From an uncultured Verrucomicrobiae bacterium (lineage in GTDB: Bacteria; Verrucomicrobiota; Verrucomicrobiia; Chthoniobacterales; UBA10450), in contig CAVTUX010000005.1 of NCBI GenBank assembly GCA_963738045.1, positions 548,715 to 612,714 of the forward strand: a stretch of DNA of 64,000 nucleotides, given 5' to 3'. Of this stretch, positions 1-64,000 are shown in pieces; within the stretch, counting starts at the first letter, position 1, and each line of letters starts with the position of its first letter. The translations under genes and the position numbers were made by a program. The notes beneath the pieces were generated by a model, which saw nothing but the letters and a program-made list of their open reading frames with translations, had not been told where the DNA came from and made no database searches.

Positions 1-739
1 TGAAGTCGACAAATTTCCAGTCGGTCACGTCCGTTTCCTGGAGGCCGAGGTAGTCCCGGACCGCCGGCGAAACGTCGAGCCCGGCGCCACGATTGAGATT
101 CGGTTTCGGTCGCTCATTTCCAAAGACGTATTCCCAGTGATCGGTGCGGAATGGCCCCGCGTCTTCCCATTGTGCATAGACGACGCGGTTTCCCTTGCGA
201 ATCTCGACCCAGTGGTCCTTGCAAACCGAGACGCCGGGCCCGCGATAGGCTTCCTTGAACCACGGCACGACTCGCGGCGCTTCCGGTCGATGGCCTTCGC
301 GTGATTTGTCGTTGTAGGGCAGCGCACAGTAAAACGGATTCTGCCGCGGTGTAAAATTGACCGGGATGTAATTGCTGCGGCGGGCGCGATTCGGGTCGTC
401 GTAACCGCCGTAGTTTTTCGCCCATGACTTGTCCCAGCTGCTGGCGTGATTTGGCACCGGATTGTGGCCAGAGGGATTTTCGCCAATCCAAAAAATGGTC
501 GTCACGATGTCCTTCTTCCACGGAAAGCGATCGCTGCCTTTATCGGAACCGAAGAGACTGTTAGGCGGGGTGTAGCCGATCGGGTCGACCTTGAGAAGCA
601 CATCCTTGTTCAGGCGATTCTGGTCTTTGTTCAGTTGAATTTTTTTGCCCGGCACCTGCGCCGATGCCGAGGGCGCAAGGCAGGCCGAGAGGGACGACAA
701 CAAAACGGCAATGGTGTGAGTAAATTTTCCTGGTTTCAT
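1..739 (-). CDS. secreted hypothetical protein, 5' part only (continues past the window start); possible RlpA-like double-psi beta-barrel region
   Basis: Hand translation of the minus strand. ATG at 739-737, then a signal-peptide-like MKPGKFTHTIAVLLSSLSACLAPSASAQ. The frame stays open to position 1, so there is no stop and the ORF is absent from the track. VEIRKGNRVVYAQWEDAGPF...GAGLDVSPAVRDYLGL resembles the DPBB motif of RlpA-like proteins. Confidence 0.6.
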   Translation of the reverse strand, partial: MKPGKFTHTIAVLLSSLSACLAPSASAQVPGKKIQLNKDQNRLNKDVLLKVDPIGYTPPNSLFGSDKGSDRFPWKKDIVTTIFWIGENPSGHNPVPNHASSWDKSWAKNYGGYDDPNRARRSNYIPVNFTPRQNPFYCALPYNDKSREGHRPEAPRVVPWFKEAYRGPGVSVCKDHWVEIRKGNRVVYAQWEDAGPFRTDHWEYVFGNERPKPNLNRGAGLDVSPAVRDYLGLQETDVTDWKFVDF

Positions 740-854
740 CGTAAGCGTAACTCCAGCAAATGACTGGAGAAGGGGCGCACCACTAAGATTCGGTCAGCAG
801 ACCGGAAATGCGCGTGTTATGAAGTGGCGGACCCTAGCACGACATCGTGCGCGA

Positions 855-2237
855 TCAACTCCGCGGGCCGAGAAATTTTCCAGGATTTAGAATATCGTTG
901 GGATCGAGCGCCCGTTTTAGACGCGCGTGAACAGCACGGGCGACCTCGCTAGTCGCTTCCGGCCACCAACGGGCTTTGGCGAGCCCAATGCCGTGCTCAC
1001 CGGTGATAACCCCGTCCCAGGCAAGCACCTGTGCAAACAATTCATCGAGAGCGCGCTCGACGCGATCGCGCACCACGGCCTCGTCATAATTCGCGACCAT
1101 GATATTGACGTGAATGTTCCCGTCGCCGGCATGCCCGAAGGTCGCGACTGGAAAACCATGACGCGCCTGGAGTTGAGCGGCGAACTCGACCAGCTCGACC
1201 AGCCGACTGCGCGGAACGACGATGTCCTGGTTGAGTTTGGTCAGGCCTGTGGCGCGAAGCGAGTTGCTGAATTCCCGTCGCAGGGCCCACAATTTCTCCG
1301 AGTCTTCTTCGGTCGTCGCAAGCGAGAGGTAATTCGGCTGCCTGCTGGCAAGCAGGGCCTTCAGCGCAGCCGCGTCGCTCGAAACACTCTCCGGCCGCCC
1401 GTCGAGATCTACGAGCAAGTGTGCGTTGCCTTCCGGAACGATTCCGGCGCCGGCATCCCGCCGTGCGGCTTCAAGGGTAAATTGATCCGCGATCTCGAGA
1501 GCGGAAGGCAGAAAACCCGCGGCGAAAATCGCCTGCACCGCCGCTGCGGCCTGCGGCATGGTCGCGAAAGCCGCGGAAAAGGTGGCGCGCGCCGGTGGCA
1601 ATGGCAGAAGGCGCAGAGTGATTTCGGTCACCACGCCTAGCAATCCCTCCGAGCCGACAAACAACCCGATCAGGTCGAAGCCCGTCTTGTTTTTGTGCAC
1701 CCGTCCTCCGGTGCGCAGTACTTCCCCGCTTGCCAACACCACCTCGAGACCGATGACGTAATGGCGAGTCACACCATACTTGAGGCAACGCGGACCACCG
1801 GCGTTGGTGGCAACATTTCCGCCGATGCTGCAGTCGTGCAGGCTGGCCGGGTCGGGCGGATAGAACAGCTTACGGGCCCGAACCGTGGCCTGTAGCTCGC
1901 CGGTGATCACGCCCGGTTCCACGATCGCAACCGCATCGTCGAAATGGATTTCCTTGATCCGGTTCATCCGCGCGAGGGAAAGCGCGATCCCACCGTGCGT
2001 CGGCACGCAGCCACCGACATAGCCGTAGCCCGCTCCGCGCGCCGTGACCGCAATCTTGTTGGCCGAGGCAAACTGCAACAGCCGGCTCACCTGCTCGGTG
2101 TTTTGGGCAAAAACCACAACGTCGGGCGTGCGACTGACAAACCATTTGTCGCCGCTGTGCGCGCCAAGCGTCACTTCGTCATCAGACACCTGCTCGGCGC
2201 CGAGCAGAGTGCGCAGTTCAGTGGCGAGGTTCATCAT
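855..2237 (-). CDS. FAD-linked oxidase, GlcD / D-lactate dehydrogenase family
   Basis: ORF track 855..2519. The conserved sequence begins at MMNLATELRTLLG (ATGATG at 2237-2232); the upstream 94 codons are Arg-rich and non-protein-like. FAD-binding motifs VTARGAGYGYVGG and GGNVATNAGG, plus C-terminal HAGDGNIH...TGEHGIG. Confidence 0.85.
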   Translation of the reverse strand: MMNLATELRTLLGAEQVSDDEVTLGAHSGDKWFVSRTPDVVVFAQNTEQVSRLLQFASANKIAVTARGAGYGYVGGCVPTHGGIALSLARMNRIKEIHFDDAVAIVEPGVITGELQATVRARKLFYPPDPASLHDCSIGGNVATNAGGPRCLKYGVTRHYVIGLEVVLASGEVLRTGGRVHKNKTGFDLIGLFVGSEGLLGVVTEITLRLLPLPPARATFSAAFATMPQAAAAVQAIFAAGFLPSALEIADQFTLEAARRDAGAGIVPEGNAHLLVDLDGRPESVSSDAAALKALLASRQPNYLSLATTEEDSEKLWALRREFSNSLRATGLTKLNQDIVVPRSRLVELVEFAAQLQARHGFPVATFGHAGDGNIHVNIMVANYDEAVVRDRVERALDELFAQVLAWDGVITGEHGIGLAKARWWPEATSEVARAVHARLKRALDPNDILNPGKFLGPRS

Positions 2238-2545
2238 TCCACCATAGTCGGTGGCTCGATCACTTCCACGCGCGTTCCGATTTCGGCCCCATCGAAGAAA
2301 TGTTCCGCCATCGCTGCCGGCAGGCGCACGCAACCGTGCGACGCGCGAAGGCGCGGGACGAATCCGACGTGCATTCCATAGCCAACCGTCGGGAGAATAT
2401 ATTCGGCCGCCGCGATAACTGCGGCATCGCCCTGACCTGCGCAAACGCTTTTCGCCGGGGATTTGCAGAAATGAGGTTCTGGAAATCGTTCGTGAATCGG
2501 AATACAACTCCCTGCGCATGGATTCGGAGCCGATCGTTCAGAGCA
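2234..2545 (-). pseudogene. L,D-transpeptidase (YkuD) catalytic-domain remnant lacking a usable start codon
   Basis: A minus-strand frame not in the ORF track reads ...IPIHERFPEPHF...GYGMHVGFVPRLRASHGCVRLPAAMAEHFFDGAEIGTRVEVIEPPTMVE*. SHGCVRL is the YkuD active-site motif. The frame opens after the TGA at 2548-2546 and has no ATG/GTG/TTG before the catalytic part. Its TGA (2236-2234) overlaps the start ATG of the oxidase gene (ATGA). Confidence 0.45.
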
Positions 2546-3510
2546 TCAGTTCAAGCAGTGGAAGGCGGATCAAAGTTCCCGTCGTAACGGTGGAGGACTT
2601 TTTCAACCAGCATGACAAGGGGCTGCAGCTGAAACAAGAAGGGGCCCGCATCGGATTCGATCGTCGCATCCGCGAACCAACCATCAATCGCCCCGGCCTG
2701 GCTCTGGCCGGGTTCTACACTTATTTCGCGGAGAAACGCGTCCAGGTGCTCGGAGCCGCTGAGCAATCCTATCTCGAGAGCCTGACCAAGCCGCAACGGC
2801 ACCGGCGTTTTCGGGCCCTCTGCGAGCAAAAGATCCCTTGTCTCGTCTTCTCGCGCGGTTTCCATCTCGCGCCCGACTTGCTGGCGATCGCGGAAGCGGC
2901 AGGCGTGGCGGTTTTCCGCACGCCGATGATTACGATGAAATTCATTAATGCGGCCACGATCGCGCTGGAGTTCGATTTTTCGCCGACCGTGACCGAGTTC
3001 GGCAGCATGGTCGACATCCTCGGCATTGGCGTGCTGATTCGAGGCGCCAGCGGCGTGGGCAAGAGTGAGTGCGTCCTGGGCTTGATCGAGCGCGGCTACA
3101 GCCTGGTTTCCGACGACGTGACCCGGATCAAATCTTTCGAAGGACGCGAGCTAATGGCGACTGCGCCGGATCTGACGCGCTACCACATGGAGGTGCGTGG
3201 CATCGGCATTATTAACGTGGTCTCCGTCTTCGGAATCGGCGCGATCCGCACCGAGAAGCGGCTGGACTTGGTGGTGACGTTAAAAGATTGGCATGAATTG
3301 GAAGAAGTGGATAGAATCGGGCTCGACCGCGAGCTTTACGAGATTCTCAAGATCCAGATCCCGCACATCACGATTCCGGTGCGCCCGGGACGGGATATCG
3401 CGCGATTGATCGAGGTAGCAGCGATGGATCAGAAGCTGAAGGACCTGGGGGTGAGTGGCGCGCTGGAATTTAACGAAAAGTTACTCGGTCGAATGGAGAC
3501 AAAAGGCTAA
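2518..3510 (+). CDS. hprK: HPr kinase/phosphorylase
   Basis: 330 aa ORF with P-loop GASGVGKSECVLGLIERGYSLVSDD and the typical HprK C-terminal catalytic domain (MEVRGIGIINV). It is followed directly by HPr. Confidence 0.93.
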   Translation: MDSEPIVQSISSSSGRRIKVPVVTVEDFFNQHDKGLQLKQEGARIGFDRRIREPTINRPGLALAGFYTYFAEKRVQVLGAAEQSYLESLTKPQRHRRFRALCEQKIPCLVFSRGFHLAPDLLAIAEAAGVAVFRTPMITMKFINAATIALEFDFSPTVTEFGSMVDILGIGVLIRGASGVGKSECVLGLIERGYSLVSDDVTRIKSFEGRELMATAPDLTRYHMEVRGIGIINVVSVFGIGAIRTEKRLDLVVTLKDWHELEEVDRIGLDRELYEILKIQIPHITIPVRPGRDIARLIEVAAMDQKLKDLGVSGALEFNEKLLGRMETKG

Positions 3511-3819
3511 ATGGGATTACTAAATCGACGCTCGACGACAGACGCGAACGAGAAGGCGGAGAAAGAGATGACCATCATCAATCGACTCGGTCTCCATGCT
3601 CGCCCCGCGGCCATGTTTGTCCGCGTCGCGAGCCGTCACCGCTGCGAGGTCTGGGTGGCGAAGGAAGATGAAGAGATCAACGGCAAGAGCATCATGGGCC
3701 TGATGATGCTCGCGGCTGGCCAAGGTTCGAAGTTGCGCGTGCGCGCGGAAGGCCCGGACGCCGCGCACGCGCTCCAGGAAATTGAGCAATTAATTCAGTC
3801 GCGCTTCAACGAAGAATAG
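3511..3819 (+). CDS. ptsH: HPr-family phosphocarrier protein
   Basis: GLHARPA (His-15 site) and NGKSIMGLMML (Ser-46 site). ATG 3511 abuts the hprK stop; an alternative start is ATG 3568 (MTIINRLGLHARPA). Confidence 0.85.
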   Translation: MGLLNRRSTTDANEKAEKEMTIINRLGLHARPAAMFVRVASRHRCEVWVAKEDEEINGKSIMGLMMLAAGQGSKLRVRAEGPDAAHALQEIEQLIQSRFNEE

Positions 3820-3847
3820 TTGACGCTCCGGGTAATCTGAAACCGGA

Positions 3848-5614
3848 ATGAGCGGCAATCGCGGCCACCAGGAAAAGCGTTACGAGGGAGTGTCCGCCTC
3901 CCCGGGAATTGCGCACGCACCTTTGCATGTCTTCACGATCGAGACGGACGATGTCGTGCGCTATCAAATCGACCCGGCGCACGTCCCGGACGAAATCGCG
4001 CGCTTCGAGAGCGCGCTCATTCAGACGCGGGCGCAAATCCTCGAGATGCAGCAACAGATCGCGGAAGCGATCGGCGCGAAGGACGCGGGCATTTTCGATG
4101 CGCACCTCCTTGTGGTCGAGGATCAGACGTTGATCGATGAAGTCTTGCGCCGGTTGGAGATCGATCATTGTAACGTCGAGTTCGCTTTCCATGAAGTGGC
4201 GAACCGCTACGTCGAATCGCTGAGCAAGATTGACGATCCCTATTTGCGCGAACGGGCGCTCGACATTCAGGACGTGGCCCGACGCGTGATTCGCAATCTG
4301 CAGGGAAAATCGCCGCGGGCGTTTCTCGCCGCGGATACGCCACACATCCTGGTGGCGCACAATCTCACCCCTTCCGACACCGCCACGATGAACCGCGAAC
4401 AGGTGCGCGGCCTGGCGCTCGATCTCGGCAGCCGCACTTCGCACACCGCGATCATGGCGCGTTCGTTAGGCATTCCCGCTGTCGTCGGATTGCACGACGC
4501 GACGGAGATATTTGAAAGCGGCGCGCCCGCGCTAATCGACGGTTATCACGGCCTGCTCATTATTCATCCAAGCGAAGAAACTCTGCGCGAATACGCCGAG
4601 ATCGAACGTGAGAAAGGCGCAATTGCGGAGCGTTTACGGCAGCTGCGCGAAACCAAATCGACCACCGTAGATGGTCGCCACATCGTGCTCTCGGCCAACA
4701 TCGAGTTGCCCGAGGAAGTGGACGCCGTCCTGGCCAACGGCGCGGAAGGGGTCGGCCTTTACCGCACGGAATTTCTTTACCTTAATCAAGCCGCGCTCCC
4801 AACGGAGGAGGAGCAATTCGCAATTTACCGCACGGTCGCGCAATGGCTCGCACCCAATCCGCTGATTATTCGCACGCTCGACCTCGGCGGCGACAAGCTG
4901 ACGGAGACGATTGAGAGCAGCGACGAACTCAACCCTTTCCTCGGCTGGCGGGCGATCCGGTTTTGCCTCGAAAACCTCGACATCTTCAAGGCGCAGCTGC
5001 GCGCAATTCTTCGAGCCAGCGCGGGAGGGAATGTCAAGATCATGTTCCCCATGATCTCAGGTTTGAACGAAGTGCGTCGCAGTTTGCAAATCGTCGACGA
5101 GTGCAAAAACGAGCTGCGGCGGGAAAACAAGCCGTTCCACGAGGACCTCGAAGTAGGTATCATGATCGAGGTGCCGACAGCCGCGATCATGGCGGATCGA
5201 CTGGCGCGTGAGGTGGATTTCTTCAGCATCGGAACAAACGACCTGATTCAGTATGCGGTCGCGATCGATCGCACCAACGAACGCGTCGCCCACCTTTATG
5301 AGCCGAGCCATCCTTCAGTCGTGAGGCTGCTAAAGATGGTGGCCGATGCCGCGCACGCCAACGACATTTGGGTGGGCGTCTGCGGTGAGATGGCGGGCGA
5401 GGTCTTATTCACGCCGCTCCTGTTGGGACTCGGAATGGACGAATTGAGCGTCGGCGCAACCATCGTTCCGCGGGTCAAGAACGCCGTTCAGCGCCTAACG
5501 ATCACGGAGTGCCGACAGCTGGTCGAACAGGTGCTGGAATTGGATACTCCCGGCGCCGTTCTGGCCCGTTGCACCGCGGTGGCGCAACGAAGCTATCCCG
5601 AGCTGATTTCCTAA
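3848..5614 (+). CDS. ptsI: phosphoenolpyruvate-protein phosphotransferase (Enzyme I)
   Basis: 588 aa. Phospho-His region GSRTSHTAIMARSLGIPAVVG, the PEP-utilizing TIM-barrel part (GLYRTEFLY, FFSIGTNDLIQY) and CGEMAG. Confidence 0.95.
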   Translation: MSGNRGHQEKRYEGVSASPGIAHAPLHVFTIETDDVVRYQIDPAHVPDEIARFESALIQTRAQILEMQQQIAEAIGAKDAGIFDAHLLVVEDQTLIDEVLRRLEIDHCNVEFAFHEVANRYVESLSKIDDPYLRERALDIQDVARRVIRNLQGKSPRAFLAADTPHILVAHNLTPSDTATMNREQVRGLALDLGSRTSHTAIMARSLGIPAVVGLHDATEIFESGAPALIDGYHGLLIIHPSEETLREYAEIEREKGAIAERLRQLRETKSTTVDGRHIVLSANIELPEEVDAVLANGAEGVGLYRTEFLYLNQAALPTEEEQFAIYRTVAQWLAPNPLIIRTLDLGGDKLTETIESSDELNPFLGWRAIRFCLENLDIFKAQLRAILRASAGGNVKIMFPMISGLNEVRRSLQIVDECKNELRRENKPFHEDLEVGIMIEVPTAAIMADRLAREVDFFSIGTNDLIQYAVAIDRTNERVAHLYEPSHPSVVRLLKMVADAAHANDIWVGVCGEMAGEVLFTPLLLGLGMDELSVGATIVPRVKNAVQRLTITECRQLVEQVLELDTPGAVLARCTAVAQRSYPELIS

Positions 5615-5653
5615 TTCCGGCTCTGGGAGGAGGAAGAGCAGGAGAGGACGGTG

Positions 5654-6145
5654 TTACTCCTCCTCTTCGCCCGGTTCGGCGCCCGGCTCGATCTCCGGCT
5701 TGATCCCGTCCTCCTCCATCTTGCGGAGGACGTCACTCATGTCGTCAACCTCGTCCCAGACTTCCTGGCTAACGTAGATCTGGGCTTTTTGCTGCACCGC
5801 CATCGCGATGCAATCACTCGGCCGGCCATCGAGTTCGACAATCTTTTTCTGCTGCAGCTCGTTCTCCGCCCGGATGATCATCCGCGCGTAATAAGTTGCG
5901 TTTTTCAGGTCGTTAATGATCACCCGTTCAACCCGAGCACCGAGCGCCGTCATGAGGTGGCCCATCAAGTCGTGAGTCAGGGGACGCTCCTTGACCGTGC
6001 CGCGCATGAACATGGTGATCGCGCTGCCGACGCTCTGGTCGACATAGATGATGAATACCTTGTCCATGTTGCCGAGGAAGATCGCGCAGCCGCCACTTGT
6101 CGGGAGGACGGCCCGCACCTGCACCTCGATCACCGTCTTGTTCAT
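5654..6145 (-). CDS. bifunctional nuclease (BFN/DUF151) family protein
   Basis: ORF 5654..6199. The conserved core starts at MNKTVIEVQVRAVLPTSGGCAIFLGN (ATG 6145). RPLTHDLM is typical of DUF151. Acidic C-terminal tail. Confidence 0.8.
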   Translation of the reverse strand: MNKTVIEVQVRAVLPTSGGCAIFLGNMDKVFIIYVDQSVGSAITMFMRGTVKERPLTHDLMGHLMTALGARVERVIINDLKNATYYARMIIRAENELQQKKIVELDGRPSDCIAMAVQQKAQIYVSQEVWDEVDDMSDVLRKMEEDGIKPEIEPGAEPGEEEE

Positions 6146-6307
6146 CGGAAAAACCGTATCAGAGCGGATTTGAAAAACAAGCTGGCCGGCTCCGGCCATC
6201 GGTGGAACGCGTTCTCAAGGGCCTTTTTCTAGCCGCGGAAGCCTTCTATTACCGAGAGGAGAATCTCTCAATTGAAATTGCAATCTGCTGCCCTACACTG
6301 CGCGACA

Positions 6308-8285
6308 ATGACAAAGAACGACTGGGATATTGAGGCCGCGATCGCGACATACAACGTCGACGGTTGGGGCAGCGGTTATTTCTCGGTCAATAGCGCCGGT
6401 AATGTTGTGGCCAAGCCTTTGCAGGAGAACGGCGGGTCGATTGATCTACTCGAAGTCGTCAACGAAGCGCGTGAGCGCGGGCTTGGATTTCCGCTTGTTA
6501 TCCGTTTTCAGGATCTGCTGCGGCATCGCGTGGAGACAGTCAACCACGCCTTTCAAGCGGCGATGCAGGAGTTCGGTTACCGCAACGGATATCGCGGCGT
6601 GTTTCCGATCAAGGTCAACCAATTGCGCGAGGTGATCGAAGAGATCGTCGATGCCGGCGCACCGTTTCACTTCGGCCTCGAAGCGGGCAGCAAACCGGAG
6701 CTGATCGCAGCCCTCGCCATGCACCAGGATCTCGCCAGTCTTATCATCTGCAACGGCTACAAAGATCGTGCCTTCATTCGCACGGCGATGCTCGGCCGCC
6801 GGCTCGGAAAATCAGTCATTATTGTGGTTGAGAAACTCGAAGAACTGGAGCAGACGCTTCGCATCGCAAAGGAAATGGGCGTCGAACCGTTCATTGGCAT
6901 CCGCGTGCGGCTGCACAGCAAGGGCGCCGGGAAATGGACGACGAGCGGCGGCGAGAACGCGAAGTTTGGCCTCAGCACCACGAACCTCGTCGTGGCGAGC
7001 GAAATGCTGAAAGCGCACGGGCTCGCACATTGTCTCAAGCTCGTTCACTTCCACGTCGGCTCTCAGGTACCCGACATTTCCACGATTAAGCGGGCGGTGC
7101 GCGAAGCAGCGCGCTATTACGCGAAACTTTCGAAGATGGGCCACGAGCTCGGTTACCTCGATGTCGGCGGTGGCCTCGGAGTGGATTATGACGGCTCGCG
7201 CACGACGTTCGACAGCTCGACCAATTACTCGCTCCAGGAGTATTGCAATGATGTCGTCTACAACATCATGGAGGTTTGCGACTCGGAAGGCGTCGCCCAT
7301 CCCGCGATTGTGAGCGAAGGCGGTCGCGCGATCGTCGCTCATCATTCCGTCCTCGTGGTCGAGGCGTTTGGATCGATCGAGAAAGACGTGCATACGACGA
7401 AGATCGAGCCTGCGCCTGACGATCCGAAGCCGCTGCGCGACATCATCGAGGTAAAACGCCAACTGAAGCGCGGCAACCGGCTCGAGACTTTGCACGACGC
7501 GCAACAGATCAAGGAAGAAGCCCACCAGATGTTCAACCTCGGTCTTCTTGATCTCGAAGCGAAAGCCAAGGTTGAAGCGCTTTACTGGCAGCTCGCGCGC
7601 CAGATCGTCAACCTGCACCGCGGGCTGAAATATGTGCCGGAGGAAGTGAAGGAACTGGAGACTTCGTTAGCCGATCAATACATCTGCAACTTCTCGATTT
7701 TTCAATCGCTCCTCGACCACTGGGCGCTGGGTCAGCTTTTCCCGATCATGCCGATCCATCGGCTTACAACCCCGCCTGAGCGCCATGGAACGCTGGTTGA
7801 TATCACCTGCGATTCCGACGGAAAGGTCAACAAGTTCACCGACCTGCAGGATGTGAAAGACACTCTGCCGTTGCACAAAATCATTCCCGGCGAGCTCTAT
7901 TACCTCGGAGTGTTCCTGGTCGGCGCGTATCAGGATATCATGGGTGATCTGCACAATCTGTTTGGCCGCGTCACCGAGGTGCACGTCTTCCTCGACGAGG
8001 ATGAAGAATCCGGTTGGTACATCGAAGAGGTGATCGAAGGGAGTACCGATCGGGCAAGTGCTGGCGCTGACGCAATGGGACAAGATCGAGCTGATGCGCC
8101 TGGTGAAGTTGCAGGTCGACGCCGCGATCAAGAGCGACAGGCTCAAGCCTAACGACGCGATGAAAATCCTGGCCGATTACGAGCGCGGCTTGCAGGGTTA
8201 TACCTACCTCTCGCTCGACGGTGCGGCAGCGGTTAACGGCGCCACCCCCGCCCCCTTGCCACTAGCGGCAACTGCGCAGGGCTGA
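6308..8285 (+). pseudogene. speA: biosynthetic arginine decarboxylase, interrupted by a +1 frameshift near 8048-8054
   Basis: ORF 6272..8152 is SpeA-like from MTKNDWDIEAAIATYNVDGWG (ATG 6308). After ...EEVIEGST it turns into nonsense. The conserved C-terminus IGQVLALTQWDK...YERGLQGYTYL continues in ORF 8058..8285, one frame over. One extra nucleotide in AGTACC-G-ATCGGG joins the two frames. Confidence 0.85.
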
Positions 8286-8372
8286 TTAGCGCGGGAATCA
8301 GTTGAAGGACCCAATCTCGTGAATTTCTCCAACGATGAAGTTGGCGCCCACGCAAGACCGTAAGCCTCGACC

Positions 8373-10055
8373 CTACTTCTTCTTGCCTTCGCCGGGCCGA
8401 TAATCTTCCTCGGCCGCCTCGAAAGCCTTCTCGAGACCGACCATGTCTTCGCCCGGACGGAAATTGTCGAACGCCTCGGACTCGCGCTTGAGTTCTTCCT
8501 CGGAGTAATTCGCGGCCTTGATCGAGAGACCGATGCGGCGCTCGATTTTGTCGACCTTGATGACGCGCGCTTCGACTTCCTGGCCCACCTTGAGCACGTC
8601 CTTCACTTTCGCGACGTGATCTTCGCTCAACTGCGAAATGTGGACGAGGCCATCGATGTCATCCTGCAATTGCACGAACGCGCCGAAGCTCGCCAGCTTC
8701 GTCACCTTGCCATTGACGAGATCACCGATCTTATATTTCTCGTCGATGTTCTTCCACGGATCATCGCTCAGCTGTTTGATGCCGAGGCTGATTCGTTGAT
8801 TGGTCTTGTCGATATCGATCACTTCCGCCTCGACTTCGTCGTTCTTTTTGAAGACCTCCATCGGGTGATTAATCTTGCGCGTCCAGCTCAGATCGGAGAC
8901 GTGAATCATGCCGTCGATGCCGTCTTCCAATTCCACAAACGCGCCGTAAGCGGTCATGTTGCGGATCTGGCCCTTGACCCGACTGCCGATGGTAAACCGT
9001 TTCTCGATTTCATCCCACGGATTGGGCTCGAGCTGGCGCAGGCCTAATGAAATCTTTTGCTCCTCCTTGTTCACGCCAAGGACAACGGCTTCGACTTCCT
9101 GGCCCACCGTGAGGATATCAGATGGGCGCATGATGCGTTTCGTCCAGGAAAGCTCGGAAACATGGATGAGGCCTTCGACTCCTTCCTCCAATTCCACAAA
9201 CGCGCCGTAAGGGACGAGATTGGTAATCTTGCCTTTGACCTTTTGGCCGGCCGGGAAACGCTCCTCGATCTGGTCCCAGGGATTCTTCTGCGTCTGCTTC
9301 AGGCCTAAGGAAACGCGCTCCTTTTCCTTGTTGATGTCGAGAACGAGGACTTCGAGCTGCTGACCAACCTTTAGCAGTTCGCTTGGATGACCAAGACGAC
9401 CCCAGGTCATATCCGTGATATGGAGCAGACCGTCCATGCCGCCGAGATCGATGAACGCACCGAAGTCGGTCAGGTTCTTGACCGCGCCCGAGACAGTGTC
9501 GCCGACCTTGACCCCTTCGAGGAATTTCTGGCGCTTCTCGCTCCGTTCCTGCTCGATCAATTCGCGCCGGCTAAGCACGACGTTCTTCCGATCGTCGTTG
9601 ATCTTAACGATTTTGAAATCGTAGGTGTTGCCGACAAACTGCTGGAGGTCACGGGGCGGGATGATATCGATCTGCGAGGCAGGAAGGAAGGCTTCGACGC
9701 CGATGTTGACCATAAGACCGCCTTTCACGACGGACTTCACTTTGCCCTTGATCAAGCCGTCGCCGGCAAAGACCTGCGCGATTTTGTTCCAATTCTGGCG
9801 ATAGGCCGCTTTCTCCTTCGAGAGAACGACCATGCCTTCGTCGTTTTCGAGACGTTCGAGGAGCACCTCCACTTCGTCCCCCACTTCGAGCGACTCGATG
9901 TCGTCAAACTCCGCTGTCGGAATGACGCCCTCCGACTTGTAACCAATGTCCACGAGCACTTCTCGCGGCCGGATCTCCAGAATGCGCCCTTTTACAATGC
10001 TGCCTTCTTTGAAGTCGCGCATCGACTTCGACATCACATCCTGCATTTGCAACAT
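8373..10055 (-). CDS. rpsA: 30S ribosomal protein S1
   Basis: ORF 8373..10112 with six S1 repeats (e.g. GxxVxGxVxxxxxFGAFVxL pattern x6). The likely start is one of ATG 10055, 10046 or 10034. Confidence 0.93.
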   Translation of the reverse strand: MLQMQDVMSKSMRDFKEGSIVKGRILEIRPREVLVDIGYKSEGVIPTAEFDDIESLEVGDEVEVLLERLENDEGMVVLSKEKAAYRQNWNKIAQVFAGDGLIKGKVKSVVKGGLMVNIGVEAFLPASQIDIIPPRDLQQFVGNTYDFKIVKINDDRKNVVLSRRELIEQERSEKRQKFLEGVKVGDTVSGAVKNLTDFGAFIDLGGMDGLLHITDMTWGRLGHPSELLKVGQQLEVLVLDINKEKERVSLGLKQTQKNPWDQIEERFPAGQKVKGKITNLVPYGAFVELEEGVEGLIHVSELSWTKRIMRPSDILTVGQEVEAVVLGVNKEEQKISLGLRQLEPNPWDEIEKRFTIGSRVKGQIRNMTAYGAFVELEDGIDGMIHVSDLSWTRKINHPMEVFKKNDEVEAEVIDIDKTNQRISLGIKQLSDDPWKNIDEKYKIGDLVNGKVTKLASFGAFVQLQDDIDGLVHISQLSEDHVAKVKDVLKVGQEVEARVIKVDKIERRIGLSIKAANYSEEELKRESEAFDNFRPGEDMVGLEKAFEAAEEDYRPGEGKKK

Positions 10056-10227
10056 AAACGGTAGGCTCTCCTGTTGAGGCGGGGCTCGGTGGTTAAAAGC
10101 AGCGGCGATCATCGCCAGCTGTTCCCGCGGAAAGGGGTAGGAAATTAGCCACGTTCCGGGGCGCGGTCAACTGGGACCCCAGAATGGGTTTGATCCTCAC
10201 TCGACCCGACTATAATCTTGCGCACTT

Positions 10228-10566
10228 ATGAGTTGGAGCATCAGTGAGGCAATGACCGACCCGGCGATTCACGAGCCGATGACGTTTCGTTCGGAGTTCA
10301 GGTTTTTCATGCGCGACATTCCGGTCGAAATCACGCTGCGGCTCTACAATCCGATTCACTCGAGCGCGATCGTCATCCGGCAAAGCCATCTCATTTCGGT
10401 CCCGGGCGTAGATCAACCGGAGCAACCCGATTGCGAGGATCAAACCCAGGATGGCGAAGTGTTGCAAAACGTCATCTGCCGATTTGTCTCCGTTTACAAT
10501 GCTGCCCTCGCCAAGGGTCTAAAGCCCGATGCGTCGTGGTTGCAACAGAATCCTGAATTCCACTGA
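10228..10566 (+). CDS. hypothetical protein (uncertain; an antisense 85-aa membrane-like ORF 10210..10467 is the alternative)
   Basis: 112 aa ORF with high third-position GC, divergent from rpsA and co-directional with the next gene. No recognisable domain. Confidence 0.3.
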   Translation: MSWSISEAMTDPAIHEPMTFRSEFRFFMRDIPVEITLRLYNPIHSSAIVIRQSHLISVPGVDQPEQPDCEDQTQDGEVLQNVICRFVSVYNAALAKGLKPDASWLQQNPEFH

Positions 10567-10645
10567 ATGTGATCGGCCCAGCTCTCGGTCAGGAACTTCC
10601 TTGGATTTGACGCCGTTGTTCTCTTCGTGTCGTTTCCACGAACGC

Positions 10646-11134
10646 ATGACAAAATATCTCGTCGTCCTCTTTTTTGCCGGGGCGTCTCTTTCGTCGCAGC
10701 TAATGGCTGCATCCCCGGCCGAAGAGCAAGTCGCAGAAGCGATAAAGGCGCAGAGTATCTCGGTGGTCCACCTTTGGGCGCCGTGGTGCTCCAATTGTCA
10801 GGCGGAACTCAAAAGCGGCGGCTGGACCAAGACGGTCAAAGATAATCCGGAAGTGAAGTTTTATTTCGTTTCAGTTTGGAACGGCGGCGAAGACGGACGC
10901 GCCATGCTCGCCAAATACCAGATCGCACAGCAACCGAACGTGACCATTCTGGCCGACCCCGGCCCGCGCGGGGCCGATCACATCAAACAGTTTGTCGGCC
11001 TGCCTCTGAGCTGGATACCAACCACCTTGATCTTTAAGGGCGGCGATCTTCGCTATGCGCTGGACTACGGCGAAATTCGTTTCCCGGTCCTGCAACAGTT
11101 GATTTCCGACAGTAATTCCGGCTGGGAGCATTGA
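10646..11134 (+). CDS. secreted thioredoxin-fold (TlpA/ResA-like) protein
   Basis: ORF 10529..11134. Signal peptide begins at MTKYLVVLFFAGASLSSQLMA (ATG 10646). CxxC motif WAPWCSNCQ. Confidence 0.75.
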   Translation: MTKYLVVLFFAGASLSSQLMAASPAEEQVAEAIKAQSISVVHLWAPWCSNCQAELKSGGWTKTVKDNPEVKFYFVSVWNGGEDGRAMLAKYQIAQQPNVTILADPGPRGADHIKQFVGLPLSWIPTTLIFKGGDLRYALDYGEIRFPVLQQLISDSNSGWEH

Positions 11135-11228
11135 TGCTTCGCGCGGGCGAAATTGGAGTTGCGAGAGCAGGACGGCTGTAGCATCTTCCCCGTCCGCCGA
11201 GCCGGTCCCGGCCGTCGCAAATTTACCT

Positions 11229-11960
11229 ATGTCCACCACGATCGAACTAGTGCCCGAGCTCCTCGAAGCGGGCGTGCATTTTGGCCACCAGACCAAGCGC
11301 TGGAATCCGAAGATGAAGCCGTTCATTTTCGAGAAGCGCAACGCCATCTACATCATCAACCTCGATGAGACGGTGAAGCAGTTGCAGCGCGCCACCGATT
11401 TTCTGCGCGAGGTGGCTCAGCGGGGCGGCAAGATTCTTTTTGTCGGTTGCAAGAAACAGGCCCAGGAAGCGGTCAAGGAAGCCGCCACGGCCTGCGGTCA
11501 ATTTTACGTTAACCAGCGCTGGCTCGGTGGCACCCTGACGAACCTCGCTACGATCCGGAAAAGCATCGGGCGTTTGAAATACATCGAAGAGATCGAGGCG
11601 TCACCCGACTACAAGAAAATGGGCAAACAAGAGCTGGCGGCCCTGAATCGTGAGGCCGCGAAATTGCGCCGCAACCTCGAAGGGATTCTTGAAATGTCTC
11701 AGCTCCCGGACGCCCTGATCATCATCGATACGACACGCGAGCAGAACGCGGTTAACGAAGCGCGCCGTCTCGGAATTCCGACCGTTGCGATCGTCGACAC
11801 AAACGCTGATCCCGAGATTATCGACTACCCGATTCCCGGTAATGATGACGCTATTCGCGCCATCCGCGTGATGCTGCAAAAGCTCGTCGACGCCATCGTC
11901 TCGGCTAGTGGCGAAGCACGGCTGCGCGAGGAAGTCGAGATGGCCGGGATCTCGGCCTAA
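11229..11960 (+). CDS. rpsB: 30S ribosomal protein S2
   Basis: 243 aa. LLEAGVHFGHQTKRWNPKM and the canonical S2 core. The stop TAA lies inside a GCCTAACGA motif copy. Confidence 0.95.
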   Translation: MSTTIELVPELLEAGVHFGHQTKRWNPKMKPFIFEKRNAIYIINLDETVKQLQRATDFLREVAQRGGKILFVGCKKQAQEAVKEAATACGQFYVNQRWLGGTLTNLATIRKSIGRLKYIEEIEASPDYKKMGKQELAALNREAAKLRRNLEGILEMSQLPDALIIIDTTREQNAVNEARRLGIPTVAIVDTNADPEIIDYPIPGNDDAIRAIRVMLQKLVDAIVSASGEARLREEVEMAGISA

Positions 11961-12042
11961 CGAAGGTCTCCGCGTTCACCGGCCGTGGTCGTCAGGCCGT
12001 GGCTGATGGGAGTGTTTGGCTCTCAAACCCAACTTTTTTACC

Positions 12043-12672
12043 ATGGAAATAAATCCTCAGACCGTTAAACAACTACGGGAGAAAACCAACGCCGGCTTCA
12101 TGGACTGCAAGCGCGCCCTCGCCGAAGCGGGTGGTGATCTCGACAAGGCGGAGACGCTTTTGCGCACGAAGGGAATTGCCAGCGCGGGCAAGAAATCATC
12201 GCGGGCTACCAAAGAAGGGATTGTCGCCTCTTACATTCATTTGCAGGGCAAAGTGGGCGTGTTGGTAGAGGTAAACTGCGAGACTGATTTCGTGGCGAAG
12301 AACGAAGGCTTCCGCGCCTTTGTCAAGGACATCACGCTTCACATCGCTGCCGCACAGCCGCTGTATGTCAGCCGCGACGAAGTTCCGCCGGCGACGATTG
12401 CAGCCGAGCGTGCGATTTATGCCGCCCAAGTCAAAGGCAAACCGGAAAACGTGACGGCAAAAATCGTCGAGGGAAAACTCGATAAATTTTATAGCACCGT
12501 TTGTCTGCTCGAGCAGGGCTTCATCAAGAATCCCGACCAGACAATCAAGGAATTAGTCGCGTCAAAGATTGCCGAGATCGGCGAGAATATCGTGATTCGT
12601 CGGTTCACGCGCTACTCGGTCGGCGAGCCGCTGAGTCACGAACCGACGGCCGTACCTGCGGTTCAAGGCTAA
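12043..12672 (+). CDS. tsf: translation elongation factor Ts (short form)
   Basis: ORF 12016..12672. ATG 12043 gives MEINPQTVKQLREKTNAGFMDCKRAL, the UBA-like EF-Ts N-terminus. Downstream of rpsB, as usual. Confidence 0.93.
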   Translation: MEINPQTVKQLREKTNAGFMDCKRALAEAGGDLDKAETLLRTKGIASAGKKSSRATKEGIVASYIHLQGKVGVLVEVNCETDFVAKNEGFRAFVKDITLHIAAAQPLYVSRDEVPPATIAAERAIYAAQVKGKPENVTAKIVEGKLDKFYSTVCLLEQGFIKNPDQTIKELVASKIAEIGENIVIRRFTRYSVGEPLSHEPTAVPAVQG

Positions 12673-13787
12673 CCTTTGCGGCCGAAAATGAAGGCACGCA
12701 GGGCCGCGGTTTGGGCGAAGAGCCTAGTGGCCCTGAAACTGCGCCACGCACGGGCAAAGCAAAACCCGCCCAACTAGCGCTTACGCGCTAGCGGACGGGC
12801 CCTCGCACTCGAAGTTCGTTAGTCGTCAGGGACTGGTCGGCGGAAGCTGCGGCGGAGGTCCTTCCGCAGGGAAGCACGACCTCAATTCCCATCCCGAGCG
12901 AAGAGGCACCCGAGACGAGGCAAAATATGAGCCCTCTCGAACAAAAGGAGAGAAAAGGCGCCTTCATATAATTTCCATAGCTTCGAAACCACGGTAGAAA
13001 ATCGCCTTCGCCTTGGCAATCAAAATCTCGGCACGGAGAAGGATTCTTGTAAGACGCAATCCGCGAGCCAAATTTGGCGCAATACCCGGCAGCGAATATG
13101 TGTTCCGGTTAAGGCGCAGAACTCCACGCGATTTGCTGGCAATCCTCGAACTCTCGCCGGTCACAACGAGACGCTATTCCCGAGAAGAGCGGTCGATCGC
13201 CCGTACGGGAGCAAGCGCGCGCGCCGCGGCCTCAACCTAGTTTTTCGCGACGAGGGTCATCTGAGCCGCTCGGTACTTCCCCGAACACTCGAAGGCGAGA
13301 ATGGAATACGAGAGTATTTACCACCGAAATCGCTGATTCGATACGCTCTCCAATTGAGCCTCGGATCCAGAACGCAGGTTCCGCCTTCATTTTCCCATTC
13401 CAGCCAGAGGAGCGGCTGGTGACGGCGTGCTTACCGATGATCAAGCGCAAATTCGTCGCACCATGTGATCGCATCAATTGGTAAAGCACAATTGCCCTTG
13501 GCCTTACAATCCGCGGGCGGCTCTCGATTTGGTTTCGGCAGGAGTCTTCCACTCCCGGGTAAAGCCATACGGGATCAAACGCAGGTCGGCGATCCAGTGA
13601 TTGACGATTCCCGGCGAAATGTCCCGATCCGAGATCAAGACAGGACGAACGAGTTCATTTGCCGATCGTAGGGAGTGTTTTTACACTCAGAAGGACTGAT
13701 TTGGCCAAAACAGGAGAGGCAGGAGAAACCAATCGCTGCCAGGAAAAAAAGAAAAAGCGCTTAAGAGCAAACGGATTGATGCTCACG

Positions 13788-13811
13788 AAAATCATATTTG
13801 ATTATGATTTT
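13788..13811. promoter_or_regulatory. AT-rich 9-bp inverted repeat, Fur-box-like operator candidate
   Basis: AAAATCATA-tttgat-TATGATTTT (13788-13796 / 13803-13811), built of GATWAT-like hexamers. It lies in an ORF-poor stretch next to a TonB-receptor fragment. Confidence 0.25.
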
Positions 13812-14099
13812 TACAAGCAGCGTCCGTGTCACTCTGGCGACGTTGCCTGGCGTGCCGTGGGTCCTTTTCCGCGCGACTGTGATGAATCGCTCAATCCACT
13901 AGGAACACGCAGCTTTCCCGGCGGGCAAAGGGGGCAACCGTTTCCCTCGCCTAACAAACCTCGGTTGCCGCTCGGCTAAAGCAGCCGTTCCGCTTCGCGC
14001 AAACGACGCAGATTCATCCCCACTTCCAAAGAAAAGCGACGACCACAGCCGCTGACAGAGTCGGCGGATGATCGCCGCTTGAAATTTTCCTGCCTGTCC

Positions 14100-14387
14100 T
14101 TAGTGGCCCGTAATGTTGACCGAAGGATCCAACGCCAGTATACCCTGGGTCGTGTATCGCCCGGTGCGATCCAGTTCAGCCCGAGGATAAACGCGAACCG
14201 GAGAGACCGTATCCGTGCCGATGGCCTTCACTGCCACCCGCTGTGGAATATTCGAGCCCGTTACGAAAACCAGCTTCCCTGCAGTTTTCTGCCCACTCAC
14301 CGCTTCCGCTAACGGGTCAGCGGCCACGATTCCGATCCCCACGAGACTCGCGGCGGCAATGCCAAGCGCTAGTTTGAGAGTTTTCAT
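14100..14387 (-). CDS. small secreted protein resembling the extreme N-terminus (signal peptide plus start of plug) of a TonB-dependent receptor; possibly a gene remnant
   Basis: 95 aa. MKTLKLALGIAAASLVGIGIVAA signal peptide, then VFVTGSNIPQR...LALDPSVNITG. Compare IIVTGSNIPTAQE in the receptor at 16762-19920. Confidence 0.5.
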   Translation of the reverse strand: MKTLKLALGIAAASLVGIGIVAADPLAEAVSGQKTAGKLVFVTGSNIPQRVAVKAIGTDTVSPVRVYPRAELDRTGRYTTQGILALDPSVNITGH

Positions 14388-14399
14388 AAGATCAAAATA

Positions 14400-14830
14400 G
14401 GCCCTCTATCGGCGGTTGCAAGTGCGCGCGCCCTTCAGCGGCGGGAGGGGCGAAGAAGGCCAAGTCACCGTTTCGCTGACTTGCCGATCGGCCGGCTTGG
14501 AGCTCTTCCGTCGATTGGTTGCAAAGCCTTCGGCTTCGTTAAAAGGGAAGCCGCAGGGCTTTTCGGATTGCCCCATAAGAACCGCTAGCTTCTGGATCCA
14601 AATCACGCGGAGGCAATTCTCCTGCCAATCGACCTCGAGTCCACTGCTCCACATCGTGGCGCTTCGTAGCGAGGACCTTGATGGAATCGAGGCCGCTTCG
14701 CGACCCGGATACCGGCCAAAACGCTTGGATAAACAAAGGACGCCCCGTATTCTTCGATGTGACCGGCACACGAGAGATAACGAGTCCGGAGAGGCAAAAA
14801 ACCAATAGCCAGTTCCCTCCAAAAACTGTG
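14400..14830 (-). pseudogene. badly decayed bacterial sugar transferase (polyprenyl glycosylphosphotransferase C-terminal domain) remnant
   Basis: The three minus frames together give pieces resembling the Bac_transf consensus: LLVFCLSGLVISR..TGRPLFIQ, QKRFGR, IKVLATKRHDVEQ, DSRSIGRRI, GELPP. Several frame changes would be needed to join them. Confidence 0.35.
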
Positions 14831-14841
14831 GAGAATCGGCG

Positions 14842-15555
14842 TTGAAATTCTCGGAATCGGTCGCAAAGCTCGGCCAGCAGCTTACCTACCGGCGCGCGTG
14901 GCGCCGCACGCGCCGACTCCTTCATCCCGTCTGGATGGCACCACTGCTGGCGAAGATTGATCAAGATCGGCTCGCGGATTTGCGGGCAAGGTACGGTTCT
15001 CTCTCTTCGGATGCGCCGGGTTTATGGCGTCACTACTCGAAATATCTCGACGTTAAAAGGCATCTTCACCTTAACATCCAACGCGCCCAGGATCTGAACC
15101 TGCCCCGCCTGCCTCCACTGGAAATCCTGGATCTCGGATGTGGCGGCGGATATTTTCTCTTCGTCGCCCGGGCTCTTGGTCACCGCAGCCTGGGTCTGGA
15201 CGTTGGCGGCATTCCCCTGTTCGACGACCTGGTGGACCTTCTCGGAATCGATCGCATCGAATACAGGATTACGGGCCTCGAAATGCTGCCAGACTTCGGC
15301 CGAAAGTTCGATCTCATTACGGCTTTTGCCACCGCATTTCAGGGCGGCCGGGAAGATTCCTGGCGCTGGGGCAAGCAAGAATGGGATTTTTTTCTGGCGG
15401 ATTTAGCGCGGCGCCTCAAGCCGGGTGGAAGAATCTTCTTCGATCTCAACGCTGCCTATGATGGAAAATACTACACGCCTGAAATCCTCAAGGTTTTTCT
15501 CCGGCGAGGCGGAATGATTGAACGGAGCAATGTTCTCTTCTCATCGAAATCGTAG
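14842..15555 (+). CDS. class I SAM-dependent methyltransferase
   Basis: 237 aa ORF (TTG 14842; alternative ATG 14935). Motif I ILDLGCGGGYFLFVARALG, and post-I LGLDV. Confidence 0.75.
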   Translation: MKFSESVAKLGQQLTYRRAWRRTRRLLHPVWMAPLLAKIDQDRLADLRARYGSLSSDAPGLWRHYSKYLDVKRHLHLNIQRAQDLNLPRLPPLEILDLGCGGGYFLFVARALGHRSLGLDVGGIPLFDDLVDLLGIDRIEYRITGLEMLPDFGRKFDLITAFATAFQGGREDSWRWGKQEWDFFLADLARRLKPGGRIFFDLNAAYDGKYYTPEILKVFLRRGGMIERSNVLFSSKS

Positions 15556-15699
15556 AAGTTGAGCGGCGTTCGTGCGCTTGCACCTGCTTGGGAAATGATC
15601 CTAACTTATAGAGGTCGGGCGGGTCCAAGAATTTCAGGCAGGATCGAGGGAGGTGCTCGTTGAGCGAGCTGATCTCCTGCTGACGTTGCCACTAAAGCT

Positions 15700-16488
15700 A
15701 TGTTTCGATCAAGACCGAGTAAAATTGAGCGATTGGATTTCATTATCGCAGGAACCCAGAAAGGCGGGACGAGCGCGCTGCACTATCATCTCGACCAACA
15801 TCCCAACATCACGATGGCCCATAGCGAGGAAGCGCATATGATTGATCATCCCCGTCGTCACTTCTTCGACGACGAAGATCGGTTTGCGCGCAAGGTCGAA
15901 TACGACATCCTGCACGAAGGGATCAGGCTTAAGCGACAATCGCTCATTACTGGTTCGTGCACACCCATATACACGTATTGGAAGCCGGCGATGGAGCGAA
16001 TTAGGAACTACCACCCCGGAATCAAGCTAATTGTCCTTCTGCGCAATCCGATCGACCGTGCCTTCTCGCATTGGAACATGTATCGCGAGCGAAAGCAGGA
16101 AGATCTCGGCTTTCTCGAGGCGATCGCTGAAGAACCAAAGCGGATTAGTGCGGCGCTGCCTTTTCAACCGCGCCGAACGTCATATCTGGATCGTGGATTT
16201 TACTTTGAGCAAATGGAGCGGGTCTTTCGGTTCTTTCCCCGCGAACAGGTTCACGTGATCAAATTCGATGATTTTCGAAAGCACACGCCGGAAGTGGTGA
16301 ACAAGGTCTTCACCTTTCTCGGATTGAAATCGCTTTCGAAGGTAAAGAACCGTCAGCAGAACCGAATTCCTTACGAGAGACCGATCACCGACGAGGAGAG
16401 AGTTTATCTCTACGAAGCATACAAGGCCGATATTGCACAGCTTGAGCAACTCTTGAACTGGGACTGCTCCGATTGGAAGGAGCGCTAA
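15700..16488 (+). CDS. sulfotransferase family protein
   Basis: 262 aa. 5'-PSB loop IIAGTQKGGTSAL and 3'-PB motif LLRNPIDRAFSHW. Confidence 0.85.
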   Translation: MFRSRPSKIERLDFIIAGTQKGGTSALHYHLDQHPNITMAHSEEAHMIDHPRRHFFDDEDRFARKVEYDILHEGIRLKRQSLITGSCTPIYTYWKPAMERIRNYHPGIKLIVLLRNPIDRAFSHWNMYRERKQEDLGFLEAIAEEPKRISAALPFQPRRTSYLDRGFYFEQMERVFRFFPREQVHVIKFDDFRKHTPEVVNKVFTFLGLKSLSKVKNRQQNRIPYERPITDEERVYLYEAYKADIAQLEQLLNWDCSDWKER

Positions 16489-16692
16489 TCCAAACGGAAC
16501 ACTCGGGTCGGTGACCAAAGATCCGCCGGCGTTCAAAACATGCTTCCGGCGTAAGACCAATCTCCCCCATCAGATTCCGAAAGACGCGGCACCGCCACTC
16601 CGCCGACCCTCTGCTTTGCTTCTGTCTTCATCAATCGCAGCATTCTCCGACGACATCACGAACACTCCTTTCCGCGTGCGCCCCGCGCCGGC

Positions 16693-16731
16693 AAATAAAA
16701 CAAAAGAGGCAGCGGGACGTCCCGCTGCCTC
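16693..16731 (-). terminator. intrinsic terminator downstream of the TonB-dependent receptor
   Basis: Perfect 26-nt palindrome GAGGCAGCGGGACGTCCCGCTGCCTC (16706-16731). On the minus strand it is followed by TTTTGTTTTATTT (16705-16693), about 30 nt after the receptor stop. Confidence 0.7.
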
Positions 16732-16761
16732 TTCGCAATATCCTTCTGAAACTCTAGCTCT

Positions 16762-19700
16762 CTAGAATTTCTTCTTTATCTGGAAGTAAACAAACCTTCC
16801 GGTTGAATCATAGAGGAAGCCCGGGTACTTGGTGGAGTTACCACCGTAGCCGTAGGCCGCCGGAGGATCCTGACCAAAGATGTCGTTACATCCAATGGTG
16901 ATGGTCGTTCCATTCAGCGAGCGCTTCCACCACGGCAAGCCGACGTTGGCCGTTTGCACTGTCGACGACTCGGTCGATTTCCCGTCCTTACCCTTTTCCA
17001 TATCCTTCGCGTCCTTGGAGTAGCCAGCCACCGGCTGGTTTTCCACCGGCGGCACGAAGGTGAAGTCATACGACGCCTGTCCGTCGAAGAACCACGTCTG
17101 GCTCACCCAGTGATTGTTTCCAAAGCCTTTCAACTCGTGGAATCCATCCAGATACCGACAAGTCGTGACCACGTCCCAACCATTCCAGCTCCAATCAATG
17201 GAACTGTTCCCGCGCCATCTCAGATAACCGTCATCGGCGGTCGCAGCAACGCTGGCAACCGCGACACCTGCCAGTGCCTGCGTGAAGGAGGAAGGCGTCG
17301 TCTTGAGGTCGAACTTATTAAGGTAGCTTACGTTGGTGAGCGAGGTGAACGTTCCGAACTACGTCGGATAGACGTATTGCAGGCCAAGATCGATACCATT
17401 AGCGTTAATGGAACCGCTGTTGATGAACGGCACGAAAATCCGGCTGATGTAGCCCGACGCATCGCGCTCAATGATTTCACCGGGCAACAGGCTGTTGGTC
17501 GCTTCACGCTGCAATTCCTGCGGGATGCTCGATTGGATAACCGTGCCGGTCCGCTCGGTGTCCCAGATGTCGACCGACATAGTCAACCCTTGAACAAACT
17601 TTGGCGTCCAAACGAAGCCGGCGGTGAAGGAGACCGAGTCTTCCGGTTGCAGCGCCGGGCTGCTGGTGTTGACCGTGTTCTGTTCAGGCTCAGTCCGGCT
17701 TGGATCGCCAATCGGAACCGGAGGTCCGCCCAGCGAAGTAGGCAAGGTGTCGGTAACGGATTGAAGACCCGAGGTTGGGCTGCCGTAAAGTTCGATCAGC
17801 GACGGCTCGAGGAATCCCTTGCCGATGGTGGAACGGATGGTGAGCGACTCATCAAAGGGCTGCCAACGGAGGCCGAACTTCGGCACCGCAACATTGCTGT
17901 TATTGTTCTCGAACGATTCGTAGCGCACGGCCGCGTCCAGTTCCACCGAGTAGAGACCCGGGAAGTTGAACGTCGGGCTGGTAATCGGAATCTGGGCCTC
18001 CGCATAGAGAGCCCAATCGTTCCGGCCCGCGTTTGTGCTCGCGCCTTTCGAATTGCCGGCAATGTCTCCATCAATCGACAATTGATCGACGTCCTGTTTC
18101 AATTGTTCCTTGCGGAACTGACCGCCAAAGGCAAACCCAACGCCGCCCGCGGGAAGTTTGAAGAGTGAGGTGGTGTAGATATTCAGATCAAGGGTGGCAA
18201 GCTTGGACGTATCAACATCCTTTGGATGAATGGTGGCGAAGGCCACGTCCGCGGCATTGGTCGGGACCGGTGGACCGTGCAGTGCATCGGCAAACGGATC
18301 GAAGGCAGTCCCTCCCGCCAAATCACCACCCGACTGGAAGACCGGCGAGTTTTGATTCAGAATCGACGACAGGCGGGAGTTTGATACCACCGTCGATTGC
18401 GAGGTCTCCTTGACCTGGTTAAAGCGGAAGCCGCTGTCGTAACCCCACGTTCCGTCAAACAACTTGTCGCCTTTCAATCCGAGGGTGGCGAGGAAGTTGT
18501 CGGTTGTATTATCAAACAAGCGATTTCCGAACTCGAGGAAGCGAGCCCGGCTGCCGCCGGAGATAATCTGATTAAAGGGGTTGAAGGGATTGACCGCGTC
18601 GTCCGGTAAACCGGTGTCTGCATATGTCGGGGTGTTCGGCGGCGCCACGCCGTTCAGGTTCATGCCGGGCGGAATGGCGATCGGAACCGAACCGGGCGTT
18701 TGGAAGTTGCCGGTGGCAGTCGGCGCCAGCTCGTCGTGGGAAAAGGCGTGCTCATAGAAGAAGTCGCCGAAGAGCACCATTTGATCCCCATAGATCTTGT
18801 GGCTGAAGTTGGCGAACCCGCCGTAATCCTGAAGGTGAGGATAAGAACTCGAGAATTGGTTGTAGTCAAAACCAGGCAGCTGGGAGAAAGGCGCCCGGAC
18901 CCTGCTTGATCCGTAGATGTACTTGGTCGCCGGGTTTTGGGCCAGTTGGCCATTCGAACCCGTTGGCGCTGTTCCGAAGATGATGCCGCTTGCGGGGTTC
19001 GGCAAAGTGGCCGGATTCACGCCCGCGGCGATGACCACATCTCTCGACAGCGCGAGGTTGTCCGGTGTCGCGTTGCTGCTCAGGAATGGCGGCACGGCCG
19101 AGAAACCCCGATCTCGGTTGAAGATGGAATTCCGCTGATAATAGTTCATTTCACCCGTGACCTGGGTATTGCCATCGCCGATGCCGAAGACTACATACGC
19201 GCGAAATTCGCCCGAATCCTTGTCCAGGGTATTGCCGTATCCCACCGCGGCTTCTGCGCCCTTGTAATCATGGCGCAGCTTGATGTTCACCACGCCCGCA
19301 ACGGCGTCCGCGCCGTAGGTCGTGGAGGCGCCGTCTTTCAGAATTTCGATGCTCTCGATGGCCGCTTCCGGAATCGAGCGTAAATCGAAGAAGGAAGAAG
19401 TGCCGCCATTACCAACCGGATAAGGAGCGATGCGCCGGCCGTCAACGAGCACGAGGGTGGCTTCAGGTCCGAGGCCGCGCAGCGAAATGGCTGTCGCGCC
19501 CGGGGTGAAACCGGTGCCGTTGTTGGAAATCGGAACGCCGCCACCGTTGGCTACCGGAAGACTCTTGATCAGATCTTCTGCGGTACGCGAACCCGATTTG
19601 TTGATCAGGTCACGGTTGATGTTGAGAACCGGATTCGGTCCGACTTCCTGCGCCGTCGGAATGTTCGAACCGGTCACGATGATGCGCTCGGTCTCGGCGG

Positions 19701-19920
19701 TTTGGCCCTGGCCGATCGCATTTTCGTTGCTGCCAGCTCCAGCAGCGCCGATTGCTCCAGCGTTGCCTTCCTGGATCGGCCCCTGGTCTGCTGGCGAGGG
19801 CGCAGCCTGTTGGGCAAACGCATTGGAACCCGCAAGAATCGGAATCGCCACGCCGACCGCGAAGGCCGTGCGAAGAAATCCGAACTGTCTTTTTGTAGTT
19901 CTGATCATTAGTTTCTCCAT
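16762..19920 (-). pseudogene. TonB-dependent receptor (about 1052 codons) interrupted by a single in-frame TAG at 17361-17359
   Basis: ORFs 17359..19920 (signal peptide, IIVTGSNIP plug, barrel) and 16762..17172 (C-terminal ...GRFVYFQIKKKF) are in the same frame. Hand translation across the gap reads ...LQYVYPT*FGTFTSLTNVSYLNKF... with no other stop. Confidence 0.85.
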
Positions 19921-19980
19921 TGGTGTTTGGTTAGGTTTGGGGGTGAGAATTCAGGAATAAATTAAGTCTGACAAGTGTTT

Positions 19981-19998
19981 TTTTCATTTTTTTGAAAA
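19981..19998. promoter_or_regulatory. AT-rich inverted repeat in the promoter region of the TonB-dependent receptor
   Basis: TTTTCA-tttttt-TGAAAA, 60-80 nt upstream of the receptor start codon, within the only AT-rich stretch of the 373-nt divergent intergenic region. Confidence 0.2.
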
Positions 19999-20293
19999 TA
20001 TTTTTGAACGACTCCCGGTCGCCGCATGTCATCTCCCGCCACGCGGCCTGCTCGAAACTCCTCCCGCTTGTGCTTCCCTAACCAGCAATTTCAGCGCCAG
20101 CGAGGCAATTTTTCGGCTCGCGTCCCTCGTAACGGGAGGGTACACGGCCTCGGGGGAGCGGCCCAGCCAGACGAATTGGGCTTTACCTTCCTGGCGTCAT
20201 CACGTCTCTTCGGGTGATGGATCGGAGGATGTTTGACGGACCGGGGCCGCGCCAATCAATCGGACAGAATCTGTGTAATCTGGGAGCCATCGT

Positions 20294-20887
20294 ATGTTCA
20301 CCGGATTGATCGAGGAAGTGGGCCGCGTGCGCTGGATTCGCACCACCGCACGAGGCACTCAACTGCGAGTCGCCGCCCCTTCCATCTCGCCCAACCTGCG
20401 GGACGGCGACAGCGTCGCGGTCAATGGTTGTTGCCTAACGACAACGACCATACGCGATGGTGACCTCACTTTTGATCTGCTCGAGGAAACGATCGCGCGC
20501 ACCAATCTGCGCAGCCTCGGTGCCGATAGCCCGGTCAATCTCGAACGCGCCCTCGCCGCTACCGGACGCATCGGCGGCCATTTCGTGCAGGGCCACATCG
20601 ATTGCACGTCCCGCGTCCTCAACTTTGCCGCGCGTGGCACGGATTATCGGCTGGAGGTCGAATTGCCGGGCGCCTTCGTCCAATACGTCGTGGGCAAGGG
20701 CTCGATCGCGCTCAACGGCGTTAGCCTAACGATTGCCGAAGTGCTTCCGGCCAGCTTCGTCGTCTGGATCATTCCGCACACTCGAGAAGAGACAAACTTC
20801 CGCGGCCTCCAGCCTAACGACATCCTGAATGTAGAGTTCGACATCCTCGCCAAATACGTCGAGCGCATGCTGCGGAAAACGTTCTAG
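20294..20887 (+). CDS. ribE: riboflavin synthase (alpha chain)
   Basis: 197 aa. MFTGLIEEVG start and two lumazine-binding repeats (GDSVAVNGCCLT / GSIALNGVSLT). Confidence 0.92.
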   Translation: MFTGLIEEVGRVRWIRTTARGTQLRVAAPSISPNLRDGDSVAVNGCCLTTTTIRDGDLTFDLLEETIARTNLRSLGADSPVNLERALAATGRIGGHFVQGHIDCTSRVLNFAARGTDYRLEVELPGAFVQYVVGKGSIALNGVSLTIAEVLPASFVVWIIPHTREETNFRGLQPNDILNVEFDILAKYVERMLRKTF

Positions 20888-20889
20888 AA

Positions 20890-21175
20890 AAGAGCAGCGG
20901 GACCGCGCGGCAGCGGCCGGCGCAGAAATTGACGCACCCGCTCACCGGGATGCTGAGGTATATCATCGTCCGCATGATGCGGATGGACGACTTCCCGAGC
21001 GTGCGGTCGAAGGGCGACTCATAAAAGCCCTCGAGGTCGAGGGGATCAGGCCGAACGGAATGATCGCGATCAGGAGCCACTGGTAGTTCCGAAAGGGATC
21101 GATCGGGTATGGGAGATCGAGCCAACCGACGCCATAGTAACGCAGCGCAGGCGCGGCAAAAAGCGCAAGCGCCAA
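20890..21175 (-). pseudogene. fragment resembling the N-terminal membrane region of an exopolysaccharide polyprenyl glycosylphosphotransferase, frame-broken and truncated
   Basis: Minus-strand pieces ALALFAAPALRYYGVGWLDLPYPIDPFRNYQWLLIAIIPFGLIP and LDLEGFYESPFDRTLGKSSIRIMRTMIYLSIPVSG lie in two frames joined by a -1 shift in a C run. No catalytic domain follows. Confidence 0.3.
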
Positions 21176-21293
21176 GCGAATGCGCCGATGATCCGCTGGA
21201 ACTGCGTGTCTAGTTCCTGTTGACGGGCTAACATGTTTTCAAGGCGCGGCGGACGCACTTTGCCATGGCAAGCTGCGCACCCGAAGGGAAAAA

Positions 21294-21995
21294 ATGAAAG
21301 CCACGATTCTGGTCAACCGCAGGAACGTGGCCTCGCGTGTCGTCGGCATGATTGCGTCACCCGCGGCTCTCGTTAGGGCGACCCGCCTGCGGCGCCCGCC
21401 CGATCTTTTCGAGCTGCGACTCGACGCGCTTCGCGACTCGTTAGGCGAAGTCGAACGGGCTATTCCGCGACTGCGCGCTCCGCTCATTCTCACGGCACGT
21501 CATCCGGCGGAAGGCGGCGTTGGCAGGTTGCACGCGGGCCTGCGCCGTGCCCTGCTCCAGCGTTTTCTCGACGCCGCCACCTTGGTCGATCTCGAACTTC
21601 GATCCGTTAGGCAAATGAAAACGCTCCTCGATGAAATGCGCCGTCGCCGGATTGGCCTTCTTCTTTCGGTGCACGATTTTCGTGAAACGCCGTCGGTCGG
21701 GGAATTTCATCGTCTGGCGACGAGCGCGGCCGCGATTCAACCCGCGATTTTCAAAATCGCGACCCGCACCGATACGCCGGCGCAGCTAGACCGGTTGATC
21801 GCGTTTGTTCAGGCTGCGAACCGCCCCGAATTTCCGATCGCCGCGATGGGCCTTGGCAAGCTGGGCGCCAAATCACGCCGCCAGCTCGATCGCCTCGGTT
21901 CCGCCCTCACCTATGTCGCGCTCGGCGAGCCAAACGTTCAAGGCCAGCCGTCTCTCAGCCAACTCCGGCGCGCCCGCCGCACGTATATTATATAG
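21294..21995 (+). CDS. aroD: type I 3-dehydroquinate dehydratase
   Basis: 233 aa. FELRLDAL, LLLSVHDF, IFKIATR and AMGLGKLGAKSR match AroD landmarks. Confidence 0.85.
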   Translation: MKATILVNRRNVASRVVGMIASPAALVRATRLRRPPDLFELRLDALRDSLGEVERAIPRLRAPLILTARHPAEGGVGRLHAGLRRALLQRFLDAATLVDLELRSVRQMKTLLDEMRRRRIGLLLSVHDFRETPSVGEFHRLATSAAAIQPAIFKIATRTDTPAQLDRLIAFVQAANRPEFPIAAMGLGKLGAKSRRQLDRLGSALTYVALGEPNVQGQPSLSQLRRARRTYII

Positions 21996-22003
21996 AGAGT
22001 CTC

Positions 22004-22630
22004 GTGCTGTTGATGTCCGATATCGTCCCACTCCCGACTACCGTTCCCGTCATGCCGCTCACGGGCGTGCTGCTTTTTCCCAATGCCCTTCTCCCGCTCC
22101 ACATTTTCGAACCGCGTTTCCGAGAAATGCTTGCCCACGCACTCGATGACGACCGCATGCTCTGCGTCGCCCTCGTGAGGCCGGAGCGCTCACAATGGCG
22201 CACGAGCGACGACTTCTACGAGGTCAGTACCGTCGGGCTCATCCGGGCCTGCGTCGGCCGGAGCGATGGAACTTCCGATCTCATCCTGCAGGGAATCCAC
22301 CGGGTGAAGTTCAGCGAGTTTGAGCAGGAAACACCCTTCCCGATCGCGCGGATCAAGCCACTCGAAACGCGTACCAACCTCAGCGTCGAAACCGATGCAC
22401 TCGCCGCCAAGGTGCTGGAACTCTACGCCCAGCTCAGAAACACAGGGCGGGAGCTGCCGAAAAAAATCGATCGCTACCTGAGCGAGATGTCCGATCCGGA
22501 AACTCTCGCCGACCTGATCGCCTCCACTTTCATCAGCGATACAGTCCGCCGCCAAAAACTTCTCGAGGAGCTCGACCTCAACCAGCGCCTCCGCCTCCTC
22601 ATCCAGTACCTTCGCGACGAAAGCGCCTAA
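22004..22630 (+). CDS. Lon protease N-terminal (LON substrate-binding) domain protein
   Basis: 208 aa. VMPLTGVLLFPNALLPLHIFEPRFREML is the LON_substr_bdg signature. The stop TAA lies inside a GCCTAACGA copy. Confidence 0.85.
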   Translation: MLLMSDIVPLPTTVPVMPLTGVLLFPNALLPLHIFEPRFREMLAHALDDDRMLCVALVRPERSQWRTSDDFYEVSTVGLIRACVGRSDGTSDLILQGIHRVKFSEFEQETPFPIARIKPLETRTNLSVETDALAAKVLELYAQLRNTGRELPKKIDRYLSEMSDPETLADLIASTFISDTVRRQKLLEELDLNQRLRLLIQYLRDESA

Positions 22631-22634
22631 CGAG

Positions 22635-23789
22635 TCAGGAACCCACCAACCGCGCGTGTTCCTCGAGCAAATACCGATCGGTCATTCCGGCGACGTAATC
22701 GCACACCGTCCGGTAAAGCCCTTCGCTCTCGATCCGGCGCGCGGCACTCTCTCCCAGTCGTTCCGGTTCCCGGAGGTAGGCCGCGAATACCGAGCGCAAC
22801 ATCTCGCAGGCACGCCGGTTTACCTCCGCGACCCGCGGGTGATAATAGACGTTCGCATAGAGAAATTGCCGCAACTCCCGATTCGCCGTCCCCTGCTCCT
22901 CGCTGTAGCGAATCAACCGCTCCGCCTGCCGCCGCGCTTCCTCCGCGCTGGCCGGCCCGGCGGCCGCGATCGCCGACGCACTCGTCGCCACCACGTCGCG
23001 CACCTGCAGGTCGATGATGTCGCGGATTATATTTTGGTGCAGCTCCGCGCCTAACAATTCCGAATGCCACGCCGCCACTCGCTCATGGCTCCGTCGCCAG
23101 ATCGCGCTTTCATCCAGTTGATCGCCGTCAAGAATCGCGAAATCGAGAGCGTCATCCAGATCGTGACTATAATAGGTAATCTCATCCGCCAGGTCGGCGA
23201 TCTGCGCCTCGAGGGAGAGCGCGGTCTCGTCCTTACCTTTCCGCAAACCCTCCAGCACCTCGAACGTCAGATTGAGCCCGGGGAAAACCGGATACGGATG
23301 TTCCAGCAACTCGACCACGCGCAGGCTCTGGCGGTTGTGCTCAAAGCCACCCTGCTCCCGCATGCATTCCGCCAGCATCTCCTCGCCCGAATGCCCAAAG
23401 GGCGAATGTCCGAGATCATGCGCCAGCGCGATCGCCTCCGCCAGATCCTCGTTCAGCGCCAGCGCCCGCGCGATCGTGCGGCTGATCGAGGCCACTTCAA
23501 TTGTATGCGTTAGCCGCGTGCGCAGATGATCCGCCGTTCCATTGAGAAAAACCTGCGTTTTGTATTCCAGCCGGCGAAACGCCCGTGAATGAATGATCCG
23601 CGCCCGATCCCGCTGGAATTCCGTTCGGAAATCGTGACGCGGCTCGGAAAATTTCCGCCCGCGCGAGTCGGCCGATTTCTGGGCAAATGGGGCGAGCACC
23701 CGCTTCTCATCGGCTTCCATCTGCTCGCGGCGTTTCCAGCCGGCGGAGGGAAGCGCCGCCCTTTCAGTAAAAATAGATTCGTTAGGCAT
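22635..23789 (-). CDS. dgt: dGTPase-like deoxyguanosinetriphosphate triphosphohydrolase (HD domain)
   Basis: 384 aa. DRARIIHSRAFRRLEYKTQVF, the HD motif RLTHTIEVA...AHDLGHSPFGH, and C-terminal DYVAGMTDRY. Confidence 0.9.
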   Translation of the reverse strand: MPNESIFTERAALPSAGWKRREQMEADEKRVLAPFAQKSADSRGRKFSEPRHDFRTEFQRDRARIIHSRAFRRLEYKTQVFLNGTADHLRTRLTHTIEVASISRTIARALALNEDLAEAIALAHDLGHSPFGHSGEEMLAECMREQGGFEHNRQSLRVVELLEHPYPVFPGLNLTFEVLEGLRKGKDETALSLEAQIADLADEITYYSHDLDDALDFAILDGDQLDESAIWRRSHERVAAWHSELLGAELHQNIIRDIIDLQVRDVVATSASAIAAAGPASAEEARRQAERLIRYSEEQGTANRELRQFLYANVYYHPRVAEVNRRACEMLRSVFAAYLREPERLGESAARRIESEGLYRTVCDYVAGMTDRYLLEEHARLVGS

Positions 23790-23983
23790 AACGGTTTAGG
23801 CGTTGCCCTCCGCCATTCCGGGGAGCGCGTGCGACTCGCACGCTGGTTGAGGCGACCCCCCTCAACGAACTTCTGTCCACTGCCCAAATCACCGAATCCG
23901 TGTCGATCATTCCAAAACATCCGCCGATGTGGAGGGCATTCGCCCGCGCGCCGGCAACACACGCTCGCGCGATTTTCGCAGAG

Positions 23984-24346
23984 TTACGCCTCCTCATGCG
24001 AATCTGCGGACTCCGTCATCTTCTCGGCGAGGGCACGCTTTTCCGCCCGCGCCTGCGCCCGCACCATGAGGAGATCAAAAATCGCCAGCAGCACCACGGT
24101 CACGGTCAGCCAGGCACAGGCCGCCCAGTAAAGAATGAACCGGGCCGGGTAGGTTCGGGGATCGAGCCCCGGGGCGAGAAAAGTCGATCCGCAAAAGAGC
24201 ATCGCCACCGCCGCGATCACCGTCCAGAACATCGCCTTGCGCCGCATCGTCTGATCGCGCAAAAGTCCGCGCGCCGCATAGGCGGAAAACGAGGCGATCC
24301 GCAGGCCGCGTTGGTTGGGCGGGCGTTCGTCGTTAGGCGGAATCAT
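23984..24346 (-). CDS. small membrane protein, hypothetical
   Basis: 120 aa with two hydrophobic helices (FWTVIAAVAMLFCGSTFLA, ILYWAACAWLTVTVVLLAIFDLL). The start codon sits in the loop of an inverted motif pair. Confidence 0.5.
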   Translation of the reverse strand: MIPPNDERPPNQRGLRIASFSAYAARGLLRDQTMRRKAMFWTVIAAVAMLFCGSTFLAPGLDPRTYPARFILYWAACAWLTVTVVLLAIFDLLMVRAQARAEKRALAEKMTESADSHEEA

Positions 24347-24357
24347 CTGCGCCTAAC
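24332..24357. repeat. inverted pair of the abundant motif (GTTAGGCG / CGCCTAAC) forming a potential 8-bp stem
   Basis: Arms GTTAGGCG 24332-24339 and CGCCTAAC 24350-24357. The 10-nt loop contains the ATG (24346-24344, minus strand) of the small membrane ORF. Confidence 0.6.
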
Positions 24358-24449
24358 AAAATCCACCCAGACCTGGGGAACGCAAACGTCGCGATTACTT
24401 CCGCGCGAAGCGGGATCGGATAGCCAGTAGCCGGAGATTTTCGCCTGTT

Positions 24450-25724
24450 CTACAGGAGCAGCAGCGCGGGATTTTCCAGGAGCTGCCGGAGGGCTTTGAG
24501 GTAATTGGCGCCGATCGCGCCGTCGACCACGCGGTGGTCGCAGCTCATGCCGATCTTCATCCGATGACCGGAAACGATCGCGCCGGCTTCGCTCACGACC
24601 GGCTGCCTAACGATGGCGCCGATCGAGAGGATGATGGCCTGGGGCGGATTGATCACGGCGGAGAAATAATCGATCCCATAGCTGCCGAGATTCGAAACGG
24701 TCAGAGTGCCGCCCTGGAATTCTTCCGGCTTCATCCTCTTGTTGCGCGCGCGGTGGGCGAGGTCTTTGACCGCCGCGCTGATTTCGCGAAGCGATTTGTT
24801 TTGCGCCTGCCTAACGACCGGCGTGACGAGGCCTTCGTCGAGGGCGACGGCGACGCCGAGGTTGATGTCGCCGTATTGCACAATGGCGTCGTTGTCGAAG
24901 GAGGCGTTCACTTTCGGTTCGCCCTGAGCGGCGAGGACGGCGGCGCACAGGATGAAATCGTTGACGGTGATCTTACTCGCGTCGTCGTCTTCGCCGGCGG
25001 ATTTCAGTTCGGCGCGGATGCGCATGAGCGGGCCGGCATCGATTTCGATGTTGAGATAGAAATGGGGAATCGGGCCAAGGCTCTGGCCGAGGCGCTCGGC
25101 GATGATCTTGCGCATGCCGGTGAGGGTGGTGCGGACGGTTTCGCCGGCGGCAATCGCGGGGACAGGTTTGGGGTTGGCAGGAGTCCTGGCGATGGCAGGC
25201 GTGGCCGACGCGGCCGCCTCTATATCTTTTTCTACGATGCGGCCGCCGGGACCGGTGCCTTTGATGGTCGTTAGGTCGATACTTTTCTCGGCGGCAATTT
25301 TGCGAGCGAGCGGAGAGGCCTTGATTCGGCCGGTCTCGGTTTTCTCCTCGGCATCGGACGCGGCTTTGTCGTCGGGAGCTTTTTGTTTCGGCGCGATCTC
25401 CTCTTCTGTCGCTTCGGCGGGTGCGGGTTTTTCGGTTTCGGCTTTCGGTTCTTCCTGTTTCGCTGCGCCATTCTCGGGCGCTTCTTCCCCTTCCTCTCCG
25501 ATGAAGGCGATGCGCTCGCCCACATTCACTTTTCCGCCTTCCTTCACGTAAATCTCCCTCAGCGACCCGTCGTCCGTCGCCTCCCATTCCATCGTCGCCT
25601 TGTCGGTCTCAATTTCGGCCAGGACTTCGCCAGCCTTGACCCGATCGCCCACTTTCTTTTTCCAACTGACGAGCGTCCCCTCGGTCATGGTGTCGCTCAG
25701 TTTGGGCATCTGGATTTCAGGCAT
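24450..25724 (-). CDS. pdhC: pyruvate dehydrogenase complex E2, dihydrolipoamide acetyltransferase
   Basis: ORF 24450..25778; ATG 25724 gives MPEIQMPKLSDTMTEGTL. Lipoyl site ETDKATME, an Ala/Pro/Glu linker, a subunit-binding domain and the catalytic CDHRVVDG. Confidence 0.92.
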   Translation of the reverse strand: MPEIQMPKLSDTMTEGTLVSWKKKVGDRVKAGEVLAEIETDKATMEWEATDDGSLREIYVKEGGKVNVGERIAFIGEEGEEAPENGAAKQEEPKAETEKPAPAEATEEEIAPKQKAPDDKAASDAEEKTETGRIKASPLARKIAAEKSIDLTTIKGTGPGGRIVEKDIEAAASATPAIARTPANPKPVPAIAAGETVRTTLTGMRKIIAERLGQSLGPIPHFYLNIEIDAGPLMRIRAELKSAGEDDDASKITVNDFILCAAVLAAQGEPKVNASFDNDAIVQYGDINLGVAVALDEGLVTPVVRQAQNKSLREISAAVKDLAHRARNKRMKPEEFQGGTLTVSNLGSYGIDYFSAVINPPQAIILSIGAIVRQPVVSEAGAIVSGHRMKIGMSCDHRVVDGAIGANYLKALRQLLENPALLLL

Positions 25725-25771
25725 TGGGTCTGTGAATCGTAAGACGGTGAATGGTGAATCGGCTGTCAGGC

Positions 25772-26749
25772 CTAACAAATCTTCCTGACGGCGGCGATGA
25801 TTTTCTCGGCACTGGGCAGGACCGCTTTCTCCAACGACTCATTGTACGGCATCGGCACGTCCTCCTGCGAAACGCGCAGGATCGGCGCGTCGAGTTCGTC
25901 GAAGATTTCCTTTTGAATCCGGTAGCTGATCTCCGCGCCGACGCCGCAGAAAGGCCGATCCTGTTCTGCGATCACGACCCGATGAGTCTTGCTGACCGAC
26001 TCGAGAACTGCGGGCAGATCGAGCGGCTTGATCGAGCGCAGGTCGAACACTTCGGCATTAATCTTGTCACTCGCCAGTTGCTCCGCCGCGGCCAGCGCCA
26101 TCGGCACCGTTTGCGCGTAGCAGATTATGGTGACGTTGCTGCCTTCGCGTTTGATCTCCGCTTCGCCTAACGGGATGAGCAACTCCTCGTCCGCCGGCTC
26201 GACCATGCCTTTGTGGCTGTAGAAAAGTTCGCACTCGAGGACTAGCACGGGGTTGTTGTCGCGCACCGCGGTCTTGAGCAAGCCTTTCGCGTCGCGCGGC
26301 GTGGCCGGCGTGCAAATCTTGAGGCCGGGGACGTTGGCGTAAAGACATTCGGTGGCGTGTGAATGGGTCGCGCCGAGCTGGTGCGCCGGGCCGTTCGGTC
26401 CGCGGAAAGTAATCGGGATGTTAAACTGACCTCCCGACATGGTGAGCATGTTGGGCGCGTTGTTCACCAGTTGGTCAAACGCGACTAACGAAAAGCTAAA
26501 GGTCATGAATTCGACGATAGGCCGCAGCCCAACCATGGCCGCCCCAATCCCGAGGCCGGCGAAGCCATTTTCACTGATTGGCGTGTCGATAATGCGATCC
26601 GGCCCGAAACGATCGAGCAGGCCCTGGCTCACTTTGTAGGCGCCGTTGTATTCCGCGACTTCCTCACCCATGAGAAAGACATTCGGGTCGCGCTCGATTT
26701 CTTCGGCCAGCGCTTCGTTCAGCGCCTGACGGTAGGTGATCTCTCTCAC
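25772..26749 (-). CDS. pdhB: pyruvate dehydrogenase E1 component, beta subunit
   Basis: 325 aa. MREITYRQALNEAL...FLMGEEV..YNGAYKV. The GTG start overlaps the pdhA stop (GTGA). Confidence 0.93.
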   Translation of the reverse strand: MREITYRQALNEALAEEIERDPNVFLMGEEVAEYNGAYKVSQGLLDRFGPDRIIDTPISENGFAGLGIGAAMVGLRPIVEFMTFSFSLVAFDQLVNNAPNMLTMSGGQFNIPITFRGPNGPAHQLGATHSHATECLYANVPGLKICTPATPRDAKGLLKTAVRDNNPVLVLECELFYSHKGMVEPADEELLIPLGEAEIKREGSNVTIICYAQTVPMALAAAEQLASDKINAEVFDLRSIKPLDLPAVLESVSKTHRVVIAEQDRPFCGVGAEISYRIQKEIFDELDAPILRVSQEDVPMPYNESLEKAVLPSAEKIIAAVRKIC

Positions 26750-27873
26750 GCTTTCGTTCTCGGTGTGGCGGCGGCGGTGTCGGCCGCATCGCCATTGTTC
26801 TTCGCTCTGCGGGCCGGCCCCTTTTGTCTGACCGGGCTGGCTTGCCGGGATGTTTTTGCTGGAGACACGCCCGCTTCGACAGCGCCCGGCTCGTCGCCGT
26901 CGTCAACGTAGGTATAGGCGTGAAGTTCCTCGATCGGCGGCTCGGGGCTCTCCTCGGCAAATTTCACGCTCGCCATCACCTCTTCCTTAGCTCGCTTGTC
27001 GAGCTCGTCGAACCGTTCGTTAGTCAACTTGCCTTCCCGCGTGAGTTGGGCGCGCAACCGCGTAATCGGATCTTCCAGCCGGTATTTCTCCAGCTCTTCT
27101 TTCGTCCGATAGCTGGCTGGGTCCGACATGGAATGGCCGCGATAACGATAAGTGCGGACTTCAACAAAAGCCGGATGCGGATCCTTGCGGATCGAAGTGA
27201 CGATTTCGCTCAGCTTGTCGCGCACTTCGCGGAAGTTCATCCCGTCCACAATTTCGCCCCGCATGTCGTAGCCCTCGGCGCGATCGACCAGGTGCTCGAG
27301 CGAGGTCGAACGTTTCACCGACGTGCCCATGGCGAAGAAGTTGTTTTCGCAGATGAAAATGACCGGCAATCTGAAAAGTCCGGCGAGATTGAGCGCCTCG
27401 TGGAAACTCCCCTGGTTGATGGCGCCATCGCCAAAAAAGCAGAGCGTGACCCGGTCTTCCTTGCGGTACTTCGCGGCGAAGGCGATGCCCGCCCCCAGGG
27501 GCACGTGCGCGCCGACGATAGCGTGACCGCCATACATGTGGTGGGCCTTGTCGAAGTAATGCATCGACCCGCCGAGCCCGCGCGAACAGCCGGTCGCTTT
27601 GCCGAAAAGCTCTGCCATGCAGGCGTTCGCGCTCGTTCCGCGAGCGAGTGCGTGAGCGTGATCGCGATACGCCGTAATGATGTAATCATCCGGCCGGGTG
27701 GCCGCGACCGCGCCGGTCACGACCGCTTCCTGTCCGATATAAAGATGGCAAAAGCCACCGATCTTCTGCGCTTGATATTGCTGGCTCGCGCGCTCCTCAA
27801 ACCGGCGGATCAGCAACATCGTCGCGAGCATCTCGACTTCGTCGCGTTGCCCGGGCGAAGACATTGGGATCAA
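26746..27873 (-). CDS. pdhA: pyruvate dehydrogenase E1 component, alpha subunit
   Basis: 375 aa (TTG 27873, or ATG 27864). TPP motif FFGDGAINQGSFHEALNLA...ENN and YRYRGHSMSD. Low-complexity C-terminal tail. Confidence 0.93.
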   Translation of the reverse strand: MIPMSSPGQRDEVEMLATMLLIRRFEERASQQYQAQKIGGFCHLYIGQEAVVTGAVAATRPDDYIITAYRDHAHALARGTSANACMAELFGKATGCSRGLGGSMHYFDKAHHMYGGHAIVGAHVPLGAGIAFAAKYRKEDRVTLCFFGDGAINQGSFHEALNLAGLFRLPVIFICENNFFAMGTSVKRSTSLEHLVDRAEGYDMRGEIVDGMNFREVRDKLSEIVTSIRKDPHPAFVEVRTYRYRGHSMSDPASYRTKEELEKYRLEDPITRLRAQLTREGKLTNERFDELDKRAKEEVMASVKFAEESPEPPIEELHAYTYVDDGDEPGAVEAGVSPAKTSRQASPVRQKGPARRAKNNGDAADTAAATPRTKA

Positions 27874-28466
27874 TGCGGCAGCGGACGCGTCGCAGCGGCC
27901 GGCAGCGCGGCTTCGCGCCGGCTCAAGCTCATGCAGGCGACGAAAAGCAGCGTGAAGAGCAGGTCGCTCACGACCGAGTTGCGGAAGAACATCCAGGTCG
28001 GGGTCGCACCGTATTGCGGCAGGCCGACGGTGAGCGCCTGGATGAGGCCGCCGAAATTTTTGACGTAGCCCGGATCGGTCAGCCAGGAAAACGTGTTCGT
28101 GATCGCGTAAAAGAGAACCGACCCGGCAAGCGCGGCAGGCAGGACCGTCTTGAGCGAAGGCCGCCGGCTAATGGCGAGCCCGAGCAACCCAACAAGCCCA
28201 AAGGCAATGTAACGACAGAGAATCAAGGGATCTGAAAGCGACGCCCCGTAGTAAAAATCAAGGACGAGATCGGATAGGAGGAGCGCCGCAAACGGCACGG
28301 TAAACTTGTATTTCCGCGGAAAATAAGCCGCGCTGCAGAGAGCAATCGCGGCTAGCGGGGCGAAGTTGGAGAGCCAGGCGCTGCCGCCGCCGTGCACGAT
28401 AACGGCCGAGGCGACACGAAAAACGACGGTTAGCAAAACCAAAAGAAGCGCAGCAAACATGGCCAA
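27870..28466 (-). CDS. polytopic membrane protein, hypothetical
   Basis: 198 aa with 5-6 hydrophobic helices. Its stop overlaps the pdhA start region, consistent with the same operon. Confidence 0.7.
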   Translation of the reverse strand: MAMFAALLLVLLTVVFRVASAVIVHGGGSAWLSNFAPLAAIALCSAAYFPRKYKFTVPFAALLLSDLVLDFYYGASLSDPLILCRYIAFGLVGLLGLAISRRPSLKTVLPAALAGSVLFYAITNTFSWLTDPGYVKNFGGLIQALTVGLPQYGATPTWMFFRNSVVSDLLFTLLFVACMSLSRREAALPAAATRPLPH

Positions 28467-28586
28467 AACTCAACTGTTCTGAACGAGATGCAAAGCGCTT
28501 TTATCCCCTGCTCGTAATCGGACTCGTCCTCGAAAGTCGGTCTTGTCCGACAAAATCACGAGGAGGAGTACGGGGACGAGCAGGAT

Positions 28587-28838
28587 TCAGGAAGCCGCGC
28601 TTTTCGCCGCCGCCCTGGCCAAACGGGCCTTGCGACGATTGGCCACGTTGCGGTGAATCACCCCGCGTTTAGCCGCCTTATCGAGCGCAGAGACGAGCGC
28701 GCGATGGTCCTCGGTCTTTCCCCCGCCGGTCGCATGTCGCTTCTGGAGCGAACGTAGATGACTGACGACGCTGCGATTTCGCAGAGTGCGGCGCGGATTT
28801 TGACGAGCACGTTTGGCGGCGGATTTGGAATTAGCCAT
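28587..28838 (-). CDS. rpsT: 30S ribosomal protein S20
   Basis: ORF 28587..28901. ATG 28838 gives MANSKSAAKRARQNPRRTLRNRS, the canonical S20 N-terminus. Confidence 0.9.
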   Translation of the reverse strand: MANSKSAAKRARQNPRRTLRNRSVVSHLRSLQKRHATGGGKTEDHRALVSALDKAAKRGVIHRNVANRRKARLARAAAKSAAS

Positions 28839-29018
28839 GAAGCAAAAGTTTTGTGGACGGGCAGGCTCGCGGACACGTCCCACCTTGTCAAGGCGAGGCA
28901 CTTTCCGCGAATCGGTTCATCGCCTTCGCGATGGCGAGATGGTTTGCAGTTGCCACGCCCCACGCCTTTCTAGTCTCCGCGCCTGACGACGGGGCGCAGA
29001 GGTCGGGGACTTCGAATC

Positions 29019-29561
29019 TTAACCGCGGTCCTTGGGCGAGGCCACCTTCGCGTAAACGCCGATCAAAGGCCGGCGCGAAGGTTTCGCGGCACGAAAATCA
29101 CTCGCGAAGCCGTCATTGGTACGGATTTCCACGTGGCCGGCCCCGTGGCGCGTGCCGTAAACCAAGACCGAACCGATGGGTGCCTGATACGGATCACGCA
29201 CGGCCAGCCGGGTAAATCCATAGCGGCTCACGAGTTCGTCCCCGGCCTGACGCGCCAACTCAGTCTTGGGATAAGAATCGACTGCGCCAGCAGCCAGTAG
29301 AGCTTCTTTCACGTAACGCCAGCACCGCATCCTTGAGTGCGCGTGGGCCCGCTCCTCGGCGATGGTGGCGGCGCGCGCCAGTTTCGGATCGAGGTGCGGC
29401 AGATTCTTCAGCTTGCCCGTGAAATGCGAGAGGATCTCCGCCTTCTGCACTTTGCCATTGCGATCGACGTAGACAAAGCGGGTCTCCGATTTGGAGAGAC
29501 CGGCAGCGTGCAGGTTCGAGAAGGCAAGAATGCAGCTGAGAAGGAGAGAAAAACGAATCAC
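29019..29561 (-). CDS. secreted protein with a papain-like Cys/His (CHAP / NlpC-P60-like) arrangement
   Basis: 180 aa. Signal peptide MIRFSLLLSCILAFSNLHA. A candidate catalytic Cys in RMRCWRYVKEAL and His in GAGHVEIRTNDGFASD. Confidence 0.55.
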   Translation of the reverse strand: MIRFSLLLSCILAFSNLHAAGLSKSETRFVYVDRNGKVQKAEILSHFTGKLKNLPHLDPKLARAATIAEERAHAHSRMRCWRYVKEALLAAGAVDSYPKTELARQAGDELVSRYGFTRLAVRDPYQAPIGSVLVYGTRHGAGHVEIRTNDGFASDFRAAKPSRRPLIGVYAKVASPKDRG

Positions 29562-29729
29562 GCCGGTTTTTTATGAAGGCAAGTCCGGTGCCGTGCAACA
29601 ATAAATTTCCACTCCAGCAAAGTTTTTTTGAATTCTTTCGGACCCAATCCGCGCGGAAAAACTTCCGCCAACGCCGTGATGCATGTGACTGGATCGCGCA
29701 GTTCATAGCCCAACTGCCACCCGCTTTTC

Positions 29730-30989
29730 TTAACCCACGATCCGGCCAGCCACCTCGCCAAAGCCGACCCGGTAGCCGTCACCTTCAGCCCAACCGCTGA
29801 TCGTTAGGCGATCGCCATCCTCGAGCCACTTGCGCGTCTCGCCGCCGGGCAGCTGCAATGGATTTGCCCCCCGCCAGGTCAGCTCCAGCATGCTCCCCCG
29901 TCCGTCCTCGGCCGGCCCGCTGATCGTACCGCTGGCCAGCAAATCGCCGGACCGAAGATTGCAACCGCCCACAGTGTGATGAGCGAGTTGCTGCGACATG
30001 CTCCAGTAGAGATTCTGGAAATTGGTCCGGGTGATCGTTTGCGGGGCGCTCATTTTTGCGGTCTGCAACTGCGCCTCCAGTCGAACGTCAAAGGTAAAAT
30101 CGTCAGGTAGGCGCAGGTAGTCGAGCGGCGTCGGATCCTGCGCCGGGAGCGGCCTGCGAAAGGGTTCGAGCGCTTCCAGGGTCACGATCCAAGGCGAAAT
30201 ACTGGTGCAGAAGTTTTTCGCCAGGAACGGCCCCAGCGGCTGGTATTCCCAGGTCTGGATGTCGCGCGCGCTCCAGTCGTTCATCAGGACCAGTCCAAAA
30301 ATGTGATCGACCGCCTGCGCGATTGGCACGGGTTCGCCCAGTTCGTTAGGCGGACCGATGAAGAAGGCGGTCTCAAGCTCAAAATCGAACGCTCGAGTCG
30401 CGCTGAAGATCGGTGTCGCAGCATCGGGCGGCTTGATCTGGCCATGCGGTCGGCGGACCTCGGCCCCACTCGGCACGATCGAACTGGCCCGGCCGTGATA
30501 GGCGATCGGAAGCCATTTCCAGTTTGGCATGAGCGCATTCTCCGGTCCGCGAAACATCATCCCGACATTGAAGGCGTGATGATACGAAGAGTAGAAATCG
30601 GTGTAATCGCCAATCTGCGCCGGGAGGTGCATCGTCACCTCCGCCTGGCGATGAAAAGCGCGGGCCCGCAACGCGGCGTCATCGCGCAAAGTTGCGGTCT
30701 CGACGGCGAGGAGGTGTTGCAAAATTTCGCGTGTTTTGCGCCAGGCCGGCCGGCCAAGGGCGAGAAAAGCATTAAGCGAATCGCGGCCAAAGACCGGGCG
30801 ATCGCCGAAGTTCAAGGCCCGGAAATAGCCGTTTTCCTCCAGGACGGCGAGGTCGAGCACGAGGTCGCCAATCGCCACCCCGGCGCGGGCCGGACCGTCG
30901 TCAGGCTGAAAAATTCCGTAGGGCAGATTCTCGAGCGAGAAATGCGATTCCGGTGCGACCTCGAGGAAGGATTGAAGTGGTTTGGCCAT
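29730..30989 (-). CDS. fahA: fumarylacetoacetase
   Basis: 419 aa. N-terminal FAA_hydrolase_N (HFSLENLPYGIF) and the FAH fold (DFELETAFFIG, MNDWSARDIQ, GDLLASGT). Confidence 0.92.
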   Translation of the reverse strand: MAKPLQSFLEVAPESHFSLENLPYGIFQPDDGPARAGVAIGDLVLDLAVLEENGYFRALNFGDRPVFGRDSLNAFLALGRPAWRKTREILQHLLAVETATLRDDAALRARAFHRQAEVTMHLPAQIGDYTDFYSSYHHAFNVGMMFRGPENALMPNWKWLPIAYHGRASSIVPSGAEVRRPHGQIKPPDAATPIFSATRAFDFELETAFFIGPPNELGEPVPIAQAVDHIFGLVLMNDWSARDIQTWEYQPLGPFLAKNFCTSISPWIVTLEALEPFRRPLPAQDPTPLDYLRLPDDFTFDVRLEAQLQTAKMSAPQTITRTNFQNLYWSMSQQLAHHTVGGCNLRSGDLLASGTISGPAEDGRGSMLELTWRGANPLQLPGGETRKWLEDGDRLTISGWAEGDGYRVGFGEVAGRIVG

Positions 30990-31066
30990 AGGATAAGGGA
31001 ATCGAGAAACGCGTTCTCGTCACGCAGTTCAGGAAACTCGAACGCCGCTCAGGGTAGCGCGAGCTT

Positions 31067-32011
31067 CTAGCTTGCGCGCTTCGAGCCTGCAAGCTGGAAG
31101 CTCGCTCCGCCCTCGAAGAGTCCGAGTGCCCGCAGGTCCTCGCGCGGTTCGTCAAAGCTGCAACTGCCTAACGACGTTACGAGCCGGCGTCGCGCCGTGA
31201 TTTGCGCGGTCGTGATTTTCCAATCGCGCCAGCGAAACGACTCTTCGTCGAAGACAAACGAAGCCGCCTCTTCCTCCGCCAGCATCTCCTGCGTCTGTGT
31301 TTCGCTCCAGCGATGTTCGGCCGCAAGCACGCCAGCCCCGAGGACATTAAGAAAACCGTGCATCTTCGTTTCAACGCTCTGGTGAAAGAGCCGCACCGGA
31401 TGATGCAGCCCGGCGGTAAACTTGATCGGCACCTGCCGCCGTACCGCGGTAACGAGAGCCCGCGCGATCTGCGCCCTGGTCGGAAACGCCTCTGCCGTCA
31501 CCCCGCCGGTGCGGAGTTTAAAGCCCGCGCCAGTCCCGGAAAGCTCCTCAATCGTGGCCGCGGCCTCGTCAGCTGGCGCTTCCCAGAAAATATTCAAGGC
31601 CAGGTCGCCCAGAATGGCGCGGGCCGCACCAAGCGAATCCTCGACTGGTCCCGGCGGCAACGGCATTTCAAACTGCTCAATCGCAACTGTGCCCTTGTGC
31701 TCGGCGAGCAATTCCTTGATCCCTTCCGCCGCCAGTTCCAAGGCAGCGCGAAACTCCGCCGGTTTCGTCGTTTTCGGCCCGAGCGCCGAAACCTGCAGTG
31801 GATGTTCGGCATCGAACTGCCCGAGCAGCGTGCGAGCCTCGGCAAATTTCCCGATCGGCAGAATGAAGGCTCCAAGCATCCAGCGTTCGGGCGAGCGCAC
31901 GTAGGCGACCTGATTTTGCAGCGCCGGTTCGAGCGCGAGGCCGGCGGGCGGGAAAAGCCCGGCGTAGTCGATGGCGTGAGCGAGGAGGGCGCGTAAGGAA
32001 GCAGCGAACAT
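31067..32011 (-). CDS. conserved hypothetical protein
   Basis: ORF 31067..32050, with probable ATG at 32011 (MFAASLRALL). Protein-like composition throughout, no domain recognised. Confidence 0.6.
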   Translation of the reverse strand: MFAASLRALLAHAIDYAGLFPPAGLALEPALQNQVAYVRSPERWMLGAFILPIGKFAEARTLLGQFDAEHPLQVSALGPKTTKPAEFRAALELAAEGIKELLAEHKGTVAIEQFEMPLPPGPVEDSLGAARAILGDLALNIFWEAPADEAAATIEELSGTGAGFKLRTGGVTAEAFPTRAQIARALVTAVRRQVPIKFTAGLHHPVRLFHQSVETKMHGFLNVLGAGVLAAEHRWSETQTQEMLAEEEAASFVFDEESFRWRDWKITTAQITARRRLVTSLGSCSFDEPREDLRALGLFEGGASFQLAGSKRAS

Positions 32012-32236
32012 GGAAAAAGAACTCAACGGCGCAATCACTACCCTCGTCAACCGGCAGTTTGTCCGGGAATCAGGGTCCTGGTCCTGTCAGTTCCGCGTGA
32101 GCGAGACCGATTCGCCCTTTTCCAGGAGCCCGGCTGCGCGTCCTAAACTTCTTTCAAAAATGATTGCCTCTGAATCGAAGCAACGGCTGGCGAAGCTTGT
32201 TCGCTGACTTCCCGCGCGCGATCTTGGCCCTTCGGC

Positions 32237-33352
32237 TTGCGCATCGACGCCGGAGACGGTCTCTGCGAGTCTTGGCGGGTGGAGCGGGCCATCGAGTTAC
32301 TGATCGACGACATCGCCTTTGGCGGCAAAGGCGTTGGGCGGGCTGCGGGCAAAGCGGTTTTTGTTCCATTTACGATCGAGGGCGAGCGGGTCGCGGCCCG
32401 GGTCGTTAGGGAAAAGAAATCGTTCGCGGAAGCAGAACTCATCGAGGTGCTCGCAGCCTCGCCGGAGCGCACGGCACCGCGCTGTCCCTATTTCGGGCGC
32501 TGCGGCGGATGCAGCTATCAACATATGGGCTACGAGCATCAGCTGCATTGGAAAGCGCGCCAGGTCGAACAGGCGTTGCGGCGCATCGGAAGATTTCGCG
32601 CGCCGCCCCTGCGTCCGATCATCCCATCGCCGCAACCGTACGAATATCGCAACCGCATCACGGTCCACGTCGAGAACGGCATCGTCGGTTTTTTCCGGCA
32701 CGACGCGCATCGGTTGATCGACGTTGAAAACTGCCCGATCGCCGAGCCCGCGGTGAACAGCGAGTTGGCCGCGCTCCGCAATCGCCGCCCGCGGGGCGGT
32801 CACTACACCTTGCGCGCGCAACGCGGGCCGCGCGTCTTTTCCCAGACGAACGACGCCGTTGCGAACCATCTGGCCGACTCGATGGCCGCTCTTATTCCGC
32901 CTCACCAATCGCTTCTCATCGACGCCTATTGTGGCGCGGGATTCTTCACCAAACATCACCTGCCCAAGTTCTCGAAGGTTGTCGGCCTCGATTGGGATGT
33001 GCACGCGATCGCTGCCGCGCAAAATGGGGCGACTGCCGCCGAAACCTATATTGCGGGTGAGATCGCGATCCATCTTCGGGCGCAGCTCGAATCGTGCGAC
33101 CCTGGTTTAACGACCGTCATTGTCGATCCGCCCGCGACCGGTTTGAGCGCGGAAGTGCGCGAGATCCTGCGCGCGTATCCGGTTGCAACGTTACTTTACG
33201 TCTCTTGCAATCCGCCGACGCTGGCACGCGACCTGGCCGATCTGCTCCCGGCTTACACTCTCCAGAGTGTCACCCCGTTCGACATGTTCCCGCAGACCGC
33301 CGAGATCGAGGTCCTGGCGCATCTGACTCCAGAAACCCAGGCAGGTCGTTAA
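32237..33352 (+). CDS. RNA (uracil-5-)-methyltransferase, RlmD/RumA/TrmA family with TRAM domain and Fe-S cysteines
   Basis: 371 aa. TRAM-like N-terminus, CPYFGRCGGCSYQH cluster, SAM motif DAYCGAG and catalytic YVSCNPPTLARD. Confidence 0.85.
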   Translation: MRIDAGDGLCESWRVERAIELLIDDIAFGGKGVGRAAGKAVFVPFTIEGERVAARVVREKKSFAEAELIEVLAASPERTAPRCPYFGRCGGCSYQHMGYEHQLHWKARQVEQALRRIGRFRAPPLRPIIPSPQPYEYRNRITVHVENGIVGFFRHDAHRLIDVENCPIAEPAVNSELAALRNRRPRGGHYTLRAQRGPRVFSQTNDAVANHLADSMAALIPPHQSLLIDAYCGAGFFTKHHLPKFSKVVGLDWDVHAIAAAQNGATAAETYIAGEIAIHLRAQLESCDPGLTTVIVDPPATGLSAEVREILRAYPVATLLYVSCNPPTLARDLADLLPAYTLQSVTPFDMFPQTAEIEVLAHLTPETQAGR

Positions 33353-33420
33353 CGAATTCTTAACGTCTGCGCGATTTCCTTTAATTAACGCTCGCGCTCT
33401 GCCGGACGCACGCTGGGATT

Positions 33421-35112
33421 GTGAATCCACGCCACTGGTTGCAATTGGCGCTCTTCGTCGCTGGTTTGGTGGCGATCACGCCACCCCTCGGGCATTTTCT
33501 GGCCCGCATCTTTTCTGGAGATCGGCATTTTCTACAGCCGCCGCTCGGTCCCATCGAACGCTGCATCTACAGATTGAGCGGGATTGATCCCACCCACGAA
33601 ATGTCGTGGCAGGAATACGCGCTTGCGCTCCTCGTCTTCAATCTCGCAGGGGGTGCCCTGCTCCTTGCTCTCGAACTGACCCAGACCTGGCTTCCTCTCA
33701 ACCCACAGCACTTGCCTAACGTTCCTTTCGCGCTCGCCTGCAACACCGCGATCAGCTTCATGACGAACACGAACTGGCAGGCCTACTCCGGCGAGGCGGT
33801 CATGAGCTACGGCACGCAGATGGCCGGGCTCGCCGTGCACAATTTCGTCAGCGCAGCGACCGGCATCGCGGTCGCCGTCGCACTGACGCGCGGGCTTGTC
33901 CGTAAACAAACCGATCGAATCGGAAATTTCTGGTCCGATCTCACGCGCGCGACGCTCTATCTTCTCCTGCCGCTCTCGTTCGGGCTCGCGCTCATCCTCG
34001 CCCAGCAGGGTGTGGTCCAAACCTTCGACGGCCCCGCCACCGCCTTCACCCTCGAGGGCGGGACGCAGCAAATTCCGCTCGGACCGGCTGCATCCCAGAT
34101 CGCGATCAAGCAGCTCGGGACAAACGGGGGCGGATTTTTCGGACAAAACAGCACGCATCCTTTCGAAAACCCGACGCCGTTGAGTAATTTCGCCGAGGTC
34201 TTCGTCATCTTCTGGATCGGCTCAGCGCTGGTCTACATGTTTGGCCTGATGGCGCGCGACCGTCGCCAGGGTTGGGCGATCTGGGCGGCCATGTTCGCGC
34301 TTTTCCTGGCGGGCTTTGCCCTCGTCTGGTGGGCGGAGTTGCAGCCCAACCCGGCGCTTGGCCTAACGACATCTTTGGAAGGCAAGGAAGTCCGCTTTGG
34401 ACCTTTCAACTCCGCTCTCTTCGCCACGGTCACGACCGACGCCTCCTGCGGGGCGGTCAACGCGATGCACGACAGCTTCTCGCCCTTGGGCGGACTCGGC
34501 CTGCTCGTCAACATGATGCTGGGCGAGATCGTTTTCGGCGGAGTCGGCGCGGGATTCTACGGGATGCTCATGTTCGCGCTCCTGACTGTTTTTATCGCCG
34601 GCCTGATGGTTGGACGCACTCCGGAGTATCTGGGGAAAAAGATCGAGGCCCGCGAGGTGACCCTGGCCGTGATCGCGGTCCTCGCCCCGGCCGTCATCAT
34701 CCTCCTGGGCAGTGCCCTAACGATGCTCTATCCGACGGCGCTCAAGAGCCTGAATAACGCCGGACCGCACGGCCTGAGCGAAGTCGTCTATGCCTTTACC
34801 TCCGCGGCGGCAAACAACGGCAGCGCTTTCGCCGGGCTCAACGCCAACACAGATTGGTATAACTATCTGCTCGCAATCGGCATGATCGTCGGCCGTTTCG
34901 CCATCGTCGTGCCAGTGCTCGCGATCGCTGGCAGCCTGGCGCAGAAGAAAATTTCGCCGCCCTCCAGCGGAACGTTCCCGACCAACGGCCCGGTCTTCAC
35001 CATCCTGCTCATCAGCGTCACCCTGATCGTTGGCGCCCTCACCTTTTTCCCCGTGCTCTCGCTCGGCCCGATCGTTGAGCATCTCCTCATGCAAGCCGGC
35101 CGGACCTTCTGA
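33421..35112 (+). CDS. kdpA: potassium-transporting ATPase subunit A
   Basis: 563 aa, GTG start. Typical KdpA selectivity-filter-like segments ([28 protein letters not shown]). Confidence 0.95.
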
Positions 35113-35114
35113 TC

Positions 35115-37196
35115 ATGAGCCGCAAAACGACTGTCTCCATTTTCGATCCGGCCCTGATCCGGCCGGCCATCGGCGAGTCATTCAAGAAGCTCGACCCGCG
35201 GGTGCAATGGCGCAGCCCGGTCATGTTCGTCGTGCTGCTCGGCGCGCTCGGGACCACCGCGATCACCTTGGTTCATCGCACTGGCTTCAACCTCCAGATC
35301 ACACTCTGGCTCTGGTTCACTCTTCTCTTCGCCAACTTCGCCGAAGCCATGGCGGAAGGCCGCGGCAAAGCCCAGGCCGACACCCTGCGCCGCATGCGAA
35401 CGACCACCCAGGCGCGTCGCCTGACGAACGGCGATGAGGAGAAAATCGCCGCCTGCGATTTGCGCAAAGGCGACGTCGTCGTCTGCGAAGCGAACGATCT
35501 CATCCCGGGGGACGGTGAGGTTATCGAAGGCGTCGCGAGCGTCGATGAGTCTGCCATTACCGGAGAGTCCGCGCCGGTTATTCGCGAAAGTGGCGGCGAC
35601 CGCAGTGCGGTGACGGGCGGGACCCGCGTCCTGAGCGATCGCATCCTGGTGCGCATCACGAGCGAACCAGGGAACGCCTTTATCGATCGCATGATCGGCC
35701 TCGTGGAAGGCGCGCGCCGGCAGAAAACGCCTAACGAAATCGCGCTCGGCATCCTGCTCGTCAGCCTGACCGCGCTTTTCGTTCTCGCGGTTTTCACCCT
35801 GCCGGCTTTCGCCCACTACAGCGAGCGCGCCGCCGGCCAGGAAAATGTGGTCAACGTCAGCCTGCCTGTGCTCGTCGCTCTTCTCGTCTGCCTGATCCCG
35901 ACCACGATCGGCGGATTGCTCAGCGCGATCGGGATCAGCGGGATCGATCGACTCGTTAGGCATAATGTTCTCGCGACGAGCGGGCGGGCGGTAGAAGCGG
36001 CCGGCGACATCGACGTCCTGCTCCTCGACAAGACGGGCACGATTACCCTCGGCAACCGGATGGCGGTCGAGTTCCATCCCGGGCCCGGCGTGGCCGGCGA
36101 GCAGCTGGCTGATTCCGCGCAACTGGCTTCGCTGGCTGACGAAACTCCGGAGGGGCGTTCCGTCGTCGTTCTGGCCAAGGACAAATTCGGGATCCGCGGC
36201 CGGGAAATGCATGACCTGCAGGCCGCCTTCATCCCCTTTACCGCGCAGACTCGGATGAGCGGCGTCGATCTCCACGCTCGCGATGGCGAGCCGTTACGCC
36301 GGATTCGCAAAGGCGCAGCGGAAGCGATCCGCGGCTACGTCGAGCAAAACGACGGCCATTTCCCGGAGTCGGTCGCGAAAGTGGTCGAGACGATCGCGCG
36401 CCGCGGAGGGACGCCCCTGGTCGTGGCGGAAGAGTCGCGGACGTTAGGCGTGATCGAGCTCAAGGACGTGGTCAAGGGCGGGATCAAGGAACAGTTCGCG
36501 CACTTGCGCAAGATGGGCATCCGCACCGTCATGATCACGGGCGACAATCCCCTCACCGCTGCGGCAATCGCGGCCGAAGCGGGGGTGGACGACTTTATGG
36601 CGCAAGCGACTCCCGAGGACAAACTGCAGCGCATTCGCGAGGAACAGGCCCAGGGCCGCCTCGTGGCCATGACCGGCGACGGGACAAACGATGCGCCTGC
36701 CCTTGCGCAGGCGGACGTGGGCGTGGCGATGAATACCGGAACGCAGGCGGCGCGCGAAGCCGGCAACATGGTCGACCTCGACAGCAACCCGACCAAGCTT
36801 ATTCAGATCGTCGAGATAGGGAAGCAACTCCTCATGACCCGCGGCGCCCTCACGACCTTCAGTATTGCGAACGACGTCGCGAAATATTTCGCCATCCTGC
36901 CGGCGATGTTTGGGATGCTCTACCTGACGATCGGCGCAAAGGCTGGGCCGCTCGACGCCCTCAACATCATGCACCTGCACTCGCCGCAGAGCGCAATCCT
37001 GAGCGCGGTCATTTTCAATGCGCTCATCATCGTCGCCCTCATCCCGCTCGCTCTCGCCGGCGTGCGCTATCGCGCGGTCGGCGCAGCGCGGGTCCTCGTG
37101 CGCAACCTTCTCCTTTACGGGGTCGGCGGCCTCGTCGCGCCATTTGCTGGAATCAAACTGATCGACCTCGCCCTCGTTGCGCTTCGCCTTGTCTGA
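35115..37196 (+). CDS. kdpB: potassium-transporting ATPase subunit B (P-type ATPase)
   Basis: 693 aa. DKTGTIT phosphorylation site, TGDN and [10 protein letters not shown]. Confidence 0.96.
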
Positions 37197-37200
37197 ACCC

Positions 37201-37395
37201 ATGAGAACCATTGTCATCATCTTCTTCGCCGCCGCGGCTGCGGGAACAGCCGATGAACTGACCGTCCTCGATCTTCGGCGGCCTAACGAGCGCAGCGTTC
37301 AACGGCTAATCGATCGCCGGCCTGTTCCGAGGTCCGCGCCGTATTGGACCTGGTTCATTCATAATCCGAGGCCGTTCGAAGAGAAACAAACATGA
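37201..37395 (+). CDS. small hypothetical ORF embedded between kdpB and kdpC
   Basis: 64 codons, MRTIVIIFFAAAAAGTADEL... ATG lies 4 nt after the kdpB stop, and its TGA overlaps the kdpC ATG (ATGA at 37392-37395). No homolog recognised. Confidence 0.35.
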   Translation: MRTIVIIFFAAAAAGTADELTVLDLRRPNERSVQRLIDRRPVPRSAPYWTWFIHNPRPFEEKQT

Positions 37396-37934
37396 AAGTC
37401 ATCATTCAATCGCTGCGCATTTATCTCGCGCTCACGCTGCTGACCGGCATCATCTATCCGCTGGCGCTTACCGGTCTTGCCCAGGTGCTCTTTCCAGATC
37501 AGGCCAACGGCTCGCGCGTCTTCGAAAATGGAAAACTGATCGGCTCGGATTTGCTCGCACAGAAATTCACCTCGCCGCGCTATTTCTGGCCCCGACCCTC
37601 CGCCGCTGATTTCGCCACGGTTCCCTCCGGGGCGAGCAACCTTGGCCCAACCTCGGCTGACTTGAAGAAAATGATCGCGGCACGCCGCGCCGAATTTGGC
37701 CGGAACGCGCCGGCCGATTTGCTGACCGCATCAGGCAGCGGCCTCGACCCCCACATCTCGCCGGAGGCAGCACGTTTTCAGACCGCGCGGGTGGCCGCCG
37801 CACGCCACCTCGATCCGGTGCGCGTCGCCGATCTCGTCGCACGCCTCACGGAAGGTCCGCAGCTCGGCTTCCTCGGCGAGCCTCGGGTCAACGTCCTGCG
37901 GCTCAATCTCGCGCTCGATCAGCTCCGCGATTAG
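37392..37934 (+). CDS. kdpC: potassium-transporting ATPase subunit C
   Basis: 180 aa. An N-terminal TM helix, then ASGSGLDPHISPEAA, typical of KdpC. Confidence 0.92.
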   Translation: MKVIIQSLRIYLALTLLTGIIYPLALTGLAQVLFPDQANGSRVFENGKLIGSDLLAQKFTSPRYFWPRPSAADFATVPSGASNLGPTSADLKKMIAARRAEFGRNAPADLLTASGSGLDPHISPEAARFQTARVAAARHLDPVRVADLVARLTEGPQLGFLGEPRVNVLRLNLALDQLRD

Positions 37935-37943
37935 ACTAACGAC

Positions 37944-40562
37944 ATGGCGGACACGCCGACAGCCAGCCCGGACGAAATTCTGGCCCGCATCAAACGCGAG
38001 GACGAGAAGGCGGTACGCGGACGACTGAAGATCTTCTTCGGAATGTGTCCCGGGCGTGGGCAAAACCTTCGCCATGTTGCAGGCGGCGCGGGAAGCGCAA
38101 AAAGCCGGCCGTGAAGTCGTGCTCGGCGTAGTCGAGACGCACGGGCGCGCGGAGACCGAGGCTTTGCTCGATGGACTGCCGATCGTGCCGCGCGCGCAAC
38201 TCGAACACCGCGGCGCGCACTTTGGCGAAATGGATCTCGACGCGATTCTGCTTTGGCATCCGCAGATCGCCGTCGTTGACGAGCTGGCGCACAGCAACGC
38301 GCCCGGCTCGCGTCATCCCAAGCGCTACCAGGACGTGCTCGAGCTGCTCGCCGCCGGGATCGACGTTTTCACGACCGTCAACGTCCAGCACATCGAAAGC
38401 CGGCGCGATCCCGTGCAGCAAATTACCGGCGTGCTCGTCAGGGAAACCGTTCCCGATTCGGTTCTCGATCGCGGCGGACGAAATCGTCCTGATCGATCTC
38501 ACGCCAGAACAACTGCGCGCCCGACTGGCGGAAGGAAAAGTCTATCTCGGCGATACCGCGGCGAGAGCGTCGGCAAAATTTTTTTCGCGAGAGCAATCTC
38601 ACCGCCCTGCGCGAAATGGCTCTGCGCATCGTGGCCGAGCATGTCGATCGCGATCTGCGCGAGATCATGCAGGAAGAGCGGATCGCCGGTCCCTGGAAAA
38701 GCGGTCATCGTCTGCTCGTGGCGGTGCGCGGCGGTCCGACCTCGGAGAAACTGATTCGTTATGCCCGGCGACTGGCGGCCTCGATGGAGGCCTCGTGGAT
38801 CGTCGCCAATGTCGATACCGGGCGCGCTCTTGGCGAAAAGCACCAGGCGCAGCTCAATCGCGATCTTGCGCTCGCGCGCCAGCTCGGCGCCGAAGTCATT
38901 TCAACGCCCGGCACGCATGTCGGTGAAGCGCTTCTCCGCATCGCGCGTCAGCATAACGTGACCCAGTTCGTCCTCGGCAAACCGGTCAAGACGCGCTGGC
39001 CCTGGCAGCGCTCGTCGCCGATCGATTGGCTCGTGCGGCACAGCGGCGAGATCGACATCCAGATGATTCGCTCGGACGACCGTCCGATTGCGCGCCCGCG
39101 GATCGATTTGGCGGAGCTGCGCTGGCGCGAGTATGGCGTCGCACTCGCGATCGTCGCGGTCATGACTGGAATTTGCCTGACGATCTTTCCGTACATCGGC
39201 TACTGGGCGGTGGCCCTTCTTTATCTGCTCACGGTAACGGTGAGTGCCTTGCGTCTGCACCGCGGCCCGACTTTGCTCCTGACCGCGTTGAGCGCGGCGC
39301 TTTGGGACTTTCTCTTCATCCCGCCCCGCTTCACTTTTTACATTGGTCAGTTGCCGGACTTCATGATGTTTGGAGTCTATTTTGTCGTCGCGCTTGTCAT
39401 CGGGCATCTGGCGACGCAATTGCGCGAGCGCGAAGAAGTCGAGCGCCGCCGCGAAGCAAGAGCGACCGCGCTTTACCGGCTGACGCGTGCGCTGGCCACG
39501 AGCCGCGACCTGGCAGAGGCGCTGGGGGCGGTCGTTCTCTTAATCCGGGATACTTTCCATGCCGAGAGCGCGATTTATCTGCGCGGAGCAAACGGATTGA
39601 TTCCCCACGCGGCCGGTTCTCTGGCGACGACGGAGAAGGATGAGAGCGTGGCCGCCTGGGCCTTTCAAAAAAAAGAACCCGCCGGAATGGGGACCGACAC
39701 GCTGCCCGAATCTCGTGCACTGCATTTGCCATTGCTGGCAGGCGATCGGGCCGAGGGCGTCCTCGCGATCAAGTTGCCGTCGCTCCCTTCCCTCCAGCAA
39801 CGCGAGTTACTCGACGGCTTCGCGGCGCAACTCGCGCTTTATTTGTACAAAGAGCGCGCGCTCCAGGAAAGCCGCGAGGCACAGATGAACGCGCAATCAC
39901 AAAAATTGCAAAAAACGCTTTTTGATTCCGTTTCGCATGAGCTCAAGACGCCGCTCGCGGCGATGTCCGCGACACTGCAACAAGCCAATCCCGATTGCGC
40001 CGAATTGCGGCAGGCGGCAAGGCGCCTAACAAATACGGTGGACAACCTGTTGGACGCAACGCGACTCGAATCCGGGCTTCTCCAGCCAGTGCGGGAATGG
40101 TGCGAGCCGGGCGAGCTGTTGCGCGAGGCGGTCGAACAGGCCGGCCTCGAAGAGCGGGTCGTGGAGGTCGCGGCCAACGGCGATTTGCCGGAGATTTCAG
40201 TCGACGCAGGGCTGATCGAGCAGGCTTTGGTCGCCCTGCTCTCCAACTCTGCCAGCTACAGCCCTCCGCAAACGCCGATCGAGGCCGGCGTGAGCAGGGA
40301 GGACGAGGCGGTCGTCTTCCGTGTCGCGGATCACGGGCCAGGACTTGCCCCAGGGGAAGAAGAAAGGGTTTTCGAAAAATTTTATCGCGGCGCGGGAAAA
40401 CCGGCCGGTGGGCTCGGGCTTGGGCTGTCTATCGCGCGCCAGCTGGTCCAGGCCCACGGCGGTATTGTTATCGGCGAGAATCGCCCCGAGGGCGGAGCAC
40501 GATTTTCCATTCGCCTTCCGTTGGGCGAACCGATGAAGTTGCCGCCGGAAGCTGCCTCGTGA
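37944..40562 (+). pseudogene. kdpD: sensor kinase KdpD with three +1 frameshifts in the N-terminal KdpD domain (near 38055, 38473, 38573)
   Basis: Frame 0 from ATG 37944: MADTPTASPDEILARIKREDEKAVRGRLKIFFGMCPG. Next frame (ORF 38056..): VGKTFAMLQAAREAQ...VRETVPDSVLDR. Next frame (ORF 38171..): ADEIVLIDLTPEQLRARLAEGKVYLGDTAARAS. Back in frame 0 (ORF 38616..40562, open from about 38574): QNFFRESNLTALREMALRIVAEH... This order matches E. coli KdpD as I recall it. Confidence 0.85.
38616..40562 (+). CDS. kdpD: intact distal KdpD reading frame (USP-like, 4 TM, GAF, histidine kinase)
   Basis: 648-aa uninterrupted ORF. H-box SHELKTPLAAM, N/G boxes LLSNSASYSP and DHGPGL..GLGLGLSIA. It could be expressed from an internal start if the frameshifts are real. 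Confidence 0.8.
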   Translation: MALRIVAEHVDRDLREIMQEERIAGPWKSGHRLLVAVRGGPTSEKLIRYARRLAASMEASWIVANVDTGRALGEKHQAQLNRDLALARQLGAEVISTPGTHVGEALLRIARQHNVTQFVLGKPVKTRWPWQRSSPIDWLVRHSGEIDIQMIRSDDRPIARPRIDLAELRWREYGVALAIVAVMTGICLTIFPYIGYWAVALLYLLTVTVSALRLHRGPTLLLTALSAALWDFLFIPPRFTFYIGQLPDFMMFGVYFVVALVIGHLATQLREREEVERRREARATALYRLTRALATSRDLAEALGAVVLLIRDTFHAESAIYLRGANGLIPHAAGSLATTEKDESVAAWAFQKKEPAGMGTDTLPESRALHLPLLAGDRAEGVLAIKLPSLPSLQQRELLDGFAAQLALYLYKERALQESREAQMNAQSQKLQKTLFDSVSHELKTPLAAMSATLQQANPDCAELRQAARRLTNTVDNLLDATRLESGLLQPVREWCEPGELLREAVEQAGLEERVVEVAANGDLPEISVDAGLIEQALVALLSNSASYSPPQTPIEAGVSREDEAVVFRVADHGPGLAPGEEERVFEKFYRGAGKPAGGLGLGLSIARQLVQAHGGIVIGENRPEGGARFSIRLPLGEPMKLPPEAAS

Positions 40563-41245
40563 AACCGGTCGCATTGATCATCGATGACGAGTTGCAGATT
40601 CGCCGCCTGCTCCGCGTCGTGCTGGAGGGCGATGGCTACGACGTGCGCGAGGCCGAGACGGGAGAATCCGGTCTGGTCGAAGCGGCCACGCGACGGCCGG
40701 AGGTGATTCTGCTCGATCTCGGTTTGCCGGATCGGGACGGACTCGAAGTGCTGAAACAGCTGCGCGAATGGAGTGAGACGCCGGTCCTCATCCTTTCGGT
40801 CCGCGACGACGAAGCGCGCAAGGTCGCGGCGCTGGACGCCGGCGCAGAGGATTACGTCACAAAGCCATTCAGCACGCCGGAATTGTTGGCACGGCTCCGG
40901 GCGGCTCAACGCAAGATGCGGCCAGCCGATGAAGTCTCGGTTTTTCACCATGGCGATCTGACCGTCGACCTCACGGCCCGGTTAGTGTCGCGTGGCGGGC
41001 GCGAAATCAAGCTGACCGCGACGGAGTATGCGCTCCTTCGATTGCTCGTGAAACACGGCGGGCGAGTCCTGACCCATCGCCACATCCTGCGCGAAATCTG
41101 GGGGCCGAAATCTGAGGAGCATCGCGAGTATTTGCGGGTCTACCTCACACATCTCCGACAGAAGATCGAGCCCGACCCAACGAGGCCGACAATTATCAAA
41201 ACGGAACCGGGCATCGGCTATCGTCTCACGCTTCCCGCAGCATAA
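40559..41245 (+). CDS. kdpE: response regulator KdpE (OmpR family)
   Basis: GTG 40559 overlaps the kdpD stop (GTGA). Receiver domain (ALIIDDE...ILLDLGLPD...KPF) plus a winged-helix domain (LTATEYALLRLL...GYRL). Confidence 0.92.
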   Translation: MKPVALIIDDELQIRRLLRVVLEGDGYDVREAETGESGLVEAATRRPEVILLDLGLPDRDGLEVLKQLREWSETPVLILSVRDDEARKVAALDAGAEDYVTKPFSTPELLARLRAAQRKMRPADEVSVFHHGDLTVDLTARLVSRGGREIKLTATEYALLRLLVKHGGRVLTHRHILREIWGPKSEEHREYLRVYLTHLRQKIEPDPTRPTIIKTEPGIGYRLTLPAA

Positions 41246-41311
41246 GTCCGGCTTCCGGAAACGCCGCGCCTGTCCGCCCCGTCTTCTTGACTTCCCGCCC
41301 CCGCCATCTGA

Positions 41312-41472
41312 CGATGCGCTCAGTTCTTTGTTCCGCTAAATGGTTCCGCAAGTGCAGGATCAACGGGGGACCCAACTGCCATCTGTGAACTGGGATGGAT
41401 CGGGGCGAACGATGCGCGACATCGAGAGCATTTAATGGCTCCAGCCCGACAGCTAACCTCGTCAGCGTCATT
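41312..41472 (+). promoter_or_regulatory. candidate c-di-AMP riboswitch (ydaO/kimA class)
   Basis: CGCUAAAU...ACGGGGGACCCAAC-hairpin(CCAUC/GAUGG)-GGGGCGAACG-hairpin-...AGCCCGACAGCUAACCUCGUCAGCG follows the order of ydaO-motif blocks as I remember them from B. subtilis (CGCUUAAUC..GCGGGGGACCCA..GGGGUGAAUCC..CCGUCAGCUAACCUCGUAAGCG). It lies 55 nt upstream of a KimA-like permease. The second half-site (UAAUGGCUCC versus UAGGGnnACC) is poorly conserved. Confidence 0.55.
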
Positions 41473-41526
41473 AAAGTCCAGCAAGGGTTTCGTCGCGCGG
41501 GACCGCTTTAGTTTCTTTCGAAGTTT

Positions 41527-43338
41527 TTGATACCGACTAACGTTAGGCGACCGCGCAACGTGGATGTGCCACGCGCAGCCGCGATCCTTTACGGCGACTG
41601 GGGCACGAGCAAAGCCTATGTCATCGGCCTCGCCTTTGCCGTTGGCGGTTATGCCTCGTTCTGGCTCATCGTCGCGATGTGCGTCCTCACCATGCTGGTG
41701 GGAATCAATTACATCATCGTTTGCCGGCTCTATCCGGAAGGCGGCGGGGTTTACGCCAGCGTTCGCCATCGCTCGCGAGGTCATCTCGATCGTCGGCGCA
41801 TTTTTGCTCATCGCGGATTACCTGGTGACGGCGGCGATCAGCTCGCTTTCGGCTTTCCAATACCTCGGCGTTCCGCATCCGGAGAAGTTTGCTGCTTTGG
41901 CGATCCTCGTCATCGGGTTGCTCAACTTGCTCGGTCCCAAACACACCGGCGGTCTTGCTTTTCTCATCTCGGTGCCGACTGCCCTTGTCGTCATCACGCT
42001 CGCTGCCTTCAGCGTCCCACACCTCGGCACGGCGATTGGAAATGTTCGGCCGCTGGTCGGCGGTTTCTGGAACGATTGGAGCGGTTTCGTAGCGATCGTG
42101 CTCGCGCTTTCGGGTGTGGAAGCGATTGCGAACGCGACCGGCGTCATGCGGCTCGATCCGGGCAGCACCGAGGAGCACCCTTCCGTCACCAAGACTTCCA
42201 CGCCCGGCGCTGCTCTGGGTGATGGTCGAAGTTTGCTTTTTCACCGCGCTCCTCGGTTTGGCGATGCATGCTTTGCCCGGTCTGCAGGTGGTAAACGGCG
42301 AGGTCAATGCTCCGGGCGCCCACGGCGTACGCGATTACATGCTCCGCTACATGGGACAGACTTTTGTCGGTGGCGCGCTTGGCCCGGCTTTGGGTAACGC
42401 CTTTGCGCTCATCGTGAGCGTCGTCTTCGGTTGTCTTCTGCTTTCGGCCGTCAACACCTCCATCGTGGCCCTGATCACGATTCAGTTCCTCATGGCGCGC
42501 GATCGCGAGATGCCGAGGATTTTCCAGCATCTCAACAAATGGGGCGTTCCGAATTTCGGCATGTTGCTCGCCACCCTCGTGCCGATCGCACTTGTCCTCG
42601 TGGTCCGCGACATCGCCGGGCTGGCCGAGTTGTATGCGGTCGGCGTCGTAGGCGCGATCGCGACCAATCTCGGCGCGACGGCGACCGACCGGACGAAGGA
42701 GATGAAGACCTGGGAACGTACCCTCATGTTCGGTACCTTCATCGTCATGGCGGCGATCGAGATCTCGCTCTTCATCGACAAACCGAATGCGCGCTACTTC
42801 GTCGTTACCATCCTCGCCGTCGGACTGATCCTGCGAGGACTGGTGCAGGAAAGCCGGCTGAAAAAAGAAGCTACGCTCGAGCCCGAGACTTTGCCCGTGC
42901 AAGTCGCTAAGGGCGAGTACGGCGGCGCCGGGCGACGGCGAGGTCATGCTCTGCGCCATTCGCGGCCCCGGGCGTACACTCGACTTCGCCTTGCGCGAAG
43001 CGTGCGAAACCGGTCGCCGGCTTTATCTTCTTTTCGTGCGTGAGCAGCGCTTCATGACGGAGCAGGACGCGAAACGTAAATGGCAGGAAGACCCGGAAGC
43101 ACGCGTAATTTTCGAAGACGCCAGAGCCCGTTCGCCGGATTGTCCGCCGCTCTTCTGCTACGCGGTGAGCGACTCCGCCTCGCAGACCATCGTCGATATC
43201 GCGGCGACGTTAGGCGCGTCCCGTCTCATCCTTGGCGCGCCCGGTCGCCACGCCATGGTAAACCTTCTGCGTGGCAATCTGGTCCGCGAGGTCTCCGCCA
43301 TGCTGCCCGAAGAGATCGACCTGCTGGTCTACGCCTGA
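41527..43338 (+). pseudogene. APC-superfamily KimA-like (putative K+) permease with C-terminal USP domain, paralog 1, three +1 frameshifts (near 41779, 42206, 42930)
   Basis: ORFs 41527.., 41564.., 42114.. and 42946..43338 in successive frames together align end to end with the intact paralog at 49342-51171 (LYGDWGTSKAYVIG, YPEGGGVYAS, LSGVEAIANATGVM, SAVNTSIVAL, USP tail ILGAPGRHAMVNLLRGN). Confidence 0.8.
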
Positions 43339-43417
43339 CCCATCCCCCAGTTCTAAATTGGCCGGTCAAATTTCCGCCCACGATAGACTTTGGCGGACGC
43401 GTCGTGCGGTTCGCAGG

Positions 43418-44305
43418 CTAAAGACCGTAACGAAGCGGCCAGCGCTGCGCCGCTCCGCCCAGGCTCGCAGCGCACGCCCTTAGTTCATCGGCAAAGAATC
43501 TCGCCAGATGGGCTCGCACCTCGTCGGTCAGGTGGAGTTTTTCCTCCGTCACGCCGCATGCTTGCTCCGGCCGTATTTGGTCGTTCGTCTTCTCCGGGTC
43601 GCCCCCAAGAAAAGTAACAATCCTACGATGAAGGTCGACGGGATCCCTCCGTAAGTCGTCGAAGAAAAAGACGTGGAATTGCTCCTGCGGGACGCGCCGA
43701 CGCCAGCGTTCCACGATCATGCTCGGATACGAGCGCATCAAAACGAGCGGGTGGCGAATTTGCCGCAAGACTTCTTTCGATTGCGTCGCGTCGAAAGGCG
43801 CCAAGCCTCCGGTTCGGACCCCGAGCGAGAGTTGCGACCAGGCGCGCTCGACTGGATCGCGCGCGAAAAAGAGGACCTTCAGCGTCGGGAACTGGCGCAT
43901 GACCATGTGGATGATTTCATCCGGCAGCATGCAATACGCGGGAGTGATGTCGCCGGAAAGGAGCGATCCTTTGGCGGAAAAAAGCTGACCATAGCCTTCA
44001 AGGTCGAGCCAGGGTCGCTCCCCGAGTTTCCCGAATTTCTCGAGAAAGCGCGTGTCACGCCCGTCCCGACGGCGCAACCGGCGTTTGAACGGGGTGTGCC
44101 CACGCTCGTTGAGATAATGGAGTTCCTTCCGCGGCGGCATCCAGAAGTCCGGATGCGATGCCAGCTGTTCGTAGAGCCACGTGGTGCCGGCTTTCTGTGC
44201 GCCGATGCAAAGAAAGTCTGGTCCCGCGCCAGGAACAATCGGGTCGGAAGGTACTGGTGCAGATGGTTGTGCGACCCGGCGGGGCAGTGGTAACGGGAAT
44301 CTCAT
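43418..44305 (-). CDS. sulfotransferase family protein
   Basis: 295 aa. 5'-PSB FLCIGAQKAGTTWL and 3'-PB FFARDPVERAWSQ. Confidence 0.85.
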   Translation of the reverse strand: MRFPLPLPRRVAQPSAPVPSDPIVPGAGPDFLCIGAQKAGTTWLYEQLASHPDFWMPPRKELHYLNERGHTPFKRRLRRRDGRDTRFLEKFGKLGERPWLDLEGYGQLFSAKGSLLSGDITPAYCMLPDEIIHMVMRQFPTLKVLFFARDPVERAWSQLSLGVRTGGLAPFDATQSKEVLRQIRHPLVLMRSYPSMIVERWRRRVPQEQFHVFFFDDLRRDPVDLHRRIVTFLGGDPEKTNDQIRPEQACGVTEEKLHLTDEVRAHLARFFADELRACAASLGGAAQRWPLRYGL

Positions 44306-44539
44306 CGGTGAGCTCCCGGAAACTGAAATGAAGAAGGGTAAGGCGCTTCAGTCGTTTGCAGCGACGAGAGCGACTGATTCTTCACCGGATCGACACTATT
44401 CTGTTAGATTCATGTAATGCAAGGTTTTCCAAAAGGACAAATTGAGCCCGGAGACCCCGCGACCAATCCGAGCGGTGTCGCATGGACTCGGGCAGGAAAG
44501 CGAACGACACGTGGCTTCGGCTACGATGGAAGAAACGAG

Positions 44540-44772
44540 CGAGATGGGACGATCCGTACAGACTTGGAACGTTTCGTTTGGGCGCGGGAAGGCGAATACC
44601 AGCTGGCGCTCGCCGAAATTAGGAACGGCCGCAAACAGTCGCACTAAATGTGGTACGTTTTCCCAAGATCGAAGGATTGGGATTCGGGGTCGCGCCGCAG
44701 CAGAGCTACGCGATCAAGGGCGTCGCGGAAGGCCAGGTCTTGCTCGGGAACGAATTTGCAACGTCTTTCCCA
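44540..44772 (+). pseudogene. DUF1810-family gene remnant (in-frame TAA, a -1 shift, and truncation)
   Basis: DLERFVWAREGEYQLALAEIRNGRKQSH*MWYVFP / KIEGLGFG..YAIKG parallels the intact copy at 46012-46497 (NLERFVRAQESDYERALSEIRNGRKRSHWMWYIFPQIDGLGFS..YAIKS). It ends where the cupin gene starts. Confidence 0.6.
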
Positions 44773-44773
44773 G

Positions 44774-45127
44774 ATGGAAGTTCGCAATCTGGAGGAGCAG
44801 CAGCCGTTCACGACGGCGGATGGCTCGATCATTCGCAGCATTCTCGACCGGGCCAACGCGCCGGTGCAACAGCAGAGCCTGGCCGAGGCCAGTCTGTCGG
44901 CCGGTCAGGCGACTCAACGGCATCATCACAAACGAACGGAGGAAATCTATTTCATCCTGGAAGGCCGAGCGGAGATGGAGGTCGATGGGGAGACGCGCGC
45001 GGTCGCCCCGGGCGATGCGATCCTCTTGCCGCCGGGCGCGTGGCATGTCATTCTGGCACAGACGCGGTTGCGCTTCCTCTGTGCCTGCGCGCCGCCGTAT
45101 TCGCACGACGACACCTATTTCGAATAG
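44774..45127 (+). CDS. cupin domain protein
   Basis: ATG 44774 within ORF 44648..45127. Cupin motifs HHHKRTEEIYFILEG and GDAILLPPGAWH. Confidence 0.75.
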   Translation: MEVRNLEEQQPFTTADGSIIRSILDRANAPVQQQSLAEASLSAGQATQRHHHKRTEEIYFILEGRAEMEVDGETRAVAPGDAILLPPGAWHVILAQTRLRFLCACAPPYSHDDTYFE

Positions 45128-45243
45128 CACGAGTCCGGCCCATCTCGCTCTTTGCGCAACTGTTTGCCAAAATGTGCCGTGGCGAATCAGCCCCAAGAGA
45201 GTCGTCACGAAAGTCGCCCGCGAGCTTGTGCGGCACGGCCTGT

Positions 45244-45852
45244 CTAATGGAGGCGGGCCAACTGCGTGTGCGGATTTTCGCCCGTGAAGGTTGTGCCGCC
45301 GGTTGGGGGTCGACGACGGTTCCACAAGTCGACGAGCCGGATCCTCGTGGACGCGGCGTTCGCGCGACTAACAAGGTAGTCGGGATCGATTGCAAGTTGT
45401 CGTGCCAATTCATCCCAGGTCTGAGTCCTTGCTCTCATGGCAATAATGTGGGCGAAGCTTCCCCCGCTCTTGGCGGCGAGCGTATGTGCGATCAAGAGTT
45501 CACCGTAGCTCAGGTTCGTTGCGGCTTGTTGCTCGACAAGGGTATTAATGGGCGTCTCGGTCAGCCAGGAAACGGCCGCAGGCACCAATCCGAAACCTTT
45601 CACCGGCAACATGCCCAGCCCATCGAGTGAATCGACGGCTTGGCGAAGCTTCGGGTCTTCCTTCCCCATCGTCTTGGCCCGGATATTTGTCAGGTAACTA
45701 CTGGTATAGCCGGCACCAAGGAGAGTGCCCACCTTCGCCTCAATCCAAATCTCAATATCATGGTGCTTGGACGATCGCGAGCCTTGCGTTTGACCAGCTA
45801 AGCTGGAGAGCAGCATGAAAAACCCGAGCACGACAATGAGCTGAATCTTCAT
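45244..45852 (-). CDS. secreted hypothetical protein
   Basis: ORF 45244..45906. ATG 45852 gives MKIQLIVVLGFFMLLSSLAGQ, a signal peptide. No domain recognised. Confidence 0.6.
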   Translation of the reverse strand: MKIQLIVVLGFFMLLSSLAGQTQGSRSSKHHDIEIWIEAKVGTLLGAGYTSSYLTNIRAKTMGKEDPKLRQAVDSLDGLGMLPVKGFGLVPAAVSWLTETPINTLVEQQAATNLSYGELLIAHTLAAKSGGSFAHIIAMRARTQTWDELARQLAIDPDYLVSRANAASTRIRLVDLWNRRRPPTGGTTFTGENPHTQLARLH

Positions 45853-46011
45853 CGATTTATGGGCGGCCGCCGGGTGCTCCCTTTTTGCGGGATAAAACTG
45901 TTTCATACCTATTAATGCAATGACGGGCCGGTAATTGGCTCATTCTCCGGCGAGATTTCGGCTCGCCTGCAAAGCGCATCTGCGCGACTGGAGTTTTTTC
46001 GCGACCAAGAT

Positions 46012-46497
46012 GTGGACTGCGGGAACGCAAACGATGTATTACCTTCGGTAGAGGTGAAAGACTCCGGCGAGGTAGATGATCCGTTCAACTTGGAGCGCTT
46101 TGTTCGCGCGCAGGAAAGCGATTACGAGCGGGCGCTCTCCGAGATCAGGAACGGCCGGAAGCGGTCGCATTGGATGTGGTACATCTTTCCGCAGATCGAC
46201 GGGTTGGGATTTAGCGAAATGTCGCGGCGATACGCGATCAAGAGCCCAGCGGAGGCGAGGGCCTACCTCGATCACACGGTTCTTGGTCCGCGGCTGATGG
46301 CTTGCGTCGAGGCATTGCTCAGTCTCGACGATCGCTCGGCGGAGGAGATCTTCGGATTCCCGGACGACAAGAAATTGCGGTCCTCTGCCACCCTGTTCGC
46401 CTCGGTGTCGCCTCCGGATTCCGTTTTCCATCGATTACTCGCCAATTACTTCCAAGGCGAGCGCGATCCGGCGACGCTTCGACGGCTGCCGGTATGA
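46012..46497 (+). CDS. DUF1810 family protein
   Basis: 161 aa. DPFNLERFVRAQ...RSHWMWYIFPQ..GLG.S is characteristic of DUF1810. Start uncertain (GTG 46012). Confidence 0.8.
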   Translation: MDCGNANDVLPSVEVKDSGEVDDPFNLERFVRAQESDYERALSEIRNGRKRSHWMWYIFPQIDGLGFSEMSRRYAIKSPAEARAYLDHTVLGPRLMACVEALLSLDDRSAEEIFGFPDDKKLRSSATLFASVSPPDSVFHRLLANYFQGERDPATLRRLPV

Positions 46498-46580
46498 CAG
46501 GACCCGCAGGACAATCGAAGACCGGCGCGCAGTCAGGATGTCGGTAACGGTTGCCTTCGATACACGTGTAGCCAGCTTTG

Positions 46581-48732
46581 CTAGAAATTGTAGCTGACCG
46601 TTCCGTAAAAGCCGCGGCGCTGGCCGTATTGCGGCGCACCCACTCCGATGCCACTGCCGTCACGCAATTCATAAATCCGATCAAACAGGTTGACGACGTC
46701 GAAACGCACCCTCATCGAGCGTTGGTCGCCGAGCGAGATGCTTCTCTCCAGACCGAGGTTGCAGGTAGCATAGGAAGGAACCTTCTGCGTGTTGGCAAAG
46801 CCTCGACGGAGCCCGCTTCCGTAGAGCGCATCGGTCGAGAAAGTCCACTCTTTCCAGTTGTAGGCGACGCCGGCCGAGCCAGTCACGCGCTGATCGTGAT
46901 CAAGAAACACCGCATGGTTCTTAATGTAGTCGAACTCATTCGGATCGAAGAGAAACTGCGCCGAATCGACGTGCTCACCGGTGGCATGTTCGACACCAAG
47001 GTTCAGGTAACTGTAGAAGCCGCCGTGCTCGTAGCTGGCAGTTAGTTCGCCGCCATAAATTTGTCCAGTGCGGTAGTTGAAGGAAGAGAGAATGAGGGCC
47101 TGACCGAACTGGCCTTCATCGAGAATGTTATGCGCCTGCTTGTAGTAACCATCGAGCCCGAACTGGAAACCATCGCCGATCTTCTGCGAGACGCCGGCGT
47201 CGAAGTAATTCGCCCGCTCCGACTTTACGGGCGAGTTGAGGGTGATGGCGGCCTCATTCGTCGTGCCGGCAAATTCCGCGATCGGTACTCTGGTTAACAT
47301 TTTCAAGCGGAGGCGGGGTGAAATAACGCGCGTAACCGGCATGGAAGCTGGTCGATTTCCACGGATTGTAAACAAGGTTAACCCGGGGACTGAACTGATC
47401 CTCTGTCAGGATCTCATTGGCCAGATCGAAGCGGCCCCCGAAGTTCAGTGTCAGTTGCTCGAACGGTTTCCACTCATCCTGCAAATAGGAGCCAAAGAAA
47501 TATCCGTTCTCACTCGAATTATCGACGATCCGAAACGGGACATCGCTGGTTTGATTGCCTGCTGCATCAACCGGAAAGACCAGAGTCGAAGTACCAACCG
47601 GCGCGTACGCTCCGGTAAAGAACAATCCGCCGCGCAGGGTATTATGCTCGTTAAGACCATAACTCATATCGAGTTCCGTGCCGTTGGTGATGACCTGTCG
47701 ATTGACCCGCGAAGCAACCCCGTTGAAGAACAGATCCCCGGTATTATCCGGCCGGAAGAGGACGCCGCTGTAGCTTGTAAAAATCGAGGCCTGCAGGTTG
47801 AAAACATCCGATTTCTTTTGGTAGGTCAGGATGCCGTAGGATGAATTTTCCGCCTGGTTCTCATTTAGCTTCGCGGAATTAAACTCCGTGCTTCCATTGA
47901 CGGCGAATTCCGTCGGCAGGCCCGGGGTGTTCGGAATCTGGAAATTGGCTTCGGCCCCGCCCAGTATGAGCCCGAGTCGACTCGAGTCATCGATGATGTA
48001 GGAGAGATAGGCGAACTCTTTGAATTGATCGGTGTCGTCGTGGATCGGGGTGTAGCTCGAGGTTGGATTTTCGATCCCAATCCCGTTGTGAAGATAACTT
48101 CCGGTCACGTAATAGGTGAGTTTCCCCGCGAGGCCTCCGTATTCGAAACTCGGCATGATGGTATCAAAGCTGCCGACTTGAAGCGAAGCTTCGCCCCCGG
48201 TAAAGGCAGCTCCGCTTTTGGTATGAATGTCGATCACGCCAGTGGTGCGGAAACCGAACTGCGCGGGGAGCGCTCCCGTGATGAGAGAGATGCTGTCTAT
48301 CATCCGCGTTGAGAGTTCCTGGCCGAAGCCGGCGATGCCTTCCGGCAAGAGGACATCATCGAGGCGGTATTGCAGATTGGCGTGCTCTCCGCGCACGTGA
48401 AGCTGGCCGAAGGAATCCTGCGCGACACCCGGAAAACGCAGAATGGTTTGATTAAAGGCAGCGTCTTCGCCTTGCGCCTGCTCACCCAGTCGATCTGGTC
48501 CGACGGTATAGCGAGTGGCTCCGAGGCTGGGCACGATTTGCTCGCGCGAAATGTCGAGTGCCTGACTGGTCACGACGATGCTGTTCGTTGTCGCCCTTCC
48601 CGGCGTAGCGCTCGGACTGGGGGAAGGACTGGGCGACGCAGCGCTCAAAGTCGGCGAAGGGATCGCGTCCTGCGCGATCACGAGGGTGGCGCTGCTGAGG
48701 AGCGCGAAAGTAAAAGCAGTAAATTTCTTCAA
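46581..48732 (-). pseudogene. TonB-dependent receptor split by a +1 frameshift near 47276-47283
   Basis: ORF 47254..48732 (signal peptide, plug, barrel up to ...GYARYFTPPPLENVNQST) and ORF 46581..47375 (...IAEFAGTTNEAA... ending GFYGTVSYNF) overlap in adjacent frames. They join at AGTACC-G-ATCGCGG on the coding strand. Confidence 0.85.
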
Positions 48733-48898
48733 AATATTTTTCTCCTGGTGGCAATTGACCTAACGAATGGAACAGGCGCACCACGAGAAGTGGCGGCCTA
48801 ACGAACCAAGGCGTGCGCGATTCGCGCCGCTTGCTCAGCCGGGACGGGATATCCCGCGGTCGCGGGACTTCGTGCGAAACAGGCGGCGGGATGAAGCG

Positions 48899-49210
48899 CT
48901 AGGAGAGCGCAGGCGGCGCGTGCTCGAAGATGCGAGCGCCGAAGAACGGCGCGGCCACCCAGACGGGAGCGAGCGCCGGAATTTTCTCAAAAACAATTGC
49001 TGGTTCCGGCGCGACGAAGACGGGCGGCGCGTCCGCCTGCTCGTATTTGCCGGTCGCGATCAGCGTGACCGCGCACTCGTGATCCGGCGAACCCGCATCG
49101 GCATGAAACCGCGCATGCAGTTGCGGCGAAGCGGCGAGCGCAAGCGCGAACAGAAAAGCCAAAAACAAGCTGCTCGCGACAACGGCGCGGAGTTTGACGC
49201 GGAAGCTCAT
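48899..49210 (-). CDS. small membrane-anchored protein with His/Cys motif, upstream of the TonB receptor
   Basis: ORF 48899..49336; ATG 49210 gives MSFRVKLRAVVASSLFLAFLFALALAASPQLHARFHADAGSPDHECAVTL. Co-directional with the receptor gene and 166 nt upstream of it. Confidence 0.5.
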   Translation of the reverse strand: MSFRVKLRAVVASSLFLAFLFALALAASPQLHARFHADAGSPDHECAVTLIATGKYEQADAPPVFVAPEPAIVFEKIPALAPVWVAAPFFGARIFEHAPPALS

Positions 49211-49341
49211 GGCAAGCGGGAGGTTGTGATCAAACTGAACGGCGCGCAAGCGTTTTCTCCCGCGAGGCGCAGCATCGGCCTCGTCGGAGAAACTACTTGC
49301 TCCCTGCCGCCATGCGTCGGTTACTCCAACTCGCACAATTC

Positions 49342-51171
49342 ATGGCTGAACCTCTTATCGAAGCGCCGGGTGTGCATCGGCCCCGCAACGTCGACTGGAA
49401 GCGCGCCGCCGCGTTGCTCTACGGCGACTGGGGCACGAGCAAAGCCTATGTCATCGGGCTCGCTTTCGTCGCCGCCGGGTTCGCGTCATTTCCCCTTATC
49501 CTCGCGGTTTGCGCGCTGACCGCGGTCGTCGGTTTCAACTACATCATTGTTTGCGCGCACTTTCCCGATGGCGGTGGCGTTTATTCCGCGGCGCGAGAAC
49601 AAAGCCGGTTCCTCGCCTCGGCCGGAGCACTGCTCCTGGTAGCGAATTTTATCGTCACCGCCGCGCTCAGCGGTTGGGCCGCAGTGAGCTACTTCGGTGT
49701 GCCGCCGGAATACGCGCGGGTCGCAACGATGGGGCTCGTGGTCGTAGTCGGGGCGATCAACTTCTTCGGGCCGAAACACAGCGGCAGCGTCTCAATTTAT
49801 CTGGCGGTTCCGGCCGTCCTGACCGTCATCATGATCATCGGCTTGAGCAGCGGTCATCTGAAGACCGATCATCTTGAGCCGGCGCATGAGGACTATGCGG
49901 TCGCCTGGACGCAATTCGTCGGCGTCATTCTCGCGCTGAGCGGCGTGGAAGCGGTGGCCAACATCACGGGCGTGATGAAACTCGATCCCGACTCAACGCC
50001 CGAGCATCCGAAAGTCACGCGCACAGCGGCGAAGGCAATCATCCCGGTGGCGATCGAGGTGGTCGGCGGGACGGCGCTCCTCGGGTGGGCGATGCTCTCG
50101 ATGTCCAAAACCTTTACTCCGCAATTGACCAATCATGCGGAGGACATGCTCCGCTTTCTCGGCGAACACTATGGCTCGCTGACGGTTGCTCCTTGGTTTG
50201 GAAGCGCATTCGGTCTCTTCGTCGGCGTGGTCTTCGGGCTGCTGCTTTTCAGCGCGGTCAATACCGCGGTCGTCGCCCTCATTGGAGTCATCTACATGAT
50301 GGCGCAGGACGGCGAGATGCCGAAGCAACTGGCTCGCCTCAATCGCTACGGCGTTCCGCGCGTTCCACTCTTTGTTGCGGTTGCCATCCCAATCCTTGTT
50401 CTTGCTGTGACGCGAAAATTTGAGGCGCTTGCCGGCCTCTACGCGATCGGCGTGGTGGGCGCGATCGCAGTCAATCTCGGCTCCTGCACCTTCAACAAAA
50501 AGCTCGGGCTCGCCTGGTACGTCCGACTTCTGATGGGCGCGACCTTTCTGGTTTTGGCCGCGGTGGAAGTGACGATCGCGAAGACCAAACCCGACGCGCT
50601 CTTTTTCGCGATCTGCGTGCTCGGGATCGGCCTTTCCCTGCGCGCCTATTCTCACAAGCTCTCGGGATTGAAAACCCTTACGATGACAAAGGAAGTGGCG
50701 GAGATGGTCGCGCCCGATCTCCCGGCAACGCTCAGGCCGCGGCTCGAGGAAGGGCAGAAGATCATGGTCGCGGCGCGCGGAATCAATCCCGTCCTGAACT
50801 TCGCGCTGGAGGAGGCCCAGCTGCGCAAGGCAGTACTCTGCGTCGTTTATATCAAGGAGATCGCGGTCTATTTCGCCGATGTGCCGCGGGTGCTCGGGCG
50901 CGCAAAATGGGAGGACGATGCGCAAGCACGAGCGATCATGTCCCTCATGCTGAAGGAAGGCGAAACGCGCGGGATTTGCGTGCAGCCGGTTTACGCGGTG
51001 AGCGAAGACCCTTCGGCCACCATCCTCGATCTGGCGGCGACGTTGGGTGTCGATTACATCATCCTCGGCGCATCCCAGCGCCATACCCTGGCGGATTTGC
51101 TCAAAGGCAGTGTCGCGACCCAGATCGCGCAGCACCTTCCCGATTCGATCCGGCTGGTAATCTTCGGGTAA
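49342..51171 (+). CDS. APC-superfamily KimA-like (putative K+) permease with C-terminal USP domain, paralog 2 (intact)
   Basis: ORF 49297..51171, with likely ATG at 49342. LLYGDWGTSKAYVIG and HFPDGGGVYSAAREQSRFLASAGALLLVANFIVTAALS resemble B. subtilis KimA (YPQGGGAYIVSKENLG...LLVDYILTVAVS, from memory). About 12 TM helices. USP-like tail VDYIILGASQRHTLADLLKGS. Confidence 0.8.
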   Translation: MAEPLIEAPGVHRPRNVDWKRAAALLYGDWGTSKAYVIGLAFVAAGFASFPLILAVCALTAVVGFNYIIVCAHFPDGGGVYSAAREQSRFLASAGALLLVANFIVTAALSGWAAVSYFGVPPEYARVATMGLVVVVGAINFFGPKHSGSVSIYLAVPAVLTVIMIIGLSSGHLKTDHLEPAHEDYAVAWTQFVGVILALSGVEAVANITGVMKLDPDSTPEHPKVTRTAAKAIIPVAIEVVGGTALLGWAMLSMSKTFTPQLTNHAEDMLRFLGEHYGSLTVAPWFGSAFGLFVGVVFGLLLFSAVNTAVVALIGVIYMMAQDGEMPKQLARLNRYGVPRVPLFVAVAIPILVLAVTRKFEALAGLYAIGVVGAIAVNLGSCTFNKKLGLAWYVRLLMGATFLVLAAVEVTIAKTKPDALFFAICVLGIGLSLRAYSHKLSGLKTLTMTKEVAEMVAPDLPATLRPRLEEGQKIMVAARGINPVLNFALEEAQLRKAVLCVVYIKEIAVYFADVPRVLGRAKWEDDAQARAIMSLMLKEGETRGICVQPVYAVSEDPSATILDLAATLGVDYIILGASQRHTLADLLKGSVATQIAQHLPDSIRLVIFG

Positions 51172-51252
51172 GAAGAACTTTAGGTGTTAAGCTTCAAGTA
51201 ACCGGCTCGTCCATGCCTTCTTAAGACTTAAAGCTTCATTCTTAAAACCATT

Positions 51253-52842
51253 ATGCCACTGCAAGTTCTGATCGCAGATTCGATCTCCCAAAGAGGAATC
51301 GATGAGTTGGGCGCGGGCGGCGTACTCTCCGTTACCGTGCGCACCGGCCAAAGCGAAGCGGAGCTGGTGCAGTTGATTCCCGAATTCAGCGCCATCGTGG
51401 TGCGCAGCCAGACGAAGGTGACGGCGCCGATCTTGCAGGCCGGTTCGCGGTTGCGCGTGGTTGGTCGTGCCGGGGTTGGAGTGGACAATGTGGATGTTGA
51501 AGCCGCGACCCGACGCGGTGTGATCGTAATGAACACGCCCGGCGGCAACACCATCTCGACCGCGGAGCACGCCTTTTCCCTGCTTCTTTCGGCGGCGCGC
51601 AAGATTCCGCAGGCGCACGCCAATCTGCAATCCGGCAAATGGGACCGGAAACAATTTGAGGGCGCCGAGCTTTACAACAAAACGTTAGGCATCATCGGCA
51701 TGGGAAGGATCGGCTCGGAGCTGAGCCGGCGCGCGATCGCTTTCGGCATGCGGGTCCTGGCCTACGATCCGTATCTCTCCTCGAGCCGGGCGCGCTCGCT
51801 TCAGGTCGAGCTGATCGAGGAACTCGATGAGCTCCTGCCGCTGGCGGATTTCCTCACCCTGCACACTCCGCTTACGCCTGAGACGCGACATCTGCTCAAC
51901 GCTGCACGCCTGGCAAAAACCAAACGCGGGGTGCGGCTGATCAATTGCGCGCGCGGCGGTCTGATCGATGAGACCGCCCTTCTCGAGTCGTTAGGCAATG
52001 GCCAGGTAGCGGGCGCGGCCCTCGATGTCTTCGAAACGGAACCGCTCCCGGCCGATTCGCCATTACGCGGAATTCCGAACCTGATCCTCACTCCACATCT
52101 CGGCGCCTCGACCGTCGAGGCCCAGGAAAGCGTCGGGATCGAAATCGCGCAGGCGATTCGCGCTGCGCTCCTCGAGGGAACGATTCGCAATGCGATCAAT
52201 ATGCCGAATCTCGACGCGAAAACACTCGCCATCGTCGGGCCGCATCTGCGTTTCGGCGAAAAGCTCGGGCATTTCCTCTCGCAGGTTTCGCTCCGGCGGG
52301 TCGAAAATCTCCACATCAACTACAGCGGCAAGGTCAATGAAGTCGACACCACCGCGATCACACGCTCGATCCTGAAAGGCTTCCTTCAGCTCGCCGGTGG
52401 CGACAACGTCAACGAAGTCAACGCGCCGGCCTTTGCCGAAACGCTAGGCCTGAAGGTCACGGAATCGCGGCTCAGCGCGCCGGGCGATTACACCGATTTG
52501 CTCGAACTTTCCGCGGTCGCCGAAGGGAAAACAGTTTCCGTCGCCGGGGCGTTTTTCGGCGCCACGCCGCGCATCGTCAGCATTAACAACCGGCCGGTCG
52601 AAGCGCGCCCGCACGGCGTCGTCCTCGTCCTCGAAAATACCGATCGCCCGGGCATGGTCGGCCGCATCGGGACGCTTCTCGGCGCGCATGGAGTCAACAT
52701 TGCGACGATGTCGCTAAGCCGAAACCAGGCGGGCGGCCGGGCCCTGACCGTGCTCAATCTCGACACCGCGCCGCCGCCCGAATTACTCGCCGAGATCGCG
52801 GCCAGCGATGACATTCACAGTGCGCAGGTGGTACAGCTTTGA
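51253..52842 (+). CDS. serA: D-3-phosphoglycerate dehydrogenase (long form with ACT domain)
   Basis: 529 aa. NAD motif GIIGMGRIGSELSRRA, catalytic region NCARGGLIDE...TPHLGAST, and a C-terminal ACT domain. Confidence 0.93.
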   Translation: MPLQVLIADSISQRGIDELGAGGVLSVTVRTGQSEAELVQLIPEFSAIVVRSQTKVTAPILQAGSRLRVVGRAGVGVDNVDVEAATRRGVIVMNTPGGNTISTAEHAFSLLLSAARKIPQAHANLQSGKWDRKQFEGAELYNKTLGIIGMGRIGSELSRRAIAFGMRVLAYDPYLSSSRARSLQVELIEELDELLPLADFLTLHTPLTPETRHLLNAARLAKTKRGVRLINCARGGLIDETALLESLGNGQVAGAALDVFETEPLPADSPLRGIPNLILTPHLGASTVEAQESVGIEIAQAIRAALLEGTIRNAINMPNLDAKTLAIVGPHLRFGEKLGHFLSQVSLRRVENLHINYSGKVNEVDTTAITRSILKGFLQLAGGDNVNEVNAPAFAETLGLKVTESRLSAPGDYTDLLELSAVAEGKTVSVAGAFFGATPRIVSINNRPVEARPHGVVLVLENTDRPGMVGRIGTLLGAHGVNIATMSLSRNQAGGRALTVLNLDTAPPPELLAEIAASDDIHSAQVVQL

Positions 52843-52927
52843 CGTTCGTTAGGCCGCCGCCGGCGCGGCGAGAGGGCCGGAACAAAAGGATTGCCGGCCC
52901 CGGGCCTGATTCCTAGCATAACGAGAT

Positions 52928-53182
52928 ATGGGCGCAATTATTTGGACACTGATCATTGGGCTGATTGTCGGCGGCATCGCCAAGCTCCTCATGCCGGGGC
53001 GAGATCCCGGCGGTTGCATCATTACCATCCTGCTCGGTATCGCCGGCGCCTTCATCGCCGGCTATCTCGGCCGTCTTGTCGGCTGGTATCAACCGGGACA
53101 GACAGCGGGCTTCATCGCCTCGGTCATCGGCGCCATGATCCTCCTGCTGATCTACCGGATGATCTCGGGCAAGCGAGGTTGA
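52928..53182 (+). CDS. GlsB/YeaQ/YmgE family stress-response membrane protein
   Basis: 84 aa. GAIIWTLIIGLIVGGIAKLLMPG...ILLGIAGAFIAGYLG is typical of the transglycosylase-associated family. Confidence 0.88.
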   Translation: MGAIIWTLIIGLIVGGIAKLLMPGRDPGGCIITILLGIAGAFIAGYLGRLVGWYQPGQTAGFIASVIGAMILLLIYRMISGKRG

Positions 53183-53309
53183 TGCCTAACGAACGGCTTG
53201 ATTACCCATCGACTCGTTCCGCTTGGACTGGGGTCGACGATCGGTTAGGGTGACGGGCGCGGAAGAATCATCCCCGCTAATCCCGAAACCTTAACTGGAG
53301 GATATTTCC

Positions 53310-53819
53310 ATGCTCACGAGCAAAAAAGTGGTCAACGCGATCAACAAACAGATCGGTAACGAATTTGGTGCTTCCCTGCAATATATCGCGATTGCGGCCT
53401 ATTTTTCGGGCGAAGCTTTGCCGCAACTGGCCGAACATTTCTTCCAGCAGGCGGCCGAGGAAAACGATCACGCGATGCGTTTTATCAAATACGTGACGGA
53501 CGCCGGAGGTCAGGTGGTGATTCCTGCGATCGCGGCGCCGCAGCCGACTTTTCAGAACGCGGAGGAGGCCGTCCAACTCTCTCTCGACCAGGAAGTGGAA
53601 GTCACCAAACAGATCAACGCGCTGGTGGAATTGGCCCGCTCCGAGAACGACTACATTACGAACAACTTCCTCCAGTGGTTCCTGACCGAGCAGCTCGAGG
53701 AAGTTTCCTCGATGGACACGCTGCTCAAGATCGTGCAGCGGGGCGCGGCCAATCTTCTGAGCGTGGAGGAACATCTGGCCCGGGTCGGCGTGAAGAGGGC
53801 AGGCATTGGTGAGCACTGA
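53310..53819 (+). CDS. ftn: ferritin (non-heme, Ftn-like)
   Basis: 169 aa. Ferroxidase ligands in the NEFGASLQY, EENDHA and EQLEE contexts. Confidence 0.88.
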   Translation: MLTSKKVVNAINKQIGNEFGASLQYIAIAAYFSGEALPQLAEHFFQQAAEENDHAMRFIKYVTDAGGQVVIPAIAAPQPTFQNAEEAVQLSLDQEVEVTKQINALVELARSENDYITNNFLQWFLTEQLEEVSSMDTLLKIVQRGAANLLSVEEHLARVGVKRAGIGEH

Positions 53820-53863
53820 CCGGCGGCAACACCGAAGCGGATAGTCGGCGCAAAGCGAAGCGA

Positions 53864-55735
53864 CTATTCCACCGTAACGCTTTTCGCCAGATTGCGCGGC
53901 TTATCCACATCGCGGCCGAGGGCGACGGCCAGATGGTAGGCGAAAAGTTGCAGCGGGATCACGGTCAGAACCGGCATCACAATTTCGTCTCCATCGGGCA
54001 CGATAATCGTGTCGTCCACGATTCCCTTCAGCCTCTCGGCGCCGCTCTCCGTCGTGACGGCGATGATCGGACCTTTGCGCGCCCGCACCTGCTCGATGTT
54101 GTTCAGGTTCTTGGAAAAGACGGCATCGTCGGGCGTAATGAAGACGGAGGGAAGCTCCGGTTTGACGAGCGCGATGACGCCGTGCTTCAACTCCGCGCTG
54201 GGATGGCCTTCAGCATAAAGATAGGTGATCTCCTTCATCTTGAGCGCTGCTTCGAGCGCGATCGGGAAGTTAAGTTGCCGGCCGAAGAAGAGCATGCCGG
54301 TGGAGCCCATGTACTTCCCGGCCACGTCCTTGATCTGGTCGCTCGTTTTCAGGAGTTGCTCGATCTTTTCCGGCAAGCCTTCGAGCGCTTCGATCATGCG
54401 CGTGCCTTCCGCAGTCGAGAGCTGCCGCATCCGGCCTAGCAATAAACCGATGAGATTCAGAATCACGACCTGCGAGGTAAAGGACTTGGTCGCGGCCACG
54501 CCGATCTCGGGCCCGGCGTGCATGTAAACTCCGCCGTCGCTTTCGCGCGCGATCGTGCTCGCGACGTTGTTGCAAACGCCGAGGGTGCGAAACCCCTTCC
54601 GCTGGCTCTCACGCAACGCGCCTAATGTATCGGCGGTTTCGCCGCTCTGGCTAATGGCGAAGACGAGCGTGTCGCTCGTCATCGGTGTGTTGCGATGACG
54701 AAATTCGCTCGCGTATTCCACCTCCGTCGGAATGTGGGCCAGTTGTTCGATCAAATATTCGCCGACCATCGCGGCGTGTAACGCCGTGCCGCAGCCGGTC
54801 AAAACCACACGCCCGACATCGCGCAGTTGCGCCGGAGTCATGTTCAGGCCGCCGAGCTTGGCGGTACATTCCTCGAGGCTGAGCCGGCCGCGCATCGCGT
54901 CGCGCACCGAACCGGGCTGCTCAAAGATTTCCTTGAGCATGTAGTGCGGGTAATCCCCTTTTTTGATGTCTTCGGCGGTAAACTCAACCTTGCTGATGGC
55001 GTGGTTGCCCCGCTCGCCGGCCAGTGAACTGATCTCGAATTTGTCGCGCTCGACCGCCACCAGGTCGAAGTCGTTCAGGTAAACCGCGTCGCGGGTGTAG
55101 GCGACAATCGCGCTCACGTCGCTCGCGAGAAAATTTTCATCCTTTCCAACGCCCAGCACGAGCGGGCTGCCCCGACGCGCGCCCACGATGAAATCGGGAA
55201 TATCGGCATGCACGATCGCGATGCCGTAAGTGCCGATGACCTGTTGCAAGGCCGTCCGGAGGGCTTCGACAAGGAGGGCTTTGTGCCGTCGTGGATCGGT
55301 CACGCCGACGGCTGAGTCGTCGTAGAGTTTTCCCACCAGATGGGCCAGCACTTCGGTGTCGGTTTCGGAGGTGAAATGGTGCTCGCCTTCCCGCAAGAGC
55401 GCGTCCTTGATCTGCTGGTAGTTTTCGATCACCCCATTGTGGACGAGGGCGAGCTTGCCGCTCTCGTCAAAATGGGGATGCGCGTTTTGATCGGTCGGTT
55501 TGCCGTGCGTGGCCCAGCGCGTGTGGCTGATGCCATAGGTACCGGCGGCGGGAGCCTCGGCGATCAATTTCGACAAGCCAGCGATGCGGCCGGCACATTT
55601 GCGCGTTTCAACGTGGTCGCCATCGACAATCGCGATTCCGGCAGAATCGTATCCGCGGTACTCGAGCCGGCGCAGACCATCCAGCAAAATGGGCGCGGCC
55701 TCCGCGTTTCCGACGTATCCGACAATGCCACACAT
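53864..55735 (-). CDS. glmS: glutamine--fructose-6-phosphate aminotransferase
   Basis: 623 aa. MCGIVGY nucleophile, two SIS domains and C-terminal PRNLAKSVTVE. Confidence 0.96.
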   Translation of the reverse strand: MCGIVGYVGNAEAAPILLDGLRRLEYRGYDSAGIAIVDGDHVETRKCAGRIAGLSKLIAEAPAAGTYGISHTRWATHGKPTDQNAHPHFDESGKLALVHNGVIENYQQIKDALLREGEHHFTSETDTEVLAHLVGKLYDDSAVGVTDPRRHKALLVEALRTALQQVIGTYGIAIVHADIPDFIVGARRGSPLVLGVGKDENFLASDVSAIVAYTRDAVYLNDFDLVAVERDKFEISSLAGERGNHAISKVEFTAEDIKKGDYPHYMLKEIFEQPGSVRDAMRGRLSLEECTAKLGGLNMTPAQLRDVGRVVLTGCGTALHAAMVGEYLIEQLAHIPTEVEYASEFRHRNTPMTSDTLVFAISQSGETADTLGALRESQRKGFRTLGVCNNVASTIARESDGGVYMHAGPEIGVAATKSFTSQVVILNLIGLLLGRMRQLSTAEGTRMIEALEGLPEKIEQLLKTSDQIKDVAGKYMGSTGMLFFGRQLNFPIALEAALKMKEITYLYAEGHPSAELKHGVIALVKPELPSVFITPDDAVFSKNLNNIEQVRARKGPIIAVTTESGAERLKGIVDDTIIVPDGDEIVMPVLTVIPLQLFAYHLAVALGRDVDKPRNLAKSVTVE

Positions 55736-55986
55736 GGTTTGTTAAATCGTTAAGTGCCTAAGACGTTGAAGCGTTAAGGGGTCGAGTCTGGAGGGAAGGG
55801 TGACACCGACGCCCCCGAGGCGCAAGGAAGGGGCCGTTCGACCGAATTTTAATTGCTGTTCCTTCTCTTGCTTCACGTTTTGGGCTCCGGCCAAAAGAAG
55901 ATTGGTGCGGGACCAAAAACCGGGGACAAAGCGAAATAGATCGGCTTGCCTTGCCCGGGTCGAATCGGTGTAAGTTACCCACTCAC

Positions 55987-57288
55987 ATGCCTCAATCTCC
56001 TGCTCTTCCACCTGGCACCACGCAACGCACGCTCTCCATCATCATGGGCGGCGGCGCCGGCACGCGCTTGTTTCCCCTAACGAAGGATCGCTCAAAGCCG
56101 GCGGTGCCATTAGGCGGAAAATATCGCCTGGTCGACATCCCAATCAGCAACTGCCTCAACTCGGGTCTGCGCTCGATCTACGTGCTGACGCAGTTCAACA
56201 GCATGTCGCTCCATCGCCACATTCAGGCGAGCTACAAGTTTGACAATTTTTCGCGCAGCTTTGTCGATATTCTCGCCGCACAACAAACGCCCGAGGGCGC
56301 CGAGTGGTATCAGGGCACGGCCGACGCCGTCCGGCAAAACCTGCGCTACTTTCTCGAGCAGCCGTACGATTATTACCTCATCCTGAGCGGTGACCAACTC
56401 TACCGGATGGATTTCCGCACTCTCCTGCACGAACACATTCGCTCGGGGGCAGAGATCACCCTTGCCACCACCCCGGTGCAGCGCGCGGCGGCCGGCGATT
56501 TTGGAATCATGTTGAGCGGACCCGATCGGCGGATCACCCGTTTCGAGGAGAAGCCGAAAGACCCCAAGATGCTCAACGAACTCAAGCTTGGGCCTGAATT
56601 ACTGGAATCGATTGAAAGCGATCCCTCGGAAGAGCTTTTTCAGGCGTCGATGGGGATCTACGTTTTCAATCGGCAGGTTCTGGTCGATTGCCTCAACAGC
56701 AACCTGGATGATTTCGGAAAACATGTCATCCCGAAGGCGATCGGTGAACGGCATGTTCACGCCTACATTTTCAAGGGTTACTGGGAAGACATCGGCACCA
56801 TTCGCGCCTTTTACGAGGCGAATCTCGACCTGACCAATCTGGTGCCGAAATACAGTTTCTTCGATGCGACAGCGCCGATCTATACCCACCCGCGTTTCCT
56901 GCCCGGGAGCAAGATCAATGGCGCGACCCTGCGCCAGGCGATCATCTCCGACGGCTGCATCATCTCCGACGCCCACATCGAGCGCAGCGTGATCGGCGTC
57001 CGGAGCATCATCCGGAGTGGCGCAACGATTCGCAACAGCGTCATCATGGGCGGCGACCATTTCGAAGGGGCGGCGCCACCCAGCGCACCCGACGTGCCGC
57101 CGATCGGAATCGGGCGCAATTGCGTGATCGATCGCGCGATCATCGATAAAAACGCGCGCATCGGCGACGGCGTCGTGATTACTCCGGAGGGCAAGGAAAC
57201 GCACCTCGACGCGGCGAATTATTTTATCCGCGACGGGATCGTGGTGGTGCCGAAAGACGCGGTCATTCCCGCGGGCTTTTGGATCTAG
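55987..57288 (+). CDS. glgC: glucose-1-phosphate adenylyltransferase
   Basis: ORF 55951..57288, ATG 55987. GGGAGTRLFPLTKDRSKPAVPLGGKYRLVDIPISNC, with left-handed beta-helix repeats at the C-terminus. Confidence 0.92.
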   Translation: MPQSPALPPGTTQRTLSIIMGGGAGTRLFPLTKDRSKPAVPLGGKYRLVDIPISNCLNSGLRSIYVLTQFNSMSLHRHIQASYKFDNFSRSFVDILAAQQTPEGAEWYQGTADAVRQNLRYFLEQPYDYYLILSGDQLYRMDFRTLLHEHIRSGAEITLATTPVQRAAAGDFGIMLSGPDRRITRFEEKPKDPKMLNELKLGPELLESIESDPSEELFQASMGIYVFNRQVLVDCLNSNLDDFGKHVIPKAIGERHVHAYIFKGYWEDIGTIRAFYEANLDLTNLVPKYSFFDATAPIYTHPRFLPGSKINGATLRQAIISDGCIISDAHIERSVIGVRSIIRSGATIRNSVIMGGDHFEGAAPPSAPDVPPIGIGRNCVIDRAIIDKNARIGDGVVITPEGKETHLDAANYFIRDGIVVVPKDAVIPAGFWI

Positions 57289-57851
57289 ACAAGGCTCCGG
57301 GCACCTCCGCGTTCTGCCCTAACGAGCAAGGCGCCAGACCACCCCGAAACCCGAAAGCGGCGGGCCAATTTTGTCCAGTCAAGCGGTTTATCAAACCAGA
57401 GGTAGAATCCGGGATGTGGCCGGTCGCTCGCTGGTGGCGTCCCGGGCGGTCGAGAGTTTTCGAGACTCGTTGGCGCCTCTCCCGACGCTGCGACTGTGGT
57501 GTGAACGAACGTGTTCCAGCTCTCATCGTTAGGTCCGGCGCATTCCAACTGCAACTTGAAGCGCGAACGCGGTGGATTCGCCAGCTGGATCGCGAACCCA
57601 CTAGTCTCGGCGTGGCGAGCCTCGGGAAAAGCCGCGGCCACGTCCGGTCGCGGAATTGGAAAGATTGCGAGCCGGGTCTGTTCGGGCGTGATGACTCGGA
57701 CGCGCTCGAGCGGTTGTCCGGATTCCGCAAACACCCAGCCCTCGATCCGGAGGACCTCACCGGTGGCGGTCTCGACGCGCTCAACGTGAACCCAGGATCG
57801 ATTCTCCACTTCGCTCAAGCTTGCCAACGGTGGCGATTTGTCCAACTGCAA
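57285..57851 (-). CDS. hypothetical protein sharing a module with the C-terminus of the 58850-60607 membrane protein; possibly a truncated relic
   Basis: 188 aa (TTG start uncertain). GEVLRIEGW...RPDVAAAF...SGFAIQL parallels GLLHLKGW...RPDLSDP...SGFARAV. The 3' end overlaps the glgC stop. Confidence 0.45.
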   Translation of the reverse strand: MQLDKSPPLASLSEVENRSWVHVERVETATGEVLRIEGWVFAESGQPLERVRVITPEQTRLAIFPIPRPDVAAAFPEARHAETSGFAIQLANPPRSRFKLQLECAGPNDESWNTFVHTTVAASGEAPTSLENSRPPGTPPASDRPHPGFYLWFDKPLDWTKLARRFRVSGWSGALLVRAERGGARSLV

Positions 57852-57855
57852 GCGG
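57815..57855. repeat. 41-bp direct repeat, copy A
   Basis: TCAAGCTTGCCAACGGTGGCGATTTGTCCAACTGCAAGCGG. 33/41 identical to copy B at 58787-58827. Confidence 0.8.
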
Positions 57856-57899
57856 GGCGCGACAAAGTGCTTTTGAAAGATGCTCGACGCCTAACGAAT

Positions 57900-58712
57900 C
57901 TACGCTCGCTTGCGCGCGAGGAGCTCGAAGCCGGCAGCCAGGCGCTTTTGCAGGTCCTGCGGCAGCACGAGGAGCGCCCCGAACCCGGGCGGGGTCTCCG
58001 TCTTTCGTCGCCAAAATTCCGCCCATTGCCCAAGTCGGGTGTCAGCGATCTGCGCCTGCCCGGCCGCTGGCAGGCCGCTTTCTTGGAGCGCGTCGAGCAG
58101 ACTGGCGCTGAGAAATCCGAGCATGAAGCCGGGCGAAAAATTGCCGCTCACCTCGCACTTCTCGATCTCGAAATCGCGGAACCATTCGCGGACTCCATAT
58201 TCGGTCGCGTTGAAATAATGGTGCGGCGCTTCGTGCAGCGGCTGGAGAAAGGCGGTGTGCAGTACGAGCGAGCCGCCGGGTTTAAGGACACGGTGGATTT
58301 CACGCGCCGCGAGCGAGGGCTGACGCAGATGTTCGAAGACATTGAAGGCAAAGACGCGATCGAAAACGTTGTCGCGAAAGGGCAGAGCGTGTGCGTCGCC
58401 GACCACGTCGGTATGACGAAAAATCTTGTGCTCGAACTCGACGCAGTTCGGGTGACGGCGCGCGGTCGCGCCAGCCCCGAGGTGAAGCGTCAAGCTCTGC
58501 CCGCGTTTCAGGACCTCTTCGAACTGCGGCCCAAGCGCGTTGCTCTCGTGCTCGACCGGAACAACTTCAACTGGTTCGCCGAGAAACACCGGAATCCCGT
58601 TCACGATACGAAAGTCCTCACCGCAACTTCCGCAGCGAAGGATCTGATCCTTTTCGATCACCTCTTTGCGACACGCTGGGCAAACAAGGATGGCAAGCAG
58701 TTCCCGATTCAT
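57900..58712 (-). CDS. class I SAM-dependent methyltransferase with N-terminal Trm112-like zinc ribbon
   Basis: 270 aa. LVCPACRKEV...LRCGSCGEDFRIVNGIPVF, then a Methyltransf_11-like core (LHLGAGA, DRVFAFNVFEHL, LKPGGSLVL). Confidence 0.8.
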   Translation of the reverse strand: MNRELLAILVCPACRKEVIEKDQILRCGSCGEDFRIVNGIPVFLGEPVEVVPVEHESNALGPQFEEVLKRGQSLTLHLGAGATARRHPNCVEFEHKIFRHTDVVGDAHALPFRDNVFDRVFAFNVFEHLRQPSLAAREIHRVLKPGGSLVLHTAFLQPLHEAPHHYFNATEYGVREWFRDFEIEKCEVSGNFSPGFMLGFLSASLLDALQESGLPAAGQAQIADTRLGQWAEFWRRKTETPPGFGALLVLPQDLQKRLAAGFELLARKRA

Positions 58713-58786
58713 TTCACGCCTCGGGCAGCGAGGCGCGGCCCGGCATTGAGGACGACGAAGTTCTCGTTAAGTGCGTGCCGCATCGT

Positions 58787-58827
58787 TCAAGCTTGCCAAG
58801 TGTAGCAATTTGTCCAACCTCAACCGC
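58787..58827. repeat. 41-bp direct repeat, copy B
   Basis: TCAAGCTTGCCAAGTGTAGCAATTTGTCCAACCTCAACCGC, in the divergent region between the methyltransferase and the membrane-protein gene. It is in frame with the latter. Confidence 0.8.
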
Positions 58828-58849
58828 GCCAGTGCCAATTCCCAGGGAA

Positions 58850-60607
58850 GTGAAACACAGAAGAATTCGGCCGCGCGATTTCGTGCTCGTAGCGTTGGCT
58901 ATCCTGGCGATCCTGCCCGCGCTGCAGATGTGGCACTGGGTTTCCACCAGCTGGGTTCCACTACCTTATTTGGACGAATGGCATACTCCCGGGAGCCAAT
59001 TTGAGTCATTGCAGCGTGGGACCCTCACCATGGCAGAGATGTTCTCGCAGCATAACGAGAGCAGGAAGTTCTTCCCGCGCCTTCTCTACTTCACGCTCGC
59101 TGCGTTCGGCGGCTGGGATGTGCGCAAGGAGATGCGGGTCGTGTTCATCGGCATTTGCGCGGTCTGCCTTTTGCTCCTGCATCTCCTGCGACGGACGCCC
59201 GGCGCGACGCCCCTTTCATCAATGGTCGCTTGGGCGCCGATGATGTTTCTTTGCTTTGCGCCGGGACAGGTGGAGAATTTTTTGTACGGCATCCAACTGG
59301 AGACTTTTTTTCCAGGCTTCGCCGTGCTCGCGGCCGCGGCGGTGAATCTTTCCCGACTCTCCTTCCGCTCGAAAACGGTGGTTAATCTCGCGCTCGCCTT
59401 CGTTGCGACCTACACTTTTGCCAATGGCATGCTCCTCTGGGCGTTGGCCTGGCCGCTTCCCTCGCCCAACGAATCTTCGCCGCTCCGACACCGGATACTC
59501 TGGTCGACAATTTACCTGATCGCTGGCGTGATCTCGGTGGGCTGCTATTTCATCGGCTACCGCCGGCCGTCTCATCATCCGGAGTTCGCATCGATTAGCG
59601 CCAGAGGTGTGGATCTGGCCCATTACCTCATCCTCTGGGTGGGAAGTTATTTCGCGTCCGACGGTGCGGGCCCATTTGTCGTTGGGTTCGTGGCGTTGAT
59701 TTTGTTCACGGGTGGGGGCGCCTTTGCGCTTGAGGCGATCAGACGCCGCGGTGACTGGCGGACATTTTATCCATGGCTGCTCATCGGTGCCTACGCAGGC
59801 GCGACGGGGATGATCACGGCCGTAGGACGGCTTGGCTTCGGCCTGCAACAGGCTCTCGACGAGCGCTACAGGACGTTCAGCCTTTTTTTTTACCTCGCGC
59901 TCGTCGGCCTCTACTTTGCGATCTATTGCTCCCGCGTTTGCTCCGCTAGGTTGGCGACCCGCGTGATCTTCCTAACGAGTGTGTGTGGCGTTGGCTCGCT
60001 GATGGCGATGTGCTGGGGAGCATCGCTCGAAAAAAACCTGGCGGTGCCGGCCTCTTATCACGAATCCCGGACTAATCTGCTACGCTCGCTCGAATGGATG
60101 GAGTCGATCCCCGACAATCCCGACTTTGCTCTGATTCTTCCTCAGGTGGATGTACTGAAAGAGCGTGCGCTTTTCCTAGAAGAGCATCGAATCTTGCGGC
60201 TGCCCTTCGTTCACGATCCGCTAAGTTCGACAGTCCGGCAGGTACCTTCGGCCGCCGGTGATTCTCATGGGAGGATTGAAGTCAGCTGCTTGGATTCGAG
60301 TGGCCTCCTCCATCTCAAAGGCTGGGGTTGGTTGCCCGAAAAAAATCGGCGCGCCGACTGCGTTGTCGTTGGGTGCGAAGACCGCAACCGCGTTTTTAAG
60401 CCGTTCGCCGTTCTTGGGACTGGCGGCGCCCGTCCGGATCTGTCCGATCCGCGTCACAACCCGAATCTGTACCACTCCGGCTTCGCGCGCGCCGTCGATG
60501 CAGCCAATCTTCTCCCCGGCGAGGTCAGCATCAAAGGGTGGGCGATCGATCTTCATGCGCACAAAGCCTGGCCGCTGGCTTCGACCTGCCGTCTCCCGGC
60601 GAGATGA
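58850..60607 (+). CDS. polytopic membrane protein with C-terminal soluble module (possible glycan/envelope biosynthesis role)
   Basis: Distal part of ORF 58391..60607; the first ~320 nt of that ORF are antisense to the methyltransferase. Candidate starts are TTG 58793, GTG 58832 and GTG 58850 (VKHRRIRPRDFVLVALAILAIL). About 11 TM helices. Confidence 0.7.
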   Translation: MKHRRIRPRDFVLVALAILAILPALQMWHWVSTSWVPLPYLDEWHTPGSQFESLQRGTLTMAEMFSQHNESRKFFPRLLYFTLAAFGGWDVRKEMRVVFIGICAVCLLLLHLLRRTPGATPLSSMVAWAPMMFLCFAPGQVENFLYGIQLETFFPGFAVLAAAAVNLSRLSFRSKTVVNLALAFVATYTFANGMLLWALAWPLPSPNESSPLRHRILWSTIYLIAGVISVGCYFIGYRRPSHHPEFASISARGVDLAHYLILWVGSYFASDGAGPFVVGFVALILFTGGGAFALEAIRRRGDWRTFYPWLLIGAYAGATGMITAVGRLGFGLQQALDERYRTFSLFFYLALVGLYFAIYCSRVCSARLATRVIFLTSVCGVGSLMAMCWGASLEKNLAVPASYHESRTNLLRSLEWMESIPDNPDFALILPQVDVLKERALFLEEHRILRLPFVHDPLSSTVRQVPSAAGDSHGRIEVSCLDSSGLLHLKGWGWLPEKNRRADCVVVGCEDRNRVFKPFAVLGTGGARPDLSDPRHNPNLYHSGFARAVDAANLLPGEVSIKGWAIDLHAHKAWPLASTCRLPAR

Positions 60608-60615
60608 TCTGTTCG

Positions 60616-62028
60616 TTAGACGCGCAACCCAACCTCGCGCAGCTGCACGCAGTCGACCAGCCCACCGCCCGCCCGCACATCGCTCAGGACGACCAGATTG
60701 TCGTTAGGCGCGATCAGCTTCTGCGCATGCAGGTGTTTCTCGGCCGCCTCGATGGTTGCATTTGGATCGACGGTAAAATCGAGCTGCACAGAGAACGTGC
60801 CCCAGCAGACGGCGAGCTGGCGACAGACCTCATCACTGGGTGTGAAAGCGAAGATCGGCGCATGGTGTGGCCGGAGGTTCGAGACATAGCGCGCCATCGT
60901 GCCGTGGCGGGTGAAGACGACGATTTTGGCGCGGGGAAGCGAGTTGGCGAGGGACACGGCGGCTGCGACTGTTTTCTGGCGTGAATCTTCGAGGAGCGCG
61001 TCCTTGCCGTAACCGGCACCGCCGCTGCGCTCGATTCGCAGCGCGACCCGGTCGAGTACCTTCACGCATTCGACTGGGTAACGGCCGCTCGTGGTTTCGC
61101 CGGTGAGCATGATGGCGTCGGCTTGTTCGAAGACCGCGTTCGCGACGTCGGTCACTTCCGCGCGCGTGGGCACGGGATTGTGAATCATCGATTCCAGCAT
61201 CTGGGTCGCGACGATCACCGGTTTGCCGATTCGCAAGCAGCGTTTCACGATCCGGCGCTGAATGATCGGCAGCTCTTCCATCGGGCACTCGATCCCGAGA
61301 TCGCCGCGGGCGATCATGAGGATGTCGGTTGCCCAGATCATGTCATCGATCGAGTCGACTGCGCTCTGACTTTCGATCTTGGCCACCACCGCCGCCATGC
61401 TTCTGCCTTTTTGCAAGACCTTGCGCAACTGGTCGAGGTCCTCCTTCTTTCGGGCGAAACTGAGCGCGACAAAATCAACTCGCAGCTCGATCCCGAGCGC
61501 CACGTCGGTCAGATCCTTCTCGGTCAACGCCGGCAGATTTATATCGACGCCCGGCAAGTTGATGTGCCGCCGCGAACCGAGCGTGCCGGCGGTGAGCACA
61601 ACGGTGCGGATGCGGTTGTCCTCCTTCGCGAGGACGCGCACGTGCATGAGGCCGTTGTCGAGCAGGACAACGTTCCCGACAGAAACGTCGTCGATCAGGT
61701 CGTCGTAGTTCACCGTGATTGAGTTCGGCTGGGTGCTCCGCGCGCCACGGACGGTGATTTCCAAAACGTCGCCGATCGCCAGGTCCAGATCGCGCTCGAG
61801 CGGGCCCGTGCGGATGGCTGGTCCTTGCGTGTCGAGCAAAAGTCCGACCTTCCGGTCGAGTTCGCGCGCGATGGCTCGCACCCGCGGCACGATATCGCGC
61901 ACCCAGTCGTGCTTTGCGTGGCTCATGTTGAGCCGGAAGGCGTCCGTGCCAGCCAGGATCATTTTTTCAATGATCTCGGAGGTCTCCGAGGCCGGCCCGA
62001 GCGTGCAGATAATCTTGGTCTTGCGCAT
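60616..62028 (-). CDS. pyk: pyruvate kinase
   Basis: 470 aa. MRKTKIICTLGPAS, MIARGDLGIE and MLTGETTSGRYP. Confidence 0.95.
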   Translation of the reverse strand: MRKTKIICTLGPASETSEIIEKMILAGTDAFRLNMSHAKHDWVRDIVPRVRAIARELDRKVGLLLDTQGPAIRTGPLERDLDLAIGDVLEITVRGARSTQPNSITVNYDDLIDDVSVGNVVLLDNGLMHVRVLAKEDNRIRTVVLTAGTLGSRRHINLPGVDINLPALTEKDLTDVALGIELRVDFVALSFARKKEDLDQLRKVLQKGRSMAAVVAKIESQSAVDSIDDMIWATDILMIARGDLGIECPMEELPIIQRRIVKRCLRIGKPVIVATQMLESMIHNPVPTRAEVTDVANAVFEQADAIMLTGETTSGRYPVECVKVLDRVALRIERSGGAGYGKDALLEDSRQKTVAAAVSLANSLPRAKIVVFTRHGTMARYVSNLRPHHAPIFAFTPSDEVCRQLAVCWGTFSVQLDFTVDPNATIEAAEKHLHAQKLIAPNDNLVVLSDVRAGGGLVDCVQLREVGLRV

Positions 62029-62599
62029 CGGACCTCAGAGTTCAGAGCGCCAAAGCCCAATTGCAAGGGACATTTGCCGGGCGCAGCGAGCCGATTGAAG
62101 CGCGAAAGCCCCGTGGTGCATTCACTAGGCCGGTGCCATTCCGTCAATGGGAGGGCCCGTGTCTCTGGCGGCATCGCGCGACGAAACTCGAAAACCTTCC
62201 AGCTGTCAGAACAAGGATTTGCATTATCGACCTCAATCCGGCTGCAAGGACGCAACACACGAAACGCCTCAAGGATATGATTGTACCGGTCTCAACATCT
62301 CCGGGCGCTTCTGCACGCCCAGCTCGAAACCGGCCGTCACCCGTTTCCGATCGCCTCAGTGCTATCGTGCAGATCTAAGATCGGATCAGCCAAAGGTTCG
62401 GAGAGATCCGATATTTATTGAGCGCATGCCGCCGCCTCCTGCGCCTCGTTGGGGGCAGATGTAGAAAATCGCCGAACCGGAAAAACAGCAGAGTGTCCGA
62501 GGGCACGCTTGGCGTACAGCAACTGGTATTGCTGCATCATCGGCGTGAGACCGTCCGGCGTGGCGGAACAGCGAAATGCCCGCACGCCTTTGTGACTTT

Positions 62600-64000
62600 C
62601 TATTTGGCGCCGACGCGCGCGAGAATGCGAGAGCCGGACCCCTTGTGAACCATCCTGAATCCAGCGATGCGCCCTTCGGTCTCCGGCAGATCGACTTCAA
62701 CAATGTAGCCGACGTTCAACCGGTCGAAGAGTTCAGGGTTGAGCGGGAGGTAGACATTATAAGAGTTGATGAAACTGAGTTCGAATCGCGGGCTGTATTC
62801 AGCGGTGGGGACGAACGAGACGATTGCGCTCCGATTCGTGATGGCTTTCGATGCCCCGTCTGGATCGAGCACACGGAGCATCTCCTCATCCGGTGTGATG
62901 CGCGAACCGCCGAGCGTTTCCGCGCCTGCGCTCTTGCTGAATTGCGCGATAATCGGCCCGCGACTAGAGCGGCTGAGGACGAGCCATTTCGCAGCTGGAT
63001 TTGAGCGATGGATCTTTACAATTTGTGCGCGCAATGTGCTACGAGTCAGGCCGGGTAGCCCTTTGCTGATTGGATTTGTTAGGCAGTTCGTCCAGAGGAG
63101 CGGAATAACGAGCAGCGCGCAACTTGCGGTCACTCGGCGGGACCAGACGCAAACCGTGACGAGCGCGAAGAAAACGGCGGCTGCGACGACTGTGCTCAGA
63201 TCCACGAAATCTTTCAGTTCTATATTCGCACGTTGAAATACGATCGCGAGGACGAGCGCGATCCCTGTAAACGCGGCGATTTCTTGCCGCCAATGCTCGC
63301 TTCGAACCGTCTCGCGCGAAAAGTAGCGGAACAAACCGACCGTCGAAAGCACCCCGAGCGGCAGGAGCGCACGCGCACCGTAGACCTGTGACCATCCGCT
63401 CGCTTGCGCCAGCCAGAGCGGAATTCCGCCGAGCATGAAGATGAGCAGAAACGTTGAACCGATCACGCAGCCGACAAGGAGCCAATCGACGCGATGGCGA
63501 AAGGCATCACGTAGGGCAACCGCGGCGAGCAGCGGGGCGAGAAAGAGAAAGCCCGCCGCTTCGCAAACATTCATCGCGACTGCGGGATAGTTTTCCTGGG
63601 TCATCGACAATTCGAGGAACGGCGCCAAGAGATGGAACCACGGATAGTCGCCGCCGGTGGAGACGATTTGGCCGGGATATGTGAGCCGCGAAATCACGAG
63701 GATCAAACTCGCGACGTCCGCGTACCAGCTCGCGAGGAGTAGGCCTGCAACGACCAGTGTTGCAGCAAGCAAAGCAAATTTCAACGCACGCAAATCAGCT
63801 ACCGGCGTCCCCGCGCACCCAAACACAAGCAGCAAGATCCCAATGTAAACCAGCGGAATTTGAAACCGTGGATAGCAACAGAAGACGAACTGCAACATCG
63901 CAACGAGAAGCAGGATTGACGCTGCCAGGACGACTCGTTTCGATCGCGTGTGGAAGATCAGCGCAACGCCCCAAAGCGTGAAGAAGAGCATCGCGAGCAT
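62600..64000 (-). CDS. polytopic membrane protein with C-terminal extracytoplasmic domain, 5' end beyond the window
   Basis: 466-aa open frame reaching the window edge. Many TM helices followed by a soluble tail of about 170 aa. No domain recognised. Confidence 0.65.
   Translation of the reverse strand: MLAMLFFTLWGVALIFHTRSKRVVLAASILLLVAMLQFVFCCYPRFQIPLVYIGILLLVFGCAGTPVADLRALKFALLAATLVVAGLLLASWYADVASLILVISRLTYPGQIVSTGGDYPWFHLLAPFLELSMTQENYPAVAMNVCEAAGFLFLAPLLAAVALRDAFRHRVDWLLVGCVIGSTFLLIFMLGGIPLWLAQASGWSQVYGARALLPLGVLSTVGLFRYFSRETVRSEHWRQEIAAFTGIALVLAIVFQRANIELKDFVDLSTVVAAAVFFALVTVCVWSRRVTASCALLVIPLLWTNCLTNPISKGLPGLTRSTLRAQIVKIHRSNPAAKWLVLSRSSRGPIIAQFSKSAGAETLGGSRITPDEEMLRVLDPDGASKAITNRSAIVSFVPTAEYSPRFELSFINSYNVYLPLNPELFDRLNVGYIVEVDLPETEGRIAGFRMVHKGSGSRILARVGAK

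Follow-up and report, generated by a model that had tools for sequence, protein, structure and literature searches.

What maintains one and the same nine-base word in gene after gene of a bacterial genome? The question is raised by a stretch of 64,000 nucleotides (the window) from an uncultured Chthoniobacterales bacterium (Verrucomicrobiota), for which the first-pass annotation had listed 26 exact copies of the 9-mer GCCTAACGA. All of them are found where they had been placed, 16 on the plus and 10 on the minus strand (Table 1), and the word is the most frequent 9-mer of the window. The source organism is a soil bacterium.

The word in the window

Markov models of orders 0-3 and dinucleotide-preserving shuffles were used as expectation models for the window count. 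The Markov models predict 0.35-0.50 copies, an excess of 52-81-fold that bears out the earlier estimate of about 50-fold, while shuffled windows hold 0.32 copies on average and 2 at most. The excess disappears with Markov orders of at least 5 trained in the window, where observed/expected is near 1. This result is circular, because the 6-8-mers of the window are almost entirely made up of the word itself, and it is contradicted by a word-free codon-usage expectation and by the relatives described below.

The word is not palindromic. No conserved sequence was found at the positions flanking its copies in the window, so that it is a discrete 9-mer and does not belong to any longer repeat. One-mismatch copies number 43 in the window, and the core CCTAACG occurs 42 times. 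The 16 copies with one changed end base that had been reported are all present, displaced by at most 1 nt; they have the forms CCCTAACGA (five), GCCTAACGT (five), ACCTAACGA (three), GCCTAACGG (two) and TCCTAACGA (one). Copies are clustered along the window rather than evenly spaced (CV 1.2), and the word is scarcer in atypical, poorly codon-adapted accessory segments of low GC. The 8.5 kb stretch in Table 1 carries tsf, after which synteny with relatives stops, followed by hypothetical, methyltransferase and sulfotransferase genes and a TonB-dependent receptor gene. The 11.5 kb stretch carries kdpC, kdpD/E, a c-di-AMP riboswitch, a permease fragment, a sulfotransferase, a cupin, DUF1810 and a TonB receptor.

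Table 1. Positions of GCCTAACGA, its end-base variants and word-poor stretches in the window. L001, L002 and L003 are relatives aligned at orthologous sites for individual window copies; ptsI was assigned by Pfam.
Feature	Position	Strand	Context
GCCTAACGA	4463..4471	-	ptsI, antisense; TCG-TTA-GGC (Ser-Leu-Gly); word in L003, 1-mismatch form in L002, diverged in L001
GCCTAACGA	5493..5501	+	ptsI, sense; xGC-CTA-ACG-Axx (Leu-Thr); kept in L001 and L002
GCCTAACGA	8147..8155	+	speA stop codon (GCC-TAA-CGA); kept in 3/3 relatives
GCCTAACGA	11955..11963	+	rpsB stop codon (GCC-TAA); kept in L003
Word-free stretch, 8.5 kb	11964..20432		lower GC (0.55-0.56); no exact copy, no core copy
GCCTAACGA	20433..20441	+	ribE (riboflavin synthase), sense, Leu-Thr
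GCCTAACGA	20724..20732	+	ribE, sense, Leu-Thr
GCCTAACGA	20812..20820	+	ribE, sense, xxG-CCT-AAC-GAx (Pro-Asn-Asp/Glu)
GCCTAACGA	21438..21446	-	aroD (type I dehydroquinase), antisense, Ser-Leu-Gly
GCCTAACGA	22625..22633	+	stop codon of Lon N-terminal-domain gene
GCCTAACGA	23779..23787	-	5' end of HD-domain (dGTPase-like) gene; ATG-CCT-AAC-GAA sharing the start-codon G if ORF start is 23789, otherwise 5' leader
GCCTAACGA	24330..24338	-	small ORF 23984-24346 (-), sense, Pro-Asn-Asp
GCCTAACGA	24605..24613	+	2-oxoacid dehydrogenase E2 gene, antisense, xTC-GTT-AGG-Cxx (Val-Arg)
GCCTAACGA	24809..24817	+	2-oxoacid dehydrogenase E2 gene, antisense, Val-Arg
GCCTAACGA	29801..29809	-	fahA (fumarylacetoacetase), sense, Leu-Thr
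GCCTAACGA	30343..30351	-	fahA, sense, Pro-Asn-Asp/Glu
GCCTAACGA	31166..31174	+	ORF 31067-32011 (-), antisense, Ser-Leu-Gly
GCCTAACGA	34361..34369	+	kdpA, sense, Leu-Thr
GCCTAACGA	35729..35737	+	kdpB, sense, Pro-Asn-Asp/Glu
GCCTAACGA	35953..35961	-	kdpB, antisense, Val-Arg
GCCTAACGA	37281..37289	+	kdpB/kdpC intergenic
Word-poor stretch, 11.5 kb	37290..48795		no exact copy; 3 end-base variants (41540, 43207, 48758)
GCCTAACGA	48796..48804	+	intergenic/uncertain region adjoining TonB-dependent receptor gene; variant ACCTAACGA 38 nt upstream (48758)
GCCTAACGA	51988..51996	-	serA, antisense, Ser-Leu-Gly
GCCTAACGA	52846..52854	-	4 nt past serA stop codon
GCCTAACGA	53184..53192	+	2 nt past stop of transglycosylase-associated protein gene (52928-53182)
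GCCTAACGA	57889..57897	+	3 nt beyond stop end of minus-strand methyltransferase gene (57900-58712)
GCCTAACGA	60701..60709	-	pyk (pyruvate kinase), sense, Pro-Asn-Asp/Glu
16 end-base variants	within 21370..59978	.	core CCTAACG intact, one end base changed; 9-mer starts 21370, 21604, 25268, 26165, 32403, 33714, 34715, 36441, 41540, 43207, 48758, 51682, 56075, 57317, 57526, 59970

Maintenance at the level of double-stranded DNA

The frames proposed for the window copies hold for Ser-Leu-Gly (ptsI, aroD, serA, ORF 31067-32011), for Leu-Thr (ptsI, ribE twice, fahA, kdpA) and for Val-Arg (E2 twice, kdpB). Pro-Asn-Asp/Glu had been assigned correctly in ribE, fahA, kdpB, pyk and a small ORF, but not in speA, where the copy forms the stop codon. 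Stop codons are therefore supplied by three copies (speA 8147, rpsB 11955, Lon-N 22625) and not only by the latter two, as had been counted. Another three are found 2-4 nt past a stop (52846, 53184, 57889).

Measured against word-free codon usage, observed/expected reaches 279-557 in all four stop-free frames. About 85% of the copies overlap a gene, as the coding fraction would predict, and 14.8% are intergenic, compared to 13.6% non-coding DNA. In the window's lineage, both orientations relative to genes are used (57:43). TTA, CTA and AGG are the rarest codons and yet are used by the word: 17-19% of all TTA, CTA, AGG and CCT codons fall within it, with 19% for TTA, CTA and AGG. The proteome is distorted, with 256 SLG tripeptides against 110 expected (2.3-fold) and 619 PN dipeptides against 392 expected. 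In loci partly selected on the word, 74 of 749 genes (about 10%) end inside it with TAA or TAG. Intergenic DNA and the four open frames are equally enriched, rare codons are forced on genes and protein sequences are altered. It is therefore as double-stranded DNA, and not through protein, that the word is selected or driven, which agrees with the initial interpretation.

Spread and conservation among relatives

The word is not restricted to the window's genome. More than 50 related species-level Chthoniobacterales genomes have it as their top 9-mer, at about 0.1-2.4 copies per kb, so that its presence is lineage-wide. The 840 kb collected from these genomes, a set partly ascertained on the word, contain 798 copies where 4.7 would be expected. 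In relatives collected without reference to the word it again ranks first among the 9-mers, with 8, 8 and 9 copies in 17-22 kb; L003 has 9 copies where 0.08 are expected. It is carried by metagenome-assembled genomes (MAGs) from many studies, independent of one another, that used Illumina and Nanopore sequencing. We conclude that Chthoniobacterales share GCCTAACGA as a genomic word across the lineage, over-represented 60-170-fold. Literature searches found no published description of it, in line with the earlier statement that no word of this sequence was known.

Orthologous positions hold versions with one or two mismatches and no indels, which indicates that the word arises in place by point substitution. 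Between orthologues of 70-75%, 75-80% and 80-85% nucleotide identity, 33%, 62% and 67% of the copies are conserved, compared to 8%, 12% and 18% of all 9-mers. Overall, copies are kept 4-5 times more often than ordinary 9-mers, and this applies equally to each frame and to intergenic DNA. In the 840 kb set the inner CTAAC is strict and has no enriched variants. The outer bases are softer: particular variants are tolerated at positions 1, 2, 8 and 9, and the end-base variants are themselves enriched 3-29-fold.

The CCTAACG core is also enriched in Gemmatimonadaceae, which belong to another phylum. In several lineages of this family nearly all cores are antisense and share one frame, NCG-TTA-GGN. 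At L144 and L146, two Gemmatimonadaceae loci chosen independently of the word, and L160 (GC 0.72, taxon putative), 23 of the 27 in-gene cores encode [S/P/T/A]-Leu(TTA)-Gly on the sense strand. For L144 and L146, about 70% of the TTA codons stand in the NCG-TTA-GGN context and TTA is used in 50-68% of [SPTA]LG tripeptides, while the Leu-Thr frame, one synonymous step off, is not converted. Between these two genomes 7 of 8 core sites are conserved, compared to 13.6% of all 7-mers. Such one-frame antisense cores point to a transcription- or translation-linked component, which is not predicted by a pure uptake model. Gemmatimonadaceae MAGs with the exact 9-mer are mixed in frame.

Candidate explanations and known systems

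Our best guess, held tentatively and at somewhat less than even chances, is that GCCTAACGA is an uptake or recombination word of the type of the DNA uptake sequence (DUS) and the uptake signal sequence (USS). In its density, independent orientation, distortion of the proteome and persistence at orthologous sites it behaves as these words do. Copies are created in place through point substitutions, and the force that holds them reads double-stranded DNA, blind to gene, frame, strand and coding status. The likeliest candidate for this force is a molecular drive: a putative DNA-binding component, belonging either to the uptake/transformation machinery or to the subsequent recombination step, would favour word-bearing fragments, and uptake and recombination would bring word-gaining alleles into the population more often than word-losing ones. 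The word would then build up wherever protein function tolerates it, and mutated copies would be repaired at the population level. The likeness to DUS and USS proposed in the first-pass annotation thus stands for density and orientation independence. It does not extend to the 'occasional inverted pairs', since only 4 of 295 adjacent inverted pairs lie within 40 nt, nor to the frame specificity in Gemmatimonadaceae or to one phage-like contig (terminase, portal, holin) which, with 17 copies in 18 kb, has host density. The clustered spacing, the 7-base core shared with another phylum and copies that follow coding DNA, with no terminator association, also speak against uptake.

The main rival, which we regard as rather doubtful although a serious contender, is a HIP1-like word, the site of an intracellular DNA-recognising system. 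The determinant could be an orphan methyltransferase paired with short-patch repair, or else an abundant protein that organises the nucleoid or chromosome, and selection or biased repair would act on any DNA replicating in the cell, not on uptake. The magnitudes and behaviour of HIP1 match those of GCCTAACGA, the distribution in proportion to coding DNA is accommodated, the phage-like contig fits a force inside the cell, and occurrence in two phyla is easier if a methyltransferase or repair gene is horizontally mobile. On the other hand, the word is asymmetric, and short-patch repair fixes one base, whereas all nine positions are constrained and the inner five very strictly. The window contains neither a DNA methyltransferase gene nor a Vsr gene, and a CTAAC/GTTAG methylation motif is absent from the Nanomotif supplementary tables (727,000 characters), which argues weakly against methylation. 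As recent preprints tie HIP1 to transformation, this rival may not be truly distinct from the uptake reading. An mRNA-, translation- or transcribed-strand-linked signal with NCG-UUA-GGN, a rare Leu codon in fixed context, as primary unit is improbable. It would account for the sense-strand cores, TTA context share, unconverted Leu-Thr frame and conserved sites of the Gemmatimonadaceae loci, with the all-frame spread in Chthoniobacterales being secondary. However, an RNA- or frame-level signal fails in Chthoniobacterales, because both gene orientations, all four open frames and intergenic DNA are used with similar enrichment and conservation, and the mixed frames of the exact 9-mer in Gemmatimonadaceae MAGs also disagree with it.

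A polar chromosome word of the Chi/KOPS/AIMS type, recognised by RecBCD/AddAB or FtsK and aligned with the direction of replication, would likewise be short, over-represented and non-palindromic, and the 16 to 10 ratio in the window might suggest it. In contiguous 8-kb blocks, however, the orientations of neighbouring copies are mutually independent, like coin tosses, which leaves no polarity of this kind. Per-locus strand heterogeneity is that of chance (chi-square 69.8 on 71 df, p = 0.52; the value would be about three times as high with a 75:25 skew), confirming for local loci that a replication-type strand skew is missing, and orientation is not correlated with GC skew. Enrichment is also far above the roughly 5-10-fold of Chi or KOPS. 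The polar reading is effectively refuted at local scale by the mixed orientation and we give it hardly any credence. The same low credence applies to an ordinary by-product, be it a repeated protein motif, a codon or composition effect, a mobile-element remnant or an assembly artefact. Its one support, the count predicted by Markov orders of at least 5, is circular. It is ruled out by frame diversity including stop codons and intergenic DNA, by the rare codons, by the codon-usage expectation and by the lack of conserved flanks and indels, which also excludes a repeated-protein or mobile-element origin; occurrence in independently sequenced MAGs speaks against an artefact.

Chi, KOPS and other polar architecture-imparting words are, like GCCTAACGA, over-represented asymmetric oligomers of 5-9 bases, but their orientation follows replication closely and their over-representation is only modest. 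HIP1 (GCGATCGC) of cyanobacteria is 15-300-fold over-represented, lies inside ORFs and is conserved between orthologues; its function was long unknown and is now connected in preprints with transformation and horizontal transfer. Both words share the range of over-representation, the gene-indifferent location in ORFs, conservation beyond expectation and a phylum-scale distribution with variants. HIP1 is palindromic and contains sites of known methyltransferases, whereas no methylation or methyltransferase is known for the asymmetric GCCTAACGA (Nanomotif supplementary tables).

To our knowledge, DNA uptake sequences have so far been described in two bacterial families only. They are usually scarce in mobile elements. 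The DUS of Neisseriaceae (GCCGTCTGAA core) is bound by the minor pilin ComP; GCCTAACGA differs from it in word and phylum. About half of DUS and USS are located in terminators, often as inverted pairs; no GCCTAACGA copy is so placed, and the phage-like contig is dense in it. The USS of Pasteurellaceae (AAGTGCGGT core) is flanked by AT-rich segments and associated with terminators, while the flanks of GCCTAACGA are almost without information and its enrichment is nearly equal in all open frames. Hallmarks described in PMC2817400 and PMC3630211 include abundance, both orientations, a cost-shaped frame bias and dialects, and PMC2817400 describes a proteome distorted by the USS through frame-specific tripeptides. 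GCCTAACGA distorts its proteome likewise, and it shares with the USS a 9-mer core, copies mostly in coding DNA, perfect copies outnumbering one-mismatch ones and evolution by point mutation. With the DUS it shares that the word is short and non-palindromic, occurs about once per kb in both orientations and also inside genes, is common to a whole family or order, and has softer outer positions resembling 'dialects'.

Abundance of the word in the window

In the 64-kb window, 26 copies of the 9-mer GCCTAACGA are present, 16 on the plus and 10 on the minus strand, each exactly where the first-pass annotation had placed it. It is the top-ranked 9-mer of the window. Dinucleotide-preserving shuffles contained 0.32 copies on average and never more than 2, and Markov models of orders 0-3 predict 0.35-0.50 copies, which corresponds to a 52-81-fold excess and agrees with the earlier estimate of about 50-fold. 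The excess is thus seen with orders 0-3, while models of order 5 and above apparently "explain" the count; within a single window this higher-order test is circular because the 6-8-mers consist almost wholly of the word. The core CCTAACG is found 42 times and there are 43 copies of the 9-mer with one mismatch. The 16 copies with an altered end base that had been listed before are present and represent the additional core copies. Nothing is conserved in the flanks outside the nine bases, and GCCTAACGA is therefore a discrete word and not a fragment of a longer repeat. The commonest 8-mers of the window, CGATCGCG and GATCGCGC (43 and 41 copies), resemble HIP1, the cyanobacterial iterated palindrome. 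They were rejected as a second hyper-abundant word, being only about 2-fold above Markov expectation, and their abundance is probably compositional.

The gene content of the window represents ordinary housekeeping functions: HPr kinase, HPr, PtsI, SpeA, ribosomal proteins S1 and S2, EF-Ts, riboflavin synthase, AroD, a Lon-N domain protein, a 2-oxoacid dehydrogenase complex (E1, E2), FahA, KdpABC, KdpDE, SerA, ferritin, GlmS, GlgC and pyruvate kinase. PtsI shows 100% identity to a JGI metagenome protein and 82-91% identity to MAG proteins labelled at NCBI as Chthoniobacterales, Spartobacteria or Verrucomicrobiota. No competence, pilus or DNA-methyltransferase genes were found within the 64 kb. 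Word spacing is clustered (CV 1.2), and word density correlates with GC content (rho 0.55) and with codon adaptation. Two low-GC stretches without the word (see table) code for hypothetical proteins, two sulfotransferases, a methyltransferase and two TonB-dependent receptors, and look like more recently acquired DNA. Synteny with relatives stops after tsf. An rRNA operon behind the stretch at 12-20 kb was excluded, with zero rRNA or tRNA matches and accessory-type genes found instead.

Two other features of the window are of separate interest. The c-di-AMP riboswitch is located downstream of kdpDE and upstream of an ORF with a weak, partial match to amino-acid permeases, possibly a degraded gene. 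At the 5′ end of the HD-domain ORF, if the first ATG is the start codon, its G is shared with the word (ATG-CCT-AAC-GAA); the codon model favours a later start, and the true start is uncertain.

Features with coordinates, in the window and in four fetched loci with tandem repeats
Feature	Location	Strand	Characteristics
Low-GC stretch	11964-20432		no exact copy, no core; GC 0.55-0.57; weak coding signal
Low-GC, accessory-looking stretch	37-49 kb, especially 44-48 kb		no exact copy
Segment of the latter	44000-48700		no exact copy, no core; GC 0.55-0.57; weak coding signal
Word copy at 5′ end of HD-domain (dGTPase-like) ORF	23779-23789	-	
c-di-AMP riboswitch (ydaO/yuaA type)	41324-41483	+	55 bits
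9-mer in short tandem repeat, locus L119	535-741		
9-mer in short tandem repeat, locus L052	2319-2426		
9-mer in short tandem repeat, locus L079	2498-2767		
9-mer in short tandem repeat, locus L092	7585-7665		

Occurrence in Chthoniobacterales and effects on genes

Chthoniobacterales, an order that includes 'Candidatus Udaeobacter', are among the most abundant uncultured soil bacteria. The word is common in close relatives, where the first-pass annotation had proposed to look for it. The orthologous loci of three relatives, fetched via PtsI homology and independently of the word, contain 8, 8 and 9 copies of GCCTAACGA in 17-22 kb (for the third, 9 versus 0.08 expected), and it is again the top 9-mer. 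When 185,579 species genomes were scanned for two copies 60-90 nt apart, at least 117 blocks matched. Among the matches listed, about 90 blocks represent more than 50 different MAGs labelled Chthoniobacterales, 'uncultured Verrucomicrobiae' or Spartobacteria, and the word-bearing MAGs originate from numerous independent projects, both Illumina- and Nanopore-based. With the ascertaining pair removed, word density across relatives is about 0.1-2.4 per kb, and in every case GCCTAACGA predominates over other forms. A set of 840 kb from more than 50 Chthoniobacterales genomes contains 798 copies versus 4.7 expected, a ratio inflated by ascertainment; the unbiased density, from the window and the three PtsI-derived loci, is 0.41 copies per kb. 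Four loci selected on the word and thus biased to dense regions, L010, L021, L070 (SMAG_U5101) and L080 (MFD05442.bin.2.102), carry 16-21 copies per 8 kb or about one per 400-500 bp. Such a density exceeds that of the uptake word DUS in Neisseria.

Matches of the pair pattern in Eremiobacterota, Kribbella, Xenococcaceae, Blautia and several viruses were rejected as tandem repeats (periods of about 17-90 nt) or chance. The four tandem repeats in the table are from Eremiobacterota, Kribbella and one Gemmatimonadaceae block, have periods of 33, 29 and 18 nt, and are unrelated to the dispersed word.

Within contiguous blocks, plus and minus counts behave as independent coin tosses (chi-square 69.8, 71 df, p = 0.52), and no correlation of word orientation with GC skew was found. 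At the local scale, there is accordingly no strong replication-strand skew, as anticipated, and a polar word of the Chi/KOPS type is excluded by the independent orientation of neighbouring copies. The "occasional inverted pairs" of the first-pass annotation had to be abandoned. A distance of 40 nt or less was seen in only 4 of the 145 convergent pairs of neighbours and in none of the 150 divergent ones. With inverted pairs at close range practically missing, there is no terminator-hairpin arrangement.

Assignment to genes in the 840-kb set is based on our own codon-model gene calls. While 613 of the 798 copies are entirely within genes and 67 extend across a gene end, the remaining 118 (14.8%) fall between genes, against a 13.6% share of non-coding DNA. 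All four stop-free frames are populated (PN[D/E] 206, SLG 157, LT 141, VR 109), at 279-557 times the frequency that word-free codon usage predicts, which excludes a compositional or codon artefact. The TAA and TAG frames of the word serve as real stop codons. GCC-TAA-CGA forms 45 and CGT-TAG-GC 29 of 749 gene ends, together about 10% of the genes in these loci, a usage close to what the general enrichment predicts once a stop triplet is present. Of the TTA, CTA, AGG and CCT codons, 17-19% fall within the word, as do 19% of the TAA stops. The protein sequences are altered as well: there are 256 SLG tripeptides (110 expected), 157 of them encoded by TCGTTAGGC, and 619 PN dipeptides (392 expected). 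Relative to genes, the sense to antisense ratio is 57:43. The enrichment in all open frames and in intergenic DNA, together with the altered proteins, bears out the earlier view that selection is at the DNA rather than the protein level.

At orthologous sites, relatives carry versions with one or two mismatches but never indels. At 70-75%, 75-80% and 80-85% nucleotide identity, orthologues share the word in 33%, 62% and 67% of cases, compared to 8%, 12% and 18% for all 9-mers, and conservation is similar across every frame and intergenic DNA. Among one-mismatch variants, none is enriched in the inner CTAAC, and those tolerated affect position 1 (C, A), 2 (A), 8 (A) and 9 (G, T). In the 840-kb set, the 798 perfect copies outnumber all one-mismatch copies taken together (457). 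With uninformative flanks and orthologues that differ by substitutions alone, an origin from a longer repeat or mobile element is excluded, and so is derivation from one repeated protein, which had been named as a way to refute the word. We consider it established that the word is genuine, extends through the lineage and arises in place, and that it is maintained by something that recognizes nine base pairs of duplex DNA, whatever the coding context.

The shared core in Gemmatimonadaceae

Among the matches listed, eight blocks are labelled Gemmatimonadota, one being a tandem repeat and seven having dispersed extra copies at a GC content of 0.63-0.68. Mis-binning is unlikely: the closest named relatives of a kinase from locus L051 are Gemmatimonadaceae, the GC content is as given, and several independent MAG studies contributed. 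It is also opposed by two loci which were fetched via homologues of this kinase and independently of the word. In these, CCTAACG occurs 10 and 19 times in 21.5 kb (1.1-1.2 expected) and is the top 7-mer, with variable flanks (RCCTAACG). The form in Gemmatimonadaceae is thus RCCTAACG or the identical 9-mer. Enrichment of CCTAACG was negative in the fetched loci L159 and L161, in a Planctomycetaceae block, in Actinomycetota blocks and in others; the core thus has a patchy distribution over two phyla. ACTACTA, a further candidate in Gemmatimonadaceae, just encodes Asp-Tyr-Tyr.

In three loci of low density (L144 and L146 from Gemmatimonadaceae, and L160, for which the taxon is not confirmed), the in-gene cores are antisense and in a single frame in 23 of 27 cases, so that the sense strand reads NCG-TTA-GGN, which is [S/P/T/A]-Leu-Gly. 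In L144 and L146, about 70% of the TTA codons are in this context and 50-68% of the [SPTA]LG tripeptides use TTA, although TTA represents only 2-3% of the Leu codons. The Leu-Thr frame has not been converted there, though it is one synonymous step away. Between the two genomes, 7 of 8 core sites are conserved (13.6% for all 7-mers). All frames are populated in Chthoniobacterales and in those Gemmatimonadaceae MAGs that have the exact 9-mer. The single-frame and the all-frame regimes could not be reconciled; transcription or translation may contribute, or NCG-TTA-GGN may be a weak-drive or ancestral state. The frame-specific form is in itself a codon-context phenomenon in need of explanation.

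Uptake word or intracellular recognition site

Two known phenomena look like the word, the uptake sequences DUS and USS (of Neisseriaceae and Pasteurellaceae) and HIP1. We favour, tentatively and short of an even chance, a molecular drive of the DUS/USS type, because the word is asymmetric, its nine positions are constrained by degrees, it has reshaped proteins and it is missing from atypical stretches of DNA. What speaks against this reading is the missing association with terminators, the cross-phylum core and a word-dense phage. This phage-like contig (IMGVR_UViG_3300037261_000237) encodes terminase, portal, holin and repressor and carries 17 copies in 18 kb (0.09 expected), in both orientations and inside structural genes; it is a single example ascertained by the word. 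Its sole detectable relative (38% terminase identity) has zero copies. Pattern scans of IMG/VR and a scan of terminase homologues for word-bearing phages returned this one convincing contig only, and the other viral matches are chance matches or repeats. As to recently acquired and mobile DNA, the two low-GC accessory stretches of the window lack the word, but it is dense on the one phage-like contig. The density on the contig mildly favours a force that acts inside the cell, or a long-resident prophage.

A force inside the cell would be provided by an intracellular recognition system comparable to HIP1, which we consider possible but somewhat less probable than the uptake-type drive. The distribution in proportion to coding DNA, the word-dense phage and the cross-phylum spread all fit such a system. 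However, methylation data lend it nothing, as no CTAAC or GTTAG motif is present in the Nanomotif supplements, and the mechanism of HIP1 is itself unresolved. The presence of ComEC and DprA would not discriminate, both being near-universal.

Full-text searches of the literature turned up neither this word, in agreement with the first-pass annotation, nor any uptake-type word from these phyla. Searches for uptake sequences in bacteria other than the two known families, and for competence in Udaeobacter, Chthoniobacter and Gemmatimonas, likewise returned nothing relevant. To our knowledge, sequence-specific DNA uptake has for about 40 years been known from two proteobacterial families only. The word leaves the genomic footprint of uptake sequences, strong enough to alter codon usage, the choice of stop codons and the peptide content. 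It is conceivable, though on present analysis rather doubtful, that it represents a third uptake or self-recognition system and the first outside Proteobacteria, with a core shared with Gemmatimonadaceae and NCG-TTA-GGN as a perhaps ancestral or weak-drive state. If so, the shared core would imply a horizontally transferred recognizer or a common cross-phylum 'DNA code' in soil, and an uptake function would considerably widen the phenomenon, to a dominant uncultured soil lineage. If the word does not serve uptake, it is a second puzzle of the HIP1 kind with an asymmetric site. The word could be used as a marker for contig binning and phage-host linkage in soil metagenomes and as a ligand for finding the recognizing protein, and its addition to donor DNA may open a route to genetic manipulation of these organisms.

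The proposed likeness to DUS and USS holds for abundance, for the use of both orientations and for frame independence, but not for inverted pairs. As in the two known systems, a short specific word occurs far above chance (26 versus 0.32 copies in the window, 9 versus 0.08 in the third PtsI-derived locus, 798 versus 4.7 in the 840-kb set), in both orientations without replication polarity (here at the local scale), is common to a family or order with dialects (here more than 50 Chthoniobacterales MAG species), is tolerated in gene frames and reshapes peptide content. About half of the DUS and USS are located in terminators (2025 survey), often as inverted-repeat pairs, whereas GCCTAACGA lacks this arrangement; the same survey restricts uptake sequences to Neisseriaceae and Pasteurellaceae. 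Chi and KOPS are strongly co-oriented with replication, in contrast to the independent neighbouring copies found here. HIP1 is, like the word, conserved at orthologous sites above background (33-67% versus 8-18% for the word), but is a palindromic octamer, while GCCTAACGA is not its own reverse complement. We classify GCCTAACGA as a member of the known class of hyper-abundant DNA-level genomic words, among which it is unusual for its asymmetric site, its cross-phylum core and its frame-specific form.

What the first reader, a model, noticed from the sequence alone, without database searches (positions are those of the whole stretch)
8041..8052. Identical 12-mer GAGTACCGATCG at two independent frameshift sites (speA and a TonB receptor)
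The speA frameshift lies in GGGAGTACC-G-ATCGGG (8041-8052, + strand). The frameshift in the TonB receptor at 46581-48732 lies in CAGAGTACC-G-ATCGCGG (coding strand; + strand 47279-47290). In both, the protein reads Ser-Thr, then one surplus base, then Ile (EGST|IGQVL and NQST|IAEFAG). By my scan these are the only two occurrences of GTACCGATCG in the window, and the unshifted word GTACCATCG does not occur at all. Two unrelated genes breaking in the same 12-nt context is very unlikely by chance. It points to a context-specific process. One option is a k-mer-specific basecalling or polishing artefact, for example around a modified CGATCG or GATC site. The other is a site-specific mutational or recoding event.
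Basis: seen in the sequence. Interest (0 to 1): 0.6.

Follow-up and report, generated by a model that had tools for sequence, protein, structure and literature searches.

The report
Recurrent extra-C assembly error breaking genes
The two broken genes share the word GAGTACCGATCG because this error-rich long-read genome assembly tends to add one false C after AGTAC, so the breaks are almost certainly sequencing artefacts and not biology.

Summary
GAGTACCGATCG occurs twice in the window and twice in the whole 4.1 Mb genome, and both copies lie exactly at +1 frame breaks, in speA and in a TonB-dependent receptor.

The true word would then be GAGTACGATCG.

The genome is a 10-contig, 77%-complete Chthoniobacterales soil MAG. 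It carries about ten times more +1 frame switches than a cleaner relative. All 15 of those switches at enriched contexts that I compared with relatives have one extra base in G000.

The same insertion, AGTAC[C]GATCG, recurs in two related noisy MAGs:
- G018 has it at the same receptor site, although an intact relative is as close or closer to G000.
- G006 has it in a kinase gene, in a different codon phase.

Downstream of the receptor break dN/dS is 0.06, so the gene is under selection. A 97%-identical metagenome contig has intact speA. In other relatives the 12-mer sits in intact frames.

Verdict: a context-favoured consensus insertion error. It is neither a pseudogene pair nor recoding.

The parts
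8041..8052 (+). 12-mer GAGTACCGATCG at the speA frame break
   Evidence: My frame tracker places the switch at 8048.
8046..8047 (+). CC dinucleotide, one C of which is the most likely surplus base (relatives have ACG ATC)
   Evidence: Alignment with 11 relatives and with a 97%-identical JGI contig. Deleting G8048 restores the frame equally well. The choice of C rests on the relatives.
6308..8047 (+). speA (biosynthetic arginine decarboxylase), N-terminal 580 codons in frame 1
   Evidence: Pfam Orn_Arg_deC_N (6.7e-41) and Arg_decarb_HB (1.4e-20). The read-through is 98% identical to an intact 658-aa protein.
8049..8285 (+). speA C-terminal 78 codons, in the +1 frame
   Evidence: Pfam Arg_decarbox_C, positions 1-51 of 51, E = 1.9e-12.
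47279..47290 (-). 12-mer GAGTACCGATCG at the TonB-dependent receptor frame break
   Evidence: The frame tracker places the switch at 47280.
47284..48732 (-). TonB-dependent receptor, N-terminal 483 codons
   Evidence: Pfam TonB_dep_Rec_b-barrel, profile positions 17-249 of 436.
46581..47282 (-). TonB-dependent receptor, C-terminal 233 codons plus stop, in the +1 frame
   Evidence: Collinear with the intact 2151-nt orthologue of G011 apart from the single surplus base. The read-through is 96% identical to an intact 716-aa protein. dN/dS is 0.058 against G018.

Best explanation
Both frame breaks are consensus errors of a noisy long-read metagenome assembly and are not present in the organism's DNA. 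The true sequence at both loci is most likely GAGTACGATCG (Ser-Thr-Ile: AGT ACG ATC). The basecaller and consensus step added a second C after AGTAC.

The error is context-favoured. In this assembly AGTAC|G, and above all AGTAC|GATCG, is a hot spot for a +C insertion. These hot-spot errors sit on a genome-wide background of several hundred single-base, mostly C/G, insertions.

Shown here:
- the excess of +1 breaks;
- the extra base relative to relatives at every site checked;
- the recurrence of the same insertion in other assemblies and in other codon phases;
- purifying selection across the receptor break.

Inferred, not shown:
- that the platform is Nanopore with a Flye/Medaka-type consensus;
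- that the cause is a k-mer-specific raw-read error that low coverage cannot outvote.

Whether base modification is involved is unknown.
For: 1. Assembly quality.
- G000 has 10 contigs but only 76.8% completeness.
- In the genus, the short-read-like MAGs with hundreds of contigs include the most complete genomes (up to 96%), while many few-contig MAGs reach only 71-87%.

2. Excess of +1 breaks. My frame tracker finds:

| Genome | '+1' switches per 100 kb | '+2' switches per 100 kb (or count) |
|---|---|---|
| G000 | 11.5 | 4.9 |
| G018 sample | 13.3 | 6 in the 120-kb sample |
| G003 (2 contigs, 93% complete) | 1.1 | 5.0 |

3. Site checks.
- All 15 flagged G000 sites that I compared with better relatives have one extra base in G000 at or near the motif.
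- The three kdpD breaks also each have one extra base.
- Against a 97.2%-identical JGI contig, G000 has 5 extra single bases and lacks 1 over 8 kb. speA is intact there.

4. Hot context. Share of coding occurrences that lie at a frame switch:

| Word | At a switch |
|---|---|
| AGTACCGA | 5 of 18 |
| AGTACCG | 10 of 89 |
| Background | 2.1% |
| AGTACG | 2.5% |
| CCGATCG | 2.4% |

C4:300996 reads GAGTAC[C]GACCG where relatives read GAGCA-CGACCG.

5. Independent recurrence.
- G018 has the same 12-mer and the same extra base in the receptor, while the intact G011 is closer to G000 upstream of the break (95.4% against 92.1%) and about equally close downstream.
- G006 has CAG TAC [C] GAT CGC in a Ser/Thr-kinase/TPR gene, where paralogues and orthologues read TAC-GATCGCGA. 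This is a different codon phase.
- In these three genomes, 4 of 6 inferred AGTACGATCG sites carry the extra C.

6. Selection. Downstream of the break, dN/dS between G000 and G018 is 0.058 (45 synonymous and 11 non-synonymous differences, dS 0.36). There are no further indels or stops.

7. Provenance hint. Few-contig relatives carry Flye-style contig names and 'MFD...bin' titles. That catalogue is Nanopore-only, assembled with Flye and polished with one round of Medaka (PMC12313526).
Against:
- The sequencing platform and coverage of G000 are inferred, not known.
- The error is not deterministic. G000 keeps one un-inserted CCAGTACGATCG in an intact frame. A Flye-style relative has AAGTACGATCG at the orthologous receptor site. 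G060 has 7 un-inserted copies.
- Published methylation-linked Nanopore errors are mostly substitutions, not insertions (PMC11610603).
- Insertions in non-homopolymer context are not the classic Nanopore signature.
- Part of the enrichment of GTAC-containing words near errors could arise because errors create words that the genome otherwise avoids.
Confidence: 0.87

Rival explanations
1. Both breaks are assembly insertion errors, but random ones. The shared 12-mer is a coincidence among several hundred errors and there is no context dependence.
For: - Genome-wide, 6 pairs of +1 switch contexts share a 12-mer at a similar offset, against 4.4 expected by chance (P = 0.23).
- With free offsets, 42 pairs are seen against about 34 expected.
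- The error is not deterministic at AGTACGATCG.
Against: - The extra base lies at the identical position in both copies, and the window holds only about 8 breaks.
- Shorter shared contexts of 8 to 11 nt are significantly over-represented among +1 switches (for 10-mers, 80 seen against 52 expected; P < 0.005).
- AGTACCG(A) is 5 to 13 times enriched at switches.
- A hypothesis derived from G000 was then met in two further genomes: G018 and G006, out of 26 other AGTACCGATCG sites examined. The per-site chance expectation is about 1e-4.
Confidence: 0.07
2. The extra C is real DNA. Either these are two recent inactivating mutations (true pseudogenes), or AGTACGATCG is an in vivo insertion hot spot.
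For: - The sequence as deposited carries the breaks.
- G018 shares the receptor break.
- The genome has many other broken genes, which could in principle reflect genome decay.
Against: - dN/dS of 0.058 past the break over dS 0.36, in two genomes that both carry it, excludes an old shared pseudogene.
- The intact G011 is as close or closer to G000 than G018 is (closer upstream of the break, about equal downstream), so two independent identical events would be needed.
- speA is intact in a 97%-identical contig and in 11 relatives.
- The excess of breaks is almost purely +1 and is shared with other few-contig, low-completeness MAGs, but not with G003. That points to the method, not to biology.
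- Three +1 breaks within 530 nt of kdpD that sum to zero are not what gene decay produces.
Confidence: 0.04
3. The breaks are programmed recoding: a +1 ribosomal frameshift, or transcriptional slippage, at AGU ACC GAU CG.
For: - Both breaks need +1.
- Both occur in the same codon phase with the same Ser-Thr|Ile junction.
- Both genes are under selection downstream.
Against: - The 12-mer has no slippery, hungry-codon or stop-codon site, and no homopolymer run of the kind transcriptional slippage needs.
- The G006 case has the same DNA insertion in another phase, CAG TAC [C] GAT.
- The break is not conserved. speA is intact in G018, in G012 (which has AGTACGATCGG) and in all others.
- The 12-mer lies in intact frames in G002, G008, G041, G045, G054, G058 and G059.
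- Hundreds of other +1 breaks in unrelated contexts would need the same explanation.
Confidence: 0.01

Closest known systems
Systematic, sequence-context-specific consensus errors in Nanopore-only bacterial assemblies and MAGs (homopolymer indels; methylation-motif errors)
   Same: - The same miscall recurs at the same k-mer in unrelated loci and in separate assemblies.
- It produces frameshifted 'pseudogenes' and lowers marker-gene completeness.
- It persists after a single polishing round (PMC9262707; PMC12313526; PMC11610573 and PMC11610603).
   Different: - This is an insertion (C to CC) outside long homopolymers. Published methylation-linked errors are mainly strand-specific substitutions such as G to A and C to T.
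- No methylation motif has been tied to it.
- Dam-family genes were not found in G000 or G018.
Programmed +1 ribosomal frameshifting (prfB type, CUU UGA C with an upstream Shine-Dalgarno-like stimulator)
   Same: A +1 shift would restore a full-length, conserved protein.
   Different: - There is no slippery P-site codon, no in-frame stop or rare A-site codon, and no stimulator.
- The break is not conserved in orthologues.
- The same DNA event occurs in another codon phase.
Frameshift pseudogenes in decaying genomes
   Same: Genes are split into two ORFs by one base.
   Different: - Purifying selection continues past the break.
- The breaks are almost all +1.
- Several breaks compensate each other within one gene.
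- Near-identical genomes are intact.

Membership tests
Context-specific long-read assembly (consensus) error | The assembly carries a genome-wide excess of indel-type frame breaks relative to cleaner relatives | tested here: met
   '+1' switches per 100 kb are 11.5 in G000 and 13.3 in the G018 sample, against 1.1 in G003. There are 89 single-base indels in 56 kb of G000-G018 alignment. Completeness is 76.8% with only 10 contigs.
Context-specific long-read assembly (consensus) error | The same miscall recurs at the same k-mer at independent loci and in independent assemblies | tested here: met
   AGTAC[C]GATCG occurs in G000 speA, the G000 receptor, the G018 receptor and the G006 kinase gene. 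GAGTAC[C]GACCG occurs at C4:300996. AGTACCGA is at a frame switch in 5 of 18 coding occurrences, against a 2.1% background.
Context-specific long-read assembly (consensus) error | The extra base is absent from accurate reads of the same DNA | not testable with these tools
The nearest substitute is a 97.2%-identical JGI contig with intact speA.
Context-specific long-read assembly (consensus) error | The error is tied to a DNA-modification motif | tested here: inconclusive
   PF02086 (Dam family) was not found in G000 or G018 and was found in G006. PF01555 is present in all five genomes, affected or not. There are no signal data.
Programmed +1 ribosomal frameshift | The shift site is conserved in orthologues | tested here: not met
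   In the 11 speA relatives aligned across the site, and in the 97.2%-identical JGI contig, the extra base is absent. The receptor is unbroken at this site in G011, G019, G022 and G023.
Programmed +1 ribosomal frameshift | The site has a fixed codon phase and a slippery or stalling codon | tested here: not met
   The phase is AGT ACC G ATC in G000 and G018 but CAG TAC C GAT in G006. The 12-mer contains no stop, rare codon or repeat (read directly from the sequence).
True frameshift pseudogene | Constraint is relaxed downstream of the break | tested here: not met
   dN/dS is 0.058 downstream and 0.107 upstream between G000 and G018. There are no extra stops or indels.

The most novel reading that the evidence does not exclude
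The extra C is real. AGTAC|GATCG would then be an in vivo hot spot for +1 insertion in these Chthoniobacterales, for example linked to a GTAC or CGATCG restriction-modification or repair activity. That would give recurrent, reversible gene inactivation, or a new kind of recoding signal read at the DNA or RNA level.
Probability: 0.03. Interest if true: 0.65.

Novelty: not a real feature. Interest (0 to 1): 0.1.

Why it matters
This matters mainly as quality control. The genome, like several few-contig genomes of the same genus, is the reference for a whole species in public taxonomies. It appears to carry several hundred false single-base insertions.

Consequences of those insertions:
- They split genes, including speA, kdpD, a TonB-dependent receptor and a permease.
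- They depress completeness estimates.
- They can be mistaken for pseudogenes, genome decay or recoding.

A reproducible hot context (AGTAC|G, and also GACGTC read as GAACGTC) could be used to flag or correct such errors, and to test basecaller and polisher models. It tells nothing new about the organism's biology.

Tried and rejected
- **Word counts.** I tested whether whole-genome word counts would reveal the error, for example a depletion of GACGTC or AGTACG. Counts per Mb are similar in G000, G018 and G003, so only a small share of sites is affected.
- **Genus-wide pattern counts.** Counts of AGTACCGATCG against AGTACGATCG do not by themselves separate noisy from clean assemblies. The loci had to be inspected one by one.
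- **Free-offset 12-mer sharing.** This is not informative as a significance test. Chance alone gives about 34 pairs.
- **Methylase correlation.** PF02086 and PF01555 gave no discriminating pattern.
- **Provenance look-up.** An exact look-up of the neighbouring S1 protein found nothing on record.
It proposed that the surplus base is a G in a GG/GGG run 3' of CGATCG. This was rejected for speA and the receptor, because alignments place the gap inside ACCG. At kdpD 38470 the extra base is the C of GAT[C]GCG.
- **Extra C before GATC as a general rule.** This was rejected. CCGATCG as a whole is at background, at 2.4%.

Full report
**Observation**

The 12-mer GAGTACCGATCG lies at 8041-8052 on the + strand and at 47279-47290 on the - strand. 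These are its only copies in the window and in the whole genome G000 (4,106,371 bases, 10 contigs, 76.8% completeness).

Both copies sit exactly where a conserved gene changes frame:
- speA runs 6272..8152 and resumes one base further on at 8049..8285.
- A TonB-dependent receptor runs 48732..47254 and resumes at 47282..46581.

Reading through gives EGST|IGQVL and NQST|IAEFAG. Pfam finds Orn_Arg_deC_N and Arg_decarb_HB in the speA N piece. It finds the complete Arg_decarbox_C domain starting at residue 1 of the 78-aa C piece.

**Which base is surplus**

From the sequence alone, G8048 or one C of 8046-8047 can be removed with the same protein result. In 9 of 11 genus relatives speA reads AGC/AGT ACG ATC/ATT GG here, and in 2 it reads ACA ATC. 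A 97.2%-identical metagenome contig reads AGC ACT ATC.

At the receptor site the orthologues read AGTA-CAATCG, AGCA-CGATTG and, in one Flye-style contig, AAGTAC-GATCG.

The most parsimonious true word is therefore GAGTACGATCG, with a C doubled in the assembly. That word occurs 0 times in G000.

**The genome is full of single-base insertions**

I trained a codon log-odds model on 1,254 long ORFs and tracked the coding frame with a 7-state Viterbi path. The path placed the two known switches at 8048 and 47280, inside the 12-mer.

Genome-wide it finds 672 same-strand frame switches that are not ordinary gene junctions. Of these, 472 are '+1' (one extra base) and 200 are '+2'. The same detector was run on samples of two relatives:

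| Genome | Size examined | '+1' switches | '+2' switches | '+1' per 100 kb |
|---|---|---|---|---|
| G000 | whole genome | 472 | 200 | 11.5 |
| G018 (20 contigs, 76% complete) | 120 kb | 16 | 6 | 13.3 |
| G003 (2 contigs, 93% complete) | 280 kb | 3 | 14 | 1.1 |

The '+2' class is about the same everywhere and is probably the false-positive floor. The '+1' class is about ten-fold inflated in G000 and G018.

Further checks agree:
- G000 and G018 differ by 89 single-base indels over 56 kb of alignment, mostly outside homopolymers. G018's own speA has four extra bases elsewhere.
- Against the 97.2%-identical JGI contig, G000 has five extra single bases and lacks one over 8 kb.
- Fifteen flagged G000 sites were compared with better assemblies (G013, G024, G008, G017). 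All show one extra base in G000 at or next to the flagged point.
- In the genus, the many-contig (short-read-like) MAGs include the most complete genomes (up to 96%), while many few-contig MAGs reach only 71-87%. This is what frameshift-ridden long-read assemblies look like.

**Is the shared context more than chance?**

Genome-wide, sharing a 12-mer is not in itself remarkable. With free offsets, 42 pairs of switch contexts share one, against about 34 in random coding controls. With the same orientation and offsets within 5 nt, 6 pairs share one against 4.4 expected (P = 0.23).

Three other lines of evidence show that the context matters.

1. Shorter shared contexts are over-represented among +1 switches. 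For 8-mers the count is 854 against 608 expected. For 10-mers it is 80 against 52, exceeded by 0 of 200 controls.

2. The word that the insertion creates is strongly enriched at switches, while the word without the insertion and the right half of the 12-mer alone are not:

| Word | Coding occurrences at a frame switch |
|---|---|
| AGTACCGA | 5 of 18 |
| AGTACCG | 10 of 89 |
| Background | 2.1% |
| AGTACG | 2.5% |
| CCGATCG | 2.4% |

At C4:300996 the assembly reads GAGTAC[C]GACCG where two relatives read GAGCA-CGACCG. C2:152023 and C2:29099 are also compatible with AGTAC[C]G.

3. I treated AGTAC[C]GATCG as a hypothesis taken from G000 and inspected the 26 other copies of AGTACCGATCG in 49 genus genomes. 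Two sit at +1 switches:
   - G018 has the break at the orthologous receptor site.
   - G006 has it in a Ser/Thr-kinase/TolB_N/TPR gene. There, paralogues and orthologues read ...TAC-GATCGCGA..., so G006 has CAG TAC [C] GAT CGC.

In G000, G018 and G006 together, 4 of 6 inferred AGTACGATCG sites carry the extra C.

The hot spot is not deterministic:
- G000 keeps one CCAGTACGATCG in an intact frame.
- G060 keeps seven un-inserted copies.
- One Flye-style contig has the un-inserted word at the receptor site.

**Not real pseudogenes**

The receptor gene is 2,152 nt in both G000 and G018, with no other indel. It is 2,151 nt and intact in G011.

| Comparison | Identity upstream of the break | Identity downstream of the break |
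|---|---|---|
| G000-G011 (G011 intact) | 95.4% | 92.2% |
| G000-G018 (both broken) | 92.1% | 92.0% |

G011 is thus as close to G000 as G018 is, and closer upstream. A shared ancestral frameshift would therefore need an exact reversion in G011.

Downstream of the break, in the shifted frame, G000 and G018 differ by 45 synonymous and 11 non-synonymous changes. That gives dS 0.36 and dN/dS 0.058, against 0.107 upstream, with no internal stop. The gene has been under purifying selection for the whole time that separates two genomes that both 'carry' the break.

speA read through is 98% identical to an intact 658-aa protein of the same length on a syntenic contig. The receptor read through is 96% identical to an intact 716-aa protein.

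**Not recoding**

- The 12-mer has no slippery or stalling codon and no homopolymer.
- The break is not conserved in orthologues, including G012, which has AGTACGATCGG at the speA site.
- The G006 event is the same DNA change in a different codon phase.
- The 12-mer lies in intact frames in G002, G008, G041, G045, G054, G058 and G059.

**Mechanism**

The best reading is a k-mer-favoured insertion in raw long reads that a low-coverage metagenome consensus did not outvote. The organism is a Chthoniobacterales (Verrucomicrobiota) soil MAG.

Few-contig relatives have Flye-style contig names and 'MFD...bin' titles. That catalogue is Nanopore-only, assembled with Flye and polished with one round of Medaka (PMC12313526). 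The provenance of G000 itself is not visible to me, so this step is inference.

Base modification is a known cause of motif-specific Nanopore errors, but mainly of substitutions (PMC11610573, PMC11610603). Here I could neither support nor exclude it:
- No Dam-family gene was found in G000 or G018, and one was found in G006.
- N6/N4 methylases occur in affected and unaffected genomes alike.
- GTAC is strongly under-represented in all three genomes examined.

A second recurrent context is GACGTC read as GAACGTC or GACGTTC.

**Limits**

- The frame tracker is home-made and has a floor of about 6 candidates per 100 kb.
- Placement of the extra base is ambiguous at some sites.
- Part of the GTAC enrichment may arise because errors create words that the genome avoids.

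**Verdict**

The frame breaks are a context-favoured assembly artefact. They have low biological interest but are useful as a quality flag for this genome and its few-contig relatives.

Noticed in passing
window 38048, 38470, 38574 (kdpD N-terminal domain, + strand): There are three single extra bases relative to the intact G013 orthologue: TG[T]CCCGGG, GAT[C]GCGGCGG and GTCGG[C]AAAA. They sum to zero frame change. At 38470 the inserted C creates CGATCG, and the restored reading VLDAADE fits E. coli KdpD (the E. coli sequence is from my memory).
   Followed up: yes
window 41527-43338 (+ strand): Four overlapping ORFs lie in successive frames. The third hits AA_permease profile positions 259-359 and the fourth hits Usp, so this looks like a permease-Usp gene broken by about three +1 shifts. 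My tracker places switches at 41756, 42206 and 42930.
   Followed up: partly
genome-wide; e.g. G000 C5:629308, C2:387944, C2:138909: A second recurrent insertion context exists. GACGTC is read as GAACGTC or GACGTTC, and GAA-GTC as GAACGTC. 21 of 1,622 GAACGT/ACGTTC words lie within 8 nt of a frame switch, against 4.3 expected.
   Followed up: partly
window 5615, 6216, 10095: Extra single bases in G000 relative to a 97.2%-identical JGI contig lie outside the conserved reading frames. The insertions are therefore not confined to coding sequence. The one at 10095 lengthens the apparent N-terminus of the ribosomal protein S1 ORF (579 aa against 560 aa).
   Followed up: partly
L002 / G018:C14 (speA orthologue), aligned to window 6410, 6661, 6734, 6788: speA in G018 lacks the 12-mer break but has four other extra single bases within 400 nt. 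That assembly is at least as error-rich as G000.
   Followed up: partly
whole genome G000, with G018 and G003 samples: GTAC is several-fold under-represented: 2,765 copies in 4.1 Mb, against about 15,000 expected from base composition (my estimate). CTAG and TATA are also rare. This pattern is shared by the clean relative G003, so it is a property of the lineage and not of the errors.
   Followed up: no
L040 (G006:C3:700339-703349): This is a Ser/Thr protein kinase, TolB_N-like and TPR multidomain gene, a member of a multi-copy family with many paralogues in G000, G008 and G017. It is broken at CAGTAC[C]GATCG.
   Followed up: yes

Follow-up and report, generated by a model that had tools for sequence, protein, structure and literature searches.

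A c-di-AMP-class riboswitch ahead of a probable KimA-type potassium importer gene in Chthoniobacterales

The 64 000-nt stretch of verrucomicrobial DNA analysed here (the window) contains a spacer of 281 nt between the stop codon of kdpE (41243–41245) and the TTG codon at 41527, at which the gene for a KimA-like permease begins. A preliminary description of this DNA had read the spacer as a candidate ydaO/kimA-class riboswitch, linked it to the adjacent kdp genes as a K+/c-di-AMP regulon, and suspected that the element was decaying together with a gene broken by three frameshifts. The locus raises the question of whether the spacer holds a functional c-di-AMP riboswitch, and if so what it controls and in which direction. 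The sequence blocks listed earlier are all there, and in the order given. The riboswitch and the genes on either side of it are as follows.

40559–41245, + strand: kdpE response regulator, the upstream neighbour (Pfam Response_reg and Trans_reg_C)
41334–41475, + strand: c-di-AMP riboswitch aptamer, with P1, the long-range helix and the pseudoknot (RF00379 match; covariation in 57 copies)
41527–43338, + strand: KimA-like APC permease ending in a USP-type domain, from the TTG start codon (41527) to the stop codon (43336–43338), read in four successive frames (profile, fold and orthologues)

Family membership, fold and distribution of the aptamer

A cmscan search matched the c-di-AMP riboswitch family RF00379 to positions 41324–41483 of the + strand with 55.1 bits (gathering score 38, E 5e-10), over the full model (positions 1–134 of 134), in agreement with the riboswitch call of the preliminary description. 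This was the sole Rfam 15 match above its own gathering score in the whole window. Further copies of the motif, which had been proposed as worth looking for, were sought by cmscan and with a clade covariance model; no second RF00379 copy was found in the window or the 4.1-Mb, 10-contig genome, so that the window copy stands alone.

In the fold, P1 is formed by CGCU (41334–41337) with AGCG (41464–41467), the long-range helix by ACGGGG (41363–41368) with CCUCGU (41457–41462), and the pseudoknot, which joins the P6 loop to the 3′ tail, by UUUAAUG (41431–41437) with CAUUAAA (41469–41475). The pseudoknot is 96% paired across the riboswitch copies, and in a second riboswitch class of the same genus it consists of CUUGGUG with CACCGAG, a full compensatory swap. 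Folding of 41334–41475 alone gives P1, P2, the long-range helix, the P3 insert hairpin, P5 and P6; MFE folding of the whole leader was uninformative (z = +0.9 against shuffles). A closing helix drawn earlier between AUGCGCU (41313–41319) and AGCGUCAU (41464–41471) is not the P1 of the family: we rejected it because its 5′ arm, which lies between the −10-like element and the conserved leader, varies freely among relatives, the UCAU on its 3′ side is part of the pseudoknot, and P1 lies elsewhere.

A covariance model made from ten copies of the genus was run on 80 loci with an orthologue of the gene behind the riboswitch, and covariation was assessed on 57 sequences, comprising 56 related Chthoniobacterales copies and that of the window. 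Standard pairs occupy 91.7% of the cells, against 29–46% when partners are slid by 1–3 columns; because the alignment had been fitted to the model, the values are biased in favour of the structure, but the slid controls are still far lower. Changes on both sides of the pair (compensatory) were seen at 22 of the 37 base pairs, and none of 500 shuffles equalled the observed covariation values. We conclude from sequence and predicted structure that 41334–41475 is a genuine RF00379 (ydaO/kimA class) riboswitch, which would take c-di-AMP as its ligand.

In 51 of the 80 Chthoniobacterales loci the riboswitch stands before the orthologous gene, directly in 41 of them, while in nine loci it is followed first by a gene for a BBP2-type outer-membrane porin and then by the transporter. 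One further locus (L096), outside the 51, has a degenerate riboswitch remnant scoring 36 bits. These orthologous loci come from soil and peat Chthoniobacterales MAGs, some of them Candidatus Udaeobacter. RF00379 was found in nine of 24 other genomes of the genus, in none of 16 genomes representing the order’s other families, and in five of 150 others drawn from the phylum at large. The phylum’s other copies precede TrkH/KtrB-like genes, a KimA-type permease and a CPA2 antiporter, which is the usual ion-homeostasis regulon.

The enzymes expected of a c-di-AMP signalling system were also found. The genome encodes a diadenylate cyclase of the CdaA type, the dacA/cdaA gene that the preliminary description had suggested searching for (PF02457, 135 bits; an intact 290-codon frame with N-terminal membrane helices, adjoining folP), as well as a PgpH-like 7TM-HD phosphodiesterase.

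Promoter, expression platform and direction of control

The spacer contains three further elements, two upstream of the aptamer and one between the aptamer and the gene.

41287–41315, + strand: putative promoter-like element, TTGACT at 41287–41292, a 17-nt spacer and −10-like GACGAT at 41310–41315 (conservation)
41322–41332, + strand: nearly invariant 11-mer AGTTCTTTGTT, 3′ of the −10-like element and ahead of P1 (anchored upstream-region comparison)
41486–41504, + strand: terminator-like hairpin GGUUUCG-UCGCG-CGGGACC, followed by a U-rich tract at 41506–41519 (terminator scan, conservation)

In most of the 57 related copies, CTTGAC is found at a fixed distance of about 37 nt upstream of AGTTCTTTGTT, with a weakly conserved −10-like hexamer in between. 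A consensus promoter scan did not call the element at 41287–41315. From the conserved CTTGAC and the −10-like hexamer, the riboswitch would therefore have a promoter of its own after kdpE. The 11-mer is the most conserved stretch of the anchored upstream comparison, lies outside the Rfam consensus and is probably the 5′ end of the transcript.

The hairpin at 41486–41504 is of modest stability (−9.4 kcal/mol, z = −1.2 against shuffles), with three G–U pairs in its stem. It is followed by GCUUUAGUUUCUUUC, in which an interrupted U-tract begins two bases past the stem. All 23 aligned leaders keep the hairpin with its UCGCG loop, the stems covarying, and this hairpin followed by UUUG/UUUC runs is the sole downstream structure common to the short and long leader types. 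Both of its strands lie outside the aptamer, 3′ of the pseudoknot tail (41475). Because of this arrangement, a ligand-locked aptamer would leave the hairpin free, and the riboswitch is most likely of the OFF type.

Formation of the hairpin could be opposed by pairing of its 5′ strand with the aptamer. In about 25 leaders the best duplex computed for the strand GCGCCUCG is that with UCGGGGCGA in the aptamer core (−12.4 kcal/mol), and in the window a variant of the strand pairs best with GGGGACCC (−11.3 kcal/mol). Such a pairing is a plausible antiterminator that would be sequestered in the bound fold; it is a computed best duplex, and the best partners differ between sub-clades. We also considered an antiterminator formed by the 5′ strand of P2 (UGGUUCCGC) and the 3′ strand of the terminator (CGGGACCG). 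This duplex is strong in the window and in two relatives, L023 and L024 (−11.8 to −14.7 kcal/mol), but is absent in the next relatives (L020, L021 and L025), and was rejected.

These features suggest the following mechanism. The riboswitch would be transcribed from its own promoter just after kdpE. At high c-di-AMP the aptamer and pseudoknot would fold, and the hairpin at 41486–41504 would be free to form ahead of the U-rich tract, lowering expression from the weak TTG at 41527, most likely through premature termination. At low c-di-AMP the 5′ strand of the hairpin would pair instead with the G-tract in the aptamer core and the gene would be on. The gene product, putatively a K+/H+ symporter of the KimA/KUP type that ends in a USP-type domain, would complete a circuit in which c-di-AMP represses potassium uptake.

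The level at which control is exerted could be a different one. A genuine riboswitch might act on translation initiation or through Rho, with the hairpin, or a weaker helix at the UUG start, limiting the access of ribosomes. Because the terminator is modest and the start codon weak, this is a live alternative, although we regard it as rather unlikely. It draws on the weak TTG start of 33 riboswitch-fronted genes (CTG in the four closest relatives), the lack of a clear Shine–Dalgarno sequence, an MFE fold of 41476–41545 that puts the start codon inside a small helix, and the imperfect U-tract. On the other hand, the only structure that both leader types share is the hairpin with its UUUG/UUUC runs, whereas the start-codon helices are conserved neither in sequence nor in register, and characterized members of the class (B. 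subtilis kimA, Dehalobacter) use terminators. Premature termination by an OFF switch is the reading that we carry forward.

The controlled gene and its frame breaks

The start of the gene at TTG 41527 is fixed by in-frame stop codons directly before the equivalent codon in many relatives. Orthologues start with TTG (35), ATG (approx. 31), GTG (four) or, in the four nearest relatives, CTG; a TTG start is associated with direct riboswitch control. Intact orthologues have about 605 amino acids and are labelled ‘amino acid transporter / universal stress protein’ in their records. When an intact orthologue was scanned, AA_permease and Usp both fell just under their Pfam cut-offs, and NCBIfam gave just a 22-bit partial match, which is meaningless.

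A single orthologue sequence yielded no match in the PDB, and KimA was reached by a family profile. The profile, built from 28 diverse members, matched KimA (PDB 6S3K, 8B70 and 8B71) with an E-value of 3e-21, the next hit being ApcT (1.9e-8), and USP structures matched the C-terminal 130 residues of the family. The top three Foldseek hits were KimA entries as well (E 1e-15 to 1e-13, full length), a ranking that serves as corroboration only, as the AlphaFold2 model used was weak (mean pLDDT 61.5) and derived from a shallow alignment (26 sequences, 76% mean identity). The earlier recognition of a KimA-like permease downstream of the riboswitch was thus upheld by profile and by fold, at an identity to KimA of about 17–18%.

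In the profile alignment, KimA residues D117, Y118, T121, S125, T230, E233, R337 and Y377 correspond to D97, Y98, T101, S105, S195, E198, R330 and Y369, all of which are invariant or nearly so in the family; the window protein keeps the equivalents of D117, T121, S125, T230 (as Ser), E233, R337 and Y377. The KimA residues aligned in this way are K+-site, gate, proton-coupling and c-di-AMP-contact residues (PMC6994465; bioRxiv 10.1101/2023.01.09.523207). In TM1, the motif ILYGDWGTSKAY carries the KUP ‘IYGD’ motif. KimA lacks this motif (VFGD/IYGD), and D23 of Kup, which lies within it, is equivalent to KimA D36 (PMC6994465). D24 and Y31 may be the counterparts of KimA D36 and Y43, a pairing drawn from the KUP motif with no computed alignment behind it; the HMMER local alignment to KimA places W25, not Y31, opposite Y43 and leaves D36 unaligned. 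The Pfam family K_trans (PF02705) was found neither in the genome nor in the Pfam scans. KimA itself lies outside the core of the K_trans model, and the absence of a match argues against a canonical Kup, not against a KimA-like protein. Taken at the level of sequence and predicted fold, the gene is a probable KimA/KUP-type potassium importer.

Genome context points the same way. Across the loci the transporter gene is placed behind the riboswitch or behind kdpDE, a placement that favours a function in potassium homeostasis. In 15 of the 80 loci the gene immediately upstream of the orthologue encodes a KdpE homologue; most of these 15 lack the riboswitch, and in those the orthologue starts with ATG. 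The link to kdp that had been drawn from the window alone is thus a recurrent one, and not a fixed feature of the riboswitch; we discarded kdp adjacency as a defining feature of these loci. The riboswitch, or else direct placement behind kdpE, may mark the transporter family. The genome has exactly two members of this family, both of them within the window, the second being the following gene.

49342–51171, + strand: intact paralogue, about 43% identical, no riboswitch before it (no second RF00379 or clade-model match in the window)

The lack of such a leader before the paralogue at 49342 had already been seen, and is confirmed by the lack of any other riboswitch match in the window. In some relatives the paralogue lies in tandem after the riboswitch-controlled gene.

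It is possible, and we suggest it tentatively, that the family is a third branch of KUP/KimA K+/H+ symporters that combines the canonical KUP TM1 ‘YGD’ with the two-domain layout of KimA, and that its USP tail is a sensor of c-di-AMP or ATP at the protein level. The family comprises approximately 1300 representative clusters, below the Pfam cut-offs and mostly labelled ‘amino acid transporter/USP’. If this two-sensor reading is true, the same signal would gate uptake twice. We looked in the USP tail for the c-di-AMP motif of the S. aureus KdpD USP, which we take to be SxS-X20-FTAxY; the tail has SDS and, 20 residues on, APGRH, and the motif is absent.

In the assembly the gene is broken at three places, just as the preliminary description had stated.

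41775, + strand: first frame break, one surplus G (aligned with L023, an intact orthologue)
42206, + strand: second frame break, again one surplus G (aligned with L023)
42907–42935, + strand: third frame break, in the variable permease–USP linker, with a 23-nt gap relative to L023 (alignment to L023; the extra base had been placed near 42930)

L023 is the intact orthologue of the nearest relative, about 96% identical. The 23-nt gap at 42907 can be read as a 24-nt in-frame difference in the linker together with one extra base.

The frameshifts might be real, in which case the riboswitch-controlled paralogue would be a recent pseudogene whose role was taken over by the paralogue at 49342, leaving the leader as a relic. 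The assembly does read in four frames, the second, intact paralogue is only 6 kb away, and the riboswitch can decay, as seen in L096 with its 36 bits against 118–174 bits in other relatives. Against this reading, the four pieces are collinear and span positions 4–599 of the 600 in the profile without loss, internal stops or deletions. Of 70 substitutions relative to L023, 61 are synonymous and nine non-synonymous in the corrected frames, and 58 fall on the third codon positions of the successively shifted frames, from which we conclude that the gene evolved as an intact one. All 78 complete orthologues are intact (one further orthologue runs off its contig), and the aptamer scores as well as the copies of relatives.

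The same kind of frame break was seen across the genome. When 85 long congener ORFs were compared with it, 27 matched in more than one frame, nearly always in +1 steps; approximately 20 of these are clean collinear shifts, and some are antisense or repeat artefacts of a crude ORF set. This bias, present in about a quarter of the long genes tested, includes the essential secY, which is split between two frames in the assembly; we know of no free-living cell that can lack SecY. The assembly comprises 10 contigs with a marker completeness of just 76.8%. On this evidence, the frameshifts are very probably systematic insertion errors of a long-read assembly and not decay, and we consider a true pseudogene very unlikely. 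The earlier suggestion that the element is decaying together with its gene does not hold up against the intact orthologues, the 61 : 9 substitutions and the genome-wide +1 shifts. Other few-contig genomes of the genus have the same pattern as this assembly.

The second half-site and comparison with known systems

The preliminary description had also regarded the second ligand half-site as poorly conserved. While the 5′ half of the aptamer agrees with the Rfam consensus at every conserved position, six conserved positions are indeed altered in the window copy, all of them in the 3′ half. Two of the six, the U in GGGGUGAAU and the last A in GAACCCG, flank P4 and have changed together from U–A to C–G. 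Other verrucomicrobial copies have either U with A or C with G at this pair, so that the two changes amount to a compensatory base pair by which P4 becomes longer. The remaining four are unpaired junction positions (the final U of UGAAU to C, UA to GA, the first G of GAA to C, and the A of cAg to C), and these variants are kept in nearly all of the 57 copies where inspected. The variant GGGGCG..AC / CAGCCCG is also found in another verrucomicrobial family. The differences noted earlier are real, but conservation across the copies indicates that the 3′ half-site is a selected variant and not the product of erosion.

Clade-specific changes of this kind could alter the aptamer such that it binds one ligand rather than two, or a related dinucleotide. 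The four unpaired differences, all in the 3′ half and fixed in the clade where inspected, and the recurrence of the GGGGCG..AC / CAGCCCG variant in a second family would fit such a change. We nevertheless find it highly improbable, given a riboswitch score well above the cut-off, a 5′ half that matches the consensus throughout, two further ‘deviations’ that amount to a mere compensatory pair, and surrounding genes that form a classic c-di-AMP regulon. Least probable of all is an ON-type switch, in which bound c-di-AMP would raise expression: the terminator-like hairpin lies wholly 3′ of the pseudoknot tail and is free when the aptamer is ligand-locked, its computed competitors are aptamer-core segments sequestered by the bound fold, and c-di-AMP would be expected to repress a potassium importer. 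Considered jointly, the reading of the locus as a functional RF00379 OFF switch ahead of a KimA/KUP-type K+/H+ symporter gene, with frameshifts due to long-read assembly errors, is in our judgement highly likely.

The closest known system is the kimA (ydaO) leader of B. subtilis, the founding member of RF00379. The two have the same helices, the same pseudoknot of P6 loop and 3′ tail, and a platform of the terminator type, together with the underlying logic of a leader before a KimA-type K+ importer in a host with a CdaA-type cyclase. They differ in that the window copy comes from Chthoniobacterales (Verrucomicrobiota), where RF00379 is sparse, has extended P2 and P3 helices and a P4 longer by a C–G pair, departs from the consensus at four junction positions of the 3′ half, and combines a clade-specific, nearly invariant 5′ AGUUCUUUGUU with a UUG-start gene. 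At the protein level, B. subtilis KimA, a KUP-family K+/H+ symporter inhibited by c-di-AMP, is the nearest solved structure by profile and fold. Both proteins have a 12-TM APC/LeuT-type domain and a C-terminal alpha/beta cytosolic domain. The window protein has the canonical KUP ‘YGD’ in TM1 where KimA does not, and its C-terminal domain scores as USP whereas that of KimA has been described as PPAT-like.

The c-di-AMP/K+ circuit has been studied mainly in Firmicutes and Actinobacteria. By analogy with B. subtilis kimA, the present locus appears to be this familiar circuit in soil Chthoniobacterales. A c-di-AMP riboswitch is likewise tied to the Kdp/K+ regulon by the kdpFABC riboswitch of B. 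thuringiensis (PMC6488665), although here kdpFABC keeps its control by KdpDE and the riboswitch would govern the neighbouring KimA-like gene. Predicted c-di-AMP riboswitches before K+ transporter genes of Verrucomicrobia have been noted already (PMC6488665); a search of the literature found no paper naming both Udaeobacter and riboswitches.

The known picture of the riboswitch class is unchanged by these observations, and their interest is modest, lying in the re-annotation of the transporter, the half-site variant, the nearly invariant 5′ 11-mer and the association of TTG starts with the riboswitch. The alignment of 57 copies, with its P4 extension and clade-fixed junction variants, may be useful for gauging how much variation the second half-site tolerates, and apparent pseudogenes in this assembly should not be taken as genome decay. 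For the organisms themselves, a family that abundant, Udaeobacter-like soil Verrucomicrobia carry widely under the label ‘amino acid transporter / universal stress protein’ can be reinterpreted as a probable potassium importer under c-di-AMP control, which would extend the c-di-AMP/K+ circuit to a dominant, uncultured soil lineage.

Leader sequence and start codon

The sites of the window discussed below are as follows.

41322-41332: 11-mer AGTTCTTTGTT, between the promoter-like -10 element and P1
41334-41337 with 41464-41467: helix P1 of the RF00379 c-di-AMP riboswitch
41527: TTG start of the KimA-like gene
41541-41549: abundant 9-mer or its core, GTTAGGC, at codons 5-8 of this gene
49342-51171: intact second paralogue, without a riboswitch

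Among the 80 loci encoding orthologues of the window gene (L020-L099), the choice of start codon goes with how the gene is controlled, a pattern among related, non-independent genomes rather than a statistical test. Of the orthologues preceded by a riboswitch, 33 start with TTG, and the four closest relatives use CTG; ATG predominates in loci that lack the riboswitch or have only a distal or degenerate one. In eleven loci (L030, L031, L033, L036, L040, L063, L070, L077, L090, L094 and L099) the KimA-like gene directly trails kdpE and no riboswitch was detectable, as if the gene had been recruited into the KdpDE regulon. At the same position in L096, the riboswitch survives as a degenerate remnant that scores 36 bits.

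The 11-mer is near-invariant among related riboswitch copies and better conserved than P1 itself; it is absent from the Rfam consensus (RF00379). It may mark the 5' end of the transcript, form the initially transcribed sequence or serve as a binding site. Its conservation extends to a second class of RF00379 riboswitch, found in three congeners (L017:5571-7130, L018:5456-7010 and L019), in which the P5, P6 and pseudoknot sequences differ. The gene that follows this second class encodes not a transporter but a membrane protein of approximately 436 aa, with a weak, sub-threshold match (21 bits) to SPFH/Band 7.

The preliminary description had singled out a hyper-abundant genomic 9-mer, GCCTAACGA / TCGTTAGGC. 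The 9-mer or its core recurs in three places, namely within the variable P3 loop of the L022 riboswitch, in the -35/-10 promoter spacers of four relatives (L014, L020, L021 and L022) and within the coding sequence of the window gene.

Genes downstream of the riboswitch

In the window, 6 kb separates the two KimA-like paralogues. The riboswitch-controlled gene is followed in tandem by the second paralogue in some relatives (L021:2971-6704 and L020), with a gap of approximately 100 nt in L021, and given this arrangement both may be co-transcribed there. In approximately nine loci (L048, L058, L059, L067, L071, L076 and L093, and with variations L056 and L066), a gene for a BBP2/OmpL-type outer-membrane porin of approximately 470 aa (Pfam, 114 bits) lies between the riboswitch and the KimA-like gene. 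This gene order suggests a c-di-AMP-controlled operon for uptake across two membranes.

Frameshifts in the source assembly

Frameshifts are pervasive in the source assembly. Multi-frame matches were obtained for 27 of 85 long orthologues from a congener, and nearly all shifts were +1. The gene secY is split between two frames (source-genome contig C4:846584-847670), and frameshift-bearing genes in the window include kdpD, speA and a TonB receptor gene. Seeming pseudogenes of this genome should be counted as assembly errors unless reads show otherwise.
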